Shown: piece by piece, positions 1 through 64,000 of the stretch
How the letters are laid out: every line of letters starts with the position of its first letter
Numbering within the stretch: position 1 is the stretch's first letter
Translations under genes and position numbers: made by a program
Source of the DNA: Eledone cirrhosa
Taxonomy: Eukaryota
DNA length: 64,000 nucleotides
Direction of reading: 5' to 3'
NCBI GenBank assembly: GCA_964016885.1
Contig: OZ024741.1
Coordinates: 238,142,001 to 238,206,000, forward strand
The notes under the pieces: generated by a model
What the model was told of the DNA's origin: nothing
Databases searched by the model: none
The model's input: only the letters and a program-made list of their open reading frames with translations

Positions 1-532
1 GCAGTGTCCTGACATCAATCAACTGATGCAGGTAGTTTGTTCCATACTTCAGGAATTCTGAGCATGAAAAAATGTTTTCGAAAATCATAGGAGCTGTACT
101 GTTTTCTCATTCTGTAAGCATGTCCTCAGGTATTAGACATATAGAATTCAAAAAGGTGCTCAAGGTTGTTGGAAAGATGTTTAATAATCAACCAAGTCAG
201 TTGTCAGGCGTTGCATCTTTAATGAATCCATGCCCAGTTACGTAAGGTGTTCATAGTATGGTAGATGTGTGATGGAAGGTATTTGTTTAGTTGCACATCT
301 CTGAACAGTTTCCAGGACATCAATATTCTGAGCAAGATAGAGGTCCCAGACTAGTGATGCAAATTCTAAGTGTGGATGCACCATAGCTATATACAGCTTT
401 AAAAAGATAGCTGGAAAGTGGCTGATAACAGCCTTACTGAGTGATGCTAAAACACTCTTGGCCTTCTTGACAATTTTAGAGATGTGCTTTGTCTAACACA
501 AATCGCTGCAGACAATAATGCCCAGGTCACGT
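1..532 (-). mobile_element. Degenerate CR1/L2-group LINE ORF2 3' fragment
   Basis: Reverse complement aligns by eye with the better-preserved copy at 57231-58010 (RDLGIIV..., HLEFAS.VW, RKHFF.LR..E.WNKLP); multiple stops/indels. Confidence 0.85.
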
Positions 533-2307
533 AAAGATGTTGCAGAGATCTCGAGATACAGTACATCAACAACAGTTACAGATAAAACTACATGTGGTTA
601 TTGCATATGAAATAATCTCCCTATTTTTGTAGTAAATATTATATAGATTGGCAGTCAATTGAAGGAAAATATGAGTCAATAATTCCACTTGAATCTGGTT
701 TGTACTGAAAGATTAGATGGCCTGGTTGATAAAATACTAGAAAACCAGTTGAGCAATCATTAGTTCATACTATGTCACAAACACATCATGTCTCTACGGT
801 CAAGGTACTTTATTCTCTATAGACAGGTACACCTAACAATGTAGCTAGCACAGAAGATGTAACTCACCCCTATAGGTAGAGGTTGTATAGTGGAATTTAT
901 GAGTAATTTATTACCTTTCAACATCTCTTGTCCAGAAAGCTATGTTAGAGACTTAGCATCATATTGAGGCAAGGATTGTTTCTCATTCATGTAATCTTAA
1001 AGAAACTGGAGATAAGGACCAACACAATTGATACTTGTAATTATGAAAAGGTTTAGCTGGATGGTTGGTAACCTCTCATTAAATTAACTATGTAAATGTG
1101 TAGGGAAAACTGAGGTTAGACAAAATAAAAACAAAAGACGTTTGATGTTGAAGCTGATCAATATGCATTAGTAGAGCTATGTTTGTGATGGGAAGTCATT
1201 ATAGGGAATAATGATAATTACAGAATAAAACAATTCTTTAGAATGACAGTAAACGACAGAAAATATTGTTTGAATGAAATTTAATTAAAGGTGTTTGAGC
1301 TTACAAAACTAAAGATTCGAGACATCACAACCTAGATAGAGGATATTTTATAGAATTATTTAACCAATATCTTCATGTAATATTTTATATTAAACTTAAC
1401 TAACATACAGAGGCATTAATAACAGTGGCACAATAGTTTACAAATTATATGGAAATATTTTACAATGTTATATTTTCTAGAAACAAAATATGTTGAAAAT
1501 AAAATATTTCAGTGAATGTTGATGAAAAATAATATCTATCAATATACCTCAAAAAATATTTAGATATTTCAATCAAATTAATTGTAATAAAAATAATTTT
1601 GATGACAATATCATCAGTTTATATCTCACAGTAAACATAGTAAGACATCAAGATTAAATTCTATTTATGAACATTTTAATAATAAACATTCTGAATATAT
1701 TATTTACATAGAAATATAAAATGGATATTTAACAAGATATATATATATATAGGGATACAAATAATCTCGTAGACTTCATTAAAGCCATAGAAAGATTAAG
1801 ATTTAAATATTCAATTATTATGGTAACACAGATATAAACTATAATGGCATAAATTATTCACAAACTGTCTTACTGTCTATCAATAAATATATATCCAACA
1901 GTTAAATAAATATAGACAATTTGAACTATGTTACAGCAATATTGTATATAAAATATATAGATGTAATATATATAGCTTAATAATATCATGTTTGATTCTA
2001 ATATTCAAATATGCAATCTATTTAGTGGTAATTATATGACAACTACTGCTGTTGTTGTTTTTAATGGTGGAAAAGATGGCTAGATCTATCTTGTCTCTAG
2101 TTCTGGCAGGGAATACAGATGTTAAATGTTTATAATGATGATGATGATATGTATAGAGAGAGGTGGATAGATAGATATACAAGATGGTAGACATTTTAGC
2201 TATTATCCTTACTCTGTGATTCACTATAGATACATATAATATATTTGCTTTAATGACTATGAAAAGGAAAGAAAAAGACATAGAGAGAGGAAGAGAGAGA
2301 GTCTTAC

Positions 2308-2600
2308 CTTCATTGTTTAATCCTTTACTGTAGTTGTGTATTATGGATGTTGTGTATCCTGCTGTAGTGTTCCAGTGTGACTGCTGCTACTGTGTTCAAG
2401 CATTACTGCTGCTGCTGTGGTGTTCCAGTGTAACAGCTGCTTCTGTAGAAGTGTAACTGCTGATGTGACAGTGGTTGTATGTAGTGGGAGGAGAGTTGTT
2501 AGCCAGATGGTGTTGGGGTGGTAGTTACAACATGATGTCTTCCACACACACAATAGTTTGTATGATGAACAAAGAAAAAAAACCTATCAGCCTCACTTTG
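2308..2600 (-). other. Leader (5'UTR) exon L0 of a protocadherin gene lying beyond the left edge
   Basis: Paralogous to L1-L7; ends ACAATGAAG|GTAAGA (donor GT at 2307-2306); 5' end approximate. Confidence 0.7.
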
Positions 2601-2655
2601 AGTATTGAAAGAAATATATAAAATCTCTCTCATCCAATAGGAAATTACTGTAATG
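2585..2655 (-). promoter_or_regulatory. Conserved promoter P0 (CCAAT box 2634-2638 plus TATA-like element)
   Basis: AAATCTCTCTCATCCAATAGGAAATTACTG, near-invariant in all 8 units, upstream of the leader exon. Confidence 0.65.
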
Positions 2656-3350
2656 TTATCAGTGTTACACAAACACATGAAATAATAGAATTCACATGTA
2701 AAAGAAGCTACTTCATAGTTTATATAAAACAGCTCAACATGAGATGTTTAGTGTTAATAATGAAAGAAATTTCATTATTGATTTGCTATTAAATATTTTA
2801 AAATTATAAAACTATTATAATTCTTTACATTTTATCTATTATTACTTATTTTGAATTTACGTAACAAACTTAATATTTTACAAGAATTATGTTAGAATAT
2901 CATAATTCTGAGTAAGTATGTTTAAGATTTATCCCTCCTGATATAAATATTGGATATATAAAAGAAAATTATTAATAAAATACTTAGTCATTAATTATGC
3001 CAATGTAATTATTTCTAATTTATGTTTAAATAATTAGGTCTTTTCCATAACTAACTTTCTAAACATTGTAATATACGAGAACTGAGTGGTATCAATAAAG
3101 TAAGGATATTAACCCTAAAATAGGAAGTAAATAAAAAGAATTAATAAAGAAATATATTTTGACCTATGGTAATATAAGAGTACTTATATTATTTATGTAT
3201 TAAAACATAAAATTAGGGAATATAAAGGTTGACATTGGTAATCCCTTATAAGTGAAGCATAGAGTTGATATATAGACATCAATATAAAGTATTCTATAAC
3301 ATTTGGTGTGTGAGAGAGAGAATCATTTAACAATAGTGATGGGACATCTA

Positions 3351-3430
3351 CTACGTTGGCTGTAGATAGGTATCTTGTACTTGTTGTCCCTTTTGTATTG
3401 TGGCTGGAACTGGATTGTCATTGGTATATT
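3351..3430 (-). CDS. Protocadherin G1 last coding exon ((E)YTNDNPVPATIQKGQQVQDTYLQPT*)
   Basis: TTTTCTAG acceptor, phase 1 matches the upstream exon, ends TAG TAG; 80 nt in all 8 paralogs. Confidence 0.85.
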
Positions 3431-3589
3431 CTAGAAAAAATATAATATAGAAACAGAAATTATATTTCAATATAACAACTCTGTAAAGATATAAACATTG
3501 ATGTTATATTACACTAAATATAACATTAAATATTGTGTTACAGTAATAAAGAGAATTACATTAATATGTTATGTTTAGATAAAAGTTAC

Positions 3590-3737
3590 CTGGTTGTGCA
3601 GATATCTCTTCATATGGTTTAGTTTTGCCAATACTCTTGTAACCTTCTCTGCTTTTTTGTGATGTTAAGGTGTCACTGTTGTAGTTAGACATGCTGAGAC
3701 TGGTGTGACCTTCATGACTATGGATTGAATCACATCT
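3590..3737 (-). CDS. Protocadherin G1 148-nt cytoplasmic exon (RCDSIHSHEG...KPYEEISAQP)
   Basis: CCACAG acceptor, CAG|GTAACT donor, phase 0 in and phase 1 out; conserved in all paralogs. Confidence 0.85.
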
Positions 3738-3963
3738 CTGTGGATTATAAAAGTCAGTAGAGTGAATCACAATATTCAATAGAAAAAGGTTTATATTTAT
3801 TATATAAAATATTTCATGTACAACATAAAAGAGAAATTTTATAATAAATATTATTTATTAAATTCTACAAGTGGAGAGATGCTATACTGAAAAATCAGAG
3901 AACAGCAGATGTAAAATGATAATGGTCAGAACAATAACAGAAATATTTAAAAATAATATTTAC

Positions 3964-6366
3964 CTGTGGAACTGGTGGAAGTCTCCTTTGTGTTGTTGAG
4001 AATTTCCACTCATCTGGTAGCTGCTCCATCTCTGGATAAAACTGACTTTTAGATTTTATTGTCTGAAGATTTCTGTTAAATATCTCTTCTGCATTTCTAG
4101 TTATTGCAACAGGATTGTTAGTCTGATACAATAATTGTCTCATCTCAGTCTGAGACAGAAAGTTTGGATTATCTGCTGTCGTAGGTGAGTTATTGGTGTG
4201 ATTAATACATCTGAAAACACACAGTGTTATTGACACTACAATAGCCACAGATATTATTACAGCTGCTGCTACAATGATAATTACCCAAGTCATATTGAGG
4301 TTGTTACCAGACTGTAGGTGGACAGCATTCAACATTGGAGATGTATCATTACTAACAAACAATGTTAGTATGATAACAGTTGTTGCTGATTGAACTGGAG
4401 TACCACCATCTTTCACTATAAACTGTAGGTCATATGTTCCTGCATCATTTTGGTAAACTGTCCGAGAGAAAGATAAGACACCAGTGTGGGAGTTGACTGT
4501 AAACAGGTTTTTATCATTAGATCTCAGTATTCCATATGTGAGGAAAGCATTGTTTCCAGTGTCTTTGTCAGAGGCTTTCAGAATTGTGATGTCTTTCTTA
4601 CTGTGTGGATGGTAGTGGGCATCTAGATTGTAAGGGTCATTAATAGGAAAGGTAAAATAGGGAGCATTATCATTTTTATCTAGAATCTCAATAACAATAT
4701 TGGCAGTGTCATTCAGAGAAGGTGTTCCATTATCTTTGACTAAAACCTGGAATTTATAGATGTCTTTCACTTCCCGATCTATTGATTGTGATGTAGAAAT
4801 AAATCCATATTTTGTAAGTTGGAAAGGAATGTTATCATTGTTGTTATCATTGATGATAGAATATGTAAGCTGACCCCCATCATCAAGATCAGGGTCTGTA
4901 GCATTGATGAAGCCAATAGGGAAGTCAACTTTCTGGTTTTCATAGGTGAGGAATTGGAATGTATCTTTGGTAAAATGTGGCTGTACATCATTGACATCAG
5001 TTACTTTCACTGAGAAATATTTCTTAGTTTCTAGTTTAGGTGATCCCATGTCATGACATACAATAGATACTTTATAGTGGTCCTTTATTTCTCTATCAAG
5101 ATGGCCTTTAATAATCATCTTATATTCTTTAGAATCTATTTTGGTAAGTTTAAATTTATCATGTTCTAAATCACAGCTAACCTCACCATTAGGTCCAACA
5201 TCAGTGTCAGTGACCATAACATAAGCTATAAAACTACCAACTTTACTTGCTTCTGAAACTCCTGTGGAACTTTCTGTTAAAGGTGATACAAAATCTATAT
5301 TTATCACTGGAGCATTATTCTGGTCATTAATTATGTGAATTTGAACTGTGGTTACAGAACTAAGTTGAGGATTCCCTCCATCTCTGGCTTCAATAAATAA
5401 TTTATAAGATTGCATCTTACTAAAGTGAAAATTATCATGTAAAAATATCTCTCCAGTTTTCTTAATCAATACAAAATATTTCAGTGCATTTCGAGATGTT
5501 TTATGGTTGAAATGATAAGAAATCTTTCCATTGTGTCCAGAATCTAGATCTGTGGCTTTTAATGTAAGAATTGGTAAATGCCTTTGATGTGAATTATTTA
5601 TAGATATGTTGTAGACTTTCTGTGAAAATACAGGTGTGTTATCATTAACATCTGTCACAGCTATGTGTACCTTGAGGGTAGCTGTTTGGGGAGGGTTACC
5701 TCTATCTTTAGCTTCAAGTGTCAACATATATGAGTTTTTAACTTCCCTGTCTAATTTCTCTTCTAAAGTTAATTCGGGTATGAAAATGCCATCATGTCGC
5801 CTTGTGATGGAGAGAGAAAATGGTTCTCTCTTACTTTTTCTAATCATGTATGTAATTTGGGAATTCTTTATTGATATATCTTGATCAATGGCATTTGGAA
5901 GAGAGAATTTATCTCCTTTTCTAGCTACCTCAAAAAATTCAATTTTAACTTCATTCTTGGGAAATTCTGGTGGATGGTCATTGATGTCTTCTATAATTAT
6001 TTTTATCTTCAATATCTTCATAAATGTTTCTGCTTTCCTCACTGCTACTTTAACAATTCTGGAACATTCCTTGTTATATGTACACAGTAACTCAGCATCC
6101 AGTGTCTGTGTAGTGTATAGTTTTCCTGTGTTGGTGACATTAAATAAGTGAGAACCACTTGACACTGTCCTTTGTAGTTGTGTAAATGTAATGAGAGTGT
6201 GTTGATGTGTGAGTGAGTGTGTTAAGTTAGAATCAACAGCAATGTCTCCTATATAGGTGTGAGGACTGTCTTCTTCATTGACATGGTATGTAATGTCTAT
6301 AGACAGTACAAGGTTGTACAAGTACAGTAAATGTAGTAGACAGAGTAGACCAATATATGTTGTCAT
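3964..6366 (-). CDS. Protocadherin G1 large exon: signal peptide, 6 cadherin repeats, TM, proximal tail
   Basis: Cadherin motifs (DINDH, LDRE, DVNDNTPVF, ATDLD), EC1 C-X5-C loop LCTYNKEC, hydrophobic TM WVIIIVAAAVIISVAIVVSITL; donor CAG|GTAAAT at 3963; exon acceptor at 6404, 38 nt upstream of the ATG. Confidence 0.95.
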
Positions 6367-6794
6367 GTCTGGAATTCTTCATCACACTTTAGCTGTAGAA
6401 AATTCTACAAAAGATATCAGACATATATACAGACGAAGGAAAATTAAATAAAACAGCTGATAACTATAATAATAATTATGTAAATTCTACTCCTACTTCT
6501 TTTATACCTTCATGAGAACCAACTAAATTTAGAATATATCATTTGACAAGCTAGAATATAATATAGAGGTAGAGTTATTTCGCTGGAAGAAATATTACAT
6601 TGTCAATGATATGAGATAATGTGCTTATTTTAACCCTTTAGAAAATGTATTAAAAAACCCCAAGTAAGATCCAATATTAATTCAGTTAAATCATCATCTG
6701 AGCTGTAAATTTAATTTTTTCTTTCAATTACTTATATGAAAACTTTTAGTCGATCACAAGAACCATATTTTGAATGTTCTATTTTAAATTTTTG

Positions 6795-6910
6795 TGAAGG
6801 GTTGTGGTTAGAGAATTGGATTCACTTATTGTACGGTTGCAAGCTGTATTCCTGAATCAAGGGAATTGTTATGTCTTTGAGCAAGACACTTTATTTTTAT
6901 GTTGCTCTTT
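6795..6910 (+). mobile_element. Degenerate tRNA-derived SINE fragment
   Basis: TGGTTAGAG A-box remnant and TTGAGCAAGACACTTTATTT core shared with 8822-8983 and 18176-18320. Confidence 0.5.
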
Positions 6911-7584
6911 CTACAAGGAGTTGTGACTGGTATATAGTATCAGTAATGGAAAGAAACATTGTTTTCTAAGTCTGTTTTGAAGAATTCCACGCCACACAAT
7001 AAGCAAATGAGGTCTGGAATCTTGTTCATATATCGACTTTAAATTTACCATTGACAGGAAAGAAACAGTTGTAACTTTTCAAGTTACAATGAGGTATTTT
7101 TAGACGGAAATATTTAGCATTTATTTGTAACAGATTAATTAAATAATACACCAAATGTCTAGAATACAATTCAAATGATACAATATATATCGCTAAGTAT
7201 TGAATATAAAAATCTAATCAAAGTTTTCAGGTAAGTTATGTTTCTTAGAAAGCTAATAAAACCAGCTTCAAATACACATTGTCTAATATAGTCAGAGTAC
7301 CACAAGATTTTGAAGAGGAGTATTGTGCATTCAATCCACAGAACCTGACTGTTAATTGCTTAAGTTAATTAGAACACCTCTGTGTGGTTGCTACTTTGTT
7401 AATAACAAAAGTTAAATATCACTCAGATCAAACCATAGAATCTTGAAAATAAAAGATACACAAGTTGTATATTTGCTATACCTAAGAAAAAGTTGGGATG
7501 GTCATGATTAAAAGGTTTTGTCAATATATCTGCTCAATTAAGCCTGTTTGTTGTTATTTAAAGACATCATTCTTTAGTCACTGG

Positions 7585-7745
7585 GCACTGTATTGGAAGA
7601 ATCGGTAGAGTGTCTGACAGCATACTTTGTGGCATATAGTTACACAACCCTTAACGTTCTGAGTTCCAATTTGTATTTTATGCTTACGGGTTTGATAAAA
7701 TAAAGTACCAGTAATGCACTGGGATTGATTCAATCGTCTTGCCCC
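7585..7745 (+). mobile_element. tRNA-derived SINE (GATAAAATAAAGTACCAG family), diverged
   Basis: Similar to 9986-10163 (ATCGGTAGAG, CTGAGTTC, GATAAAATAAAGTACCAGTAATGCACTGGG). Confidence 0.65.
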
Positions 7746-8130
7746 TTCTCTGTTACTAATGAAGATGAAGTAGTTAATGTTAAGCCTGGGTTTGATTCCC
7801 CCAGTGTGTACTCTAGCCAACAAGAGTACTATCTACAGTTTCTTTATCTGCTAGAAACAGCAGCTACGTTTCTCTTATATCACAGCCTACCATATATTCT
7901 AAGAACATACATATTAAAATAAATGATCATGACTGGAATGTGTTTAACCTGGGCTTAAAAAAGACTGCAGCTCTGAGTAGGAGATCTAGAGAAAAGTGTT
8001 TAGTGTGGGGTTGTGCTGGGGTAAGAAACTGTAATGATGAGAACTTTAGGAGGGGATAATGCTCTAAGTAAAGATGGTAAAGAGTATGGTAATCCAAAGA
8101 AAATAAAACCATTACGGTAATAATAATAAT

Positions 8131-8322
8131 AATTGTTTCTACTTTTGGCACAAGACCAGCAATTACACAGTGTATTACTGGTACTTTATTTTATCGACAC
8201 TGTAAGGATGAAAGGCAAAGTTAACCTCGATGAGATTTGAACTCAGACCATAAAGGGCTGTAACTCTTTGCTGCAAAGCATGGCGTCCGACCTTCTACCG
8301 ATACTGCCAATCCACCGCCCTC
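8131..8322 (-). mobile_element. tRNA-derived SINE, full length
   Basis: Reverse complement of 9986-10163; flanked by (AAT)n runs. Confidence 0.8.
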
Positions 8323-8821
8323 ATAATAATAATAATAATAATGATTTCTTATATGGGCAGAAGGCAAATGAAACCATTACAGTAGTAGTAACATGTCTGC
8401 CTGTATGGTATGTCTGTAAGACTGAGTAGTACTCCAATGTAGGATGCACTTAAGGTTTATATAGTTCCTTTTAAAGTAATATTTGGAATATAATTTTGGT
8501 AAGACTATATGCAGTTGGAGAGAGAGAGATGGCGTTGTTCATATCTTGATAGAATGAGGTACAGACATGTTTTCTTGAAAAGTGTAGAGATTGTATCTTT
8601 GTATTGTAAAACAAGACAAGTGTCTGTTTTCCTCACTGTAGCATGTGTTGGAGATTTCTAAGTTGTATGTGACCTGCTTATCTAACAACTTAAGAAAGTG
8701 TAAATATGCCGTACAGATCTCCAGATACAGTACACCAAGAACAGTTAGAGATAAAATTACATGTGGTTATTGCATATGTATTTTTGCAGTAAATATTACA
8801 CACATTAGCAGTTAATGACAG

Positions 8822-8983
8822 GGACACCCGTCCTATCATCTCATTTCTACAGCTGAGTAAACTGGAGCAATGTGAAATAAAGTGTCTTGCTCAAGGAAAC
8901 AACACATCAGCCGGTCTGAGAATTGAACTCACAACCTTTCGATTGCAAGGCCAATGCTCTAACCACTAAGCCATGTGCCTCCA
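8822..8983 (-). mobile_element. tRNA-derived SINE head and core (second family)
   Basis: Minus strand reads GGAGGCACATGGCTTAGTGGTTAGAGCATTGG...GAGTTCAATTCTC...CCTTGAGCAAGACACTT (A and B boxes). Confidence 0.8.
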
Positions 8984-9119
8984 TATATATACTATAAATA
9001 TATTATGTATACATAATATATATATATAATGTGTGTGTATTGAACAATGAAAATGGAGCAAAAGTCAAAGATAGGTTCTTGGTTGGTTCATTGTTTTACA
9101 GTCGTTTCAGAGGGTTGAT

Positions 9120-9612
9120 TAATCATGGCAGGCATCTACCATACTCTGAACGCCTTGCTTCCCTGGGCATGGATACATTGAAGCTCCGACGCCTGGCAAT
9201 TGACTTGGTAAACACCCACAAAATTGTTAACCATCTTGCCAACAACAACCCTGAGTACCTTTTTGATTTCCATGTGTCTAACACACGTGGGCATGCCCAC
9301 AAAGTCAGAAAACAGCACAGCTCCCATGACTTTCGGAAACATTTTTTCACGCTCAGAGTTGCTGAAGCATGGAACAAGCTACATGCATCAGTTGTTAGCT
9401 GTCGAGACACTGCATCCTTTAAGGCCTCCATGCTTCCCAAGATTCGCCAACACTACACCTAATGTTCCCCCTCCATACACATACACACATCTATATCATG
9501 ACTCATACACTATTCACTTCCCTGACATTTGTGTATTATTCTATGTACTATACATGCACCTTTGACGAGTTGTAGTGCACCTGAGCACTTTACACAATAA
9601 TTTCATTATTAT
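9120..9612 (+). mobile_element. CR1/L2-group LINE 3' end (ORF2 C-terminus, 3'UTR and ATT tail)
   Basis: Translates LPYSERLASLGMDTLKLRRL...TRGHAHKVRKQ...RKHFFTLRVAEAWNKL; near copy at 57231-58010. Confidence 0.9.
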
Positions 9613-9985
9613 ATATAGAATATGAGCCAATAATTCCACTTGGCTCTGGTTTGTACAGAAAGATTAGATGGCCTGGTTGATAAAATACTAGAAAACCAGT
9701 TGAGCAATCATTAGTTCATACTATGTCACAAACACATCATGTCTCTATGATCAAAGCACACTTCATTCCCTATAGACAGGTACACCTAACAATGTAGCTA
9801 GCACAGGAGATGTAACTCACCCCTATAGGTAGAGGTTGTATCGTGGTATTTATGAGTAATTTATTACCTTTCAACGTCTCTTGCCAAGAGAGCTATGTAA
9901 TCTTAAAGAAACTGGAGATAAGGACCAACACAATGGATACTTGCTATTACAAAAAGGTTTAGCTCTCATTAAATTAACTATGTAA

Positions 9986-10163
9986 GGTGGTGGCTTGGCA
10001 GTATCGGTAGAGGGTCGGACGCCATGCTTTCCAGCATAGTTACGTCCCCTTGCGGTCTGAGTTCAAATCCCACCGAGGTTAACTTTGCCTTTCATCCTTA
10101 CGATAAAATAAAGTACCAGTAATGCACTGGGTAATTGATGGCCTTGTGCCAAAAGTAGAAACA
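9986..10163 (+). mobile_element. tRNA-derived SINE with 18-bp target-site duplication
   Basis: A box TGGCAGTATCGG, B box GAGTTCAAATCC; ATTAAATTAACTATGTAA at 9968-9985 and 10164-10181; empty paralogous site near 1078-1095. Confidence 0.9.
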
Positions 10164-11290
10164 ATTAAATTAACTATGTAAATGTGTAGGGAAAACTGAG
10201 CTTAGACAAAATAAAAAAAAAAGACGTTTGATGTTGAAGCTGATCAATATTCATTTAATAGAGCTATATTTGTGATGGGAAGTTATAGGGAATAATGATA
10301 ATTACAGAATAAAACAATTCTTTAGAATGACAGTAAATCACAGTAAACCAATTATATTGTGTTCTAATGAAATTTAATTAAAGGTGTTTGGGCTTACAAA
10401 ACTAAAGATTGACAGCCTAGATAGAGGATATTTTATAGAATTATTCAACTAATATCTTCATGTAATACTTTATATTAAACTCAACTAACATACAGAGGCA
10501 TTAATAACAGTGGCACAATAGTTTACAAATTATGTGGAAATATTTTACAATGTTATATTTTCTAGAGACAAAAAATTTTGAAAATAAAATTAATTGTAAT
10601 AAAAATAATTTTGATGACAATATCATCATCAATTTATATCTAACAATAAACATAGTAAGATACCAAGATTAAATTCTATTTATCAACATTTAATAAAAAA
10701 CCTTCTGAATATCTTATTTACATAGAAATATAAAATGGATATTTAACAAGATATAGGGATAGTAATAATCTTGTAGACTTCATTAAAGCCATAGCAAGAT
10801 AAAGATTTAAATATTCAATTATTACGGCAACACAGATATAAATTATAATGGCATAGATTATTCATAAACAGTTATATAGTCTATCAATAAATATATATCC
10901 AACAGTTGAATAAATATATAGATGTAATATATATATCTTAATAATATCGTGTTTGATTCTAATATTCAAATATGTAGTCTATTTAGTGGTAATTATATGA
11001 CAACTACTGCTGTTGTTTTTAATGGTGGAAAAGATAGCTAGATCCCTCTTGTCTCCAGTTCCTACAGTGCATACAGATATTAAATGTTTATGATGATGAT
11101 GAAGATATGTATCGAGAGAGAGATGGATAGATAGATAGATATACAAGATGGTAGACATTTTAGCTATTATGCTTACTCTGTAATTCAGTATAATACATTT
11201 ATATTTATATTATAAATATATTTGCTGTAATGACTATGAAAAGGAAAGAAAAATACATAGAGAGAGGAAGAGAAAGAGAGGGAGTCTTAC

Positions 11291-11585
11291 CTTCATTGTT
11301 TAATCCTTTACTGTAGTTGTGTATTATGGATGTTGTGTATCCTGCTGTAGTGTTCCAGTGTGACTGCTGCTACTGTGTTCAAGCATTACTGCTGCTGCTG
11401 TGGTGTTCCAGTGTAACAGCTGCTTCTGTAGAAGTGTAACTGCTGATGTGACAGTGGTTGTATGTAGTGGGAGGAGAGTTGTTAGCCAGATGGTGTTGGG
11501 GTGGTAGTTACAACATGATGTCTTCCACACACACAATAGTGTGTATGATGAACAAAGAAAAAAATCTATCAGCCTCACTTTGAGT
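11291..11585 (-). other. Leader exon L1 (of G1)
   Basis: Ends ACAATGAAG|GTAAGA; predicted to splice to the acceptor at 6404; 5' end approximate. Confidence 0.7.
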
Positions 11586-11637
11586 ATTGAAAGAAATATA
11601 TAAAATCTCTCTCATCCAATAGGAAATTACTGTAATG
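11568..11637 (-). promoter_or_regulatory. Promoter P1 (CCAAT 11616-11620)
   Basis: Same conserved CATCCAATAGGAAATTACTG motif and TATATA. Confidence 0.65.
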
Positions 11638-11996
11638 TTATCAGTGTTACACAAACACATGAAATAATAGAATTCACATGTAAAAGAAGCTACTTCATAG
11701 TATATATATAACAGCACAACATTAGAAGTTTACTAAGAATAATGAAATGATTTTCATTATTGATTTGGTATTAATTATTTAAAAATTCTTTACATTTTAT
11801 CTATTATTACTTATTTTGAATTTATGTAACAAACTCTTAATGTTTTACAAGAAATATGTTAGAATATAATAATTTTGAGTAAGTATATTTAAAATTTATC
11901 CCTCCTGATGTAAATATTGGATATATAAAAGAAAGTCATTAATAAAATATTTAGCCATTATTTATGTCAATGTAATTACTTCTAATTTATATTTAA

Positions 11997-12154
11997 CCCT
12001 TTAGCATTTACCTTACTTTATATTTACAATTGTATTTTCACAGTAAACACCTTACCTCACATAATATCGAATTTATGAGATTGATATTATCTGTTTTCAG
12101 AACAATACTTTAACATAAGTATGAGCAGCTGGTTACAGCCAGTTTGCTAAAGGG
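11997..12154. mobile_element. piggyBac-type MITE (158 bp)
   Basis: TIRs CCCTTTAGCA...TGCTAAAGGG flanked by TTAA on both sides; the paralogous site near 3025 has a single TTAA. Confidence 0.85.
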
Positions 12155-12478
12155 TTAAATAATTAGGTCTTTTTCATAACTAACTTTCTAAACATTGTAA
12201 TATATGAGAACTGAGTGGTATCAATAGAGTAAGGATATTAACCCTAAAATAGGAGGTAAATTAGAAGAATTAATAAAGAAATATATTTGACCTATGGTAA
12301 TATAACAGTACTTATATTATTTATGTATTAAAATGTAAAATTAGGGAATATAAATGTTGACATTGGTGATCCTATATGAGTGAAGCATAGAGGTGATATA
12401 TAGACATCAATATAAAGTATTCTATAACATTTGGTGCGTGAGAGAGAGAATCATTTAACAATAGTGATGGGACATCTA

Positions 12479-14915
12479 CTACGTTGGCTGTAGATAGGTA
12501 TCTTGTACTTGTTGTCCCTTTTGTATTGTGGCTGGAACTGGATTGTCATTGGTATATTCTGGAAAATATAAAATATAGAAACAGAAATTATATTTCAAAA
12601 TAACAACTCTGTAAATATATAAACATTGATGTTATATTACAATAGCTATAACATTATATATTGTCTAAAGAGAATTATATTTCTATGTTATGTTTAGATA
12701 AAAGTTACCTGGTTGTGCAGATATCTCTTCACATAAGTCTTGCCAATACTCTTGTGACCTTCTCTGGTTTTTTGTGATGTTAAGGTGTCACTGTTGTAGT
12801 TAGACATGCTGAGACTGGTGCGACCTTCATGACTATGGATTGAATCACATCTCTGTGGATTATGAAAGTCAGTAGAGTGAATCACAATATTCAACAGAAA
12901 AAGGTTTATATTTATTATATAAAATATTTCACATACAACAAAAGAAAGGATTTTTAAAATGAATATCATTTATTAAATGCTACAAGTGGAGAGATGCTGA
13001 TGAGAACGATGATGATGATCAGATTAACAACAGAAATATTTAAAAATAATATTTACCTGTGGAACTGGTGGAAGTCTCTTTTGTGTTGTTGAGAATTTCC
13101 ACTCATCTGGTAGCTGTTCCATCTCTGGATAAAACTGACTTTTAGATTGTAGTGTCTGAAGATTTCTGTTAAATATATCTTCTGCATTTCTCGTTATTGC
13201 AACAGGATTGTTGGTGTGATACAATAATTGTCTCATCTCAGTCGGAGACAGAAAGTTTGGATTATCTGCTGTTGTAGGTGAGTTATTGGTGTGATTAACA
13301 CTTCTGTAAACACACAGTGTTATTGACACTACAATAGCCACAGATATTATTACAGCTGCTGCTACAATGATAATTACCCAAGTCATATTGAGATTGGTAC
13401 CAGTCTGTAAGTGGACTGCAGTCAACATTGGAGATGTATCATTACTAACAAACAGTGTTAGTATGATCACAGTTGTTGCTGATTGAACTGGAGTACCACC
13501 ATCCTTCACTATAAACTGTAGGTCATATGTTCCTGCATCATTTTGGTAAACTGTCCAAGAGAAAGATAAGACACCAGTATGGGAGTTGACTGTAAACAGG
13601 TTTTTATCATTAGATCTCAGTATTCCGTATGTGAGGAAAGCATTGTTTCCAGTGTCTTTGTCAGAGGCTTTCAGAATTGTGATGTCTTTCTTATTGTGTG
13701 GATGGTAGTGGACATCTAGATTGTAAGGGTCATTAATAGGAAAGGTAAAATAGGGAGCATTATCATTTTTATCTAGAATCTCAATAAACTATAAAACTAT
13801 CTAGTTCACTGTCTTCTGAAACTGCTGTGGAACTTTCTGTTAAAGGAGATACAAAATCTATATTTATCACTGGAGCATTATTCTGGTTATCAATTGCATT
13901 AATTTGAACTGTGGTTACTGAACTGAGGGGTGGTTTTCCTTCATCGCTGTCTTCAATAAATAATTTATAGGACTGCATCTTACTAAAGTGAAAATTATCA
14001 TGTAAAAATATCTCTCAAGTTTTCTTATCTAATACAAAATATTTCTGGGCATTTCGAGATGTTTTATGGTTGAAATGGTAAGAAATCTTCCCATTGTGTC
14101 CAGAATCTTTTAAAGCAAGAATTGGTAAATGTCTTTGATGTGAATTATTTATAGACATGTTGTAGACTTTCTGTGAAAATACAGGTGTGTTATCATTGAA
14201 ATCTGTCACAGTTATGTATACCTTGAGGGTAGCTGTTTGGGGAGGGTTCCCTCCATCTTTTGCTTCAAGTGTCAACATATATGAGTCTCTTTCTTCCCTG
14301 TCTAATTTGTCTTGTAAAGTTAATTCAGGTATGAAGACTCCATCATGTCACCTTGTGACAGAAAGGGAAAACGGTTCTTTCTTACTTTTCTTAATCATGT
14401 ATGTAATTTGAGAATTCTTTATTGAAATGTCTTGATCAATGGCATTTGAAAGAAAGATTTTATCTTCTTCTTTTCCATCCTGTTCAGCAAATTCAATTTC
14501 AACTTTATTCTTGGGAAATTCTGGTGAATGGTCATTAATGTCTTCTATTAATATTTTTATCTTAAGAATTTTCATACAGGCTTTTCCTGTCCTCACTGCT
14601 ACTTTAACAATTCTGGAACATTCCTTGTTATATGTACACAGTGACTCAGCATCCAGTGTCCGTGTAGTGTATAGTTTTCTAGTGTTGGTGACATTGAATA
14701 AATGAGAACCACTTGACACTGTCCTTTGTAGTTGTGTAAATGTAATGAGAGTGTGTTGTTGATGTGTAAGAGAGTGTGTTAAGTTAGAATCAACAGCAAT
14801 GTCTCCTATATAGGTGAGGACTGCCTTCTTCGTTGACATGGTATGTAATGTCAGTAGACAGTACAAGAGTCATCAGTAAATGTAGTAGACAAAGTAGACC
14901 AATATATGCTGTCAT
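12479..14915 (-). pseudogene. Protocadherin G2 pseudogene (exons 14953-13057, 12852-12709, 12558-12479)
   Basis: 2-nt deletion near 14815, nonsense codons at 14348 and 14015, 12-nt deletion near 14108, ~530-bp deletion at ~13787 removing most of EC4 and EC5, 4-nt deletion in the 148-nt exon (now 144 nt). Confidence 0.92.
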
Positions 14916-15109
14916 GTCTGGAATTCTTCCTCACACTTTAGCAGTTGAAATTTCTACAAAAGACAACAGAAATATTTTAATTCTAAGCCAAATAACCTGT
15001 AGTAGTAGTAGTACTAATAAATTGGCACATGCAGGAATAGTACAAACAATAAACACAGCCCCTTGAACAACTGTGGGAAGACAGTTGCTAGAGCCTGAAA
15101 TGACATGCG

Positions 15110-15930
15110 GCTAGCTGACTAAGGGTAAAATCCTCCTCATCCCTAAGACACATCAAACTCCCAAAACTAATGAACTATAAAATGCCTTCTTACAACTTAC
15201 AAGACCTCAACTGCAATAATATCGCAAAAACTGACCAAGTACTTACTAAAAAAATTCTGTTTGCAGAAGAGCAGAAAGGATAGTACAAAGATACATATGG
15301 ATGTAATGACCAATTACTAATAAACAAAGTCATAACAGAAAACTAAAAAAAAAAAGAAATCTCAGCATGCTATGAACTGATTGCCAGAAGGTGTTTGACA
15401 GTGTCTCCCATACGTGAACATTTAACATTAGCAGTAAACAAAGTAGGACCACGTAGTAGGATTTATAAAAACTTAGTCCATCCGAACTCCAATAGAAGAA
15501 TATTTCAACGGGACTCCCTTTCACCACCCTTCTTCTGCCTAGCATAGATACCCTTATCCGAGACACTAAACAGAACTTGGTTATATAATAAATAAGTGTC
15601 TATCCTCACAGAAAACAATATATCTATCAAGGAAATGGAGGAATTATCCCAATATATGTATTTTGAGATAGAAATAATCCGAATGTGGTTGATGGAAACA
15701 GAAACAATCCGTTATGAGAATGATAAAAAAAAAACACTCAGGCAGAAACTTAACCAAAACTCCATGAATTAGAAATATATACAGCATACAGAAAATAGCA
15801 TTACTAGGCACTGCATACATATTGCGAAGAGTACTCTCAATACAACAGAAATAACAACACAAAAGAAAAACACTGCACATACCCAAGGCTCACAGAGCTG
15901 TACCCAGAAACATAGTGATAATATGTAACA
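15110..15930 (+). mobile_element. R4/Dong-like non-LTR retrotransposon relic
   Basis: Broken frames give EEQKG...YGCNDQLLINKV...NLSML*TDCQKVFDSVSHT (RT) and IQKIALLGTAYILRRVLS (C-terminus), which I recognise as R4/Dong-clade motifs. Confidence 0.7.
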
Positions 15931-16254
15931 AAACAAGACAAATAATAATAATGATAATCATTGTGTAAATGTTATTTCTTTCTAAATTCTTGTGAACATC
16001 AGAAAATATTTTCTCTCTTTTAATTTGATAATAGTTACAGTAGTGTTTCCCTTGTTTTGGCATGATAACAAGAGGACAACATGTGCAGCCATAAAACATA
16101 CTGGACATTCCCTAATAGCTCAATGCTATACTGCTAGAAGTTAACAAAATTACATTGATCCCCAGTTGACATTTAATGAAGAAAATGCTCTACTGTTCAA
16201 GCTGTATGTAAAATCCTATATTACAATATACACAGAAGTAAGCACTAAAAGCAC

Positions 16255-16705
16255 AAGGGAAATAGACTAACTTGATTATTCAGGTGGCTCCCTCAAAGTT
16301 GTTGACAATTTTTGTTATCTAGGTGATACCTAGGATGTTATGAAAGTGTGGAAGACAGAATAAGAACAGGAAGGAATAAATTTAGGAAACTAGTACCTCT
16401 GTAGATAACAAAGGACTGCTCTCACAGAGAAGGTAGACTGTATAATGCTTACATGTGAACCACAATGCTACATGACTGGGTGGGATATATGACTTGACTA
16501 CAGAAGACCTATAAAGGTTAGAAAGAAATGATGTGAGCATGCTCTGGTGGATGTTATGGTGTTAGTGTGCATAAACGGCATAGCATAAGCGAGCAAAATT
16601 CAGTATAAGAAGGGTCTGTTGTAGTGTGCAAGAGAGAAGACGAAGATGATGTGAATATGTGATACAATTGGAAGATGACAGGTGTAAAAAGAAATGCAGA
16701 GAAAT
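16255..16705 (+). mobile_element. RTE-clade LINE ORF relic
   Basis: LKVVDNFCYLGD..., RIRTG.NKFRKLVPL..., LERNDVSMLWWM fragments; paralogous relics at ~24830, ~33440 and ~42380. Confidence 0.7.
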
Positions 16706-16899
16706 TCCCCACACTACCCAAGGTTACTCCCATTCCTCTCTACCACACATGTCTTACACCAATGACATACTTTCTTCATCCATTTTCTTCCTCACATCCA
16801 CAACTTGAACCTGTCACTAGTCCCAGCTCTTGACACTTACCCATGGTATACTACCTCTCATGCTTACCATCCCCGTTCAATTCCCCTACCTCATATAGT

Positions 16900-17408
16900 A
16901 GGGAAGGCCCATCAATTTATCAGTTTATGACCAACAACCTTCCGAGTATTGGTGCCACAATAAAACACACCCTACACACCCTATAAGGTGGTTGGTGATA
17001 GGAAGGGTACCCAACTGGAGAAACCATGTAAAAAAAAGGTAGAAAGGATCCTTCAGTTGTATCATGGGCATGACAACCTCTCTAGTGTTGGTGATCTACA
17101 TGATAATTGCCTTCAGTACACTCTCTAAAGTGGTTGGGAGGACTTTTCAGCTGTTAATGACATGATAAGCTCCATGCTACTATAAAATGCATATGGTAGA
17201 GTGTGTAAATGAGATGTGTAAATGAGATACAGGCCTTTGGGCAGTCTGAGCACCTGCTAGAGTGAAGAAACGCACATGAGATCAAGGTCCTTGGCATTAC
17301 CTAGAGGTCAGTAGCTCTGCTTGAGTACTGGCTTGCTCAGTGATGACCCATCTAACCCTTGCTAGCAGGGAAATGGATGTTCAATGGTAAAGATAATGAT
17401 GATGATGA
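16900..17408 (+). repeat. Degenerate tandem ~120-bp units ending in a (GAT)n tail (RTE-associated 3' region)
   Basis: Repeated GTGGTTGGTGATAGGAAGGG / GACAACCTCTCTAGTGTTGGTG; ends GCTAGCAGGGAAATGGATGTT...GATGATGATG. Confidence 0.55.
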
Positions 17409-18175
17409 CAGAGGTTGGAAAATAAAACAAATAAAAGATGTTTGATAGTAAAGATGTCTAATATTAGGTAGTAGAGATATTTGACTGATGAGAAGACATT
17501 ATTAGTATTAATGATAATTAGAGAATAAAACAATTCTATGGTATCTTAGGGGACTGTAAACCTATATAATATTGTATTCTAGAGAAATTTAATTGAAGGA
17601 GTTTGGGTTTACAAAACTGAAGATTCAAGTTATGACAAGCTGGATATAAGGATATATTTTCTAGAGACAAAAAATGTTGGCAATAAAATATTTCAGTGAA
17701 TGTTGATGAAAAATAATATCTATCTGTATATTCAATAAATATTTAGATATTTCAATGAAATTAATTGTAATAAAAATAATTGAAAGCATATTTACATATG
17801 ATATGTAAAGTTGTATATTTTATGGTTACATATAAAATATTTCAGTTGATGAAAAATAAAATCTACAATATACTTCCTGAAATATTTCAATATTTTAATC
17901 AAATTAATTGTAATAAAAATAATTTAAACCACAGAATATGTAAGGTAGTTATAAAATATATTGCTACATAAAAATATTTCTGGTATGATTTGTTACTGAT
18001 ACATTTTAATAAGATATGACAATATCATCAGTTTATATCTCACAATACATATAGTAAGATTTAAATATTCAATTATTATGGCAGCACAGATATAAACTAT
18101 AAAGGCATATATTATTCACAAACAGTCCTATTGTCTATCAATCAATATATTCTGATAGTTAAATAAATATATACG

Positions 18176-18495
18176 CATGGAGGCACATGGCTTAGTGGTT
18201 AGAGCATTGGCCTTGCAATCGACTGGGTGATGTGTTGTTTCCTTGAGCAAGACACTTTATTTCACATTACTCCAGTTTACTCAGCTGTAGAAATGAGATG
18301 ATAGGGACTGGGGTCCATATCATTCCACTGCAAAGTGGTCGTGGAGGTGCCACGGCAAAAAAGCACCCAGCACTCACTGTAAATGAGGTTGGTGTTAGGA
18401 AGGGCATCCAGCTGTAGAAATCAAGCCAGAATCAGTTCCCGTCCCACCCTTGCAAGCAGGGAAAAAGCGGACATAAAATGGAATGATGATGATGA
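18176..18495 (+). mobile_element. SINE with tRNA head, core and RTE-like (GAT)n tail
   Basis: GGAGGCACATGGCTTAGTGG head, CCTTGAGCAAGACACTT core, GGTTGGTGTTAGGAAGGGCATCCAGCTGTAGAAA...GATGATGATG tail. Confidence 0.8.
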
Positions 18496-18517
18496 CATAA
18501 TTTCAAATATGTTACAC

Positions 18518-18980
18518 CACCATCATCATCATCATCGTTTAACGTCCATCTTCCACGCTTGCATGGGTTTGGACGGGAGTTTTCCCACTTGAGGCAGGGT
18601 TTGTTGTCCTGCTCGTATAGGACAGTCTGGTGGGTTTTCTACGGCTGGATGCCCTTCCTAACACCAACCACGTTTACAGTGTGGACTGGGAGGTTTTTAC
18701 CGTGTTACCTACACGGCCACATTACAGTGTGGACTGTGTGTTTTTTTGTCGTGACACCTACACGACCTCATTTGTTTCGGACTGGATGTTGTGGTACCAA
18801 CATAACTTCACATTTAAGGGGGTGGTGTGGATGGGGTGGGGGTAGTGGGACAGGGGTGTATTTTGTTAGAGGTGCCTACTGACTGTAGGTTTCGCTTTGT
18901 ACTTAGGCAAGGCGGGTCTTCTGTATGACTGTGTAGCGCCAAAGATCTCGGTCCAGTGACATTGTCTTGGAGAGGTGTAA
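18518..18980 (-). mobile_element. RTE-like retroelement 3' end with (GAT)n tail
   Basis: Reverse complement of 29426-29917; (CAT)n at 18520-18536. Confidence 0.8.
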
Positions 18981-19350
18981 ATATTGTTTATAAAATATAT
19001 AGAAGCAATATATATAGAGATTAATATCTTTTGTATAATCTGACATGTTAATCTATCTAGAAGTAATTGTACTACTACTACTACTACAACTGGTGCTGGT
19101 GTTGTTAATGGTGGAAGGCATGGCAAGATCTCTCAATCATCCATGGTCCTAGTCCTTTTATATATATATATATACACAATGGCAGACATATTCAGCTGTT
19201 ATATTAGCTGTTGTTTTTAATGGTGGAAGGGATGGCTAGATCTATCTTTCCTCCAGCTCCAGAAGAGAAAAGCAAAATTAAATGATGATGATTCACATAT
19301 ATATATATATATATAAATAAATAAAGAGATAGAGAGTGAAAGAGATTTAC

Positions 19351-19612
19351 CTTAATTTCCTTAATCCTTCACTGTAGTTGTGTGTGATGGATGATGTGTA
19401 TCCTGTTGTAGTGTTCCAGTGTAACTGCTGTAACTGTGTCCTAGAATTATTGCTGCTGATGTGGTGTAACTGCTGCTGTGGCAGTAGCTATATATAATGG
19501 GAGGGGGAATGTTAGCCAGATGGTTTTGGGGTGGTAGTTACAACACTATGTCTTATTCACGCAATAGTGTGTATCAGTAACAAAGAATAAAACCTATCAG
19601 CCTCTCTTTCAA
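19351..19612 (-). other. Leader exon L2 (of pseudogene G2)
   Basis: Ends GAAATTAAG|GTAAAT; donor kept but the ATG found in other leaders is ATT. Confidence 0.65.
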
Positions 19613-19665
19613 TATTGAAAGAAATATATAAAATATCTTCCATCCAATAGGAAATTACTGCAATG
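19595..19665 (-). promoter_or_regulatory. Promoter P2 (CCAAT 19644-19648)
   Basis: CATCCAATAGGAAATTACTG conserved. Confidence 0.6.
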
Positions 19666-20516
19666 TTGTTTGTGTTACACAACATATGAAATAAAAGAAT
19701 CCAAGTGAAAGTGAGGCAGCTTGATAATTTACATATAATTGCTACATTACAAATCGTGTGTTAAAAATTATTAGTTTGCTATTAATTATTTTAACATCAT
19801 AAAACTAATTTTATCACAATTCCTTATATTTTATATATTATTATCTATTTTGAATTTAAGTAAGAAACCCTTAGTGTTGAACAAGAAATATGTTAGGATG
19901 TAGTAATTTTGAAGTTATATATTTAAAATCAATCCCTCTTCATGTAAATACTGGATATATAAAAGGTCATTCATATAACGTTTAGTCATGTCAATGTAAA
20001 GGTAGGAAATAGAATTATTTCTAATTTATAGTTTAATATGAAGCTCTCTCACATATCTAACTTTTTAAACATAATAGTTAAATATTAAGCACTTTCTCTC
20101 TCATATCTAACTTCTCAAATATTATAATATACTGTAATGAAGTCTTACTTTTGTTTGAATAATTTTAACATTATCTTATATTTTAGGAAAATAATATTCT
20201 GAAATAACCAACAACCTCACACAAACTAATAATTTTTAACATACTAGAACTGAGAATAATAAATAAAGTAAGGATATTAACCCTAAAATAGGAGGTAAAT
20301 TGGAAGAATTAATAAAGAAACATATTTTGACCTATGGTAATATAACAGTATTTATATTAATTATGTATTAAAATGTAAAATTAAGGAATATTAAGGATAA
20401 CATTAGTGATCCTTTATGGGAGAAGCATAGAGTTGATATATAGATATCAATATAAAGTATTCTATAACATTTGGTGTGTGAGAGAGAATCATTTAACAAT
20501 AGTGATGGGACATCTA

Positions 20517-20596
20517 CTATGTTGGCTGTAGATAGGTATCTTGTACTTGTTGTCCCTTTTGTATTGTGGTTGGAACTGGATTGTCATTGGTATATT
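20517..20596 (-). CDS. Protocadherin G3 last coding exon
   Basis: TTTTCTAG acceptor; YTNDNPVPTTIQKGQQVQDTYLQPT*. Confidence 0.85.
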
Positions 20597-20661
20597 CTAG
20601 AAAATATAAAATATAGAAACAGAAATGATATTTCAATATAACAACTATGCAAAGATATAAA

Positions 20662-21030
20662 CATTGTTTAAAGTCTATTTTTCCACGCTGGCATGGGTTA
20701 GACGAGGTGACTATGTCATGCACATACAGAACCGACTTTGGCTTGATTTCTACAGCTAGATGCCCTTCCTAGTGCCAACCTCATTTATAGTGAGTACTGG
20801 GTGCTTTTTATCGAGACGCCTACACAACCACTTTACAGTGTGGACTGGGTGCTGTTTGCCATGACACCTACATGACCACTATACAGTATGGGCTGGGAGA
20901 TTTTTGTCGTGATACCTGCATGACGACTTTACAGTGTGGGCAGGGTGCTTTTTGCAGTGTCACCCTCATGCTCACTTTTCAGTGGGCTGGAGGCTTCACT
21001 GTATGTATGTATGGGTGGGGTGGGGTGGTG
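20662..21030 (-). mobile_element. RTE-like 3' tail element with an internal ~48-bp tandem repeat, inserted in the last intron of G3
   Basis: TTTCTACAGCTAGATGCCCTTCCTAGTGCCAACC followed by 4-5 copies of CACTTTACAGTGTGGACTGGGTGCT...CACCTACATGAC. Confidence 0.7.
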
Positions 21031-21101
21031 CATATTATACATATACTTCATCTTCAGCCTGTAATAAAAGTAATAACATGTTATGTTTATATAAAAGTTA
21101 C

Positions 21102-21249
21102 CAGTTTGTGAAGATATCTCTTCATTTGGTTTAGTCTTGCCAATACTCTTGTAACCTTCTCTGCTTTTTTGTGATGTTAAGGTGTCACTGTTGTAGTTAG
21201 ACATGCTGAGACTGGTGCGACCTTCATGACTATGGATTGAATCACATCT
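21102..21249 (-). CDS. Protocadherin G3 148-nt exon
   Basis: CCATAG acceptor, CTG|GTAACT donor; PNEEI instead of PYEEI. Confidence 0.82.
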
Positions 21250-21989
21250 CTATGGATTATAAAAAAAAGCAGAGTGAATCATGATGTTAACTTGAATGAA
21301 TATTTATGATTATTATCTAAAATATTCCAGGTATAATACAAGAAAGAATTCCATTCATAAAGAATTATTAAAGGATGCTAGAATCACACCAATAGAAATA
21401 TTACACTTAAACAATTGTGGAGATAAAATTATGTAAACATTATATTCTTTCAATAAAGAAAAGATTTTGTTAAGAATGTCCCCATAAAAAGAGGCTGGTG
21501 ATACACCATAATACAAAAGACCTATTCAACAGTATAAACACTGTGACATTAGAGAAAATGTGGTGCAAGATTAGAGGCAACAGTGTTTGCATATCAAATA
21601 AAGACACTAAAGGGTTTGAGAGTATTTTTCAGCCTAACCAAGCATATGATAACCCCTCAAGTACTGGTGCCATGATAAAATGCATCCAATACCTAGCATA
21701 CAAATGATGCCAAATATGAAAGTTACAAACCGAGAGGTGATTGCTTCAACTTGTTTTGGACTATGATAACTCATCAAATCTCAGCCCAACAGGAAAGAGA
21801 ATAGGTTAAATTAAATATTTATATAAAAATATTCTGAAGATAAAATTAAAGATAAGATTTTTGTGAAATTCCTAAAATATAAAAAATATAATACAAAATA
21901 AAAAATATGATGAGAAGTTTTAAAATATCTATTAAAAATATAATAAAACTGTATTATTCAATACTAGAATTATTTCAAATAATATTTAC

Positions 21990-24389
21990 CTGTGGAACTG
22001 GTGGAAGTCTCCTTTGTGTTGTTGAGAATTTCCACTCATCTGGTAGCTGTTCCATCTCTGGATAAAACTGACTTTTAGATTTTATTGTCTGAAGATTTCT
22101 GTTAAATATCTCTTCTGCATTTCTAGTTATTGCAACAGGATTGTTGGTATGATACAGTAATTGTCTCATCTCAGTCTGAGACAGAAAGTTTGAATTATCT
22201 GCTGTTGTAGGTGAGTTATTGGTGTGATTTATACATCTGAAAACACACAGTGTTATTGACACTACAATAGCCACAGATATTATTACAGCTGCTGCTACAA
22301 TGATAATTACCCAAGTCATATTGAGGTCATTACCAGACTGTAAGTGGACAGCATTCAACATTGGAGATGTATCATTACTAACAAACAATGTTAGTATGAT
22401 AACAGTTGTTGCTGATTGAACTGGAGTACCACCATCTTTCACTATAAACTGTAGGTCATATGTTCCTGCATCATTTTGGTATACTGTCCGAGAGAAAGAT
22501 AAGACACCAGTGTGGGAGTTGACTGTAAACAGGTTTTTATCATTAGATCTCAGTATTCCATATGTGAGGAAAGCATTGTTTCCAGTGTCTTTGTCAGAGG
22601 CTTTCAGAATTGTGATGTCTTTCTTACTGTGTGGATGGTAGTGGACATCTAGATTGTAAGGGTCATTAATAGGGAAGGTAAAATAGGGAGCATTATCATT
22701 TTTATCTAGAATCTCAATAACAATATTGGCAGTGTCATTCAGAGAAGGTGTTCCATTATCTTTGACTAAAACCTGGAATTTATAGATGTCTTTCACTTCC
22801 CGATCTATTGATTGTGATGTAGAAATAAATCCATATTTTGTAAGTTGGAAAGGAATGTTATCATTGTTGTTATCATTGATGATAGAATATGTAAGTAGAC
22901 CTCCATCTTCAAGATCAGGGTCTGTAGCATTGATGAAGCCAATAGGGAAGTCAACTTTCTGGTTTTCATAGGTGAGGAATTGGAATGTATCTTTGGTAAA
23001 ATGTGGCTGTACATCATTGACATCAGTTACTTTCACTGAGAAATATTTCTTAGTTTCTAGTTGAGGTGATCCCATATCATGACATACAATAGATACTTTA
23101 AAGTGATCGTTTATTTCTCTATCAAGATGTCCCTTAACAATTATTTTATATTCTTTAGAATCTATTTTGGCAAGTTTAAATTTATCATGTTTTAAATTAC
23201 AGCTAACTGCACTATTAGGTCCAACATCAGTGTCAGTGACCATAACATAAGCTATAAAACTATCTAGTTCACTGTCTTCTGAAACTGCTGTGGAACTTTC
23301 TGTTAAAGGGGATACAAAATCTATATTTATCACTGGAGCATTATTTTGGTTATTAATAACATTAATTTGAACTGTGATTACTGAACTAAGGGGAGGTTTT
23401 CCTCCATCACGCACTTCAATAAATAATTTATAAGGTTGCATCTTACTAAGGTGAAAATTATCATGTAAAAATATCTCTCCAGTTTTCTTATTCAATACAA
23501 AATATTTCTGGACATTTCGAGATGTTTTATGGTTGAAATGATAAGAAATATTCCCATTGTGTCCAGAATCTAGATCTGTGGCTTTTAAAGTAAGAATTGG
23601 TAAATGTTTTTGATGTGAATTATTTATAGATATGTTGTAGACTTTCTGTGAAAATACAGGTGTATTATCATTAACATCTGTCACAGCTATGTGTACTTTG
23701 AGGGTAGCTGTTTGGGGAGGGTTCCCTCCATCTTTAGCTTCAAGTGTTAACATATATGAATCTTTTACTTCTCTGTCTAATTTCTCTTCCAAAATTAGTT
23801 CAGGTATATAGACACCATCATGTCGCTTCTTGACAGAGAGATAAAATGGTTCTCTCTTATATTTCTTAATAATATATGTAATTTGAGAATTCTTTATTGA
23901 AATATCTTGATCAATGGCATTTGGAAGGGAGATTTTACTTCCTTTCAGGTCTTTTTCAGAAAATTCTATTTCAAATTCATTCTCTGGAAATTCTGGTGAA
24001 TGGTCATTGAGGTCTTCAATTAATATTTTTATCTTAAGAATTTTCATGAAACTTTTTCCTTTCCTCACTGCTACTTTAACAATTCTGGAACATTCCTTGT
24101 TATATGTACACAGTGACTCAGCATCCAGTGTCTGTGTAGTGTATAGTTTTCCTGTGTTGGTGACATTGAATAAGTGAGAACCACTTGACACTGTCCTTTG
24201 TAGTTGTGTAAATGTAATGAGAGTGTGTTGTTGATGTGTAAGAGAGTGTGTTAAGTTAGAATCAACAGCAATGTCTCCTATATAGGTGTGAGGACTGCCT
24301 TCTTCATTGACATGGTATGTAATGTCTATAGACAATACAAGGGTCATCAATAAATGTAGTAGACAGAGTAGAGCAATATATGTTGTCAT
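21990..24389 (-). CDS. Protocadherin G3 large exon (800 codons)
   Basis: Intact signal-6EC-TM ORF; CAG|GTAAAT donor; acceptor at 24427. Confidence 0.95.
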
Positions 24390-24477
24390 GTCTGGAATTC
24401 TTCATCGCACTTCAACAGTAATAATTTCTACAAAAACACAACAGAAATAATCTAAATGAAATAAACAGAATAAGAAA

Positions 24478-24570
24478 TAATTGTTTCTACTATTGGCACA
24501 AGGCCAGCAATTATCCAGTACATTACTGGTACTTTATTTTATCGACCCCGTAAGGATGAAAGGCAAAGTC
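24478..24570 (-). mobile_element. 5'-truncated tRNA-SINE fragment
   Basis: Matches the 3' half of the 9986-10163 family; absent at the paralogous site near 33105. Confidence 0.7.
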
Positions 24571-24829
24571 AAAATAATGATAACAATAATCTAAATTGAG
24601 GAAATGTTATTTTTATCTCCATATGCACTCCAGTGGACAGAAATGAATAACTTTAAATATGTTATCTCTTTTGATCTTGTAATTGTTACAGCTGTATCTC
24701 ACTTGGTTTCATATGAGGGCTGAATAAATAACAAGATGGGGTGGGTGGGTGTAGTATACTGTAAAACGTCCTTGACATTCCATAGTACCTCAATGCTTCT
24801 TACACGGGAGAAGTAAGCACTAAGAACAT

Positions 24830-25762
24830 GGAGCAAGCATGCTCCAGTGGGTGTATAATGTTAATGTAAGTGAACTGAAAGAAAAACTTTGTATAAGAGG
24901 GGTCTGATGCATTGTGCAAAAGAGAAGACTAAGATACTATGGACATGTGATGCATATGGAAGAAATCACATGTATACACTAGTGGAGAAGACTTCCCTGT
25001 TAGCATAAAATGTAACTTGACAACTCCTGCCATCAATGTACACTACCCAGGATCACCACACCATTTCTCTCTTTCTTCACATTGTCAAACATCACTGCAC
25101 TTGTCTTACACTCATAACATACTTTATTTATCAGTTCTCTAATCACATTACCTCTAGAACCACTATATTGAACCTGTCACTCCCATCATTTCTTCTCACT
25201 TACCCCTGATATACCTATCGTACTTCTTATCTCCCAATCCTATACTCACTCAACACCTCCATAGAGTAAAGAGAGGCTTCAGTTAGGTTTATGACCAATA
25301 ACCTCCCTAATGTTGGTGCAAAATAAGACACACATTACATGCTCTACAAAATAGTTGGGGTTAGAAAGGGCTTACAACCATAGAAATCATGGCAAAAGGG
25401 TTGAGAGGAACCTCCAGTCACATCATGCCAAGTTCTCAGGTGCTGGTAACATGAAAAATGTGCCTAGTACACCCTGTAATGTTGTTAGTGATAGGAAGAT
25501 CATCAAGACATAGAAAATTTGCCAAACAAAGGCTTATGAGGACTCTGCAGCTGTGTGACAGGTATGACAAACTCTGTAGTGCTGGTGCTACTATAAAATG
25601 CACTTGGTAAAGCACAAGAACATATGTATGTAACATGTGAGCCCTCTGCCCTTCTGAGCACTCAGCAGAGTGCAGGGACATATGTAAGAAAGATAAGGAC
25701 TATCTGAGAGGTCTATAGTTCCAGGGGAAATGGATATTAAATGGCGATGATGTTGATGATGA
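24830..25762 (+). mobile_element. Old RTE-like relic plus tandem 3' units
   Basis: Paralogous to 16500-17408 and 33680-34660. Confidence 0.55.
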
Positions 25763-26029
25763 CTGAGGTTGGAAAAAGTAACACATAAAAGATGTTTGAT
25801 ATTAAAACAGTCAAATATTAGTTATTAGATGTATGTCTGTGAAGGACAGTCATCATAAGGATTAATGATAATTAGAGAATAAAACAATTCTATAGAATGA
25901 TAGTAGACCTTACAGAACAGTAGACTATATTAAAACTATGTTCCAAAATGTACTAACAACATACTAATAGGAACATTCATTGTTCCCATAGAATATCCTT
26001 TTGTTTTATATAATAACAACTTCACTCTC

Positions 26030-26560
26030 ATTTAAGGGCTAACCCGTGTTGTGATGTCAGCGAAGAAATTTCGGTATACATTGCCCCAGATGATGGCGAG
26101 GGAGATGCATTGGAATAACCATTTCAACTCGTTTGGATCATTCTTGCAGATAGTGAACTCTACCCAGATAGTAGTGAGGAGGGATGTGATCCAGGGGTCA
26201 AGAAATCCTGAAGTCTCTACTACCATAAGCCCGACCACAAACCTAACAGGGAATGACTGATATTTCAACAATTAGTCCCCTTTGGCCTGACAAGTAGCAA
26301 AGAATGGGTTAGTCACCAAATGCACCAAGTTGCCACTGGAAAAGGTGTCACAGTATGTAGCATCCTAGATGGGGAGGCCCACCACCGTGGAATGGGCAGA
26401 TACTCATGCTGTGTGGCCTTTTATCATGCCCTTGTCCCAGACCCACAGGCTTGAGCTGGGTAGGGAAGCCTGCAGTGACCAAGCCATGCTTTATGATCCC
26501 ATTGAGAGCAGCATGTCAGGGGTGGCATGGGGGTTCGGGTGGGAGCATTGTAATATATGA
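26030..26560 (-). mobile_element. CRE-like non-LTR retrotransposon C-terminal restriction-like endonuclease relic
   Basis: Minus strand gives HAALNGIIKHGLVTAGFPTQLKPVGLGQGHDKRP...DATYCDTF...KYQSF...VETSG...DPNELKWLFQCISLAIIWGN, resembling RHxxLNDII..KRPDG..WDAT..DT..KY..VET.G..QRISLAI.RGN. Confidence 0.7.
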
Positions 26561-27902
26561 AAATTTCCTTGAGAGAGTTTGGAGCAATAAATCTAATGAT
26601 TCAGGACATGTTAACATAGATAGGGGATATTTTAAAGAATGATTCAACCACTGACTTCATAGAATATTTTATCTTAAACAAGATGTCAAATATTGAAATT
26701 ATAGAAACAATAGTTATTAAAATAGGAGACAGTGGTATTAATAGCACAGACAATATTTTACCATGCTACAAAAATGATAAATATAAAATATATTCGCAAA
26801 TAACTTTAATGAAACCAAATCTATAATGAGCATTTAGATTGTTTTAGCAAATTATTTGTAATGAAATGATTTTAACCATTTATGTAAATGTAACATTGTA
26901 TATTGTTCTGCTATACATATAATATATGTGGTATGGTTTTTACTAAATAACAACTATAATGTGGTAAATATTATTTTGTACTAACAGCATGATACTTTTT
27001 CTGATTAATTCTTAACACATTTATAAAACATTCATCTATTATTGTCAGAGTTAATATATTTTAACAACTCGTGACAATATCATCAGTTTATATCTCACAT
27101 TAAACATAGTAAGATATCAAGACTAAACTACATTTATCAACGTTTTAATAATAATTCTTATCATATTATTTACATAGAAATATAACATAGATATTTAACA
27201 TGATATATAGGGGTTTTAATTAAAGCTAAAAAAGATTAAGATTTAAGTATTCAATTATTACAGCAACACAGATATAAACTGTTGTGACATATATTATTCA
27301 CAAACAGATTTATTGTCTATCAATAAATAAATTTCAAACAGTTAAATAAATATATACACCTGATACAACTATTTTACACCAATATAGTATATAAAATATA
27401 TAGAAGCAATATATATATATATAAATTAATATCTGTTGTATAATGTCTTGGTTGATTTTGCTATTACTATAAGCAGTTTTTCTAGAGGTATTTGTACTTC
27501 TACTAGTGATGTTGTTGTTGTTAATGGTGGAAGTGATAGCAAGATCTCTCTATCCTCCACACTCAAAATCCCTTTATATATATAACATGGCAGACATATT
27601 CAGCAGTTATCTTAGTCATTGTATTTAATGGTGGAAGGGAAGGCTAGATCTATTTTTTCCTCAGTTCCAGCAGGGGAACTTGGCAATGCATGATGATGAT
27701 GATAATGATACATATATAGAAAGAACTACATAGACAAACATCTAAATATATAGATAGTTAAATAGATAGACAGACAGATAAATAGATAGATATACAATAG
27801 GGTAAACATTTTAGATATAATCCTTTGTCTGTGATTCCCTATGAACACATGATTTAAATGTTATATGGATATGAAAAAATAGAAAAAAAGTGAGAGATTT
27901 AC

Positions 27903-28172
27903 CTTCATTGTTTAATCCTTCACTATAGTTGTGTGTGATGGATGATGTGTATCCTGCTGTAGTGTTCCAGTGTAACTGCTGCTACTGTGTTCTAGCATTA
28001 CTGCTGCTGCTATGGTGTTCCAATGTAACTGCTGGTGTGACAGTAGCTATATGTAGTAGGAGGTGGGATGTTAGCCAGATGGTGTTGGGGTGGTAGTTAC
28101 AACACTATGTCCTCCACACACACAATAGTGTGTATCAGGAACAAAGAAAAAAAATCTATCAGCCTCACTTTG
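27903..28172 (-). other. Leader exon L3 (of G3)
   Basis: Ends ACAATGAAG|GTAAAT. Confidence 0.7.
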
Positions 28173-28225
28173 AATATTGAAAGAAATATAAAATTTCTCT
28201 CATCCAATAGGAAATTACTGGCATG
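28155..28225 (-). promoter_or_regulatory. Promoter P3 (CCAAT 28204-28208)
   Basis: Conserved motif. Confidence 0.65.
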
Positions 28226-29272
28226 TTGTCTGTCTCACACAAACAGATGAAAGTGAAGCAGCTTGATAATTTACATATGCTAACATCTCTACATTACATA
28301 TCTAGTGTTAATAATGAAAGATTTTAATTTTTAATTTGCTATTAATTATTTTAAAACTAATTTTATCATGATTCCTATTTTAAGTATTATTATTTATTTT
28401 GAATTTAAGTAAGAAACGATTTTTGTTGAACAAGAAATAAGTTAAAATATAGTAATTTTAGGGAAATATATTTAAGATTTAACCCTAATGATGTCAATAT
28501 TGAATATATAAAGGAAAGTTATTAATAAAAGATTTTGCCTGTTGCCATGTCAATGTAATGGTGGGAAATAGAAGTATTTTTAATTTATAGTCAAAAATTA
28601 AGCTCTCTTTCATATCTAACTATCTAATTATTATAAAATAGTATAATGAAGTTACACTTTTCTTTTCTGTTTTAACCCATGCTAGCGTGGAAGATAGACA
28701 TTAAACGATGATGATAATGATGATATCATATAATAGGGAAATAATATTGTAAACTGATCAAAATTACTGTATTTCATGCTAGGATTGAAGATTATGAATA
28801 AAGTAAAAAGACCCTAAAATATAAAGTAAAATAGAAGAAATAATAATGAAATATATTTTGACCTATGGTAATATAACAATGTGCCTATTATTTAAGTATC
28901 AAAATGTATAATAAGGAATATAAAGGCTGACATTGCTGATGTTTCATGAGTGAAGCATAGAGTTGATATATTTTTATATCAATATAGAGTATTCTATAAC
29001 ATTTGGTGTGTGTGAGAGAATCATTTAACAATAGTGATACAATAGTATTACAACTGATAGTAGAGTAGCTATTTAAATATAGACAACAGTATATGTAATA
29101 TCTAATGTATCAGAGATGTAAATTCAGGATCATGATATATGCTTTGCAAATAAACTTGTCATGTGTGATGTTTAAAAGAAATACAGAGTTTATATTTTTA
29201 TATCAGTACAAAGTATTCTATAAAATTTGGTGTGTGTGAGAGAATCATTTAACAATAGTAATGGAACATCTA

Positions 29273-29352
29273 CTATGTTGGCTGTAGATATGTATCTTGT
29301 ACTTGTTGTCCCTTTTGTATTGTGGCTGGAACTGGATTGTCATTGGTATATT
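29273..29352 (-). CDS. Protocadherin G4 last coding exon
   Basis: TTTTCCAG acceptor, 80 nt to TAG TAG. Confidence 0.85.
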
Positions 29353-29425
29353 CTGGAAAATATAAAATATAGAAACAGAAATTATATTTCAATATAACAA
29401 CTCTGTAAATATATAAACATTGATG

Positions 29426-29917
29426 ACCTGATAAACTCCGACCTCACACACTTACACCTCTCCAAGACAATGTCACTGGACCGAGATCTTTGGCGGCACT
29501 CAGTAATAGAGCAGACACGCCTTACCTAAATACAAAGTAAAACCTACTACAGTCAGTAGGCATCTCTAACAAAATACACCCCCGTCCCACCACCCCCACC
29601 CCACCCACACCGCCCCTTTCAATGTAAAGTTATGTTGGTGCCACAAGATCCAGGCCGAAACAAATGAGATCGTGTAGGTGTCACGACAAAAAAACACACA
29701 GTCCACGCTGTAATGTGGCCGTGTAGGTAACACGGTAAAAACCTCCCAGTCCCACACTGTAAATGTGGTTGGTGTTAGGAAGGGCATCCAGCTGTAGAAA
29801 ACCCGCCAGACAGTCCTATGCGAGCAAGACAACCACTCTTGCCTCAAGTGGGAAAACTCACGCCCAAACCCATGCAAGCGTGGAACATGGACGTTAAACG
29901 ATGATGATGATGATGAT
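29426..29917 (+). mobile_element. RTE-like retroelement 3' end inserted in the last intron of G4
   Basis: Interrupts AAACATTGATG^TTATATTACAC seen intact in paralogs; ends GGACGTTAAACGATGATGATG. Confidence 0.85.
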
Positions 29918-30004
29918 GTTATATTACACTAAACATAACATTACATATTGTTTTCCAGTAATAAAGAGAATTATATTTCTATGTTATGTTTAGATAAAAG
30001 TTAC

Positions 30005-30152
30005 CTGGTTGTGAAGGTATTTCTTCATATGGTTTAGTCTTGCCAATACTCTTGTAACCTTCTCTGCTTTTTTGTGATGTTAAGGTGTCACTGTTGTAGT
30101 TAGACATGCTGAGACTGGTGCGACCTTCATGACTATGGATTGAATCACATCT
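30005..30152 (-). CDS. Protocadherin G4 148-nt exon
   Basis: Canonical AG/GT; ...KPYEEIPSQP. Confidence 0.85.
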
Positions 30153-30618
30153 CTGTGGATTATGAAAGAAAGCAAAGTGATAACAACCTCATTATAAATA
30201 AATTAAATAAGTAAAAGTCCTAGAAGTGGGAGTAAACTTCTAATATCTTGACCTTTGTAGAGTCTTGTCTTTTGTGAAGCTTATTATAGGAGTGTTTTAC
30301 AAGGTGGTCATTAAATCAATGGAGATTAACATGTGATATAGAATAATTCCAAAAGAAATATGATTATATATTTTCTTTATTGGTGTAAATAAATAGAAAG
30401 CCATTTATGGGTTAAAAATATAAATCTGTAAATATTAAATCTAGTTAATTATATGAAATGTAAAATTCCGTAAAAATGATTTTCTTCCAGTAAAGAAAGG
30501 TTTTATTGTTAATTAGACCCTATAATGTATGACATATTAGAATGTCAATTAAATTGGAAATATTAAAATATGTTTCTAAGTTTAATCAATAGTAGAAGTG
30601 TTGTAAACAAATATTTAC

Positions 30619-33018
30619 CTGTGGAACTGGTGGAAGTCTCCTTTGTGTTGTTGAGAATTTCCACTCATCTGGTAGCTGTTCCATCTCTGGATAAAACTGA
30701 CTTTTAGATTTTATTGTCTGAAGATTTCTAGCAAATATATCTTCTGCATTTCTGGTTATTGCAACAGGATTGTTGGTCTGATACAGTAATTGTCTCATCT
30801 CAGTCTGAGATAGAAAGTTTGGATTATCTGCTGTTGTAGGTGAGTTATTGGTGTGATTAATACATCTGAAAACACACAGTGTTATTGACACTACAATAGC
30901 CACAGATATTATTACAGCTGCTGCTACAATGATAATTACCCAAGTCATATTGAGGTTGTTACCAGACTGTAAGTGGACAGCATTCAACATTGGAGATGTA
31001 TCATTACTAACAAACAGTGTTAGTATGATAACAGTTGTTGCTGATTGAACTGGACTACCACCATCTTTCACTATAAACTGTAGGTCATATGTTCCTGCAT
31101 CATTTTGGTAAACTGTCCGAGAGAAAGATAAGACACCAGTGTGGGAGTTGACTGTAAACAGGTTTTTATCATTAGATCTCAGTATTCCATATGTGAGGAA
31201 AGCATTGTTTCCAGTGTCTTTGTCAGAAGCTTTCAGAATTGTGATGTCTTTCTTACTGTGTGGATGGTAGTGGACATCTAGATTGTAAGGGTCATTAATA
31301 GGAAAGGTAAAATAGGGAGCATTATCATTTTTATCTAGAATCTCAATAACAATATTGGCAGTGTCATTCAGAGAAGGTGTTCCATTATCTTTGACTAAAA
31401 CCTGGAATTTATAGATGTCTTTTACTTCCCGATCTATTGACTGTGATGTAGAAATAAATCCATATTTTGTAAGTTGGAAAGGAATGTTATCATTGTTGTT
31501 ATCATTGATGATAGAATATGTAAGTAGACCTCCATCTTCAAGATCAGGGTCTGTAGCATTGATGAAGCCAATAGGGAAGTCAACTTTCTGGTTTTCATAA
31601 GTGAGGAATTGGAATGTATCTTTGGTAAAATGTGGCTGTACATCATTGACATCAGTTACTTTCACTGAGAAATATTTCTTAGTTTCTAGTTGAGGTGATC
31701 CCATGTCATGACATACAATAGATACTTTATAGTGATCCTTTATTTCTCTATCAAGATGTCCCTTAACAATTAAATTATATTCTTTAGAATCTATTTTGGT
31801 AAGTTTAAATTTATCATGTTTTAAATTACAGCGAACCTCACCATTAGGTCCAACATCAGTGTCAGTGACCATAACATAAGCTATAAAACTATCTAGTTCA
31901 CTGTCTTCTGAAACTCCTGTGGAACTTTCTGTCAAAGGTGATACAAAATCTATATTTATTACTGGAGCATTATTTTGATTATTAATTACATTAATTTGAA
32001 CTGCAGTTACCGAACTCAAAGGAGGTTTTCCTTCATCTCGTGCTTCAATAAATAACTTATAAGATTGCATCTTACTAAAGTTAAAATTATCATGTAAAAA
32101 TATCTCTCCAGTTTTCTTATCTAATACAAAATATTTCTGAGCATTTCGAGATGTTTTATGGTTGAAATGATAAGAAATCTTCCCATTGTGTCCAGAATCT
32201 AGATCTGTGGCTTTTAAAGTAAGAATTGGTAAATGTCTTTGATGTGAATTATTTATAGATATGTTGTAGACTTTCTGTGAAAATACAGGTGTGTTATCAT
32301 TAACATCTGTCACATCTATGTGTACCTCGAGTGTAGCTCTTTGGGGAGAGTTCGCTCCATCTTTAGCTTCAAGTTTTAACATATATGAGTCTTTTATTTC
32401 TCTGTCCAATTTCTCTTCCAGAATTAGTTCAGGTATATAAACACCATCATGTCGCTTTTTGACGGAGAGAGAAAATGGTTCTCTTTCATTTGTTTTAATC
32501 ATGTATGAAATATGAGAATTTCTTAATGAAATATCTTGATCAATGGCATTTGGAAGAGAAATCTTTGCTCCTTTTGTGTCTCTCTCAGTAAATTCAATTT
32601 CAACTTCATTCTTGGGAAACTCTGGTGAATGATCATTGATGTCGTCTATCAATATTTTTACTTTAAGAATTTTCATGAAACTTTTTCCTTTCCTCACTGC
32701 TACTTTAACAATTCTGGAACATTCCTTGTTATATGTACACAGAGACTCAGCATCCAGTGTCTGTGTAGTGTATAGTTTTCCTGTGTTGGTGACATTAAAT
32801 AAGTGAGAACCACTTGACACTGTCCTTTGTAGTTGTGTAAATGTAATGTGAGTGTGTTGTTGATGTGTGAGAGAGTGTGTTAAGTTAGAATCAACAGCAA
32901 TGTCTCCTATATAGGTGTGAGGACTGTCCTCTTCATTGACATGGTATGTAATGTCTATAGACAGTACAAGGGTCATCAGTAAATGTAGTAGACAGAGTAG
33001 ACCAATATATGTTGTCAT
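30619..33018 (-). CDS. Protocadherin G4 large exon (800 codons)
   Basis: Intact signal-6EC-TM ORF; donor CAG|GTAAAT; acceptor at 33056. Confidence 0.95.
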
Positions 33019-33419
33019 GTCTGGAATTCTTCATCACACTTTAGCAGCAGAAATTTCTACAAAAACACAACAGAAATAATCTAAATGAAGTAAATAGAAT
33101 AAGTAATAATAATAACAATAATCTAAATTGAGGAAATGTTATTTTTATCGCCACATACATTCCAGTGGACAGAACTGAATAACTTTAAATATGTTATCTC
33201 TTCCGATATTGTAATGGTTACAGCTGTGTTTTACTTGGTTTCGTATGAGGGTTGAATAGATAACAGGAGTGATGTGGAGTGCTATAGTATAATCTGAAAA
33301 ATCTTGGACATTCTCTGGTAGCTCAATGCTGTACTATTGAAACATGCCAAAATCACATTGATCCCCAATTAACACTTTAAGATGTGTATGTAAACATTAT
33401 GTACCGAAGTATGTACCAA

Positions 33420-34660
33420 GAGCACAATAGAAATAGCTTAACTTGATTGTTCAAGTGGCTCCCTGTAAGTTTTGACAGTTTTTGTTACATAGGTTATCTA
33501 ATCAGCAACAGGGGAAGATGCTATGAAAGTGTTGTAGCCAGGAAAAGAACAGGATGGAAGAAGTTTACAGACTTAGTATCTCTGTTGACAACAAAGAACT
33601 TATCTCACAGAATGATGGGTAAACTGCATGATACATGCATGCAGATTGCAAAACACCTATGAAGGTTAGAAAGAAATGAGATGAGTATACTTCAGTGGAT
33701 GTATAATGTTAGTGTGCATAAATAGTAGCATAAGTGAACTGAAAGAAAAACTGAATAAATGTGCGAAAGAGAAGACTAAGATGGTATGAACAGAAATCTC
33801 AGTGGATGTGATTTGTGGAAAAAGTAGACCTAGGATTAAGCTGAAGTTCATGACAGATGACAAAGGACAGTGAAAGTTGGTCACATGCAGTAGTGGAGAA
33901 GACTCTCCTGCTTGCATAAAATGTGACTTAATAACTCTTGCCATCAATGTACACTACTCAGGACCACCACACCATTCCTCACACTTTCATCACCTTGTCA
34001 AACCCCACCACACATGTGTTACAGTCATAACATACTTTCTTTATCAGTTCTCTAGCCACATCACTACTCTAATTCTTTTTACCTCCCTATCCTATTCCCA
34101 CTCAACACTCCCATAGGGTAAAGAGAGTCTTCAGTCGAGTTTATGAGCAACAATCTCCCTAATATTAGTGCAAAATAAAACATACATTGCACACCCTCCA
34201 AAATGGTTGGTGTTATAAAGGGTTTCCAACCATAGAAATCATGGCAAAAAGGGTGCTGGTAACTTGAAAAATATGTCTAGAAACACCCTGTAATGTTACT
34301 GGTGATATTGAAGTGCATCCAGCTGTAGAAATCATATGAAAAAAAGGTTGAGAGAACTATTCAGTTGCTTAAAAGGGACAACATCTTCTTTAGATTTGGT
34401 AATCAACATGATAAATGCACCTAATACACTCTGTAAAGTGGTTGGAGACGTGAAGTTTGTCAAGCCATTTCAAATCTACCAAAGGCTTAGTAGAACTCAG
34501 CAGCTGTATCAGAAACATGACAAACTCTGCAGTGCTGGTGCTACTATAAAATGCACTTGGTAAAGCACAAGAACATATGTAGGTAAGGTGTGAGCTCCCA
34601 GCCATTCTGAGTACTCAGCTACAAGGGAAAATGGATATTAAATGATGATGATATTGATGA
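33420..34660 (+). mobile_element. RTE-like LINE relic plus tandem 3' units
   Basis: FDSFCYIGYLISNRGRCYESVVARKRTGWKKFTDLVSLL fragment; tail GGATATTAAATGATGATG. Confidence 0.65.
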
Positions 34661-34923
34661 AGACTGAGGTTAGAAAAGGTAACACAAAAGATGTTTGATA
34701 TCAAAACTGTCAAATATTAGTTATTAGATATATTGTCTATGAGGGACAGTCATAAGGATTAATGATAATTAGAGAATAAAACAGTTCTATAGAATGATAG
34801 TAGACCTTACTGAACAGTAGATTATATTAAAACTATGTTCCAAAGTGTACTAACAACACACTAATAGGAACATTCATTGTTCCCATAGAATATTCTATAT
34901 CAGAATGTACTTTTGTTTTATAT

Positions 34924-35100
34924 AATTGTTTCTACTTTTGGCACAAGGCCAATAATTACCCAGTGCATTACTGGTACTTTATTTTATCGACCCCATAAGG
35001 ATGAAAGGCAAAGTTAACCTCTGTGGGATTTGAACCCAGAATGGCAAGAGCTGTAACTCTATGTGTCAAAGCATGGCGTCCGACTCTCTACCGATACTGG
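34924..35100 (-). mobile_element. tRNA-derived SINE
   Basis: Reverse complement of the 9986-10163 family; absent from the paralogous site near 26010. Confidence 0.8.
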
Positions 35101-35109
35101 ACAACTTCC

Positions 35110-35640
35110 CTCGCATTTCAGGGTTAATTCGTCTTGTTGTGCCAGTGAAGATAATTGAGAAAATATTGCCCCAGAAGATGGCAAGAGAGATGCATTAGAA
35201 TAGTGATTACAACTCATGGGGCTTGCTCCTGCATATAGTGAACTTTGCCCAGTAGTGAAAAGAGATGTGATCCAGAGGCCAAGAAATGCTGAAGACTCTA
35301 CTACCATAAGCCCGACCACAAACCTAACAGAGAATGACTGATATTTCAATAATTAGTCCTCTTTGGGCTGACAAGTAGCAAAGAATGGGTTAGTCACCAA
35401 ATGCACCAAGTTGCCACTGGAGAAGGTGTTACAGTATGTACCATCCTAAATGAGGAGGCCCACCACTGTGGAATGGGCAGACACTCATGCTGTGTGGCCT
35501 TTTATCATGCCCTTGTTCCAGACCCACAGGCTTGAGCTGGGTAGGGAAGCCTGCAGTGACCAAGCCATGCTTTATGATCCCATTGAGAGCAGCATGTCAG
35601 GGGTGGCATGGGGGTTCGGGTGGGGGCATTGTAATATATG
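35110..35640 (-). mobile_element. CRE-like retrotransposon relic (segmental-duplication copy of 26030-26560)
   Basis: Near-identical to the first copy, with shared flanks. Confidence 0.7.
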
Positions 35641-37020
35641 GAAATTTCCTTGAGAGAGTTTGGAGCAATAAATCTAATGATTCAGGACATGTTAACATAG
35701 ATAGGGGATATTTTAAAGAATGATTCAACCACTGACTTCATAGAATATTTTATCTTAAACAAGATGTCAAATATTGAAATTATAGAAACAATAGTTATTA
35801 AAATAGGAGACAGTGGTATTAATAGCACAGACAATATTTTACCATGCTACAAAAATGATAAATATAAAATATATTCACAAATAACTTTAATGAAACCAAA
35901 TCTATAATGAGCATTTAGATTGTTTTAGCAAATTATTTGTAATGAAATGATTTTAACCATGTATGTAAATGTAACATTGTATATTGTACTGCTATACATA
36001 TAATATATGTGGTATGGTTTTTACTAAATAACAACTATAATGTGGTAAATATTATTTTGTACAAACAGCATGATACTTTTTCTGATTAATTCTTAACACA
36101 TTTATAAAACATTCATCTATTATTGTCAGAGTTAATATATTTTAACAACTCATGACAATATCATCAGTTTATATCTCACATTAAACATAGTAAGATATCA
36201 TGACTAAACTATATTTATCAATGTTTTAATAATAAATATTCGTATATTATTTACATAGAAATATAACATAGATATTTAACATAATATATAGGGGTTTTAA
36301 TGATCTCAATTTTAATGATCTCATAGTTTTAATTAAAGCTAAAAAAGATTAAGATTTAAGTATTCAATTATTACGGCAACACAGATATAAACTATTGTGA
36401 CATATATTATTCACAAACAGATTTATTGTCTATCAATAAATAAATTTCAAACAGTTAAATAAATATATACACCTGACTTCAACTATTTTACACCAATATA
36501 GTATATAAAATATATAGAAGCAATATATATATATATAGCTTAATATCTGTTGTATAATGTCTTGGTTGATTTTGCTATTACTATAAGCAGTTTTTCTAGA
36601 GGTATTTGTATTTCTACTAGTGATGTTGTTGTTGTTAATGGTGGAAGTGATGGCAAGATCTCTCTATCCACCACACTCAAAATCCCTTTATATATATAAC
36701 ATGGCAGACATATTCAGCAGTTATCTTAGTCATTGTATTTAATGGTGGAAGGGAAGGCTAGATCTATTTTTTCCTCAGTTCCAGCAGGGGAACTTGGCAT
36801 TGCATGATGATGATAATGATACATATATAGAAAGAACTAGATAGACAAACATGTAAATATATAGATAGTTAAATAAATAGATAATAGACAGACAGATAAA
36901 TAGATAGATATACAATAGGGTAAACATTTTAGATATAATCCTTTGTCTGTGATTTCCTATGAACACATGATTTAAATGTTATATGGATATGAAAAAATAG
37001 AAAAAAAGTGAGAGATTTAC

Positions 37021-37290
37021 CTTCATTGTTTAATCCTTCACTCTAGTTGTGTGTGATGGATGATGTGTATCCTGCTGTAGTGTTCCAGTGTAACTGCTGC
37101 TACTGTGTTTTAGCATTACTGCTGCTGATGTGGTGTTCCAATGTAACTGCTGGTGTGACAGTAGCTATATGTAGTAGGAGGTGGGATGTTAGCCAGATGG
37201 TGTTGGGGCTGTAGTTACAACATTATGTCCTCCACACACACAATAGTGTGTATCAGGAACAAAGAAAAAAATCTATCAGCCTCACTTTGA
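37021..37290 (-). other. Leader exon L4 (of G4)
   Basis: Ends ACAATGAAG|GTAAAT. Confidence 0.7.
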
Positions 37291-37342
37291 ATATTGAAAG
37301 AAATATAAAATCTCTCTCATCCAATAGGAAATTACTGCAATG
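37273..37342 (-). promoter_or_regulatory. Promoter P4 (CCAAT 37321-37325)
   Basis: Conserved motif. Confidence 0.65.
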
Positions 37343-38355
37343 TTGTCTGTCTAACACAAACACATGTAAGATGAAAGTGAAGCAGCTTGATAATTTACAT
37401 ATGCTAACATCTCTACATTACATATCTAGTGTTAATAATGAAAGATTTTAATTTTTAAACTGCTATTAATTATTTTAAAACTAATTTTATTATGATTCCT
37501 ATTCTAAATATTATTATTTATTTTGAATTTAAGTAAGAAACGATTTTTGTTGAACAAGAAATAAGTTAAAATATAGTAATTTTGAGGAAATATATTTAAG
37601 ATTTAACCCTAATGATGTCAATATTGAATATATAAAGGAAAGTTATTAATAAGAGATTTTGCCTGTTGCAATGTCAATGTAATGGTGAGAAATAGAAATT
37701 TTTCTAATTTACAGTCAAATATTAAGCTCTCTTTCATATCTAACTATCTAATTATTATAAAATAGTATAATGAAGTTACACTTTTCTTTTATGTTTTAAC
37801 CCATGATGTCATATAATAGGGAAATAATATTGTAAACTGATCAAAATTACTGTATTTCGTGCTAGGATTGAGGATTATAAATAAAGTAAAGAGACCCTAA
37901 AATATAAAGTAAAATAGAAGAAATAATAATGAAATATATTTTGACCTATGGTAATATAACAATGTACCTATTATTTATGTATCAAAATGTATATTAAGGA
38001 ATATAAAGGCTGACATTGCTGATGTTTCATGAGTAAAGCATAGAGTTGATATATTTTTATATCAATATAGAGTATTCTATAACATTTGGTGTGTGTGAGA
38101 GAATCATTTAACAATAGTGATACAATAGTATTACAACTGATAGTAGAGTAGCTATTTAATTATAGACAACTGTATATGTAATATCTAATGTATCAGAGAT
38201 GTAAATTCAGGATCATGATAAATGCTTTGAAAATAAACTTGTCATGTGTGATGTTTAAAAGAAATACAGAGTTTATATTTTTATATCAGTACAAAGTATT
38301 CTATAAAATTTGGTGTGTGTGAGAGAATCATTTAACAATAGTAATGGAACATCTA

Positions 38356-38435
38356 CTATGTTGGCTGTAGATATGTATCTTGTACTTGTTGTCCCTTTTG
38401 TATTGTGGCTGGAACTGGATTGTCATTGGTATATT
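38356..38435 (-). CDS. Protocadherin G5 last coding exon
   Basis: TTTTCCAG acceptor, 80 nt to TAG TAG. Confidence 0.85.
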
Positions 38436-38593
38436 CTGGAAAATATAAAATATAGAAACAGAAATTATATTTCAATATAACAACTCTGTAAATATATAAA
38501 CATTGATGTTATATTACACTAAACATAATATTAAATATTGTCTTACAGTAATAAAGGGAATTACATTTCTATGTTATGTATAGTTAAAGTTAC

Positions 38594-38741
38594 CTGGTTG
38601 TGCAGATATCTCTTCATATGGTTTAGTCTTGCCAATACTCTTGTAACCTTCTCTGCTTTTTTGTGATGTTAAGGTGTCACTGTTGTAGTTAGACATGCTG
38701 AGACTGGTGCGACCTTCATGACTATGGATTGAATCACATCT
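38594..38741 (-). CDS. Protocadherin G5 148-nt exon
   Basis: Canonical AG/GT, conserved peptide. Confidence 0.85.
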
Positions 38742-39164
38742 CTGTGGATTATAAATATAAGTAGAGTGAAACACAATGTTAACTAAAATATATGTTTAAA
38801 TTTATTACATACATTGTTCAAGGTACAACACAGAAAAATAAATCCTTTTATAAGTTGGAAATCTACACATGTCAATCTCCAATAATCTAATGACAACCTC
38901 ATTATCAAAAAAGTAAATAAATAATATCCTAGATGTGGGAGCAGACCTCTAATATCTTGACTTCTGTAGAGTGTTGCCTTTTATGAAGCTTATTATAGGG
39001 ATCTTTTACAAGGTGGTCATAAAACCAATGCAGATTAACATGTGATATAGAATCATATAAAAAGAAATATTCTGATTATTTATTTTCTTTATTGGTGTAA
39101 GTAAATAGAAACATGTTTATGGGATAATTGAAATATTAAATTTAGTTAATTATATAAAATATTT

Positions 39165-39372
39165 CCACGCTGAAATGTGGCCGTGTAGGTAACACGGTAA
39201 AAACCTCACAGTCCACACTGTAAATGTGGTTGGTGTTAGGAAGGGCATCCAGCTGTAGAAAACCTGTCAGACAGTCCTATATGAACAAGACAACCAATCT
39301 TGCCTCAAGTGGGACAATTCCCGTCTAAACCCATGCTAGCGTGGAAGATAGACATTAAATGATGATGATGAT
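39165..39372 (+). mobile_element. RTE-like 3' tail fragment
   Basis: Matches 29703-29917; (GAT)n end. Confidence 0.75.
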
Positions 39373-39532
39373 TTCTGTAATAATTCTGTAAAAATTATTT
39401 TCTTCTAGTAAAGAAAAGTTTTTTGTTAATAAGATTCTATAATGTGTGACATATTAAAATGTCAATAAAACATGTTTCTAAAATATTATCAAAGGTTGAT
39501 CAATACTAGAATTGTTGAAAACAAATATTTAC

Positions 39533-41932
39533 CTGAGGAACTGGTGGAAGTCTCCTTTGTGTTGTTGAGAATTTCCACTCATCTGGTAACTGTTCCATCT
39601 CTGGATAAAACTGACTTTTAGATTTTATTGTCTGAAGATTTCTGTTAAATATTTCTTCTGCATTTCTAGTTATTGCAACAGGATTGTTAGTCTGATACAG
39701 TAATTGTCTCATCTCAGTCTGAGACAGAAAGTTTGAATTATCTGCTGTTGTAGGTGAGTTATTGGTGTGATTAATACATCTGAAAACACACAGTGTTATT
39801 GACACTACAATAGCCACAGATATTATTACAGCTGCTGCTACAATGATAATTACCCAAGTCATATTGAGGTTGGTACCAGACTGTAAGTGGACAGCATTCA
39901 ACATTGGAGATGTATCATTACTAACAAACAATGTTAGTATGATAACAGTTGTTGCTGATTGAACTGGACTACCACCATCTTTCACTATAAACTGTAGGTC
40001 ATATGTTCCTGCATCATTTTGGTAAACTGTCCGAGAGAAAGATAAGACACCAGTGTGGGAGTTGACTGTAAACAGGTTTTTATCATTAGATCTCAGTATT
40101 CCATATGTGAGGAAAGCATTGTTTCCAGTGTCTTTGTCAGAGGCTTTCAGAATTGTGATGTCTTTCTTACTGTGTGGATGGTAGTGGACATCTAGATTGT
40201 AAGGGTCATTAATAGGAAAGGTAAAATAGGGAGCATTATCATTTTTATCTAGAATCTCAATAACAATATTGGCAGTGTCATTCAGAGAAGGTGTTCCATT
40301 ATCTTTGACTAAAACCTGGAATTTATAGATGTCTTTCACTTCCCGATCTATTGATTGTGATGTAGAAATAAATCCATATTTTGTAAGTTGGAAAGGAATG
40401 TTATCATTGTTGTTATCATTGATGATAGAATATGTAAGTTGACCTCCATCTCCAAGATCAGGGTCTGTAGCATTGATGAAGCCAATAGGGAAGTCAACTT
40501 TCTGGTTTTCATAGGTGAGGAATTGGAATGTATCTTTGGTAAAATGTGGCTGTACATCATTAACATCAGTTACTTTGACTGAGAAATATTTCTTAGTTTC
40601 TAGTTGAGGTGATCCCATGTCATGACATATAATAGATACTTTATAGTGATCCTTTATTTCTCTATCAAGATGTCCCTTAACAATTAAATTATATTCTTTA
40701 GAATCTATTTTGGCAAGTTTAAATTTATCATGTTCTAAATCACAGCTAACCGCACCATTAGGTCCAACATCAGTGTCAGTGACCATAACATAAGCTATAA
40801 AACTATCTAGTTCACTGTCTTCTGAAACTGCCGTGGAACTTTCTGATAAAGGAGATACAAAATCTATATTTATCACTGGAGCATTATTCTGGTTATTAAT
40901 TATGTGAATTCGAACTGTGGTAACAGACTTTTTGGGTGGAATGCCTCCATCACGTGCTTCAATAAATAATTTATAAGATTGCATCTTACTAGAGTGAAAA
41001 TTATCATGTAAAAATATCTCTCCAGATTTCTTTTCTAATACAAAATATTTCTGGACATTTCGAGATGTTTTATGGTTGAAATGATAGAAAATCTTTCCAT
41101 TGTTTCCAGAATCTAGGTCTGTGGCTTTTACTGTAAGAATTGGTAAATGTCTTTGATGTGAATTATTTATAGATATGTTGTAGACCTTCTGTGAAAATAC
41201 AGGTGTGTTATCATTAACATCTGTCACAGCTATGTGTACCTTGAGTGTAGCTGTTTGGGGAGGGTTCCCTCCATCTTTAGCTTCAAGTGTCAACATATAT
41301 GAATCTCTTACTTCTCTGTCTAATTCATGTTCTAGAATAAGTTCGGGCATGAAGATACCATCAGGTTGTTTTGTGCCATAGAGAGAAAATGGCTCACTCT
41401 TACTTTTCTTAATCAGGTATGCAATCTGAGAATTTCTTAATGAAATATCTTGATCAATGGCATTTGGAAGAGAGATTTTACTTCCTTTAAAGTCTCTTTC
41501 TGAAAATTCAATTTCAACTGCATTCTCTGGAAATTCTGGTGAATGATCATTGATGTCTTCTATTAATATTTTTATCTTAAGAATTTTCATAAAGGTTTTT
41601 CCCTTCCTCACTGCTACTTTTACAATTCTGGAACATTCCTTGTTATATGTACACAATAACTCAGCATCTAGTGTCTGTGTAGTGTATAGTTTTCCTGTGT
41701 TGGTGACATTGAATAAGTGAGAACCACTTGACACTGTCCTTTGTAGTTGTGTAAATGTTATGAGAGTGTGTTGTTGATGTGTAAGAGAGTGTGTTAAGTT
41801 AGAATCAACAGCAATGTCTCCTATATAGGTGTGAGGACTGTCTTCTTCATTGACATGGTATGTAATGTCTATAGACAGTACAATGTTTATCAATAAATGT
41901 AGTAGACAGAGTAGACCAATATATGTTGTCAT
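39533..41932 (-). CDS. Protocadherin G5 large exon (800 codons)
   Basis: Intact ORF; donor CAG|GTAAAT; acceptor at 41970. Confidence 0.95.
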
Positions 41933-43737
41933 GTCTGGAATTCTTCATCGCACTGCAGCTGTAGAAATTTCTACAAAAACACAACAAAAATCATCTAAAT
42001 GAAATAAATAGAATAAGAAATAATAATAATAATCTAAATTAAGGAAATGTTATATTTATCTCTATATACACTCCATTGGGCACAACTGAACAACATTACG
42101 TATGTTATCTCTTCTGATTTTGTAATAGCTACAAGTCTCTCACTTGGTTTCATATGAGGGCTGAATAAATAACAGGAGTTGGGTGTGGAAGAGCAATCGT
42201 ATATAGTCCAAAACATCCTGGATAACCCATAGTAGCTCAATGCTGTACTTCTGGAAGGTCCCAAAATGACATATATCCTCCGTTGAAATTTAATGAAGAA
42301 AATGTTCTCCTATATAAGCTGTATGTAAAATGTTATATTGCAATACAAACAGATGAAGCAAGCACTGAAAGCCTTGAGCATGCATGTTTCAGTGGATGTT
42401 TAATGTTAGCATGCATGAAAAATAGAGTATAAGTGAACTGAGAGAAGACTAAGATGGTATGGATATGTGATGCATATGGAAGATGAAAAATGTAGTATAA
42501 AGTCTACAGAAATTTCAGTGGATAGGAGTTGTAGAAAAAGTGACCTAGAAAGACATAGGATTAATTTGTGATGACCAATCTTAGAAAGCGGAATCACACA
42601 CCAGATTACACAGAAGCTGGCATCATGCAGTAGTGGAGAAGACTTGTCTGCCAGCATAAAATGTCACTTGATCATTCCCACCTTAACTGTATACTAGCCA
42701 GGATGATAACACCATTCCTCACCCTTTCATCACCTTGTGAAATCCCATCACACGATTTACACCCATAACATACTTTCTCTATCAGTTCTCCACATTACAC
42801 CTGGAACCCAAACATTGAACATGTCACTCCTACATGATACTTTTTTTGATTAATTCTAAACAAATCTATAGAACATTCATCTATTGTTATCAGAGTTAAT
42901 ATATTTTAATAACTCATGACAATATCATCAGTTTATATCTCACATTAAACATAGTAAGATATCCAGAGTAAACTTTATTTATCAACGTTTTAATAATAAA
43001 TATTATTTACATATAAATATAAAATAGATATTTAACATGATATATAGGGGTTTTAATGATCTCATAGTTTTAATTAAAGCTAAAAAAGATTAAGATTTAA
43101 GTATTCAATTATTATGGCAGCACATATATTATTCAGTCTCATTGTCTATCAATACATAAATTTAAAATGGTTAAGTAAACATAAAGACTTAATTTGAAAT
43201 ATGTTACACCAATATTGTATATAAAATATATAGAAGCAATATATATATAGCCTAATGTCTGTTGTATAATGTCTAGGTTGATTTTGCTATTACTATAAGT
43301 AGTTTTTCTAGAGGTATTTGTGCTACTACAAGTGCTGTTGTTGTTGTTGTTGTTGTTAATGGTGGCAGTGATGGCAAGATCTCTCTATCCTCCACACTCA
43401 AAATCCCTTTATATATATAACATGGCAGACATATTCAGCAGTTATCTTAGTCATTGTATTTAATGGTGGAAGGGAAGGCTACATCTATTTTTTACTCAGT
43501 TCCAGCAGGGAAAATTGGCATTGCATGATGATGATGATGATAATGATACATATATAGAAAGAACTAGATAGACAGACAGCTTAATAAATAAATAGATAGA
43601 TAGACAGACAAACAGATAAATATACAATAGGGTAAATATTTTAGATATAATCCTTTGCAAGTGATTCCCTATGAACACATGATATAAATTTTATATGGAT
43701 ATGAAAAAATAGAAAAAAGTGAGAGAGAGAGATTTAC

Positions 43738-44008
43738 CTTCATTGTTTAATCCTTCACTCTAGTTGTGTGTGATAGATGAGGTGTATCCTGCTGTAGTGT
43801 TCCAGTATAACTGCTGCTACTCTGTTCTAGCATTACTGCTGCTGCTGTGGTGTTCCAATGTAACTGCTGGTGTGACAGAAGCTATATGTAGTAGGAGGTG
43901 GGATATTAGCCAGATGGTGTTGGGGTGGTAGTTACAACACTATGTCCTCCACACATACAATAATGTGTAACAGGAACAAAGAAAAAAATCTATCAGCCTC
44001 ACTTTGAA
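43738..44008 (-). other. Leader exon L5 (of G5)
   Basis: Ends ACAATGAAG|GTAAAT. Confidence 0.7.
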
Positions 44009-44060
44009 TATTGAAAGAAGTATAAAATCTCTCTCATCCAATAGGAAATTACTGGCATGT
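43990..44060 (-). promoter_or_regulatory. Promoter P5 (CCAAT 44038-44042)
   Basis: Conserved motif. Confidence 0.65.
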
Positions 44061-44763
44061 TGTCTGTCTCACACAAACACATGAAAGATGAAAGTGAAGC
44101 AGCTTGATAATTTACATATGCTAACATTTCTACATTACATATCTAGTGTTAATAATTAAAGATTTTAATTTTTAATTTGCTATTAATTATTTTAACATTA
44201 TAAAACTAATTTTATCATAATTCCTTTATTTTAAGAATTATTTATTTTGAATTTAAGTAAGAAACGATTTGTGTTGTACAAGAAATATTTTCGAATATCA
44301 TAATTTTGAGTAAGTAAGTATATGTAAGATGTATCCCTCATGATGTAAACACTGAATATATAAAAGAATATCATTAATAAAATGTTTAGATATTAGTCAT
44401 GACAATGTAATGGTTAGAAATAGACTTAATTCTAATTTACAGTTAAATATTCAGCTCTCTCTCATATCTAACTTTCTAAACATTATAATATACTAGAACT
44501 AAGAATAATAAATAAAGTAAGGATATTAACCCTAAAATAGGAAGTAAATTAGAAAATTAATAAAGAAACATATTTTGACATATGGTAATATAACAGTATT
44601 TATATTATTTATGTATTAAAATGTAAATTAGGGAATATAAATGTTGACATTGGTTATCCTATATGAGTGAAGCATAGAGGTGATATATAGATATCAATAT
44701 AAAGTATTCTATAACATTTGGTGTGTGTGTGAGAATCATTTAACAATAGTGATGGGACATCTA

Positions 44764-44843
44764 CTATGTTGGCTGTAGATAGGTATCTTGTACTTGTTGT
44801 CCCTTTTGTATTGTGGCTGGAACTGGATTGTCATTGGTATATT
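44764..44843 (-). CDS. Protocadherin G6 last coding exon
   Basis: TTTTCCAG acceptor, 80 nt to TAG TAG. Confidence 0.85.
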
Positions 44844-45002
44844 CTGGAAAATATAAAATATAGAAACAGAAATTATATTTCAATATAACAACTCTATAAA
44901 GATATAAACATTGATGTTATATTACACTAAACATAACATTACATATTGTCTTACAGTAATAAATAGAATTACATTTCTATGTTATGTTTAGATAAAAATT
45001 AC

Positions 45003-45150
45003 CTGGTTGTGCAGATATCTCTTCATATGGTTTAGTCTTGCCAATACTCTTGTAACCTTCTCTGCTTTTTTGTGATGTTAAGGTGTCACTGTTGTAGTTA
45101 GACATGCTGAGACTGGTGCGACCTTCGTGACTATGGATTGAATCACATCT
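45003..45150 (-). CDS. Protocadherin G6 148-nt exon
   Basis: CCACAG acceptor, CAG|GTAATT donor. Confidence 0.85.
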
Positions 45151-45740
45151 CTGTGGAATATAAAAGAAAGCAAAGTGAAACAATGTTAACTTGAATAAAT
45201 ATTTATATTTATTATCAAAAATATTGCAGGTACAACAAGAAATAAATCCTTTTATAAGTTGGAGATCAACGCAGATCTCAAACTCAAATAATCTAATAAC
45301 AACCTCATTATAAATAAATTAAATAAGTAAAAGTCCTAGAAGTGGGAGCAAACTTCTAATATCTTGACCTTTGTAGAGGCTTGTCTTTTGTGAAGCTTAT
45401 TATAGGAGTGTTTTACAAGGTGGTCATTAAATCAATGGAGATTAACATGTGATATAGAATAATTCCAAAAGCAATATGATTATATATTTTCTTTATTGGT
45501 GTAAATAAATAGAAAGCCGTTTATGGGTTAAATCAAAAATATTAATCTGTAAATATAAAAATCTAGTTAATTATATGAAATCTAAAATTCCGTAAAAATG
45601 ATTTTCTTCCAGTAAAGAAAGGTTTTATTGTTAATTAGACCCTATAATGTATGACATATTAGGATGTTAATTAAATTGGAAATATTAAAATATGTTTCTA
45701 AGTTTAATCAATACTAGAAGTGTTGTAAACAAATATTTAC

Positions 45741-48137
45741 CTGAGGAACTGGTGGAAGTCTCCTTTGTGTTGTTGAGAATTTCCACTCATCTGGTAGCTG
45801 TTCCATCTCTGGATAAAACTGACTTTTAGATTTTATTGTCTGAAGATTTCTAGCAAATATATCTTCTGCATTTCTGGTTATTGCAACAGGATTGTTAGTC
45901 TGATACAGTAATTGTCTCATCTCAGTCTGAGATAGAAAGTTTGGATTATCTGTTGTTGTAGGTGAGTTATTGGTGTGATTAATACATCTGAAAACACACA
46001 GTGTTATTGACACTACAATAGCCACAGATATTATTACAGCTGCTGCTACAATGATAATTACCCAAGTCATATTGAGGTTGTTACCAGACTGTAAGTGGAC
46101 AGCATTCAACATTGGAGATGTATCATTACTAACAAACAGTGTTAGTATGATCACAGTTGTTGCTGATTGAACTGGAGTACCACCATCTTTCACTATAAAC
46201 TGTAGGTCATATGTTCCTGCATCATTTTGGTAAACTGTCCGAGAGAAAGATAAGACACCAGTATGGGAGTTGACTGTAAACAGGTTTTTATCATTAGATC
46301 TCAGTATTCCATATGTGAGGAAAGCATTGTTTCCAGTGTCTTTGTCAGAGGCTTTCAGAATTGTGATGTCTTTCTTACTGTGTGGATGGTAGTGGACATC
46401 TAGATTGTAAGGGTCATTAATAGGAAAGGTTAAATAGGGAGCATTATCATTTTTATCTAGAATCTCAATAACAATATTGGCAGTGTCATTCAGAGAAGGT
46501 GTTCCATTATCTTTGACTAAAACCTGGAATTTATAGATGTCTTTCACTTCCCGATCTATTGATTGTGATGTAGAAATAAATCCATATTTTGTAAGTTGGA
46601 AAGGAATGTTATCATTGTTGTTATTGATGATAGAATATGTAAGTTGACCTCCATCTCCAAGATCAGGGTCTGTAGCATTGATGAAGCCAATAGGGAAGTC
46701 AACTTTCTGGTTTTCATAGGTGAGGAATTGGAATGTATCTTTGGTAAAATGTGGCTGTACATCATTGACATCAGTTACTTTCACTGAGAAATATTTCTTA
46801 GTTTCTAGTTGAGGTGATCCCATGTCATGACATACAATAGATACTTTATAGTGGTCCTTTATTTCTCTATCAAGATGTCCCTTAACAATCATTTTGTATT
46901 CTTTAGAATCTATTTTGGTAAGTTTAAATTTATCATGTTTTAAATCACAGCTAACCTCACCATTAGGTCCGACATCAGTGTCCGTGACCATAACATAAGC
47001 TATAAAACTATCTAGTTCACTGTCTTCTGAAACTGCTGTGGAACTTTCTGTTAAAGGTGATACAAAATCTATATTTATCACTGGAGCATTATTTTGGTTA
47101 TTAATTACATTAATTTGAACTGCAGTTACTGAACTAAGTGAAGGTTTTCCTTCATCTCGTGCTTCAATAAATAACTTATAAGATTGCATTCTACTGAAGT
47201 GAAAATTATCATGTAAAAATATCTCTCCAGTTTTCTTATTCAATACAAAATATTTCTGGGCATTTCGAGATGTTTTATGGTTGAAATGATAAGAAATCTT
47301 TCCATTGTTTCCAGAATCTAGATCTGTGGCTTTTATTGTAAGAATTGGTAAATGTCTTTGATGTGAATTATTTATAGATATGTTGTAGACTTTCTGTGAA
47401 AATACAGGTGTGTTATCATTAACATCTGTCACAGCTATGTGTACCTTGAGGGTAGCTGTTTGGGGAGGATCACCTCCATCTTTAGCTTCAAGTGTCAACA
47501 TATATGAGTCTTTTATTTCCCTGTCTAATTTGTTTTCTAAAGTTAATTCAGGTATGAAGGCCCCATCATGTCGCCTTGTGACAGAGAGAGAAAATGGTTC
47601 TTTTTTACCTTCATTAATCATATATGTAATTTGAGAATTCTTTATTGAAATATCTTGATCAATGGCATTTGGAAGAGAGAATTTATCTCCTTTTCTAGCT
47701 ATCTCAAAAAATTCAATTTCAACTTCATTCCTTGGAAATTCTGGTGAATGGTCATTGATGTCTTCTATTATTATTTTTAACTTCAGAACCTTCATAAAGG
47801 CTTTTCCTTTCCTCACTGCTACTTTAACAATTCTGGAACATTCCTTGTTATATGTACACAGTGATTCAGCATCCAGTGTCTGTGTAGTGTATAGTTTTCC
47901 TGTGTTGGTGACATTAAATAAGTGAGAACCACTTGACACTGTCCTTTGTAGTTGTGTAAATGTAATGAGAGTGTGTTGTTGATGTGTAAGAGAGTGTGTT
48001 AAGTTAGAATCAACAGCAATGTCTCCTATATAGGTATGAGGACTGTCCTCTTCATTGACATGATATGTAATGTCTATGGACAGTACAAGGGTCATCAGTA
48101 AATGTAGTAGACAGAGTAGACCAATATATGTTGTCAT
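45741..48137 (-). CDS. Protocadherin G6 large exon (799 codons)
   Basis: Intact ORF; donor CAG|GTAAAT; acceptor at 48175. Confidence 0.95.
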
Positions 48138-48639
48138 GTCTGGAATTCTTCATCACACTTTAGTAGTAGAAATTTCTACAAAAGATAACAGAAATATTTA
48201 AGGGTAAAGTAAAATGAAAGATAAACATAAAAATATTAATAATTGTGTAAAAGTTGTTTCTAATCTAAACATTTCTTCAGTTGATCCAACTGAACAACTT
48301 AAAATATGTCATCTCAACATGAGCGATGGTTAAATGGATAAGAAGAAAAAAAGAACATGCTATAGTGTAAGACAAAACAATATGGACATTCCTGTGTAGC
48401 TTCAATGCTGGAGTGAGCAATATTGTTGGAAGTTGCTGAAATATTACTGATATCCAGTTGATAACTGATGAAGATGTCCCAGGCATGTATGGCTATTATT
48501 TATTATTCTCTCTACCTCAGTTTTAAATTACTATTATTAAAATGATTAACATTATCTCAAGTATTAATTATAGTTAAAAAAGTTTGATATTTATTCTCCC
48601 TCCCACAATCTTTAATAATAATTTTTAATATTGTGTAAA

Positions 48640-49160
48640 GGAAGAGCACCCTGCTATAGAAACCATACCTAAAAGGATTGAGAAGACTCTTCAGTTGTCT
48701 CAATGGCACAACAACCTGTCTAGTGTTGGTGATCTACATGGTAATCACACACAGTACATGCTATAAAGTGGTTGGTGATAGGAAGAGCATTCTGTTGTAG
48801 AAAGCTTGCTAAACAAAGAATTGGAAGTACCCTCCAGTCATGTCAGGGACATGACAACCTTACAATAAATGCCCCCAGTACATGCTGTTAAGTAGTTGGT
48901 GATAGGAAGGGTATCCAGCCACAGAAAGCTGGTTAAATAAGGGGTTGGGAGGCCCCTCCAGTTGTGTCAAAGACACAACAATCTCTTTAGTGTTGGTGCC
49001 ACGATAAAATGCACTTGGTAGAACGTAGAACTGTATGTAAGCAAGATGTAAACCCCCAGTCTATCTGGAAGGTCAGTGACCCTGCTTCAGTAGTGACTTG
49101 GTCAGTGAAGACCCAGCCAACTCTTGCTAGCATGGAAAGTAGAAATTAAATGATGATGAT
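48640..49160 (+). repeat. Degenerate tandem ~120-bp units with (GAT)n tail (RTE-associated)
   Basis: 3-4 copies of GTTGGTGATAGGAAG(G/A)G(C/T)AT..GTAGAAA / ACAACC..TAGTGTTGGTG; ends GCTAGCATGGAAAGTAG..TTAAATGATGATGAT. Confidence 0.6.
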
Positions 49161-50488
49161 CAATAATGTGTCAATCAATTATATTTAAATTCTCAGCTCA
49201 GAGCCAGGCATGTGTAGCTAGACATATGTCATGTTCAAAATTTCCACAATTTTCCCTATATTCTTGTAAGAATAAATAATTATGATGAGACATCAGCTTC
49301 ATCATCATTTATGTGACTCCAGCTGTTATTACGTTAACTATGAAAATTTGTGGTGAAGACACAAAAAAAAAAAAATGAAAGATATTAAAAATGTCTAATA
49401 TTAGTTGGTTGAGATATGTTTGTAATGGGCAGTCATTACAAGGATTAAAGGTAATTAGAGAATAAAAAAGTTCTATGGAATGATGGTGGAACTTAGTGAA
49501 CAGTGAACCTATTATATTGTATTCTAGAGAAATTTAATTATTGCTCTTTGAGACTGCAAAACTAAAGATTCAAGACATGGCAACCTGGATAGAGGATATT
49601 TTGTAAAATTCAATCAATATCTTCATGTAATATTTTATACTAAACTAGACTTGCCACATTAAAATAATACAAACAATAATTATTAAAATATGATAGTCTT
49701 TAATAACAGAGAAAATATATTACAAAGTCTGTGGAAATATATTATTTCAGTGAATTTTGATGAAAAATAAAATCAATAATATTCCTGAAAAAATCTAGAT
49801 ATTTTAATCAAATCAATTGCAATATGTATTTACATACAATAATATAAAGTTGTATATATGCTATATATATAATATTACTAAATAGCAAACATAACGATAC
49901 TATTTCTGATTAATTCTTAACAAATCTATAAAACATCTATTATTGTCAGAGTAAATATATTTTAACAATACATGACAATATCATTTGTTTATATCTCACA
50001 ATATAGTAAGAGATCTAAATTAAATTATATTTATTAACACATGGAAAATATTGTAGTTATATATATAGCTTAATATCTCTTGTATAATGTGTCCTGTGTG
50101 ATTCTGACATTAAAAGAACTTTACTACTACTATAGAATCTGTTGTTTTTAATGTTGGAAATAAAGTCAATTTTTTTTTTTCCTCCACTGTCCCGTTCCCT
50201 TTATATATACAACATGGCAGACATATTCAGCTGTTAGGTTAGCTATGGTTTTTAATAGAGGAAGGAATGGTTAGATCTATCTTGCCTTCAATACCAGTAG
50301 GAAAAACCAACATTAAATGATGATGGTGATGATGATATTGATGTTGTATATATATATATATATATATATATACATACACACAACATAGCACATATTTCAG
50401 ATATTATCCTTAGCCTGTGTTTTTCTATAAACACATATAATATAAATGTCATGGATATGAAAAAAATGAAGGAGAAAGAGAGACTTAC

Positions 50489-50757
50489 CTGCATTGTTTA
50501 ATCATTCACTGTAGTTGTGTGTGAAGGATGATGTGTATCCTGCTGTAGTGTTCCAGTGTAACTGCTGCTACTGTGTTCTAGCATTACTGCTGCTGCTGTG
50601 ATGTTCCAGTGTAACTGCTGGTGTGACAGTAGTTTTATGTAGTGGGAGGAAGGATGTCAGCTAGATGGTGTTGGGGTGGTAGTTACAACACCATGTCTTC
50701 CATACACACAATAGTTGTATCAGGAACAAAGAAAAAAGCTATCAGCCTCACTTTGAA
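50489..50757 (-). other. Leader exon L6 (of G6)
   Basis: Ends ACAATGCAG|GTAAGT. Confidence 0.7.
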
Positions 50758-50810
50758 TATTGAAAGAAATATAGAAAATCTCTCTCATCCAATAGGAAAT
50801 TACTGCAATT
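50740..50810 (-). promoter_or_regulatory. Promoter P6 (CCAAT 50789-50793)
   Basis: Conserved motif. Confidence 0.65.
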
Positions 50811-51580
50811 TTGTTTGTGTAATACAAACATGAAATAACAAGATTCTTGTGAAAGTGAAGCAGGTCAATGATTTTTATATAATAACATCACTATACTAAA
50901 TATCACGTTTCTAGGCCAGAGATTTCTGGTTAAATTTTGTTAACAAATCTTTAACAGAATAAAACTGATTTTATAGAAATTAGTAAGTAAAAAAAAAAGG
51001 AAGTATAATGATTAATTTCTATTTCTACTGCATGGAATGCAAAATTTAACTTTATTCTGTCAGAGAAAACTACATTTCAAACTTATCAATTTTAATATTT
51101 AATAATATTCCTGTGAAAAAGTAGACAATAACCAGAAGGCATATTACTGGGGTTTTTTTCTAAATGAAATATTTAAAATACAAAATGAAAACCTTATTGG
51201 AGATTACTAATTTATGTTCAGAACAAAGAAGAATGATGAAGTGATTTTATTATATAGCATTTTAAATATATATCATAAGAACATCTTTATATGGTTTTAT
51301 ATTATAAATGGTGGTACATAAATTAAAATTAAACTAAAATTTGGGACTTAACAAATAAAATAAAATATAGAGAGAACAAAAATACTTCAATAAATAAAAA
51401 TTAAGTGTAGGGTTTTGCAATAGATAATGTATTAGCGAGGTAAATTAAGGGACACATATGATGTAGGAGACTATTTCTGCATAATTGGAAGAAATATAGA
51501 GTTGATATTCCTATCTCAATATACTGTATTCTACATTTGGTGTGTGAGGGAATTATTTAACAATAGTGATGGGACATCTA

Positions 51581-51660
51581 CTATGTTGGCTGTAGATAGG
51601 TATCTTGTACTTGTTGTCCCTTTTGTATTGTGGCTGGAACTGGATTGTCATTGGTATATT
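51581..51660 (-). CDS. Protocadherin G7 last coding exon
   Basis: TTTTCCAG acceptor, 80 nt to TAG TAG. Confidence 0.85.
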
Positions 51661-51817
51661 CTGGAAAATATAAAATATAGAAACAGAAATTATATTTCAA
51701 TATAACAACACTGTAAAGATATAAACATTGAGGTTATATAACACTTACTATAACATTACATATTGTCTTACAGTAATAAAGGGAATTACATTTCTATGTT
51801 GTTTAGATAAAAGTTAC

Positions 51818-51965
51818 CTGATTGTGCAGATATCTCTTCATATGGTTTACCCTTGCCAATACTTTTGTAACCTTCTCTGCTTTTTTGTGATGTTAAGGTG
51901 TCACTGTTGTAGTTAGACATGCTGAGACTGGTGCGACCTTCATGACTATGGATTGAATCACATCT
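51818..51965 (-). CDS. Protocadherin G7 148-nt exon
   Basis: GACAG acceptor, CAG|GTAACT donor; ...KGKPYEEISAQS. Confidence 0.82.
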
Positions 51966-52700
51966 CTGTCAATTATAAAAGATATCAGAGTGAAACATCA
52001 TGTTAGCTTGAATAAATCTTTATGTTTATTATGTAAAATAAAAGAATTTAAAGAATGGAAGAATCATACCAACAGAGATATTATAAGAAAATATTCTCTC
52101 TGTTAATGTAAATAATTTTGAGATCTAATTGTGTAAAAGATGAAATTTACTCTTAAGAAAATCCAAAAATCTAAATACAGCAAAATGTAAATAAAAATAT
52201 AAATAAAAGTATAAATTTAAAACAACATTTTAAGAATTTCACAAAAATAATTGTGTTTCTTTTTATCTAATGATACCATGGATCCTCACTTGAAATGCTT
52301 CCTACAAAAAGACAACATACTGGAAAAGTTTTTTTTGAAAGACCAGTAATAACCCATGCATGAAAGTCAACTAACTTAACACCAAGATTGAGGTTTAAAG
52401 AAAAAGCAAAGGACAATACAGCTGAGTACCAGTGACATTTAAGTTGAAGTCAAAATGCAGAGGGATGAAAGTATCACTTCCAACACTGTAACAATTCCGC
52501 TAATCCATAGCACTGGACTAATATTTTATACATTGTCACCGAAAGGATGATAGAAAGGTTGACCTTAGAAGGACTGAATACAAAGTGCAGAGAGCTGGAA
52601 CAAATAGAGTAAGGCATTCAATAAGATATGCTATGACTTAATCAATGGGTTATCAAACATATATTATTCAATACTAGAATTTGTGTAAACAAATATTTAC

Positions 52701-55097
52701 CTGTGGAACTGGTGGAAGTCTCCTTTGTGTTGTTGAGAATTTCCACTCATCTGGTAGCTGTTCCATCTCTGGATAAAACTGACTTTTAGATTTTATTGTC
52801 TGGAGATTTCTGTTAAATATCTCTTCTGCATTTCTAGTTATTGCAACAGGATTGTTGGTATGATACAGTAATTGTCTCATCTCAGTCTGAGACAGAAAGT
52901 TTGGATTATCTGCTGTTGTAGGTGAGTTATTGGTGTGATTAATACATCTGAAAACACACAGTGTTATTGACACTACAATAGCCACAGATATTATTACAGC
53001 TGCTGCTACAATGATAATTACCCAAGTCATATTGAGATTGTTACCAGTCTGTAAGTGGACAGCATTCAACATTGGAGATGTATCATTACTAACAAACAGT
53101 GTTAGCATGATAACAGTTGTTGCTGATTGAACTGGAGTACCACCATCTTTCACTATAAACTGTAGGTCATATGTTCCTGCATCATTTTGGTAAACTGTCC
53201 GAGAGAAAGATAAGACACCAGTGTGGGAGTTGACTGTAAACAGGTTTTTATCATTAGATCTCAGTATTCCATATGTGAGGAAAGCATTGTTTCCAGTGTC
53301 TTTGTCAGAAGCTTTCAGAATTGTGATGTCTTTCTTACTGTGAGGATGGTAGTGGACATCTAGATTGTAAGGGTCATTAATAGGAAAGGTAAAATAAGGA
53401 GCATTATCATTTTTATCTAGAATCTCAATAACAATATTGGCAGTGTCATTCAGAGAAGGTGTTCCATTATCTTTGACTAAAACCTGGAATTTATAGATGT
53501 CTTTTACTTCCCGATCTATTGATTGGGATGTAGAAATAAATCCATATTTTGTAAGTTGGAAAGGAATGTTATCATTGATGTTATCATTGATGATAGAATA
53601 TGTAAGTAGACCTCCATCTCCAAGATCAGGGTCAGTAGCATTGATGAAGCCAATAGGGAAGTCAACTTTCTGGTTTTCATAGGTGAGGAATTGGAATGTA
53701 TCTTTGGTAAAATGTGGCTGTACATCATTGACATCAGTTACTTTGACAGAGAAATATTTCTTAGTTTCTAGTTGAGGTGATCCCATGTCATGACATACAA
53801 TAGATACTTTATAGTGGTCCTTTATTTCTCTATCAAGTTGTCCCTTAATAATTAAATTGTATTCTTTAGACTCTATTTTAGCAAGTTTAAATTTATCATG
53901 TTTTAAATCACAGCTAACCTCACCATTAGGTCCAACATCAGTGTCAGTGACCATAACATAAGCTATAAAACTACCAATTTTACTTGCTTCTGAAACTGCT
54001 GTGGAACTTTCTGTTAAAGGTGATACAAAATCTATATTTATCACTGGAGCATTATTCTGGTTATTGATTGTGTGAATTCGAACTGTGGTAATAGACTTTT
54101 TTGGTGGAATGCCTCCATCACGTGCTTCAATAAATAATTTATAAGATTGCATCTTACTAGAGTGAAAATTTTCATGTAAAAATATCTCTCCAGTTTTCTT
54201 ATCTAATACAAAATATTTCTGGGCATTTCGAGATGTTTTATGGTTGAAATGATAAGAAATCATTCCATTGTTTCCAGAATCTAGGTCTGTGGCTTTTACT
54301 TTAAGGATTGGTAAATGCCTTTGATGTGAATTATTTATAGATATGTTGTACACTTTCTGTGAAAGTACAGGTGTGTTATCATTTACATCTGTCACAGCTA
54401 TGTGTACTTTGAGGGTAGCTGTTTGGGGAGGGTTCCCTCCATCTCTAGCTTCAAGTGTCAACATATATGAGTCTTTTACTTCCCTGTCTAATTTCTCTTC
54501 TAGAATCAGTTCAGGTATAAAGACACCATCATCTTGCTTTGTGATAGAGAGAGAAAATGGTTCTCTCTTACTTTCCTTAATGTATGTAATATGAGAATTC
54601 TGTATTGAAACATCTTGATCAATGGCATTTGGAAGAGAGATTTTACTTCCTTTCAAGTCTCTTTCTGAAAATTCAATTTCAACTTCATCCTCTGGAAATT
54701 CTGGTGAATGATCATTGATGTCTTCTATTAATATTTTTATCTTAAGAATTTTCATAAAGTTTTCTCCCTTCCTCACTGCTACTTTAACAATTCTGGAACA
54801 TTCCTTGTTATATGTACACAGTGATTCAGCATCCAGTGTCTGTGTAGTGTATAGTTTTCCTGTGTTGGTGACATTAAATAAGTGAGAACCACTTGACACT
54901 GTCCTTTGTAGTTGTGTAAATGTAATGAGAGTGTGTTGTTGATGTGTAAGAGAGTGTGTTAAGTTAGAATCAACAGCAATGTCTCCTATATAGGTGTGAG
55001 GACTGTCTTCTTCATTGACATGATATGTAATGTCTATAGACAGTACAAGGGTCATCAGTAAATGTAGTAGACAGAGTAGACCAATATATGTTGTCAT
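52701..55097 (-). CDS. Protocadherin G7 large exon (799 codons)
   Basis: Intact ORF; donor CAG|GTAAAT; acceptor at 55135. Confidence 0.95.
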
Positions 55098-57230
55098 GTC
55101 TGGAATTCTTCATCATACTTTAGCAGTAGAAATTTCTACAAAAGACAATAGAAATATTCAAAATCTAAATCTCATGCAATATTAATACCATTCCATATCC
55201 ACCATAAGATGTATGAATTATAAAAGTTTCACAGTGTGTACGTAACTCTGTTAAAATATATAAAATAATTAATTCTTGTGACAAAGTAAAATGTAGTTTA
55301 ACCTTTGAACAATAAAATATCAATATAGTGTCATTTAATAATTTAGTAACACATCTATGGTAAGGAAATAAATAACCACTAGTCTTACCATCAGAAGGTT
55401 AAAAGTTGGTTTTCATATCAGCATTGAAATTTCTAAAGTGTCTATTATTAGAGGGGTAAAGCAGCAACCAGTCCAGCTTAAGGGCCAAACTGCAGAAATT
55501 GTTGACATAGCTGAGCACTGCCCTTGCTAAAGATGGCAACTAAAAAACTGATGTGAAAAAGAAACTTCACAAAGCTGAAGCTGTCGTTCAACACCTAATG
55601 CCTGTGTGATATAACTCTTTAATCAGCCAAGGCACAAAACTTTGCCTGTATAAGTGAATGATTGTGACAATGGCACCGTATGCATGTGAGACATTAAAAA
55701 AATGTAGTCACCACCATATGTTGGTAGAAGATGCTTGGTCATGACCTACTTACGTCCACAAAGAGACCAGTGTGGGTCTTTTGTGAATAGAAGCCAGATG
55801 GGATTGTATATAGAAGGCAAGGGAGACTCACAAAGACTTGATTGAAGTCTATAGAGGAAGACCTGGCAGACATGGGCCATGATTTGAAGCATGACAAGGC
55901 TCGCAATGGGGGCAAAATGAACTAAAGAAGAAAAAATAATTATTTGCATGTATGTCTCTCTTCACTTCATGATGACACAACTTGGGCAGCTGGTGCTATT
56001 GATTTATGTACTGCAGCTCAAAGATCCGATGTGTGATAACCAGGAACATACAAAAAAGTCATGGTTGGTGTCAGGAAGGGCATCTAGGCCAAAATGTCAT
56101 ATCCTGTTCATGTCAGTATCAAAAAGCAGATGTAAAAATGACGATGAAGATGATATTAAAATAGAATATAGAAGTAGTGTGGTTAGACATCAGAGTAATG
56201 GGCCTCATAAATGAGATATCATAAGACTGTGATATACTGGATGGCAGACACACAGCCTATCGAAACATGCACAAATGGATGTTAAAACATTGAAAATAAT
56301 AATTTGTAACAAACTTGAGGGAAGGGGTTAGTCAGTTACATCAACCTCAATACTTCACAGGTACTTTACTTTATCTACCCTAGAAGGATGAAAGGCAAAA
56401 TTGATTTTGGTGTGATCAGAACATAGATGATAATGAACATAATGATAATGAATTAATAATATGTGAATGGTGCTATTGATGTGGCTATATGATACATCAT
56501 CATTGTTTAATGTCTATTTTCCATATGAATTACCATTAAGCTGCATCAGTAAACATCAACCAGAATAGACAACTATCATAAAAGATCCTCACAGCAATAA
56601 TTAAACTGTAATGGAACTCTCTCTATATTTGTCTTTAATATTTCACTTTGTTTCACTTTTCATGGGGAAGGTAATGAAAGTCACAGATCCACACTGAGGA
56701 TAAGTTTAACCCTGACATTGTATGAAAGCAATCACTGATAACACAGATTGAGAAGGAAGACCCAAAGAGTGGTAACCAGTGGGGGAAAAGATACACTATT
56801 GCAGTATCTAAATCAAATGTCACCAACAAAAGAATATAAACTGCATTTCTAACTATATTTTATGTCACACATTGCCTTTCTTCATCTAAAATGAAAATGT
56901 TCAAGATTTAAGCAATCTTTTTCTTTTAGATTAACAATAAGAAATAAACTTTTTTGTGATATTGATGAAACATATATATGAAGTATATCAGCAATTACAA
57001 TGCGGAAGAATCATTTTAGACATAAAACACACACACACATATATATATTTCTAAAACAGGTTATAGTACATTATTACCATTATTACAGTATTGAAACAAT
57101 TCATTCAGTCTGAAATTATATATTGTATATTTCCTGACATCATATTAAAGAATCTTCCATTTTTAAATGACTAGCAAGGTAAACATGAACATGATGATGA
57201 GACATACACACACACATACACACATATACA

Positions 57231-58010
57231 TACTCCCTCCACAACACTTATATCAAAAAGTCTTCTTGTGAACGTGACCTGGGCATTATTGTCAGCAGCA
57301 ATTTGCGTTGGACGAAGCACATCTCTAAAATTGTCGAGAAAGCTGAGGGTGTCTTGGCATCACTCAGCAAGACCTTTGTCAGCTGCTCTCCAGCTATCTA
57401 TTTAAAGCTGTATATAGCTATGGTGCGGCCACACTTAGAATTTGCATCACCAGTCTGGAACCCCCATCTTGCTCAGAAGATTGACCTCCTGGAAACTGTT
57501 CAGAGACGTGCAACCAAGCGAGAACCCTCCATCAGGCATCTACCATACTCTGAACGCCTTGCTTCCCTGGGCATGGATACATTGAAGCTCCGACGTCTGG
57601 CAACTGACTTGGTAAATACCCACAAAATTATTAACCATCTTGCCAACAACAACCCTGAGCACTTTTTTGAATTCCTTATGTCTAACACACGTGGGCATGC
57701 CTACAAAGTCAGAAAACAGCACAGCACACAGAAACATTTTTTCACACTCAGAGTTGCTGAAGCATGGAACAAACTACCTGCATCAGTTATTAGCTGCCGA
57801 GATACTGCATCCTTTAAAACCTCCATGCTTCCTGAAATTCGCCAACACTACACCTAATATCCCCCTCCATACACATGCACATATGTATATCATGACTCAT
57901 ATACTGTTCACTTCCCTGACATTTGTACATTATTCTATGTACTATACATGCACCTTTGATGAGTTGTAGTGCAACTGAGCACTGTACACAATAATTTAAT
58001 TATTATTACT
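57231..58010 (+). mobile_element. CR1/L2-group LINE 3' end, relatively young
   Basis: Open frame YSLHNTYIKKSSCERDLGIIVSSNLRWTKH...MVRPHLEFASPVWNPH...LETVQRRATK...WNKLP, then 3'UTR and (ATT)n tail. Confidence 0.9.
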
Positions 58011-58011
58011 A

Positions 58012-58965
58012 TTATTATGTATATATATATCATCATCAGTTTGAGTTAAAATACACCTAGTAAATGAGTTAAATGTACTCATAATACTATTACTATTATA
58101 TTATATGTGTGTTTATATATATATATATATATATACACACACATACATATAAATAGAAACTGCGGTGCTGAGACCAAGTCGAGATTTTACATATCTCTCT
58201 CTCTCTCTATATATATATATAACAGGGAAAGTGGATGTTAAACGATGATGATGATGATATATATATATAATGTGCATACATAACTAAATATTTCGTCCAT
58301 CAACCATTGTATCAGATCTAAAATTCTAAAACTAAAATATGCAGTTCTTTACTGTTGTTATTTAGCCGCACGTCAGTCCTGAATGAGCAAACCTATAACT
58401 ATAAGCATTTCAGCCATAACAATCCCGTGATTTTGCAGGCATTGTACATGGAAGACTACATTATCTAATATGTCATTGGCCTCAGTAAGATGATAGAGAT
58501 ACAGTTACTACTTTTAACAGGCCAGGCAACCATGTAACGACTGCCTTGTGGGCTGCTTTTACCAACAACTATAGTTCTTGTTGGTGGAGGTGATAAATAT
58601 ATCTTCCAGTACTCCATTGCTTCAGTCCCTGCACACACACACACACACATATATATAGTAATAATAATTATAATAAGTATGGTACTAAGGAAAAACAGGA
58701 ATAACTAGACAAGATGAATTGGTCAGAAGGAGAAAATTACTTGACCTACACAAATGAAAAAATTTAATTTGATTTATCTTCGTGTGTGTATGTATATATG
58801 TATATACGTGTATATACATGTATATATATATATATCAGAGCTCTTACATAGCTGACGTTTCAGTCTCTATATATACAACATGGCAGAAATTTACAACTGT
58901 TATCTTAGTTTTTTGTCGTTGGAAGTGATCCTGTGTATATATATATATATATATATACATACACG
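58012..58965. repeat. Cluster of (TA)n, (CA)n, (TC)n and (GAT)n microsatellites
   Basis: Directly visible at ~58015, 58113-58150, 58193-58220, 58632-58656, 58782-58834 and 58935-58960. Confidence 0.8.
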
Positions 58966-59097
58966 GACAAGCACATATAACATGGCAGTCATTTTTAGAT
59001 GCTATCCTTAACCTGTGTTTCATGATAAATATATATAACATAAATGTTATAGTGAAGAAAGAAAGAGAAAGGGAGAAACAGAAACAGAGGGACTTAC

Positions 59098-59428
59098 CTG
59101 CATTGCTTAATCCTTCACTGTATTTGTGTGTGATGAATGTAGTGTGTCCTGCCAGGGTGATCCATTGATACTGCTGCTATTGCAATGGAGCTAAAGTGTA
59201 ACTGCTGCTACTGTAGTGGTGTTGAAGTGCAGCTGCTACTGTGGTGTTCCTGTGTAACTGCTGCTGCTGCAGTAGTGTAACTGCCAGTGTGACAGTAGTT
59301 TTATGTAGAGGGAGGGGGATGTTAGCCAGATGGTGTTGGGGTGATAGTTACAACACTATGTCCTCCACACACACACACAATAGTGTGTATCAGGAACAAA
59401 GAAAAAAGCCATCAGCCTCACTTTCAAT
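59098..59428 (-). other. Leader exon L7 (of G7)
   Basis: Ends GCAATGCAG|GTAAGT; longest leader (extra internal repeats). Confidence 0.7.
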
Positions 59429-59480
59429 ATTGAAAGAAATATATAAAATCTCTCTCATCCAATAGGAAATTACTGCAATG
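59410..59480 (-). promoter_or_regulatory. Promoter P7 (CCAAT 59459-59463)
   Basis: Conserved motif. Confidence 0.65.
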
Positions 59481-60398
59481 TTGTCTGTGTCATGCAAACA
59501 CATCAAATAATAGAATTCACATGTAAATGAATCTATTTCATAATTTACATATGAAAACATCATGATATGTGAAAGTTAAACAGCTTGGTAGTTTATATAA
59601 TACTAATTCCTGTTATATTTAGTGTTAATAATACAGACTTCTTTACTTTGCTGTTAATTATCTTAAAATTAAATAACTATTTTTAGTATCTTTTATTGTT
59701 AAAATTAATGAATATAATTAATTTCTTTATAATTTATATATCACTATCGATTTTGGCCTGAGGTGATAAACCCTTAGCTTTTGACATAAAATGTCTAAAA
59801 GAATGAGAAAATCCATTACAATTTAGTAATTTTGAGGAAATATATGTTTGATATATTTATGATGTTAATATTGTATATATAATATAAAGTTATTAACAAA
59901 AACTTGAGTATTTAGTAAAGTCAAGGTAATGATGGGGAATAGAATTAATCCTAACTTTAGTTAAATATTAATGTAGCTCTTCCATATCTAACTTACTATA
60001 TTTGTAGTGAAGCTACTCATCTCTGGTATGTTTTGGATGGAAGTTAGAAGATTCTATAGATCCTTTAACTGGAGAAAGATATGAAGTCTATCAGTTTAAT
60101 GACCAATGATTTCATTTTGTTGAATGGAGTAGAAGGTCACTTCTGTTAAAGAAAGGAAAATTAAACTAAGATTGAAAATAAAAAGGGAAAACAACCGAAA
60201 GCCTACAGAATAAAAATGATACTTGGAACAATAAATATTCTTGTTAGTGATGTTACGGTGCTATGGATGATTTTGAAGGTCTTTTATGTAATTTATTTAA
60301 AGGAATTAGAGTTGAAATATTAATATATTCATATAAAGTATTCTAGAAAGTTGATGTGTGCGTGAGGGAATCATTTAACAATAGTGATGGGACATCTA

Positions 60399-60478
60399 CT
60401 ATGTTGGCTGTAGATAGGTATCTTGTACTTGTTGTCCCTTTTGTATTGTGGCTGGAACTGTATTGTCATTGGTATATT
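60399..60478 (-). CDS. Protocadherin G8 last coding exon
   Basis: TTTTCCAG acceptor, 80 nt to TAG TAG. Confidence 0.85.
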
Positions 60479-60595
60479 CTGGAAAATAGAAAATATAGAA
60501 ATAGAAATTATATTTCAATATAACAACTCTGTAAAGATATAAACATTGATGTTATATTACACTAAACATAACATTAAATATTGTCTTACAGTAAT

Positions 60596-60766
60596 TGTCT
60601 CTACTTTAGGCACAAGGCCAGCAATTACCCAGTGCATTACTGGTACTTTATTTTATCGACCCCGTAAGGATGAAAGGCAAGTCACCTCGGCGGGATTCGA
60701 ACTCAGATCGTAAAGGGACGTAACTATGCTGGAAAGCATGGCGTCCGACCCTCTACTGATCCTGCC
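60596..60766 (-). mobile_element. tRNA-derived SINE in the last intron of G8
   Basis: Interrupts TTACAGTAAT^AAAGAGAATT of paralogs; B box GAGTTCGAATCCC on the minus strand. Confidence 0.85.
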
Positions 60767-60811
60767 AATAAAGAGAATTATATTTCTATGTTATGTTTAT
60801 ATAAAAGTTAC

Positions 60812-60959
60812 CTGGTTGTGCAGATATCTCTTCATATGGTTTAGTCTTGCCAATACTTTTGTAACCTTCTCTGCTTTTTTGTGATGTTAAGGTGTCACTG
60901 TTGTAGTTAGACATGCTGAGACTGGTGCGACCTTCATGACTATGGATTGAATCACACCT
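60812..60959 (-). CDS. Protocadherin G8 148-nt exon
   Basis: CCACAG acceptor, CAG|GTAACT donor. Confidence 0.85.
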
Positions 60960-61625
60960 CTGTGGAATATAAAAGAAAGCAGAGTGAATCATGATGTCAA
61001 CTTGAATAAATACTTATATTTATTGTCTAAAATATTTCTGGTGTAACATAAGAAAGAATTCCATTCATCTCGGTTTATCATAAATGAAAGCAGAGCATGA
61101 TCTTAACTTGAATAAACACATATATTCTAGATCATTCCTTGACAGATGTGAGGGAATCATCTTATAAAGTGTAATACCTCTGTAAATTAATAATTTTAAC
61201 AAATCTATTATCATACATATATGACCACTAATTAGTATATGTAATAAACTGAATTGATTTAAGTACATTACCAATAGATTTTGTCACTAAAGTGACAAAG
61301 GAAAACCAATGTCAGGGGTATTTGAAATTAGATAAAGTGACAGCAGTTTTAAGTGGAAGGAAGATGAGGAAAAGGAAGGCTGAGGAGAACTTCGGCAGAA
61401 ATGGTGAAAGCTTGTTCCAAGACTTACATAAACAGTTAGATGGAAGGACTCTGCACTAGAGAGGACCTGAGTGACATGAAAAAACAACCAGGAAAATGAT
61501 GATCAAGATCTATTTAGAAAATGAGCTGATTCATATCATATGTAAAATAAATATTAATATTCTGCTGCAGCAAAAAGACAATTGAATTTAAGTGTTACCT
61601 TTAGATAGAATATTGAAATACTCAC

Positions 61626-64000
61626 CTGAGGAACTGGTGGAAGTCTCCTTTGTGTTGTTGAGAATTTCCACTCATCTGGTAGCTGTTCCATCTCTGGATA
61701 GAACTGACTTTTAGATTTTATCGTCTGGAGATTTCTAGCAAATATATCTTCTGCATTTCTGGTTATTGCAACAGGATTGTTGGTCTGATACAGTAATTGT
61801 CTCATCTCAGTTTGAGACAGAAAGTTTGGATTATCTGCTGTTGTAGGTGAGTTATTGGTGTGATTAATACATCTGAAAACACACAGTGTTATTGACACTA
61901 CAATAGCCACAGATATTATTACAGCTGCTGCTACAATGATAATTACCCAAGTCATATTGAGATTGTTACCAGTCTGTAAGTGGACAGCATTCAACATTGG
62001 AGATGTATCATTACTAACAAACAGTGTTAGTATGATAACAGTTGTTGCTGATTGAACTGGAGTACCACCATCTTTCACTATAAACTGTAGGTCATATGTT
62101 CCTGCATCATTTTGGTAAACTGTCCGAGAGAAAGATAAGACACCAGTGTGGGAGTTGACTGTAAACAGGTTTTTATCATTAGATCTCAGTATTCCATATG
62201 TGAGGAAAGCATTGTTTCCAGTGTCTTTGTCAGAGGCTTTCAGAATTGTGATGTCTTTCTTACTGTGTGGATGGTAGTGGACATCTAGATTGTAAGGGTC
62301 ATTAATAGGAAAGGTAAAATAGGGAGCATTATCATTTTTATCTAGAATCTCAATAACAATATTGGCAGTGTCATTCAGAGAAGGTGTTCCATTATCTTTG
62401 ACTAAAACCTGGAAATTATAGATGTCTTTTACTTCCCGATCTATTGATTGTGATGTAGAAATGAATCCATATTTTGTAAGTTGGAAAGGAATGTTATCAT
62501 TGTTGTTATCATTGATGATAGAATATGTGAGTTGACCTCCATCTTCAAGATCAGGGTCTGTAGCATTGATGAAGCCAATAGGAAAGTCAACTTTCTGGTT
62601 TTCATAGGTGAGGAATTGGAATGTATCTTTGGTAAAATGTGGCTGTACATCATTGACATCAGTTACTTTCACTGAGAAATATTTCTTAGTTTCTAGTTGA
62701 GGTGATCCCATGTCATGACATGCAATAGATACTTTATAGTGGTCCTTTATTTCTCTATCAAGATGTCCCTTAATAATCATTTTATATTCTTTAAAATCTA
62801 TTTTGACAAGTTTAAATTTATCATGTTTTAAGTCACAGCTAACCTCACCATTAGGTCCAACATCAGTGTCAGTGACCATAACATAAGCTATAAAACTATC
62901 TAGTTCACTGTCTTCTGAAACTGTTGTGGAACTTTCTGTTAAAGGTGATACAAAATCTATATTTATCAATGGAGCATTATTCTGGTTATTGATTATGTAA
63001 ATATGAACTGTAGTTACAGAACTTAACGAGGGATTTCCTTGATCTTGTACTTCAATATATAAATTGTAAGTCTGTTTCCTGCCTAAAGTAAAACTATCTT
63101 TTAAATATATTTCCCCATTTGTTTCTTTCAATAAAAAATGTTTTAGTGAATGAATGGAAGTTTTATGGTTGAAATGATAAGAAATCTTTCCGTTGTTTCC
63201 AGAATCTAAATCCGTGGCTTTTAAAGTAAGAATTGGTAAATGTCTTTGATGTGAATTTTTTATAGATATGTTGTAGACTTTCTGTGAAAATACAGGTGTG
63301 TTATCATTAACATCTGTCACATCTATGAGTACCTTGAGTGTAGCTGTTTGGGGAGGGTCCCCTCCATCTTTAGCTTCAAGTGTCAACATATATGATTTCT
63401 TTAGTTCCCTGTCTAATTTATCTTTTAGACTCAGTCCTGGAATGAGGATGCCATCATGTCGTTTTGTCATATACAAAGAAAATGGGTTTCTTTCCTGTGT
63501 CACTATTCTATATGTAATTTGTGAATTTATGGTGGTAATATCTCTATCTATGGCAAATGGAATTATCTTTCTCGTTCCTTTAAAACTGTCCTCAGCAAAT
63601 TGAACAGTGATTTTGTCAACAGAAAACTCTGGGGAATGGTCATTGATGTCTTCAATGATTATCTTGAGTTTTAACATCTTCATAAATGTTTTTCCTTTCC
63701 TCACTGCTACTTTAACAATTCTGGAACATTCCTTGTTATATGTACACAGTGACTCAGCATCTAGTGTCTGTGTAGTATATAGTTTTCCTGTGTTGGTGAC
63801 ATTGAATAAGTTAGAACCACTTGACACCGTCCTTTGTAGTTGTGTAAATGTAATGAGAGTGTGTTGTTGATGTGTAAGAGAGTGTGTTAAGTTAGAATCA
63901 ACAGCAATGTCTCCTATATAGGTGTGAGGACTGTCATTTTCATTGACATGGTATGTAATGTCAGCAGATACTATAACAGACTGTTGTAAATATAGTAAAC
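61626..64000 (-). CDS. Protocadherin G8 large exon, 5'-truncated by the window edge
   Basis: Frame stays open to the edge (..LLYLQQSVIVSADITYHVNENDSPH..); donor CAG|GTGAGT; the ORF-track start at 63827 is internal. Confidence 0.93.

Follow-up and report, generated by a model that had tools for sequence, protein, structure and literature searches.

Divergence confined to EC2-EC3 and probable concerted evolution of private tails in a tandem protocadherin array of Eledone cirrhosa

Gene Content of the Array

The window, a 64,000-nucleotide stretch of Eledone cirrhosa DNA, was found to lie in an octopod protocadherin sub-array of 28 tandem units in 256 kb. Twenty-six of the 28 units were intact, with predicted proteins of 872-876 aa, and when matches to the tail exon were scored genome-wide, 28 of 28 fell within one 256-kb stretch. 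In the window, the minus strand carried eight large protocadherin exons spaced 6.4-9.1 kb apart, in agreement with the first-pass annotation of eight same-strand units 6-9 kb apart. An array of complete genes had been described as well, which held for six units: u17 is a pseudogene, u11 begins outside the window and the leader at 2308 is that of a gene to the left, so six genes in the window were complete and intact. The features were as follows.

u11, 60399..64000, minus strand: intact gene cut by the window end; large exon 64063-61626 with ATG 64028 outside the window; tail exon 60959-60812; last-exon CDS 60478-60399; leader donor 70316, outside the window
u12, 51581..59450, minus strand: intact, 874 aa, 5' end approximate; leader donor 59098; large exon 55135-52701, ATG 55097; tail exons 51965-51818 and 51660-51581 (stop)
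u13, 44764..50840, minus strand: intact, 874 aa, 5' end approximate; leader donor 50489; large exon 48175-45741, ATG 48137; tail exons 45150-45003 and 44843-44764; three of four runs contained the 45003/44843 join
u14, 38356..44086, minus strand: intact, 875 aa; leader spanning about 44086 to donor 43738 (its join and length read off paralogous contigs aligned at u14); large exon 41970-39533, ATG 41932; tail exons 38741-38594 and 38435-38356
u15 (reference unit), 29273..37365, minus strand: intact, 875 aa; leader donor 37021; large exon 33056-30619, ATG 33018; tail exons 30152-30005 and 29352-29273; joins 30619/30152 and 30005/29352 in contigs
EC2-EC3 of u15, 31963..32622, minus strand: residues 133-352, the part that varies in all units
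spliced upstream ORF of u15, 33015..37026, minus strand: ATG and one codon at the leader end (37026-37021), then 13 large-exon codons
u16, 20517..28250, minus strand: intact, 875 aa, 5' end approximate; leader donor 27903; large exon 24427-21990, ATG 24389; tail exons 21249-21102 and 20596-20517
u17, 12479..19700, minus strand: pseudogene; leader donor 19351, upstream ATG lost; large exon 14953-13057 with a 2-nt deletion (frameshift near 14816) and a 530-nt deletion at 13787; first tail exon 144 nt (12852-12709); last exon 12558-12479
u18, 3351..11650, minus strand: intact, 876 aa, 5' end approximate; leader donor 11291; large exon 6404-3964, ATG 6366; tail exons 3737-3590 and 3430-3351
u19 leader exon, 2308..2670, minus strand: coding exons of u19 left of the window

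Each large exon in the window was followed by its own 148-nt tail exon (144 nt in u17) and a last exon, with GT-AG intron ends. The protein layout (signal peptide, six cadherin repeats, one TM) was that of a 6-EC protocadherin, as had been proposed for the large exon: the first repeat was assigned by Pfam to PF08266 (Cadherin_2) and the following five stretches to PF00028 (Cadherin), then the TM. The top matches in a PDB sequence comparison were mostly protocadherins.

The units were full genes of a single subfamily, each with several exons, arrayed in tandem on one strand. The available text of PMC9068888, PMC6339937 (Styfhals 2019) and PMC9795677 describes other coleoid sub-arrays likewise as head-to-tail, multi-exonic and closely related full genes. 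Full-gene duplication without shared final exons, with gene conversion proposed, is set out for coleoid PCDH in the accessible part of Albertin 2022 (PMC9068888); this arrangement is thus already published, and the cluster itself is not new, as the first-pass annotation had stated. Added here to those accounts, as far as their available text goes, are a per-domain map, the homogenised private tail block, the sharing of EC5-TM across sub-arrays with different tails, and the upstream ORF.

Splicing and the Use of Private Tails

Splice evidence was taken from transcript-type contigs of public runs, which carry no tissue labels. All three introns were found spliced, which upheld the four-exon models. 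Tail intron 3 was joined in 4 of 4 runs, the leader to the large exon in 3 of 4 and, among the matches listed, intron 2 in at least 2 of 4; the contigs collapse near-identical tails, so these counts would include any cross-unit joins. The conserved block before each leader donor lay inside transcript contigs (reaching 44067 and 44086) and is at least partly 5' UTR. Hence, of the promoter and leader exon previously attributed to each unit, the leader was confirmed and the promoter remained presumptive.

Splicing of the Pcdh-alpha/gamma kind, onto one shared set of constant exons, was not found; the 28 units had 28 private tail sets instead, and no shared distal constant exon with the array tail type occurred beyond u28 in the flanking DNA examined, which bore out the claim that shared constant exons are lacking. 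The next unit at the array end, u29, had a divergent tail of its own, unlike the array tail type. Vertebrate Pcdh-beta genes are similarly tandem and independent, without shared constant exons, but in the available text of PMC7811963 they are single-exon genes with a short tail, whereas the octopod genes have four exons, three spliced introns and a tail of about 158 residues.

The tails could alternatively form a pool of interchangeable constant exons, with read-through often splicing a large exon to the tail of the downstream neighbour. Splice phases of 0 and 1 were alike in all intact units, only 0.9-2.0 kb separated a stop codon from the next leader donor, and the gap was bridged by two low-depth contigs of one other organism that linked a 3' UTR to the next leader. 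Read-through or fusion transcripts among octopus PCDH genes are also mentioned in the accessible part of PMC9712504, and with the bridging contigs they indicate that transcription of each gene alone is not strict. However, each intact gene carried, 0.26-3.0 kb downstream, a tail of its own flanked by sound splice sites, the 3' UTRs were private, and in the one informative contig of the source organism a u22-u28-type leader was joined to the u27 acceptor sequence (compared by eye). A tail swap by hypothetical cross-unit splicing would alter only a few residues, and PMC9068888, in its available text, states that cephalopods use no shared final exons. Pooled tails were regarded as improbable. The equal phases, noted earlier for every unit, were present in the intact ones; they result from whole-gene duplication and do not speak for a special design.

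The segment 44308-44649, between a 3' UTR and the next leader, was covered in 0 of 4 runs, and such absence of contig cover proves nothing. This spacer may simply not align for contigs of other organisms.

Divergence along the Protein

Protein identity among units was 93% in EC1, 70% in EC2, 77% in EC3, 91% in EC4, 98% in EC5, 99% in EC6, 97% in the TM and 96-97% in the tails. The dS values (26 genes) were 0.18, 0.50, 0.37, 0.13, 0.04 and 0.04 for EC1 to EC6, 0.03 for the TM, 0.12 for the in-exon cytoplasmic part and 0.04-0.05 for the tail exons, the value for EC2 being about ten times that of EC5-to-tail. Diversity was thus confined to EC2-EC3, with EC1, EC4, EC5, EC6 and the TM near-constant like the tails. 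A variable ectodomain on a constant, near-identical tail had been reported at first; the tail was as described, but only two repeats of the ectodomain vary.

An EC2-EC3 identity of at least 90% was reached by only 7 of 325 unit pairs, among them u24/u26 (99.5%) and u25/u27 (98%). The dN/dS ratio in EC2-EC3 was 0.37-0.41 and no 15-codon window exceeded 1 in pairwise comparison, so diversifying selection was without support. Variable sites were not enriched in two loops taken, with approximate limits, as the counterparts of the vertebrate specificity loops (85 of 220 shifts scored equally high).

This domain-level map matched mouse Pcdh-alpha, for which the available part of PMC4978886 (Table 1) gives identities of 96, 69, 59, 85, 98 and 84 for EC1 to EC6; in vertebrate clustered Pcdh the specificity lies in EC2/EC3 (PMC5001838, in part). 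Further likenesses to Pcdh-alpha and -gamma, within the accessible text of PMC7811963, PMC4978886 and PMC5001838, were a large exon encoding signal peptide, six EC, TM and proximal tail, diversity in EC2-EC3 with conversion in EC5-EC6, one tail type per cluster, and divergent genes at the cluster ends. The octopod array differs in having arisen independently and in that each gene possesses tail exons of its own and a leader exon that is non-coding. For octopod protocadherins, neither such a per-domain conversion map nor a binding assay or upstream ORF was found in the literature searched. Albertin 2015 and its supplements, and Wang and Ragsdale 2017, may hold domain-level detail.

Homogenisation of the Tail and Membrane-Proximal Block

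Between-unit distance per site was 0.02 in the tail exons and 0.06-0.15 in the intron between them, compared with 0.31-0.51 in intron 2, 0.38-0.44 in the intron 1 flanks and 0.42-0.46 in the distal 3' UTR; fourfold sites in the tail exons differed by less than 0.01. Diverged introns and UTRs beside near-identical tail exons indicate that the units are old and that the tail block, intron included, was converted as DNA. Near-site incompatibility was 0.30 against 0.41 in shuffled data (0 of 1000 shuffles as low), and recombination has occurred within EC1-EC4. The sequences support homogenisation of the private tails beyond purifying selection, and concerted evolution of tail and EC5-TM by gene conversion is likely. 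Part of the conversion signal could also stem from unequal crossing-over that left chimeric copies.

A route through reverse transcripts was also considered; it was rejected because the intron separating the two tail exons is homogenised too and 0 of 28 units had lost a tail intron.

An artefact of assembly, in which collapsed or cross-polished repeats make the tails uniform, was given next to no probability. Near-identical repeats are prone to collapse, and only about half of the sampled words were present in three non-spliced-type runs, but 0 of 325 tail pairs were identical, flanks and insertions were specific to each unit, and independent Octopus and Argonauta annotations repeated the pattern with tail versions peculiar to each.

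Recent whole-gene duplication with purifying selection on the tail and fast EC2-EC3 evolution, without conversion, was considered very improbable. Some copies are young, as the u24/u26 and u25/u27 pairs show, and the available text of Jiang 2022 (PMC9795677) dates one octopod PCDH burst to 8-14 Ma from whole-gene distances. The introns, however, were 0.3-0.5 apart against 0.02 in the tail exons, the fourfold sites were nearly invariant, and EC2-EC3 lineages were shared with Argonauta and Octopus. Further, 20 of 151 tail-exon bases differed from a contig of another organism, so this exon is not ultraconserved DNA. The recent-duplication account is already largely refuted.

Homogenisation was strongest in EC5-EC6-TM and extended into a neighbouring sub-array, which has EC5-TM in common, yet a tail only 27-45% identical to the array tail. 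Tails within that sub-array were less uniform (76-89%), and escape from homogenisation fell on EC2-EC3 in both sub-arrays. The orphan tail u1, for which no leader was found and whose large exon is reduced to a 160-nt relic of 85-90% identity, was 5 of 228 bases off the majority, within the 0-7 range of intact genes.

Comparison across Octopods

The annotations of O. sinensis, O. vulgaris and Argonauta hians contained proteins with the array tail type, at 86% identity in O. sinensis and 84% in Argonauta hians. Trees were built from the 26 units and 44 named octopod proteins, the foreign ones being 90%-cluster representatives from automatic annotation. The EC5-TM tree grouped by lineage across three octopod lineages with 2 changes, the minimum, although its bootstrap had not settled and two of the three groups reached only 92/84 and 93/80. 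The tree of the cytoplasmic part, with 21 named Octopus and Argonauta proteins of the array tail type, also grouped by lineage (supports 96/99/97). In the tail, 13-16 of 86 columns were near-fixed lineage-specific differences, which, with the dS contrast between tail exons and EC2, supported the earlier proposal that private tails are kept homogenised.

The EC2-EC3 tree needed 10 changes and contained one three-lineage clade at 99/99; monophyly of the Eledone cirrhosa EC2-EC3 sequences had a p-AU of 0.029 (quick tree, tested post hoc after the EC2-EC3 tree). A foreign protein was closer than some own paralog for 26 of 26 units in EC2-EC3 and for 0 of 26 in EC5-TM. EC2-EC3 thus retains older lineages shared with Argonauta and Octopus, and its diversity pattern was present in all three lineages. 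Whole-gene dating of a recent burst may consequently be biased by conversion; such a bias is suggested for the published date, although Jiang may have dated another cluster.

Upstream ORF

The TGA of the upstream ORF overlapped the main ATG in 25 of 26 intact units, and its frame was kept in contigs of two other organisms. Single changes were synonymous in 12 of 57 cases against 23% expected, so no selection on the peptide was indicated and a conserved peptide was rejected. The leader ATG was also rejected as the true start: u15 has no nearby in-frame acceptor, and the contigs use an out-of-frame one.

Interpretation

It was considered probable that whole four-exon genes are homogenised within each lineage from EC4 to the tail, and more weakly in EC1, likely by recurrent conversion at the DNA level, with EC2-EC3 escaping and keeping old types. 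We proposed that purifying selection would keep the membrane-proximal and tail exons similar enough for conversion, which would then spread new variants across the array copies. By analogy with vertebrate protocadherins, each gene would be transcribed alone with its own tail, trans homophilic binding would use an antiparallel EC1-EC4 contact whose specificity resides in EC2-EC3, the common EC5-EC6 would mediate side-by-side pairing, and one tail type per sub-array would signal.

In vertebrate Pcdh-alpha and -gamma, a CTCF site (CSE) lies at each promoter, trans binding is strictly homophilic, cis dimers are promiscuous, single cells choose promoters stochastically, and variable residues cluster at the trans interface and are positively selected. 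With a vertebrate consensus, from which an octopus-specific motif may differ, 2 CTCF-like matches were found against 2.6 expected, both in introns; no WIRS-like motif was present in the tail.

A special constant-signalling design, advanced in the first-pass annotation, was not sustained: EC5-EC6-TM is homogenised most and is common to a sub-array with another tail, and the gene-less orphan tail is as homogenised as the rest. Homogenisation may possibly be a neutral by-product of conversion, with no recognition code and with the array adding mainly dosage or cell-type-specific expression; this was judged plausible, if somewhat unlikely. The orphan tail, the less uniform neighbouring tails and the lack of dN/dS above 1 in EC2-EC3 favour it, as does O. 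vulgaris, where part of the PCDH are ubiquitous and others are enriched in particular cell types, with about 21 per neuron (PMC9712504, available text). It leaves unexplained why EC2-EC3 escape recurs in both sub-arrays, three lineages and vertebrates, and so few pairs (7/325) reach 90% identity there. Its conversion mechanism is that of the preferred explanation, the difference concerning function only.

The EC2-EC3 pattern hints, by analogy, at an independently evolved neuronal identity code. Only tentatively can the reading be widened to octopods having arrived on their own, through copies of whole genes, at the complete self-recognition logic of vertebrates. In that doubtful joint reading, EC2-EC3 would be the specificity code, one converted EC5-EC6-TM module of more than 40 genes in two sub-arrays would let isoforms pair side by side in mixed combinations, a constant tail specific to its sub-array and maintained by conversion would replace shared exons, and the upstream ORF at the start codon would tune the dose of each isoform.

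Ages taken from whole-gene distances will come out far too young for these arrays. Short coding reads are not assignable to single genes of the array; the private 3' UTRs let 3'-end single-cell reads separate the copies. The domain map marks EC2-EC3 as the part to test, with 26 natural isoforms that differ almost only there.

Array layout and gene models

Six-frame translation of the window showed eight protocadherin frames on the minus strand, seven of them long and one broken up, and its self-comparison gave a repeat unit of 6.4-9.1 kb. All 28 scored genome matches to the first tail exon lay within 256 kb around the window; gene models were made for all 28 units (u1-u28, of which the window holds u11-u18), flanking DNA included. 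The unit consisted of a leader exon, a large exon of ~2.44 kb, a 148-nt tail exon and a last exon, and in 26 of the 28 it encoded a protein of 872-876 amino acids with phases 0 and 1. Pfam returned Cadherin_2 and five Cadherin domains, and the closest named proteins were octopod. The first-pass annotation had described eight four-exon units 6-9 kb apart; the spacing stood, but u17 (window 12479-19351) was found to be a pseudogene and u11 begins outside the window, leaving six complete and intact genes inside it.

The large exon of u1 persisted only as a 160-nt relic, its tail being an orphan that u0, the gene upstream, could also use as an alternative tail:

~238,297,400-238,299,200: u1 orphan tail cassette, open frame, homogenised like functional tails

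Of the 228 bases of this tail, 5 departed from the majority sequence (0-7 in intact genes), and there was a proline inside an otherwise conserved C-terminal motif. Copies lacking a gene seem to undergo conversion as well.

The genes at the array ends, u0 (~238,327,800) and u29 (~238,029,600), each had their own divergent tail and matched single proteins (O. sinensis 85%, Argonauta 80%), which is reminiscent of vertebrate C-type genes. In u29 the large exon was homogenised and the tail was not. The array ends at tens of kb of simple tandem repeats (237.96-238.01 Mb), just downstream of the last gene.

Divergence between copies

The comparison of the 26 genes was performed by region.

Protein identity and dS between copies (26 genes)
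EC1: 93%; 0.18
EC2: 70%; 0.50
EC3: 77%; 0.37
EC4: 91%; 0.13
EC5: 98%; 0.04
EC6: 99%; 0.04
Stalk and TM: 97%; 0.03
Proximal tail: 97%; 0.12
Tail exons: 96-97%; 0.04-0.05

Introns 1 and 2, like the distal 3' UTR, differed in DNA by 0.3-0.5, as against 0.02 in the tail exons and 0.06-0.15 in the intron that separates these. No correlation was seen between pairwise distances for EC5-TM or the tail and the EC1-EC3 distances (rho -0.11 to 0.05), perhaps in part owing to low signal. EC1-EC4 was tested for recombination at 190 informative sites of 19 core units, and none of 1000 shuffles gave a value as low. No dN/dS above 1 was recorded in any window tested, and no enrichment of variable sites was found in two loops named in vertebrates. 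A 3.4-kb block, 93.6% identical between window 26016-29425 and 35101-38508, spanned a gene boundary, running from the last exon through the spacer and the following leader into intron 1; it may be either a long conversion tract or a recent unequal crossover.

Cross-species trees

Trees were built with 44 of at least 120 homologues (25 Argonauta, 19 Octopus), three short rows being removed from each 67-row tree. The EC5-TM tree grouped sequences by lineage with 2 changes, the fewest possible (supports 92/84, 100/100 and 93/80, the bootstrap not having settled). After two mis-modelled rows and those with another tail had been set aside, the cytoplasmic part of 47 same-tail proteins was likewise grouped by lineage (supports 96, 99 and 97), and the tail held 13-16 near-fixed lineage differences in 86 columns. 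The EC2-EC3 tree required 10 changes and contained a clade, at 99/99, of five units of the window species with three Argonauta and two Octopus proteins. Forcing the window species together in EC2-EC3 cost 48.7 log units (p-AU 0.029, on a quick tree and with the test run after the EC2-EC3 tree had been seen). It was concluded that concerted evolution is limited to part of the gene; such region-specific concerted evolution, in an array of known kind, is well supported as real. The homogenisation of private tails, claimed in the first-pass annotation, was confirmed.

Neighbouring sub-array

EC5-EC6 DNA matched at 98-100% in all 40 scored places, 12 of them beyond u0, where a second gene set is located:

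~238.35-238.59 Mb: second sub-array, ~22 genes, different private tail

It had 22 large-exon starts, 17 of which were parsed, and its own tail exons were 76% and 89% uniform. Between the two sub-arrays EC5, EC6 and TM were 96% identical, EC4 71%, EC2-EC3 47-50% and the tail exons only 27% and 45%. EC5-TM is thus the module with the widest sharing, and each sub-array is marked by its tail type, which also holds in Argonauta and Octopus. The constant-signalling design put forward earlier is unproven. Despite divergence of the remaining tail, a short Tyr-Leu-x-Pro C-terminal ending, possibly a phosphotyrosine docking site, was kept in both sub-arrays and both flanking genes.

Proposed mechanism

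We proposed that whole genes arose by tandem duplication before the Argonauta-Octopus split. Selection would have held the membrane-proximal and tail exons alike, and by this likeness short conversion tracts could have carried variants through the array; EC2-EC3 would have diverged and mostly escaped conversion. In the accessible text of PMC9068888, coleoid PCDH diversity is ascribed to full gene duplication with no splicing to shared final exons, multi-exonic same-direction sub-arrays of 34 and 27 genes are described in O. bimaculoides, and gene conversion is proposed; the available part of PMC6339937 makes the same statement about copy similarity. Vertebrate clustered protocadherins, according to the accessible portions of PMC5001838, PMC4978886, PMC7811963 and PMC10084454, bind in trans via EC1-EC4, where EC2-EC3 set the specificity, and use EC5-EC6 for pairing in cis; by analogy, the same domains may perform these functions here. 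The per-domain profile closely resembled that of mouse Pcdh-alpha in Table 1 of PMC4978886. No per-domain map for octopod protocadherins was found in the literature searched, a scope that excluded Albertin 2015 and Wang and Ragsdale 2017.

Transcript evidence

The search yielded 24 public runs as contigs, most presumed RNA, and five different runs were compared with the window. The tail intron join 30005/29352 occurred exactly as predicted in all four of four runs, the join 30619/30152 in at least two of four, and the leader was spliced to the large exon in three of four. In a single contig of X24, a run from the window's own organism, comparison by eye showed the joined letters to be those of the u27 acceptor, and the leader to be of the longer type found in u22-u28; splicing within one unit would fit this contig. 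Contigs covered ~350 nt of sequence ahead of the leader donor, therefore the conserved block there is transcribed; the separate promoter earlier assigned to each unit is putative.

Two contigs (depth ~6) of X9, a run from another organism, joined a 3' UTR and the leader that follows it through unknown letters, and read-through fusions of PCDH genes are mentioned in the accessible text of PMC9712504; cross-unit splicing is therefore possible, and the in-frame cross-splicing suggested in the first-pass annotation is unproven. The public models P0038, P0009 and P0014 showed an upstream tail exon joined into the EC2 of the next gene, a doubled tail exon or a start in another frame, which may reflect either annotation trouble in orthologous arrays or read-through.

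Upstream ORF

The leader ended with an ATG and one codon, opening a spliced frame of 14-15 codons, located in the reference unit u15 as follows:

Window 37026-37021 joined to 33056-33015, minus strand: upstream ORF of u15, with an equivalent site in other units

In every intact unit but u6 (25 of 26) its TGA overlapped the main ATG, and the upstream ATG was absent from the pseudogene u17. The peptide was not conserved (22 distinct sequences), and stops interrupted none of the 22 in this frame as against 20 and 21 in the other two (crude neutral estimate 0.005). The frame was retained in contigs of two other organisms, once with an extra codon (by eye, over part of the stretch). In the neighbouring sub-array 19 genes could be assessed: seven lacked the upstream ATG, four had a start-stop and eight were open, so it was lost or reduced in 11; six of the eight open frames ended on the main ATG, two of these eight genes having been paired with a neighbour's leader since their own was not found. 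The upstream ORF probably dampens translation and can be dispensed with.

Repeats in leaders and introns

A 25-31-nt degenerate repeat, differing in length between units, was present within each leader exon:

Window 2359-2466: leader-exon repeat
Window 11342-11449: leader-exon repeat
Window 27962-28034: leader-exon repeat
Window 37072-37152: leader-exon repeat
Window 43789-43869: leader-exon repeat
Window 50548-50620: leader-exon repeat
Window 59170-59278: leader-exon repeat

First introns contained two related plus-strand fragments, 91% identical (window 8998-9612 and 57201-58006), which resemble C-terminal parts of a LINE reverse transcriptase. High-copy interspersed intron elements of very high contig depth, presumably SINE-like, were located at window 29452-29918, 18518-18980, 39164-39372 and 34900-35100.

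Follow-up and report, generated by a model that had tools for sequence, protein, structure and literature searches.

A tyrosine motif shared by most octopod protocadherins and a clade-specific proline motif form a candidate Src-family docking site in the cytoplasmic tail

The window analyzed here, a 64,000-nucleotide stretch of the Eledone cirrhosa genome, holds part of a tandem array of protocadherin genes, and all features given below lie on its minus strand. Exon 1 of gene 1 (3964..6366) was delimited by its open reading frame and translation, starting with the ATG at 6366-6364, and RNA contigs show a splice joint at its end (3964). It encodes a signal peptide, cadherin repeats (Pfam Cadherin, 5e-69), a transmembrane helix and the initial ~95 residues of the cytoplasmic part, and a check of the sequence showed that it terminates in ...TTQRRLPPVPQ followed by GT. 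According to the translation, the RRLPPVP motif (3967..3987, with the Q codon after it at 3964-3966) is located ~90 residues past the transmembrane helix; it fits the class I SH3 ligand consensus [RK]xxPxxP and, within this class, the Src type RxLPPxP. Intron 1 (3738..3963, GT..AG) separates this exon from exon 2 (3590..3737), which was placed by RNA joints and translation, consists of 49 codons plus one base and encodes RCDSIHSHEGH...GKTKPYEEISAQP (RCDSIHSHEGH...KTKPYEEISAQP). This second exon carries YEEI in the context KPYEEI (3603..3614), at the site that reads Y-E-[E/T]-[I/L]-P family-wide. The YEEI of gene 1 fits both the Src-family SH2 optimum pYEEI and the YxxPhi sorting pattern, and its tyrosine is residue 43 after the last proline of RRLPPVP. 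Downstream of intron 2 (3431..3589, GT..AG), the coding part of exon 3 (3351..3430) reads (E)YTNDNPVPATIQKGQQVQDTYLQPT up to the stop codon TAG at 3351-3353, and its translation includes YTN (3420-3428) and YLQP (3357-3368). Both junctions are found in RNA: a 497-nt contig (run X23, record 7), with 1-4 differing letters in each of its pieces, spans the joints 3964/3737 and 3590/3430 and lacks both introns, while the second joint is also present in runs X1, X5 and X9, whose spliced contigs likewise lack intron 2.

A six-frame scan of the window returned seven copies of RRLPPVP and one of KRLPPVP, i.e. [KR]RLPPVP in all eight large exons, which agrees with the initial annotation that the large exons end in RRLPPVPQ and that of the pseudogene in KRLPPVP. 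YEEI was found six times, each time in one of the eight protocadherin exon-2 copies and nowhere else in the window. In addition to gene 1, it is located at 30018..30029 in gene G4 (large exon 30586-33030, RRLPPVP at 30622-30642), at 38607..38618 (large exon 39506-41944, RRLPPVP at 39536-39556), at 45016..45027 (large exon 45714-48149, RRLPPVP at 45744-45764), at 51831..51842 (large exon 52674-55109, RRLPPVP at 52704-52724) and at 60825..60836 (large exon 61554-63998, continuing past the window end, RRLPPVP at 61629-61649). The G4 copy reads KPYEEIPSQP, as expected from the YEEIP that had been reported for this gene. The other two copies are an intact gene (array copy L027, large exon 21975-24401), where Tyr is replaced by Asn (NEEI in the context KPNEEIS, 21115..21126), and a pseudogene remnant (12709..13788). 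The latter has KRLPPVP at 13060-13080 and a frameshift in its exon 2 (12709-12852), and the reading frame of its large exon is open only over 13024-13788. The earlier description of KPYEEI in the next exon, 43 residues on, is thus correct for the spacing and for six of the eight copies, but not for the NEEI gene and the pseudogene.

In the whole array (C2:238.04-238.30 Mb), 28 exon-2 copies were identified, 26 of them with YEEI, one with NEEI and one broken. Since these copies are tandem duplicates that are 90-100% identical to each other, the repetition of the motifs inside the window is not independent evidence, and their above-chance status therefore rests on other octopod clades. Between the window copies, the tail exons are 93-100% identical (93-99% for exon 2 of gene 1 against the other seven) and EC6 together with the transmembrane segment and the tail 95-100%; the corresponding values are 86-94% for intron 2 and 83-93% for EC1-3, and intron 1 is alignable over at least 60% of its length in only one of the seven other copies. 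Counts of substitutions in exon 2 across the array were set aside because of their small number and because most of the signal came from the two tail types YEEISA and YEEIPS and from the pseudogene.

Across octopod protocadherins, Y-E-[E/T]-[I/L] was present in 42 of the 61 tail-cluster representatives, compared to a mean of 1.47 and a maximum of 6 in shuffled tails, and exact YEEI, the commonest form, was present in 19 of them compared to 0.09 expected; these shuffle expectations disregard kinship between the tails. In the 42 clusters with the motif, position +1 is always E, position +2 is always E or T (T in 10), and position +3 is I or L in 40 (L in 21, I in 19); P occupies +4 in 30 clusters, and +5 is G or A in 30. 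The commonest octopod form reads Q-Y-E-E-I-P, and the upstream consensus is G-D-T-G-H/Q, without the tri-acidic stretch that precedes the tyrosine in hemITAMs. A hand-chosen alignment of 36 short-tail rows (A1) shows Y in 33, E in 31, E in 33 and I in 35 rows at the four motif columns, and the only tail columns kept comparably well are a juxtamembrane Cys (35) and Glu (34). Y-E-[E/T]-[I/L]-P is accordingly the best-conserved part of the distal tail in this alignment. The tyrosine motif occurs in both major octopod clades, in all 30 exon-2 copies examined of a second array in the same genome and in one copy of a third, and it is kept between tails that are otherwise less than 50% identical as well as between Octopus and Argonauta. 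The Octopus and Argonauta orthologs of the window clade carry YDEI in place of YEEI. In many paralogs, 2-30 residues separate the motif from the C-terminus.

Two O. vulgaris sequences have Cys at the position of the tyrosine (P0116, QCEELPG; P0322, LCEKLPG). RNA editing as the cause was rejected for P0322, since the Cys is found in all four cluster members, genome-derived ones included, which points to a genomic loss; for P0116, the comparison set contains no close genomic partner, and RNA contigs are unable to reveal rare variants. As regards decapods, the tyrosine motif is missing from cuttlefish PCDHD2, and the homologous place reads HIDEMPD in the P0279 cluster. These decapod results are of limited reach, as the representative search with cuttlefish P0190 gave mostly giant cadherins, eight of the ten protocadherin-sized rows looked up were octopod, and most decapod-like matches were exon-1-only reading frames.

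The distribution of the proline motif differs from that of the tyrosine motif. RRLPPVP at the end of exon 1 is a derived trait of a single clade of seven rows, which includes Octopus and Argonauta members, while the remaining short-tail rows show at this place R-x-L-P alone, inside a W-K-T-S-T..R-x-L-P block. As the distant paralogs keep only R-x-L-P, RRLPPVP may have developed from an older motif that had a different partner. Retention in distant paralogs, which had been set beforehand as a test of the docking proposal, is hence found for the tyrosine motif (42/61) but not for RRLPPVP, which is limited to one clade. The wider pattern [RK]xLPxxP occurs in 26 of the 61 representatives compared to 0.42 expected from shuffles, whereas ~6 of 61 shuffled tails would contain the looser [RK]xxPxxP. 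The class I-type [RK]xLPxxP occupies three different tail positions: it stands at the exon-1 end in the window clade, close to the C-terminus as RQLPSTP in the P0090 cluster, and as a C-terminal KPLPA[VIL]P in the long-tail clade. Both motif types co-occur, in either order, in 60 of 162 unique tails, and 24 of the 61 clusters carry the tyrosine motif without any [RK]xLPxxP.

The order of a proline motif followed by a tyrosine motif was seen in the window clade only; in other clades the proline motif comes second, 35-133 residues beyond the tyrosine. Since RRLPPVP at the exon-1 end is confined to one clade, the SH3-then-SH2 order is clade-specific. In clusters P0002 and P0042, 48-56 residues separate the starts of the two motifs. 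In the sister subclade (P0025-P0041, P0043, P0125), R[RK]LPPxP is kept and the tyrosine has been lost from the site (GWSEGDITHQ), and P0047 likewise has the proline motif without the tyrosine. Together with the NEEI gene of the window, this Tyr-less subclade shows that the motif pair is not obligatory. The paired Src docking site proposed initially consequently retains two real motifs that fit their consensus sequences, in a tail for which disorder is predicted from an ortholog, while its order is clade-limited and its pairing not obligatory.

The weaker matches YTN and YLQP in exon 3 fared unevenly. The two sister subclades conserve EY[ST]N and TYL[QE]P, but YxN is not enriched family-wide (11/61 clusters compared to 23.9 expected). 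In a structure prediction of the ortholog P0011, the tail (residues 721-874) has pLDDT values of 25-36 and no predicted secondary structure, so that the motif-bearing tail is predicted, from this ortholog rather than from the window protein itself, to be disordered and accessible. Pfam assigned cadherin-repeat families only, and no vertebrate tail domain, to the four proteins scanned, and reading of the window tail revealed neither a WIRS nor a PP1 (RRVTF) motif. Every gene carries an exon 2 and an exon 3 of its own, and shared constant exons are absent, in line with Albertin 2022. The statement that delta-Pcdh CM motifs are missing is upheld both by Pfam and by Styfhals 2019, whose text and Table S2 report no CM motifs or other vertebrate-like tail motifs for O. 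vulgaris protocadherins and list a PP1-type pattern as the sole tail motif. The searchable literature contained no mention of a tail tyrosine or proline motif in octopod protocadherins, and no cephalopod phosphotyrosine data set was among the literature matches listed.

A Src-type kinase, or a signalling protein of a similar kind, is the likely partner of the conserved tyrosine motif. pYEEI is the optimal Src-family SH2 ligand, as known from peptide libraries and from the hamster polyomavirus middle-T phosphopeptide, which carries P at +4, and RxLPPxP is the class I optimum of Src, Fyn, Yes and p85, whereas Grb2, Crk and Nck prefer class II ligands. Because RRLPPVP fits the Src-type RxLPPxP and YEEI equals the Src SH2 optimum, YEEI and the upstream RRLPPVP may jointly dock a Src-family kinase, a reading of the sequence that we put forward tentatively and with somewhat more doubt than confidence. 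YEEI, once its tyrosine is phosphorylated, would bind the SH2 domain of the kinase, and RRLPPVP would bind the SH3 domain of the same molecule. The tyrosine motif would then represent the common signalling output of the expanded family and the functional counterpart of a constant region, to which the window clade would later have added an SH3 ligand 43 residues upstream, giving rise to a two-point arrangement that docks and activates Src. We infer the phosphorylation of the tyrosine, the SH2 and SH3 readers, and the identity of the reader as a Src-family kinase over other SH2/SH3 proteins; KPYEEI is presumably a poor substrate context for Src kinase. A Src-family kinase is to be expected in any animal genome. 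The Pfam SH2 search of the genome returned exon fragments only, and a half-SH2 exon at C9:12118048-12118227 gave near-equal matches to the C-terminal SH2 domain of SHP2 (4e-12), Frk (1e-11) and Src (4e-10).

Such exons also bear on the possibility that the tyrosine motif docks a different SH2 protein, with the proline motifs serving the SH3 domains of adaptors. Candidates are Syk/Shark-type kinases acting on a half-ITAM-like YE[ET][IL], Fes/Fer, Csk, Shc, PLC-gamma, Nck/Dock, Crk and Grb2/Drk, and the genome contains SH2 exons that we take to be Csk-like (four in tandem), Abl-like and SHP2-like. The family form Y-E-[E/T]-[I/L]-P-[G/A] is broader than strict pYEEI, with L as frequent as I at +3 (21 vs 19) and T at +2 in 10 of 42 clusters, and coincides in part with what Syk, Fes, Shc and PLC-gamma prefer, while the ortholog form YDEI is close to the Nck preference pYDE[PV]. 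The co-occurrence of both motif types in either order would also suit multi-domain adaptors. However, exact YEEI is the commonest form (19/61 clusters), the RxLPPxP of the window clade corresponds to the class I optimum of the Src group and not to the class II ligands of Grb2, Crk and Nck, and G-D-T-G-H/Q stands where a hemITAM would have its tri-acidic stretch. We consider this alternative unlikely, though well short of negligible.

Alternatively, YEEI could be an unphosphorylated YxxPhi signal that is read by AP-2 mu or another adaptor complex and controls endocytosis or dendritic/axonal sorting. The proline motif would then be unrelated, and phosphorylation would at most switch the signal off. 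Like known AP-2 mu2 signals, the octopod motif belongs to the cytosolic tail of a type I membrane protein and pairs a tyrosine with a bulky hydrophobic +3 residue, and its best-kept positions are just these two (Y in 42, I or L at +3 in 40 of 42). The predicted disorder of the tail, the closeness of the site to the C-terminus in many paralogs (2-30 residues) and the 24 of 61 clusters that have the tyrosine motif without a proline motif are also consistent with sorting. YxxPhi signals require only Y and Phi, however, and mu2 favours a basic or polar residue at +2 and not an acidic one. The octopod motif, which has E at +1 in 42 of 42 clusters, restricts +2 to E or T and carries P at +4 in 30 of 42, is thus more constrained at +1, +2 and +4 than such a signal requires. 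Its position in a protocadherin tail nonetheless fits the need for intracellular domains in the endosomal trafficking of vertebrate protocadherins, as described in the review PMC7339444. On balance, a sorting signal appears improbable to us, without being far-fetched.

The motifs could also have no specific reader and represent a chance likeness to SH3 and SH2 ligands, kept by a young array that is homogenised by gene conversion. The near-identity of the 28 array copies, the ease with which short motifs arise (~6 of 61 shuffled tails contain [RK]xxPxxP) and the loss of the tyrosine in one intact window copy and in the sister subclade would be in line with this explanation. It is nevertheless very improbable, as the tyrosine motif is kept across tails that are less than 50% identical and from Octopus to Argonauta, exceeds the shuffle expectation (42/61 compared to 1.47, in shuffles that disregard kinship), forms the most conserved columns of the distal tail, and resides in tail exons that are more alike than the introns between them.

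Returning to Src-family docking, a more general model can be formulated. One shared output, the near-optimal Src-type site Y-E-E/T-I/L-P, would pre-date the split of the two major octopod clades and would have been retained by every duplicated gene despite the lack of shared constant exons. Class I SH3 ligands would have been added to it independently in different clades, in this array at the end of exon 1 and in others at the C-terminus, and contact would recruit and open a Src-family kinase, convergently with vertebrates; we regard this model as somewhat unlikely to hold in all its parts. If it is true, homophilic contact between neurons would be read out through a Src-family kinase, in convergence with the kinase-linked constant domain of vertebrate clustered protocadherins. 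The conserved tail motif would give a first testable handle on the intracellular signalling of the very large cephalopod protocadherin families, and its presence in most octopod protocadherins provides a concrete and cheap hypothesis at the level of motif prediction. It also allows one to ask whether vertebrates and cephalopods linked neuronal self-recognition families to tyrosine-kinase signalling independently.

The proposed arrangement has its closest parallels in FAK, with a proline motif followed by pYAEI at Tyr397, and p130Cas, with a proline motif followed by pYDYV, both of which bind and open Src. The octopod tail shares with them a class I-type proline motif and, tens of residues on (43 in the window tail), a tyrosine motif with a hydrophobic +3 residue, in a stretch predicted to be disordered. 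However, FAK and p130Cas are cytosolic scaffolds without sequence homology to the octopod protein, which is a transmembrane adhesion receptor, and in octopods the tyrosine motif arose long before the proline motif of this position, the order being reversed in other octopod clades. Y-E-E-I is identical to the core of the pYEEI/middle-T ligand, and the octopod Q-Y-E-E-I-P also shares its P at +4, but L takes position +3 in half of the octopod clusters, T is found at +2 in a quarter of them, and the orthologs in the window clade have D at +1. The fly receptor Dscam, which recruits the SH2-SH3 adaptor Dock (Nck) via its tail, likewise belongs to a self-recognition family and combines PxxP and tyrosine motifs for an SH2/SH3 protein. 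It differs in being a member of the immunoglobulin superfamily, in generating diversity by splicing instead of the gene duplication seen in octopods, and in its motif sequences.

Among vertebrate clustered protocadherins, Pcdh-alpha (CNR) binds Fyn, as stated in the text of Styfhals 2019 citing Kohmura 1998, and FAK and Pyk2 are inhibited on binding to the constant domains of the alpha and gamma proteins (text and Table 3 of PMC7339444). Since Fyn, SH3 and PXXP do not appear in the main text of this 2020 review, the connection of vertebrate protocadherins with Src-family kinases is itself a slender one, and convergence with Pcdh-alpha/Fyn is drawn here by analogy only. The vertebrate and octopod families have in common that they are large tandem families of neuronal adhesion receptors with a variable ectodomain and a near-constant tail, which in vertebrates is tied to non-receptor tyrosine kinases according to these two sources. 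They differ in that vertebrates encode this tail in shared constant exons, whereas in the octopod array every gene brings its own exons 2 and 3, with a tail that carries, in place of a Pfam tail domain, WIRS or PP1 motif, a tyrosine motif that may fulfil a comparable function.

The window (G000:C2:238142001-238206000, in a genome of 3.0 Gb) carries on its minus strand protocadherin genes arrayed head-to-tail. Their large exons comprise seven that are open over 808-827 codons and one remnant of 254 codons. The database proteins nearest to them are octopod protocadherins of Octopus sinensis, O. vulgaris, O. bimaculoides and Argonauta hians, and a Pfam scan of the gene 1 product and three relatives returned no families other than cadherin-repeat ones. 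The large exon of gene 1 extends on the minus strand from an ATG at position 6366 to position 3964, where a GT is next, and its final residues are ...FSTTQRRLPPVPQ. Exon 2 (3590-3737, minus strand) is translated as RCDSIHSHEGHTSLSMSNYNSDTLTSQKSREGYKSIGKTKPYEEISAQP and exon 3 (3351-3430, minus strand) as (E)YTNDNPVPATIQKGQQVQDTYLQPT, followed by a stop codon; introns 1 and 2 have GT..AG borders. Both junctions (3964 to 3737 and 3590 to 3430) were found in one spliced 497-nt contig of RNA run X23, and the second recurs in spliced contigs of runs X1, X5 and X9; as contigs, these data hold no information on expression level or rare variants. A pseudogene copy (12709-14852, minus strand), with EC1-3 similarity reaching 14852, has a large exon that is open only at 13024-13788, a frameshifted exon 2, and an exon 3 (12480-12558) that matches the one in gene 1 at 100% identity.

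The initial annotation had proposed a paired Src docking site in the tail, with RRLPPVP as SH3 ligand and YEEI as SH2 ligand. A six-frame scan of the window recovered RRLPPVP seven times, KRLPPVP once (in the pseudogene) and YEEI six times, all confined to the protocadherin exons, and the tyrosine is indeed the 43rd residue past the final proline of RRLPPVP. KPYEEI was found in the next exon of most intact genes, but one intact gene (large exon 21975-24401) had gone unnoticed, in which exon 2 encodes KPNEEIS instead of KPYEEIS (21115-21126, minus strand). This gene is a natural tyrosine-less array member and a possible internal control. Over the whole array (C2:238.04-238.30 Mb) YEEI is present in 26 of 28 exon-2 copies; its loci (L001-L027) show two tail types, YEEISAQP and YEEIPSQP, each in about half of the 27 readable copies.

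When the other seven copies in the window were each compared with gene 1, identity was 83-93% over EC1-3, 97-99% over EC6 and the transmembrane segment, 95-98% over the cytoplasmic part of exon 1, 93-99% over exon 2 and 97-100% over exon 3. Intron 2 reached 86-94%, and intron 1 of gene 1 was alignable in only one other copy; the higher identity of the tail exons indicates that they are better kept than the intervening introns. In the window genes the head varies and the tail stays nearly constant, yet all share one single family history. Within gene 1, the gradient is exemplified by 5300-6300 (variable) and 3351-4800 (near-constant). As the window copies are recent duplicates or homogenised, repetition of the motifs within the window proves little.

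Three database searches yielded 206 proteins, 200 of them with a clear transmembrane segment. Removal of duplicate tails and of tails shorter than 120 residues left 162 unique tails, which formed 61 clusters (single linkage, 60% identity). Y-[ED]-[EDT]-[ILMV] occurs in 42 of the 61 cluster representatives (shuffled tails: mean 1.47, maximum 6) and exact YEEI in 19 (0.09 expected), where the shuffle counts ignore relatedness and hence are not probabilities, and the class lacking the motif is inflated by truncated isoforms and gene models. Of the 162 tails, 60 have both the tyrosine and the proline motif and 19 lack both; a further 56 have just the tyrosine motif and 27 just the proline motif. 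The tyrosine lies at one homologous site throughout, five to seven residues past a G-x-G-W-S-E block, and block and site are common to short-tail and long-tail proteins. Among the 42 representatives, selected for Y, position +1 is E in all 42, +2 is E in 32 and T in 10, +3 is L in 21 and I in 19, +4 is P in 30, and +5 is G in 19 and A in 11. In an alignment of 36 chosen short-tail proteins (A1), the columns Y, E, E and I score 33, 31, 33 and 35 of 36 and are the best-kept of the tail, a juxtamembrane Cys (35) and Glu (34) excepted. A second array (C2:239.28-239.67 Mb) contains at least 44 exon-2 copies, with QYEEIPAM in all 30 copies read, and one copy of a third array near 240.0 Mb (C2:239.92-240.23 Mb) encodes HYEEIPG. 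These two arrays (L029, L042-L071) share a chromosome with the window array and have their own tail types, QYEEIPAMSG and HYEEIPG; one of their exon-2 copies encodes protein 100% identical to a piece of the O. sinensis protein P0107. Taken together, the comparisons indicate that the tyrosine motif is a feature of octopod protocadherins as a family.

Among the proteins compared, the motif was found in Octopus species, Argonauta and the E. cirrhosa genome only. It is absent from cuttlefish PCDHD2 (P0200, Acanthosepion pharaonis). The homologous place reads TVQELQ in P0338, an octopod non-array protocadherin from another chromosome, and HIDEMPD, without tyrosine, in a probably decapod cluster of Logan transcripts (P0279, P0355 and P0363). 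In these three transcripts a different YEEI arises where exon 1 (...VIYE) meets exon 2 (EIEG...). Decapod-like matches were mostly exon-1-only reading frames. In the A. hians protein P0013 (953 aa) the exon-2 peptide occurs two times, the copies being separated by what looks like intron read-through; this is probably an annotation artefact merging tail exons of two neighbouring genes.

Retention in distant paralogs, seen for the tyrosine motif, does not extend to RRLPPVP at the end of exon 1, which is restricted to one clade. In an ectodomain tree (FastTree, 67 rows, three decapod-like rows as outgroup, local support values only), octopod rows form two clades, short-tail (31 rows) and long-tail (32 rows), both with 96% support, and gene 1 falls within a seven-row clade with 100% support. 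Of these seven, gene 1, P0016 and P0042 have both motifs, while P0034, P0125, P0027 and P0047 have the proline motif without the tyrosine motif. The remaining short-tail rows have the tyrosine motif, no proline motif at the end of exon 1, and a retained W-K-T-S-T..R-[ST]-L-P. The simplest reading would be that the tyrosine motif is ancestral, that RRLPPVP arose once upon an older R-x-L-P block, and that P0047 and the P0034/P0125/P0027 subclade later lost the tyrosine. Class I-type [RK]xLPxxP motifs occur in 26 of the 61 representatives (0.42 expected from shuffles), among them RQLPSTP close to the C-terminus in the P0090 cluster (17 members) and KPLPA[VIL]PK at the extreme C-terminus of most long-tail proteins. 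The proline-then-tyrosine order is found in the window's clade only; in other clades the tyrosine comes first and the proline motif follows 35-133 residues later. The long-tail clade (P0120, P0124-P0199) has a strongly conserved C-terminal block, W-N-L-P-x-x-N-S-F-T-S-Y-x-K-P-L-P-A-[VIL]-P-K, with D-V-I-D-L-K-S before it, an undescribed tail module ending in a class I-type proline motif.

The last-exon tyrosine motifs, originally called weak, are kept as EY[ST]N and TYL[QE]P between the window subclade and its sister, but YxN is not enriched family-wide (11 of 61 representatives, 23.9 expected). The 500-residue tail of P0200 contains four DY[LV]EP repeats and looks like a multi-tyrosine substrate region, recalling the terminal TYLQP of the window; S-x-S-G-S..T-Y-S-Q-P follows the repeats and RTPPRVP lies near the end. 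For the ortholog P0011, AlphaFold2 (36-row alignment) predicted the cadherin repeats and a transmembrane helix with confidence, and residues 721-874 had a pLDDT of 25-36 with no secondary structure, which fits a disordered tail whose functional units would be short linear motifs.

For Y-E-[E/T]-[I/L]-P we propose the role of a phosphotyrosine docking site to which an SH2 domain would bind. The motif also has the form of a YxxPhi sorting signal for AP-2, a live alternative; we favor SH2 since a YxxPhi signal does not need the constraint observed at +1, +2 and +4. Src-type specificities are pYEEI and RxLPPxP, which makes a Src-family kinase the best single candidate reader, and in the window's clade RRLPPVP may add an SH3 ligand and create a two-point site. 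A different SH2/SH3 reader is likewise a live alternative. The SH2 exons of the genome include what we take to be Csk-like, Abl-like and SHP2-like types, and a half-SH2 exon has a Src-like match not separable from its SHP2 match. Four SH2 exons, presumably Csk-like, lie on both strands within 80 kb (C6:17.10-17.18 Mb; L030, L031, L032 and L041), suggesting local duplication of a Csk-type gene. The evidence speaks against an obligatory motif pair: judging from the tyrosine-less sister subclade, the NEEI gene of the window and the many tyrosine-only clades, the paired arrangement appears limited to one clade and dispensable. The proposed docking of Src is partly supported, as a well-founded hypothesis at the level of motifs.

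No report of YEEI in protocadherins was found in the literature searched, and its titles included nothing relevant linking a cephalopod protocadherin to SH3 or Src; beyond that literature, Wang and Ragsdale (2017) or Albertin (2015) may mention the motif. According to the accessible text of Styfhals (2019), vertebrate tail motifs were not found and intracellular partners are unexplored; the accessible part of its Table S2 gives the octopus motifs of Albertin (2015) as EC1, EC5, EC6, transmembrane and a PP1 pattern, with no SH2/SH3 motif. In a 2020 review of protocadherin signalling (PMC7339444), Fyn, SH3 and PXXP are absent from the main text, and the tail partners named in its accessible portion are FAK, Pyk2 and WAVE. 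Shared final exons are not used by cephalopods, as far as the accessible text of Albertin (2022) goes; in the window, where no exons are shared between genes, the tail acts like a constant region, maintained by selection or gene conversion.

What the first reader, a model, noticed from the sequence alone, without database searches (positions are those of the whole stretch)
6363..11296. Conserved split uORF whose stop codon overlaps the protocadherin start (ATGA); its start is lost only in the pseudogene
Seen: every leader of an intact gene ends ATG-(A/C)AG|GT (ATG at 2313, 11296, 27908, 37026, 43743, 50494, 59103). Every visible large exon has a TTTTGTAG acceptor exactly 38 nt before the ATG. 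Splicing gives 15-codon uORFs: MKNFLQLKCDEEFQT (G1), MKKLLLLKCDEEFQT (G3), MKKFLLLKCDEEFQT (G4), MKKFLQLQCDEEFQT (G5), MQKFLLLKCDEEFQT (G6) and MQKFLLLKYDEEFQT (G7). All end ...CAG ACA TGA, where acATGA contains the main ATG. Several differences are synonymous in this frame (CTA/CTG/TTG, TGT/TGC) and none makes a stop. In pseudogene G2 the leader ATG is ATT (19354-19356), and a second out-of-frame ATG 16 nt upstream of the start is also lost. Inference: a translational control device in every unit (termination-reinitiation, or repression via leaky scanning), possibly peptide-dependent, that could set protocadherin dosage. I know of no description of it but could not search.
Basis: partly seen in the sequence, partly recalled or inferred. 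Interest (0 to 1): 0.8.

Follow-up and report, generated by a model that had tools for sequence, protein, structure and literature searches.

The report
Family-wide uORF brake on octopus protocadherins
Most genes in three arrays of octopus brain-wiring (protocadherin) genes carry a start codon six bases before a predicted first intron, and in this array the short reading frame it would open stops exactly on the protein's own start codon, which likely acts as a brake on how much protein each gene makes.

Summary
The window is part of a 51-gene octopod protocadherin array. Two claims fail array-wide. The upstream ATG is also lost in 8 of 48 intact genes. The peptide is not selected: 10 synonymous variants against 9-13 expected. 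The frame does look selected: 0 premature stops against 2.5-3.6 expected (P 0.004-0.044), 6 of 8 length changes keep frame against 25-30% background, and 32 of 35 open uORFs end on the main ATG. The leader ATG is older than this array: 37 of 38 and 15 of 16 leaders in two distant arrays have it, 0 of 22 in a fourth. There the uORF ends before the main start, so the ATGA overlap is local. Best reading (50%): a repressive uORF, bypassed mainly by leaky scanning. Rivals: a splicing or DNA element with an incidental ATG (28%); coupled termination-reinitiation (15%; no TURBS motif, 0 of 50). Not found in seven literature searches.

The parts
11291..11296 (-). G1 leader-end uATG1 (11296-11294, A at -3) and codon 2 AAG; first two codons of the predicted uORF
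   Evidence: sequence; A or G at -3 in 40 of 40 array units that have the ATG
11291..11550 (-). G1 predicted non-coding leader exon (5' end unknown; upper bound is a guess from the CCAAT-like box)
   Evidence: one homologous copy upstream of 50 of 51 large exons in the array; homologues in three other arrays
11616..11620 (-). ATTGG (reverse CCAAT-like box, label recalled), likely promoter element
   Evidence: CCTATTGG 301-548 nt before the donor in 24 of the 28 proximal units
11384..11386 (-). extra leader ATG (-134 from main start) opening a 20-codon uORF that ends before uATG1; present in G1, G3-G6, lost in G2
6405..11290 (-). predicted first intron of G1, 4886 nt, GTAAGA...TTTTGTAG
   Evidence: no internal block shared by more than 19 of 49 other first introns; not tested with RNA
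6367..6404 (-). 38-nt untranslated start of exon 2, carrying uORF codons 3-15
6380..6382 (-). uATG2 at -16, opening a 35-codon out-of-frame ORF that overlaps the coding sequence
   Evidence: absent from several intact genes; its frame is the annotated N-terminus of an O. sinensis protein, P0037
6363..6366 (-). ATGA: main ATG (6366-6364) overlapped by the uORF stop TGA (6365-6363)
3964..6366 (-). G1 large coding exon: signal peptide, cadherin repeats, transmembrane segment
   Evidence: Pfam PF00028 x5 and PF08266; closest named hits are octopod protocadherins at 82-87%
3351..3737 (-). G1 predicted exons 3 (3737-3590) and 4 (3430-3351 to stop); 876-aa product
   Evidence: GT/AG sites joined in silico keep the frame open
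2308..2313 (-). leader-end ATG-AAG of the next gene, whose large exon lies left of the window
14912..19356 (-). G2 pseudogene 5' end: ATT at 19356-19354, acceptor 14953, ATGA 14915; three upstream ATGs lost
   Evidence: 2-nt frameshift at codon 33-34 and about 530-nt deletion
24386..27908 (-). G3 split uORF: uATG 27908, donor 27903, acceptor 24427, ATGA 24389
33015..37026 (-). G4 split uORF: uATG 37026, donor 37021, acceptor 33056, ATGA 33018
41929..43743 (-). G5 split uORF: uATG 43743, donor 43738, acceptor 41970, ATGA 41932
48134..50494 (-). G6 split uORF: uATG 50494, donor 50489, acceptor 48175, ATGA 48137
55094..59103 (-). G7 split uORF: uATG 59103, donor 59098, acceptor 55135, ATGA 55097

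Best explanation
The leader-end ATG likely opens a translated upstream ORF that dampens protocadherin synthesis, and in this array it would end on the main start codon so that ribosomes it captures likely cannot restart there. Shown: a leader-like block ending ATG-NNN|GT precedes most genes in three arrays; in-silico splicing gives a 12-16-codon ORF ending on the main ATG in 32 of 35 intact open units of this array; start, frame and stop are kept while the peptide drifts. Inferred: the splice is real; scanning ribosomes start at uATG1 (purine at -3); with no spacer, ordinary 40S reinitiation at the overlapped AUG is poor, so protein comes mostly from ribosomes that leak past uATG1 and uATG2. 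A premature stop would create a spacer, allow reinitiation and weaken the brake, which would explain why premature stops are missing. The ancestral element (arrays C and D) is a shorter uORF ending 12-75 nt before the start, a milder, reinitiation-permissive damper. It is tunable rather than essential, since whole clades have lost it.
For: Premature stops 0 observed against 2.5-3.6 expected at the variable sites in 21 units (P 0.004-0.044); the uATG2 frame shows no avoidance (3 against 1.4-2.1). Tree simulation P(0)=0.025. UTR length changes: open units 8 changes with 2 frame-breaking, closed units 8 changes with 5 frame-breaking; background gaps of 3n are 25% (91 gaps) and 30% (56 gaps). Three of 4 ATG losses fall in lineages where codon 2 is TAG, P 0.02-0.04. 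Five units whose uATG1 is closed or lost keep an internal in-frame ATG at -23/-26 ending on the same ATGA; the two distal units with GTG there keep uATG1 open. Position -3 is always a purine while -2 varies (7 changes). The leader ATG is kept in 37 of 38 (array C) and 15 of 16 (array D) leaders; its ORF ends before the signal-peptide ATG in 36 of 37 and 15 of 15. A conserved start with a neutral peptide is the usual uORF pattern (PMC7889888, passages). Overlap by even 1 nt 'likely precludes' ordinary reinitiation (PMC5972666, section 16).
Against: No RNA or ribosome evidence. All tests are post hoc, rest on few events and use trees that gene conversion distorts; with the long-branch unit included the stop test is P about 0.05 (1 of 22). 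The ATG is no more conserved than the block around it (-14 to -4), and 5.6% of leader triplets are as invariant. 11 of 48 intact genes have no uORF ending on the start. Array B (0 of 22), one singleton, and one intact gene each in C and D lack the ATG. Local AAT/GAT repeats favour 3-nt slips and create ATGs by themselves. A competing acceptor at -62 in G3-G5 would end the uORF early. In other octopods upstream ATGs sit in frame in some annotated proteins (P0024, P0027, P0028, P0053), so the frame is not fixed across species.
Confidence: 0.5

Rival explanations
1. The leader end is a conserved splicing or DNA-binding element (GGAT..ACAATG next to the donor; the resemblance to a SOX-type motif and to purine-rich splicing enhancers is recalled), the ATG is incidental or a relic of an old start codon, and the ATGA overlap is one founder's accident copied by duplication and gene conversion.
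For: The whole block -14 to -4 is equally invariant. A founder gets this layout by chance about 4% of the time. Many intact genes lack it. Frames vary freely in array C. The leader ATG is in frame with the protein in one array-C gene and possibly in O. vulgaris P0053, as a relic start would be. EC1 is nearly identical across paralogues with different signal peptides, a sign of conversion.
Against: A DNA or splice element does not predict stop avoidance in one frame, frame-keeping length changes only where the uORF is open, or ATG loss concentrated behind a TAG. The C of the CAAT core changes 7 times while -3 stays a purine.
Confidence: 0.28
2. Coupled termination-reinitiation: ribosomes translate the uORF, pass over the inhibitory uATG2 and restart on the overlapped AUG, so the uORF helps rather than blocks protocadherin synthesis and may also protect the mRNA from decay.
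For: Exact stop-start overlap in 37 of 48 intact units, including one TAATG and two on newly gained in-frame ATGs. The +4 base changes 2 times against 5 and 7 for +5 and +6. AUGA and UAAUG overlaps mark this mechanism in viruses (PMC10275272, passages).
Against: No UGGGA TURBS core within 100 nt in 0 of 50 units. No unusual structure on either side (z -1.2 to +0.4). No selected peptide. Arrays C and D have no overlap. Both frame-breaking changes among open units are tolerated in intact genes.
Confidence: 0.15
3. The 15-residue peptide itself is functional (stalling peptide or microprotein).
For: 6 of 12 variants are synonymous among the six intact window genes.
Against: 10 of 43 against 9-13 expected in 21 units; 6 of 21 against 5.0 in the 16 closest; third positions are not faster (2.3 against 2.8 and 2.6); peptides differ freely between clades and arrays.
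Confidence: 0.03
4. The leader is not spliced to this acceptor in the main transcript, so the uORF does not exist as drawn.
For: No RNA test was obtained; alternative AGs exist at -62, -26 and -2.
Against: One leader per gene in four arrays, with consensus donor and T-rich acceptor at homologous places (the GT and AG invariance is partly built into how I picked the sites). No shared internal exon-like block. The -26 and -2 AGs keep the same frame. P0053 begins with a 12-residue stretch resembling the spliced array-C uORF (4 of 12 identical; weak).
Confidence: 0.04

Closest known systems
Human SLAMF1 (CD150) long-isoform uORF4 with UGAUG overlap (PMC5972666, section 16 read; primary paper not seen)
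   Same: Cellular mRNA of a membrane protein; last short uORF ends on the main start codon; several uORFs in the leader; mechanism unsettled.
   Different: SLAMF1 has a TURBS-like UGGGA, absent here (0 of 50); 29 codons against 12-16; a single gene, not a trait held across dozens of tandem paralogues; overlap type UGAUG against AUGA.
Conserved inhibitory uORFs of Hox mRNAs (PMC8892498, abstract read)
   Same: uORFs shared by many paralogues of a clustered developmental gene family; inhibitory.
   Different: Hox uORF starts are in poor context; here -3 is always a purine. Hox uORFs were tested with CAGE and reporters; this one is untested. No stop-start overlap is mentioned in the abstract.
TURBS-type termination-reinitiation of caliciviruses and influenza B (PMC10275272, passages)
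   Same: AUGA or UAAUG overlap of stop and start.
   Different: Follows a long ORF and needs a structured TURBS element; here a short uORF, no motif, no structure signal.
Start-stop elements (bioRxiv 10.1101/2021.07.26.453809, abstract read)
   Same: Five intact paralogues read ATG-TAG at the leader end.
   Different: Here the start-stop is one state of the same position, and the ATG is lost more often behind it.
Coleoid protocadherin arrays (PMC9068888, passages; PMC6339937, term search)
   Same: Multi-exonic genes head to tail, whole-gene duplication, gene conversion, interspersed pseudogenes.
   Different: The passages seen say nothing about leader exons or uORFs; PMC6339937 has 0 occurrences of UTR, intron, upstream or translation.

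Membership tests
octopod clustered protocadherin | cadherin repeats with N-terminal cadherin-like domain in one large exon | tested here: met
   Pfam PF00028 x5, PF08266; 82-87% identity to named octopod protocadherins
octopod clustered protocadherin | head-to-tail tandem array of whole genes | tested here: met
   51 large exons on one strand in about 560 kb
regulatory uORF | AUG and stop lie in the mature 5' leader | not tested
   predicted from splice-site conservation only; no RNA evidence
regulatory uORF | start codon conserved beyond neutral expectation | tested here: inconclusive
   1 change in 28 proximal units against a mean of 8.2 per triplet, but 5.6% of triplets and the adjacent block are as invariant; kept in three distant arrays
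regulatory uORF | frame and stop position under constraint | tested here: met
   0 stops against 2.5-3.6 expected; 6 of 8 length changes in frame; modest, post hoc, this array only
regulatory uORF | translated and changes main-ORF output | not testable with these tools
   needs ribosome profiling and reporters
conserved-peptide uORF | excess of synonymous change | tested here: not met
TURBS termination-reinitiation | overlapping or close stop and start | tested here: met
   37 of 48 intact units
TURBS termination-reinitiation | UGGGA core upstream of the overlap | tested here: not met
   0 of 50 within 100 nt
TURBS termination-reinitiation | structured RNA element | tested here: not met
   four single-strand folds of G1 and G5, z -1.2 to +0.4; the spliced junction itself was not folded

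The most novel reading that the evidence does not exclude
Octopus protocadherin arrays carry a heritable translational dial: an ancient intron-split uORF whose state (stop on the start codon, stop upstream, start-stop, absent) sets each paralogue's output, with this array using TURBS-free coupled termination-reinitiation. ATG-TAG copies whose downstream frame is still open to the ATGA, beside sisters that read ATG-TGG, could even be switched by A-to-I editing.
Probability: 0.12. Interest if true: 0.85.

Novelty: new variant of a known kind. Interest (0 to 1): 0.5.

Why it matters
How cephalopods control hundreds of whole-gene protocadherin copies is open; the passages read describe the arrays and their expression, not their translation. 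A shared leader uORF with several natural states gives a direct, cheap test of post-transcriptional dosage control. The paralogues also form a natural allelic series for a general question: what a eukaryotic ribosome does when a short uORF stops on the main AUG. If the rival holds, the result is a conserved leader-end element for these genes, useful but ordinary.

Tried and rejected
No RNA was laid on the locus, so the junction and any A-to-I editing stay untested. A scan of metagenome contigs for cephalopod loci found none (194 pattern matches, 0 confirmed), so no DNA from other species was seen; cross-species points rest on annotated protein N-termini only. Earlier scan notes: none. Peptide selection rejected. 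TURBS motif and structure not found. In-frame use of the leader ATG in the window genes rejected: a stop sits at -15 in the main frame and no AG between it and the start gives frame 0. A hidden micro-exon is unlikely. Structure around the ATG-TAG sites is not unusual (z -1.8 to +0.4, mononucleotide shuffles), so the editing idea has no support beyond the TAG/TGG sisters. Leaders were not found within the fetched 17-27 kb for 9 of the 10 dispersed protocadherin genes examined, so these say nothing. 'ATG loss marks a pseudogene' failed in arrays C and D: both ATG-less genes are intact. The UTR-versus-intron rate (1.7 against 11 per site) was not used, because the intron is saturated and conversion homogenises exon 2. 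The 2015 octopus genome paper was not available and no supplements were read; gene models there could already show the leader exon.
Full report
Setting. The window holds seven protocadherin starts on the minus strand. The G1 exon has five Pfam cadherin repeats and a cadherin-like N-terminal domain, and its closest named relatives are octopod protocadherins at 82-87%. In the own genome it lies inside a head-to-tail array, here called A, of 51 large exons over about 560 kb. Other arrays at 50-59% identity lie further along the contig; I sampled three: B (240.03-240.23 Mb), C (239.28-239.65 Mb) and D (252.37-252.52 Mb).

Observation. The splice is a prediction. Support is genomic: 50 of 51 large exons have one leader-like block 1.7-13 kb upstream ending in a consensus donor, and a T-rich acceptor at a homologous place. 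GT and AG invariance is partly built into how the sites were picked. I reset three acceptors (G3-G5, where an AG at -62 scored slightly higher) and two donors by hand to the homologous site. Three units (two with insertions in the UTR, one with two leaders) were left out and put back. No block inside the first intron is shared by more than 19 of 49 other units (seven introns displayed).

What fails. Among 50 units the leader ATG is missing in 10, of which 8 have intact frames; 5 more intact units read ATG-TAG. The peptide drifts: 10 synonymous variants of 43 against 9-13 expected in 21 units, 6 of 21 against 5.0 in the 16 closest, and third positions are not faster. The 6-of-12 excess seen in the window is a small-sample effect in leucine codons. 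One founder would show this layout by chance about 4% of the time, so the window copies alone prove little.

What holds. Of 35 intact units with an open leader ATG, 32 end on the first in-frame ATG; with internal ATGs counted, 37 of 48 intact units do and 11 do not. In the 21 proximal units with a 38-nt UTR no variant makes a premature stop, against 2.5-3.6 expected at the same sites (P 0.004-0.044 by transition bias); the uATG2 frame shows 3 against 1.4-2.1 and the main frame 0 against 0.9-1.3. A tree simulation gives P 0.025, or about 0.05 with the one long-branch unit that does stop early. UTR length changes 8 times among open units and breaks frame twice; among closed units it changes 8 times and breaks frame 5 times; background gaps are 25-30% multiples of three. 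Three of four ATG losses lie in lineages with TAG as codon 2 (P 0.02-0.04). Five closed units keep an internal ATG at -23 or -26 that ends on the same ATGA, and both insertions into this UTR are in ATG-less genes. These are post hoc tests on few events, trees are distorted by gene conversion, and AAT/GAT repeats favour 3-nt slips. Together they lean toward selection on a translated frame but do not prove it.

Depth. The leaders of all four arrays are homologous. The ATG near -6 from the donor is in 37 of 38 C leaders and 15 of 16 D leaders, and in 0 of 22 B leaders; one singleton has lost it. A genome-wide pattern built from these leaders gave 80 matches, 62 of them in this protocadherin region, against 8 for the control; this is circular and shows only that the motif is not a dispersed repeat. 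In C the uORF is 4-17 codons in all three frames and ends before the signal-peptide ATG in 36 of 37 units, one being in frame with the protein; in D it is 8-9 codons and stops 12 nt before the start in 15 of 15. So the old feature is the leader ATG and a short ORF that does not run far into the coding sequence; the ATGA overlap belongs to array A. The ATG is not more conserved than the block around it, but -3 stays a purine while -2 varies, which fits start-codon context better than a SOX-type core (motif recalled). Annotated proteins of other octopods show the same upstream frames: P0037 starts with the uATG2 frame, P0024, P0027 and P0028 have an upstream ATG in frame, and P0053 resembles the spliced C uORF joined in frame (inference from short peptides).

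Mechanism. Shown: anatomy and conservation. Inferred: ribosomes start at the leader ATG, translate 12-16 codons and stop on the main AUG. A review argues that such an overlap precludes ordinary reinitiation (PMC5972666, section 16), and another that overlapping uORFs repress and are bypassed by leaky scanning (PMC10275272, passages). A premature stop would add a spacer and weaken repression, which fits its absence. Both frame-breaking changes among open units moved to the uATG2 frame and none to the main frame with its stop at -15. Coupled reinitiation is possible but lacks a UGGGA motif (0 of 50), structure or a selected peptide. I put the brake at 0.50, an incidental ATG in a splice or DNA element at 0.28, coupling at 0.15, a wrong splice at 0.04 and a functional peptide at 0.03.

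Novelty. uORFs with conserved starts and neutral peptides are common (PMC7889888, passages), indel-size constraint behind upstream ATGs is known (PMC3146882, abstract), and family-wide uORFs are known for Hox (PMC8892498, abstract). Stop-start overlap in a cellular leader is known for SLAMF1. Seven searches found no description for cephalopod protocadherins: searches returned 0 papers, and the listings showed none on this. The library lacks most subscription papers, the 2015 genome paper was not available, and no supplement was read. Verdict: a real, partly overstated feature; a new variant of a known kind; interest 0.5.

Noticed in passing
window 12700-19356 (G2): The pseudogene has lost three upstream ATGs (-134, -44, -16) although its leader is about 88% and its exon about 93% identical to neighbours; it carries a 2-nt frameshift and a deletion of about 530 nt.
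   Followed up: partly
G000:C2:238508818-238572887 (L051-L058): Four genes read ATG-TGG at the leader end where two sisters read ATG-TAG with the downstream frame still open to the ATGA; UAG is a preferred A-to-I editing triplet (recalled). No structure signal.
   Followed up: partly
G000:C2:238456116 and 238385954: Insertions of about 59 and 180 nt (repeat-like) sit inside the exon-2 UTR; both genes lack the leader ATG and have intact frames.
   Followed up: partly
G000:C2:238348423 and 238986141: Leader copies with no large exon close downstream (next exon 20 kb away behind another leader; none found in 26 kb): likely orphans of deleted genes or very long introns.
   Followed up: no
G000:C2:239334413 and 238327782: Leader ATG in frame with the protein in one array-C gene; in the array-A gene an ATG-TAG is followed by an open in-frame stretch to the main start.
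   Followed up: no
array A large exons, e.g. window 6100-6300: The first cadherin repeat is nearly identical across paralogues whose signal peptides differ, a sign of gene conversion.
   Followed up: no
window 11616-11620 and matching sites in G2-G7: A conserved CAGTAATTTCCTATTGG block, likely a shared promoter element, upstream of 24 of 28 proximal leaders.
   Followed up: partly
window 11342-11449 and all leaders: Leaders contain a 25-28-nt CAGCAGCAGTTACACTGGA-type repeat whose core is shared by all four arrays; function unknown.
   Followed up: no
window 8998-9462 (+), 57201-57857 (+), about 100-560: Fragments resembling the end of a LINE reverse transcriptase inside introns (label recalled, not scanned).
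   Followed up: no
L001-L007 (G000:C2:237.94-238.01 Mb): About 65 kb of low-complexity satellite arrays directly flank the end of the protocadherin array.
   Followed up: no
array B, L061-L080: Genes without the leader ATG have exon-2 UTRs of very variable length (49-112 nt) ending in CAA repeats.
   Followed up: partly

Follow-up and report, generated by a model that had tools for sequence, protein, structure and literature searches.

The 64-kb stretch of DNA analysed here (the window) lies in a tandem array of at least 37 octopod protocadherin genes, in which EC1 and the region from EC4 to the cytoplasmic tail appear to be homogenised within the species, while EC2 and EC3 escape and carry an old divergence. 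We put the probability of this reading at roughly 0.75. Homogenisation would most likely proceed through gene conversion or unequal crossing-over. The escape of EC2-EC3 is probably due to selection that preserves distinct binding specificities.

Seven intact protocadherin genes and one pseudogene are found in the window (Table 1). The seven open reading frames encode about 800 amino acids each and are all on the minus strand. Around the window, the array extends over about 0.55 Mb and comprises at least 40 copies on one strand, at least 37 of which are intact. Of 40 copies that were checked, 37 retain the reading frame: 7 of the 8 in the window and 30 of the 32 taken from elsewhere in the array. 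Positions 5300-5980 correspond to residues 130-356 (approximately) of g1 and thus to EC2-EC3. The start codon of g7 was found within the next 400 bases of the genome beyond the window, and the signal peptide and EC2-EC3 of this gene are both of a distinct type. The pseudogene retains an exon 2 and an exon 3 of its own (12482-12858). Two intergenic ORFs gave no Pfam match.

The genes are protocadherins with three exons each. Pfam recognises a Cadherin_2 domain followed by five Cadherin stretches (6.2e-69), and the AF2 model contains six beta-sandwich units, consistent with six EC repeats, as well as a single transmembrane (TM) helix at residues 690-721. The six repeats are arranged in tandem and joined by Ca-binding linkers, as expected of a protocadherin, and the proteins match solved EC1-6 protocadherin structures over their full length. 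In the tail, Pfam returned no cytoplasmic cadherin domain, which is an absence of a match only. Ectodomain and TM helix are encoded by one large exon, seen as an uninterrupted ORF of about 2.4 kb that runs up to a GT donor. In g5, this exon is spliced to exons 590 nt and 159 nt downstream, as evidenced by one RNA-like contig (run X5), in which the joint between exons 2 and 3 (44843/45003) is canonical (CT..AC on the plus strand). According to tblastn, exons 2 and 3 are private to each unit; instead of shared constant exons, every unit has two small 3' exons of its own. The depth pattern of the contigs from runs X1-X3 fits multi-copy DNA. Base differences between contigs were uninformative on RNA editing.

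Table 1. Protocadherin features in the window, with positions counted from its first nucleotide.
Feature	Position	Strand	Basis or remark
g1 large-exon ORF	3895-6366	-	ORF list; contains coordinates 5300-5980
g1 exon 1: signal peptide, EC1-EC6, TM, tail start	3964..6366	-	ORF, Pfam, donor CAG/GTAAAT (slash marks the splice site)
Divergent island 2 in g1: EC3 D/E-G strands to EC3-EC4 linker	5290..5484	-	g5 residues about 294-358
Divergent island 1 in g1: EC1 G strand to EC2 F strand	5698..6051	-	g5 residues about 105-222
Pseudogene copy	13024..14977	-	frame breaks; internal deletion of about 520 nt, equivalent to EC4-EC5
g2 large-exon ORF	21975..24389	-	
g3 large-exon ORF	30586..33018	-	
g4 large-exon ORF	39506..41932	-	
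g5 exon 3, coding part including stop (...EYTNDNPVPATIQKGQQVQDTYLQPT)	44764..44843	-	tblastn with C-termini of relatives
g5 exon 2 (RCDSIHSHEGRTS...)	45003..45150	-	tblastn with C-termini of relatives; X5 contig joining exons 1-2-3
g5 exon 1, source of reference numbering	45741..48137	-	donor position agrees with spliced contig, run X5
g6 large-exon ORF	52674..55097	-	
g7 large-exon ORF	61554..64000	-	continues past window end

Silent divergence was measured along the exon as pS (Nei-Gojobori, 30-codon windows) over the 21 pairs of the seven window genes, and again for 37 array genes. It is strongly non-uniform: pS is about 0.33-0.61 in two islands versus 0.00-0.13 in EC1 and EC5-TM. Among the seven genes, island 1 (alignment codons 106-225) reaches 0.33-0.44 and island 2 (codons 301-360) 0.32-0.42, with a trough of 0.10-0.17 at codons 226-285 between them. 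EC1 (codons 46-105) has a pS of 0.06-0.11 and EC5-TM (codons 451-735) of 0.00-0.09. With 37 genes, the values rise to 0.35-0.57 in island 1 and 0.50-0.61 in island 2, versus 0.004-0.07 in EC5-TM. When codon columns were shuffled, the observed variance of windowed pS was reached in 0 of 2000 permutations for the seven genes and likewise for the 37. Between segments, silent divergence differs 10- to 100-fold. Pairwise dS has a median of 0.96 in the islands versus 0.058 in EC1 plus EC5-TM (666 pairs, 12 saturated), and island dS hardly follows that of the conserved parts (Spearman 0.21).

An earlier note had described EC1 and the region from EC5 to the tail as near-identical, also at silent sites, and EC2-EC3 as hypervariable; the profile confirms this observation, with some corrections. 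All 14 peptide strings that it quoted are present. The one at the start of EC2 is unique in each of the seven genes; the one in the EC3 F-G region is unique in five of seven, with g4 and g6 sharing DGGIPPKKS. The variability is concentrated in the two islands without being strictly confined to EC2-EC3. The divergent block begins about 25 codons upstream of EC2, inside the G strand of EC1. The signal peptide diverges as well, EC4 has minor variable patches, and the genes of the window differ fairly little in the first half of EC3.

In EC5-tail, pS rises with distance along the array from 0.052 to 0.091. In EC1 it is near 0.10 at every separation up to 0.55 Mb, in line with an action across the whole array. 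The nucleotide distance between units falls abruptly some 70 nt before the ATG and increases once more past the donor. Intron 2 and the 3' flank are about 90 % identical, and the intergenic DNA of the repeat units 66-86 %.

We infer conversion from these sliding-window profiles together with segment trees. All cross-species tests were made on protein sequences only and included proteins of Argonauta, O. sinensis and O. vulgaris. On EC5-tail, all 37 genes of the array form one clade (support 83), as do 25 Argonauta rows (support 99, starred). Identity in this segment is 0.974-0.988 within the window versus at most 0.939 to other species; the window paralogues are closer here than any cross-species pair. 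On EC2-EC3, genes cluster by type across species, with at least six label changes forced by starred branches, and a single clade of the array's own genes is rejected (dlnL 455, AU p=2.3e-6). For example, g7 groups on EC2 with Argonauta P0015, O. sinensis P0004 and O. vulgaris P0020 (support 96, starred), a clade that is rejected on EC5-tail (dlnL 272, p about 1e-203). A single Argonauta clade is rejected on EC2 (p=1.8e-5). On EC2-EC3, the best own-foreign pair is more similar than 613 of the 666 pairs within the array, and on EC5-EC6 it is more similar than 87 of 666. Since EC5-tail sorts by species and EC2-EC3 by types that cross species, the scaffold appears to evolve in concert while EC2-EC3 escapes, in agreement with the homogenisation that the earlier note had cited for vertebrate clusters.

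The AU tests find significantly discordant segment trees for the array; for the seven window genes alone, the discordance is not significant. A single clade of these seven is compatible with both EC2 (AU p=0.15) and the EC3 C-terminal half (p=0.126), and six of them, g1-g6, may have separated later than the species did. The EC5-tail data are also compatible with a pair of L020 and Argonauta P0018 (p=0.19), and the EC1 tree gives no resolution. Within the variable part, the EC2 and EC3 trees are discordant with each other (p=0.0018), and close paralogues carry some of the EC2 and EC3 types in different combinations.

The EC2-EC3 divergence consists of retained old differences and is not the product of fast evolution. 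The divergence behind the term 'hypervariability' is real; its connotation of rapid or positive evolution is not supported. In the islands, dN/dS is 0.23-0.52 and never above 1, and pN/pS among the seven genes does not exceed 0.65 in any sliding window. A search for dN/dS above 1 by sliding window, structural element and pair divergence returned nothing convincing. The single window with dN/dS above 1 has a near-zero pS, and selection for diversity is therefore not demonstrated. The low dN/dS of the islands is compatible with a passive relic: if mismatch blocks conversion once copies differ, old differences would persist without any selection or recognition code.

The positions of the variable residues speak in the same direction. 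The earlier note had placed them at the vertebrate specificity interface, a claim that found little backing. Interface and coupling positions were picked by eye from the couplings of PMC5001838 (part 1 of 193), and others were taken from the text of PMC5106212. Four or more residue states occur at 29 of 40 mapped interface positions versus 88 of 182 other EC2-EC3 positions, and pN/pS is 0.47-0.54 versus 0.38-0.46. The enrichment in variability is modest, with a Mann-Whitney p of 0.03 when 37 genes are used and of 0.10 with the seven of the window, and the difference in pN/pS is small; buried and exposed positions were pooled here and in the covariation analysis. Covariation of 19 mapped vertebrate pairs is not significant (mean percentile 0.59, p=0.11), and variation is spread over most of EC2. 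The match of variable sites to vertebrate interface positions, as judged from sequence, is therefore weak.

Nevertheless, we regard a passive relic as unlikely. The island borders fall at the same domains as in the independently expanded vertebrate clusters, and frames are intact in nearly all copies. The highest pN/pS values are found at the EC2 A and B strands, the EC2 CD loop and the EC3 Phe-X10-Phe loop. Moreover, the short EC1 tract is homogenised even across differing signal peptides and EC2-EC3 types, which points to selection on which parts are kept uniform and which are not.

True hypervariability, with a recent expansion of the array followed by rapid divergence of EC2-EC3 through local hypermutation or positive selection, is very improbable. 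It would accommodate the single clade that the seven window genes can form on EC2 and EC3, and the higher dN/dS of the closest pairs (0.52, n=7). However, silent sites have diverged to the same degree as replacement sites, and the units are old, because their intergenic DNA is 14-34 % divergent. EC2-EC3 types are also common to Argonauta and Octopus species (support 98-100, starred), and the protein trees indicate that these types predate speciation.

Even less probable is that direct selection on synonymous sites, for instance on RNA structures for A-to-I editing or on splicing signals, keeps silent divergence low in EC1 and EC5-tail without conversion. Homogeneity does stop near the exon borders, and the accessible part of PMC6339937 mentions heavy editing of cephalopod protocadherin mRNAs. 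Synonymous constraint would, however, keep orthologues alike too, whereas the identity of EC5-tail proteins falls from 97-99 % inside the window to 86-94 % between species, and these proteins cluster by species. The similarity of intron 2 and the 3' flank likewise speaks against it. An assembly or polishing artefact that averaged the repeats can practically be dismissed: word depth of the contigs is many-fold higher over the uniform parts, as expected where multiple copies impede assembly, but these parts hold differences that grow with array distance, and the same pattern is seen in annotated proteins of three other octopod species.

We regard the array as a convergent copy of the conversion pattern of vertebrate clustered protocadherins, in which segmental gene conversion was reportedly described by Noonan and colleagues in 2004. 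Like vertebrate Pcdh alpha and gamma, it consists of same-strand tandem large exons, each coding for six EC domains plus a TM helix, its dS is highest in EC2/EC3 and lowest in EC5/EC6, and 1:1 orthology is absent between distant species. The parallel drawn in the earlier note extends to the identity profile, which is almost equal to that of mouse Pcdh alpha: EC1 98, EC2 72, EC3 C-terminal half 77, EC4 90 and EC5-tail 98 % in the octopod array, and EC1 96, EC2 69, EC3 59, EC4 85 and EC5 98 % between mouse alpha isoforms (Etlioglu et al. 2016, PMC4978886, Table 1). Unlike in the vertebrate clusters, each octopod gene has its own exons 2 and 3 in place of shared constant exons, and EC1 is as uniform as EC5-EC6. 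These comparisons draw on PMC4978886, PMC5001838 and PMC5106212.

The earlier note had further suggested independent evolution of the same recognition geometry. The expansion in cephalopods is indeed described as independent of the vertebrate one in the available parts of PMC9068888 and PMC4978886. The antiparallel EC1-4 dimer, however, is argued to be older than the split of the protocadherin families (Nicoludis et al. 2016, PMC5001838, in part), and a shared geometry would therefore be inherited. Hence, the EC1-4 dimer probably goes back to the protocadherin ancestor and did not evolve independently.

The published cephalopod arrays of O. bimaculoides, D. pealeii and E. scolopes (Albertin et al. 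2022, PMC9068888) and of O. vulgaris (Styfhals et al. 2019, PMC6339937), as far as the accessible sections describe them, are similarly built: entire multi-exon genes are duplicated head to tail in sub-arrays, and the arrays also contain pseudogene fragments. In the same sections, 'recent duplication or gene conversion' is suggested for very similar paralogues. A domain-resolved account of the pattern in cephalopods was not found in the literature at hand; Albertin et al. 2015 and Wang & Ragsdale 2017 may say more. Relative to these sources, three points are new: the presence of two divergent islands, the disagreement of EC2-EC3 with EC5-tail across species, and the reshuffling of EC2 against EC3 types.

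If the structures and assays of vertebrate protocadherins are a guide, the octopod proteins would form antiparallel EC1-4 dimers in trans, with specificity set by EC2:EC3. Uniform EC1 and EC4 domains could then provide a generic affinity, uniform EC5-EC6 promiscuous cis pairing, and a uniform tail common signalling. Homogenisation would thereby assume the role of the shared constant exons of vertebrates. The reshuffling of EC2 against EC3 types fits poorly with strictly co-adapted EC2:EC3 pairs. More speculatively, octopods might have independently reached the vertebrate solution for a neuronal surface barcode, in which array-wide conversion keeps the scaffold (EC1/EC4 affinity, EC5-EC6 cis pairing, and the tail as a stand-in for constant exons), selection shields EC2:EC3 cassettes, and occasional recombination between the two cassettes yields new specificities. 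We hold this extended model only tentatively.

These results address the open issue of whether cephalopod protocadherin expansions serve as a self/non-self code like the vertebrate clusters. That an independently expanded array with differently organised genes homogenises and spares its domains as the vertebrate clusters do is indirect evidence for the same division of labour, and suggests that conversion can substitute for shared constant exons in keeping a common intracellular output. The question becomes testable, with EC2 and EC3 as the domains to swap while the others are held constant; natural paralogue pairs differ almost only there, and the pairs g4/g6 and g1/g5 show little difference.

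The combination of a constant scaffold with a few variable recognition domains is also known from insect Dscam1 with its many isoforms, which differs in having an Ig fold and in generating diversity by alternative splicing of one gene. Among solved structures, delta-2 and gamma-B protocadherins are alike the nearest, and the delta-2 entries PDB 6vg1, 6vg4, 5iu9 and 6vfu are best or near-best matches (E 1e-88 to 1e-63). The non-clustered delta-2 protocadherins share the six EC domains, but they are single genes and do not form an array with variable EC2-EC3.

In the window, which lies at 238.142-238.206 Mb on contig 2 of its genome and has a G+C content of ~32 %, seven intact protocadherin ORFs of ~800 aa each (g1-g7) are all encoded on the minus strand. 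Neighbours lie 6-9 kb from each other, except for g1 and g2, which are separated by ~15 kb. Pfam assigns a Cadherin_2 domain at the N-terminus and five Cadherin repeats to the large ORF, and in the predicted structure (AlphaFold2, mean pLDDT 74) six repeats fold as beta-sandwiches and a TM helix spans 690-721. Among solved structures, ectodomains of delta-2 and gamma-B protocadherins (6vg1, 6e6b, 5t9t, 6vg4) come nearest in sequence. The closest database proteins are 'protocadherin beta-15-like' entries, at 86-87 % identity for Octopus sinensis and O. vulgaris and 84 % for Argonauta hians, which points to an octopod source with no proteins of its own in that database. The g1-g2 gap holds a pseudogene whose N-terminus is disrupted; it has frame breaks and, compared with g5 (our reference for numbering), lacks ~520 nt internally. 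Two intergenic ORFs in the same gap gave no Pfam match at E up to 0.1 and may be decayed repeat or transposon sequence.

Features in the window, and vertebrate interface positions (gamma-B numbering) mapped onto g5
Feature	Position	Strand	Remark
Intergenic ORF	8998-9462	plus	154 aa; g1-g2 gap
Pseudogene, same family	13024-14977; own exons 2 and 3 at 12482-12858	minus	in ~15-kb g1-g2 gap
Intergenic ORF	18496-18882	plus	128 aa; g1-g2 gap
EC4 A-B cassette	g5 residues ~370-378, e.g. 47004-47030	minus	pN/pS ~0.96
g7	61554-64000	minus	MSGNII signal-peptide type
Vertebrate 111	g5 E142		6 residue states in 37 paralogues
Vertebrate 125	g5 P156		1 state in 37 paralogues
Vertebrate 128	g5 I159		2 states in 37 paralogues
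Vertebrate 206	g5 N240		1 state in 37 paralogues
Vertebrate 253	g5 K288		4 states in 37 paralogues
Vertebrate 257	g5 N292		6 states in 37 paralogues
Vertebrate 294	g5 E329		7 states in 37 paralogues; within the EC3 F-G motif of the earlier note

Conservation of every large ORF ends directly after ...PPVPQ, at a donor reading CAG|GTAAAT or CAG|GTGAGT. A tblastn search with the C-termini of relatives places two small exons (RCDSIHSHEGR... and ...EYTNDNPVPATIQKGQQVQDTYLQPT) 3' of each gene, the pseudogene included. In a contig from the public sequencing run X5, g5 exon 1 is joined to exon 2 (590 nt skipped) and exon 2 to exon 3 (159 nt skipped, canonical ends). Each gene is thus complete, with three exons and 3' exons of its own, in agreement with Albertin et al. 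2022 (PMC9068888) on cephalopods. An arrangement in which variable exons feed shared constant exons is ruled out by the same exons and contig. Across 44700-48200 of the window, the uniform exon parts reach contig word depths in the hundreds in runs X1-X3, but the depth is 1-25 in intron 1 and low in parts of EC2-EC3. The pattern is compatible with putative DNA reads at ~20x from each of about 40 near-identical copies.

A 401-nt tail probe returned 159 candidates, of which 40 were scored; all 40 scored copies lie on the same strand at 238.03-238.58 Mb. Thirty of the 32 copies fetched outside the window have an intact ORF, L025 and L031 being broken (longest ORFs 373 and 421 aa), and these 30 together with the seven window genes form our analysis set of 37. 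Three signal-peptide types occur in the array (MTTYIGLLCLL..., MSGNIIYLV... and MIIINTL...; noted for g7, L001-L006 and L011), accompanied by EC2-EC3 types. Since g7 stands alone among MTTY-type genes, the types are interspersed along the array.

Silent sites are nearly identical among paralogues in EC1 and from EC5 to TM, as the earlier note had observed, and strongly uneven along the exon. Per silent site, the seven genes show 0.33-0.44 silent differences (pS; Nei-Gojobori, 30-codon windows) at alignment codons 106-225 and 0.32-0.42 at 301-360, with a trough of 0.10-0.17 between these two islands, 0.06-0.11 in EC1 and 0.00-0.09 from EC5 to TM. Shuffling of codon columns reached this unevenness in 0/2000 trials. 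In the 37 genes, pS rises to 0.50-0.61 in the islands, near saturation, with 0.065-0.13 in EC1 and 0.004-0.07 in EC5-TM; pairwise dS has a median of 0.96 in the islands versus 0.058 in EC1 plus EC5-TM. All peptide strings quoted in the earlier note are present. The EC2-start string is unique in 7/7 genes, but the EC3 F-G string, said to differ in every gene, is the same in g4 and g6. Divergence was also said to be confined to EC2-EC3, which has to be amended on four points: the divergent block already opens in the EC1 G strand; signal peptides diverge as well; EC4 carries small variable patches; and among the window genes EC3 is rather uniform over its first half. Over the whole array (238.03-238.58 Mb), EC1 (~240 nt) is an isolated homogenised tract with divergent sequence on both sides.

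We consider it very probable (about 0.85) that the scaffold evolves in concert while EC2-EC3 escapes. The decisive evidence comes from trees and tests with protein sequences of three other octopods: EC5-tail sequences sort by species, EC2-EC3 sequences by types shared across species. On EC5-tail, 37/37 own genes form one clade (support 83), as do 25/25 Argonauta rows (99*); the seven window genes also come out as one clade, at 92. In the EC2-EC3 tree, foreign genes are interspersed with the own genes, which split into at least six groups. Here, the g7 type joins Argonauta P0015 and Octopus P0004/P0020 (98*), the distal ten own genes join 11 Argonauta and 4 O. vulgaris rows (100*), and array copy L020 joins Argonauta P0018 (100*). 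A single clade of own genes is rejected on EC2-EC3 (dlnL 455, AU p=2.3e-6), the EC2 grouping on EC5-tail (dlnL 272, p ~1e-203), and monophyly of Argonauta on EC2 (p=1.8e-5). When only the seven window genes are considered, the AU test does not reject their monophyly (p=0.15 on EC2, 0.126 on the EC3 C-half), and a small AU test of the L020-P0018 pair on EC5-tail is not significant. The best own-foreign pair is more similar than 613/666 own pairs on EC2-EC3, and than 87/666 on EC5-EC6; the EC1 tree across species gives no resolved grouping.

Homogenisation acts across the whole array. At gene distances up to 0.55 Mb, silent divergence stays at ~0.10 in EC1 (rho -0.02); with growing distance it goes up only from 0.052 to 0.091 in EC5-tail, and in the islands it climbs from 0.34 to 0.63. 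The repeat units are old, because their intergenic DNA is only 66-86 % identical in alignment. Aligning six units gives nucleotide distances of 0.45-0.57 upstream, 0.03-0.04 from ~70 nt before the ATG, and 0.3-0.5 right after the donor. The cited parts of two cephalopod papers make general remarks only, ascribing high similarity perhaps to recent duplication or conversion (PMC6339937, PMC9068888). Full-text searches turned up no analysis of cephalopod protocadherin paralogues at the level of domains; an earlier mention may exist.

The island divergence is old, and 'hypervariability' in the sense of fast evolution did not hold up: pN/pS is at most ~0.65 in every window of the seven genes, and island dN/dS in the 37 genes is 0.52 among the closest pairs, declining to 0.23 among the most distant ones. 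The top uncorrected ratios (0.7-1.0) fall in the EC2 A strand, EC2 B strand, EC2 CD loop, EC3 Phe-X10-Phe loop and EC4 A-B patch. Positive selection is thus not demonstrated; the ratios point to a constraint looser than that on the scaffold.

The EC2 clade of g2, g3, g4 and g6 (96*) is rejected on the EC3 C-half (p=0.0018), where g4 and g6 group with L005, L007 and L013, and g2 and g3 with g5 and L009. Deep types are concordant between both islands, so exchange has taken place among close relatives, in the more uniform inter-island stretch.

The vertebrate facts invoked earlier are published. Vertebrate protocadherins form antiparallel EC1-4 dimers, with EC2/EC3 as the main specificity region and EC1/EC4 giving mostly non-specific affinity (Nicoludis et al. 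2016, PMC5001838), although Goodman et al. 2016 (PMC5106212) place specificity residues across EC1-4. In vertebrates, dS peaks in EC2/EC3 and is lowest in EC5/EC6, which Etlioglu et al. 2016 (PMC4978886) interpret as conversion that spares EC2-EC3, and the per-domain identities of mouse alpha isoforms are nearly copied by the octopod array (PMC4978886). Shared constant exons, defining for the vertebrate clusters, are absent from the octopod locus, which is therefore classed as working like these clusters, not as a member. Nicoludis et al. (PMC5001838) hold that the EC1-4 dimer is older than the divergence of the protocadherin families, so calling the geometry 'independently evolved' was probably wrong; delta-protocadherin EC1-4 structures in the PDB list fit this early origin. 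If octopod proteins use the EC1-4 geometry, it would most likely be inherited. The independently evolved part is the array with its regime of homogenisation with escape. Octopod EC2-EC3 could reasonably be a selected homophilic code, at even odds or less.

That the variation may sit on the vertebrate specificity interface is weakly supported by residue comparisons uncorrected for surface exposure. Published positions were mapped via alignment to gamma-B2 (5t9t), with numbering equal to the gamma-C3 couplings file at every anchor checked; some are variable and others not (table). At least four states occur at 29/40 positions from vertebrate EC2-EC3 coupled pairs versus 88/182 other EC2-EC3 positions (p=0.03 for 37 genes, 0.10 for the seven window genes, 0.18 for top-ranked pairs only), and pN/pS is 0.47-0.54 at mapped positions versus 0.38-0.46 elsewhere. 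Across 151 octopod sequences, the 19 mapped pairs show no significant covariation (mean percentile 0.59, p=0.11), with three of them above the 93rd percentile. Further along the exon, the EC4 A-B cassette has two states, SEASK(V/I)GSF in g1 and g6 and SEDSELDSF in the other five window genes.
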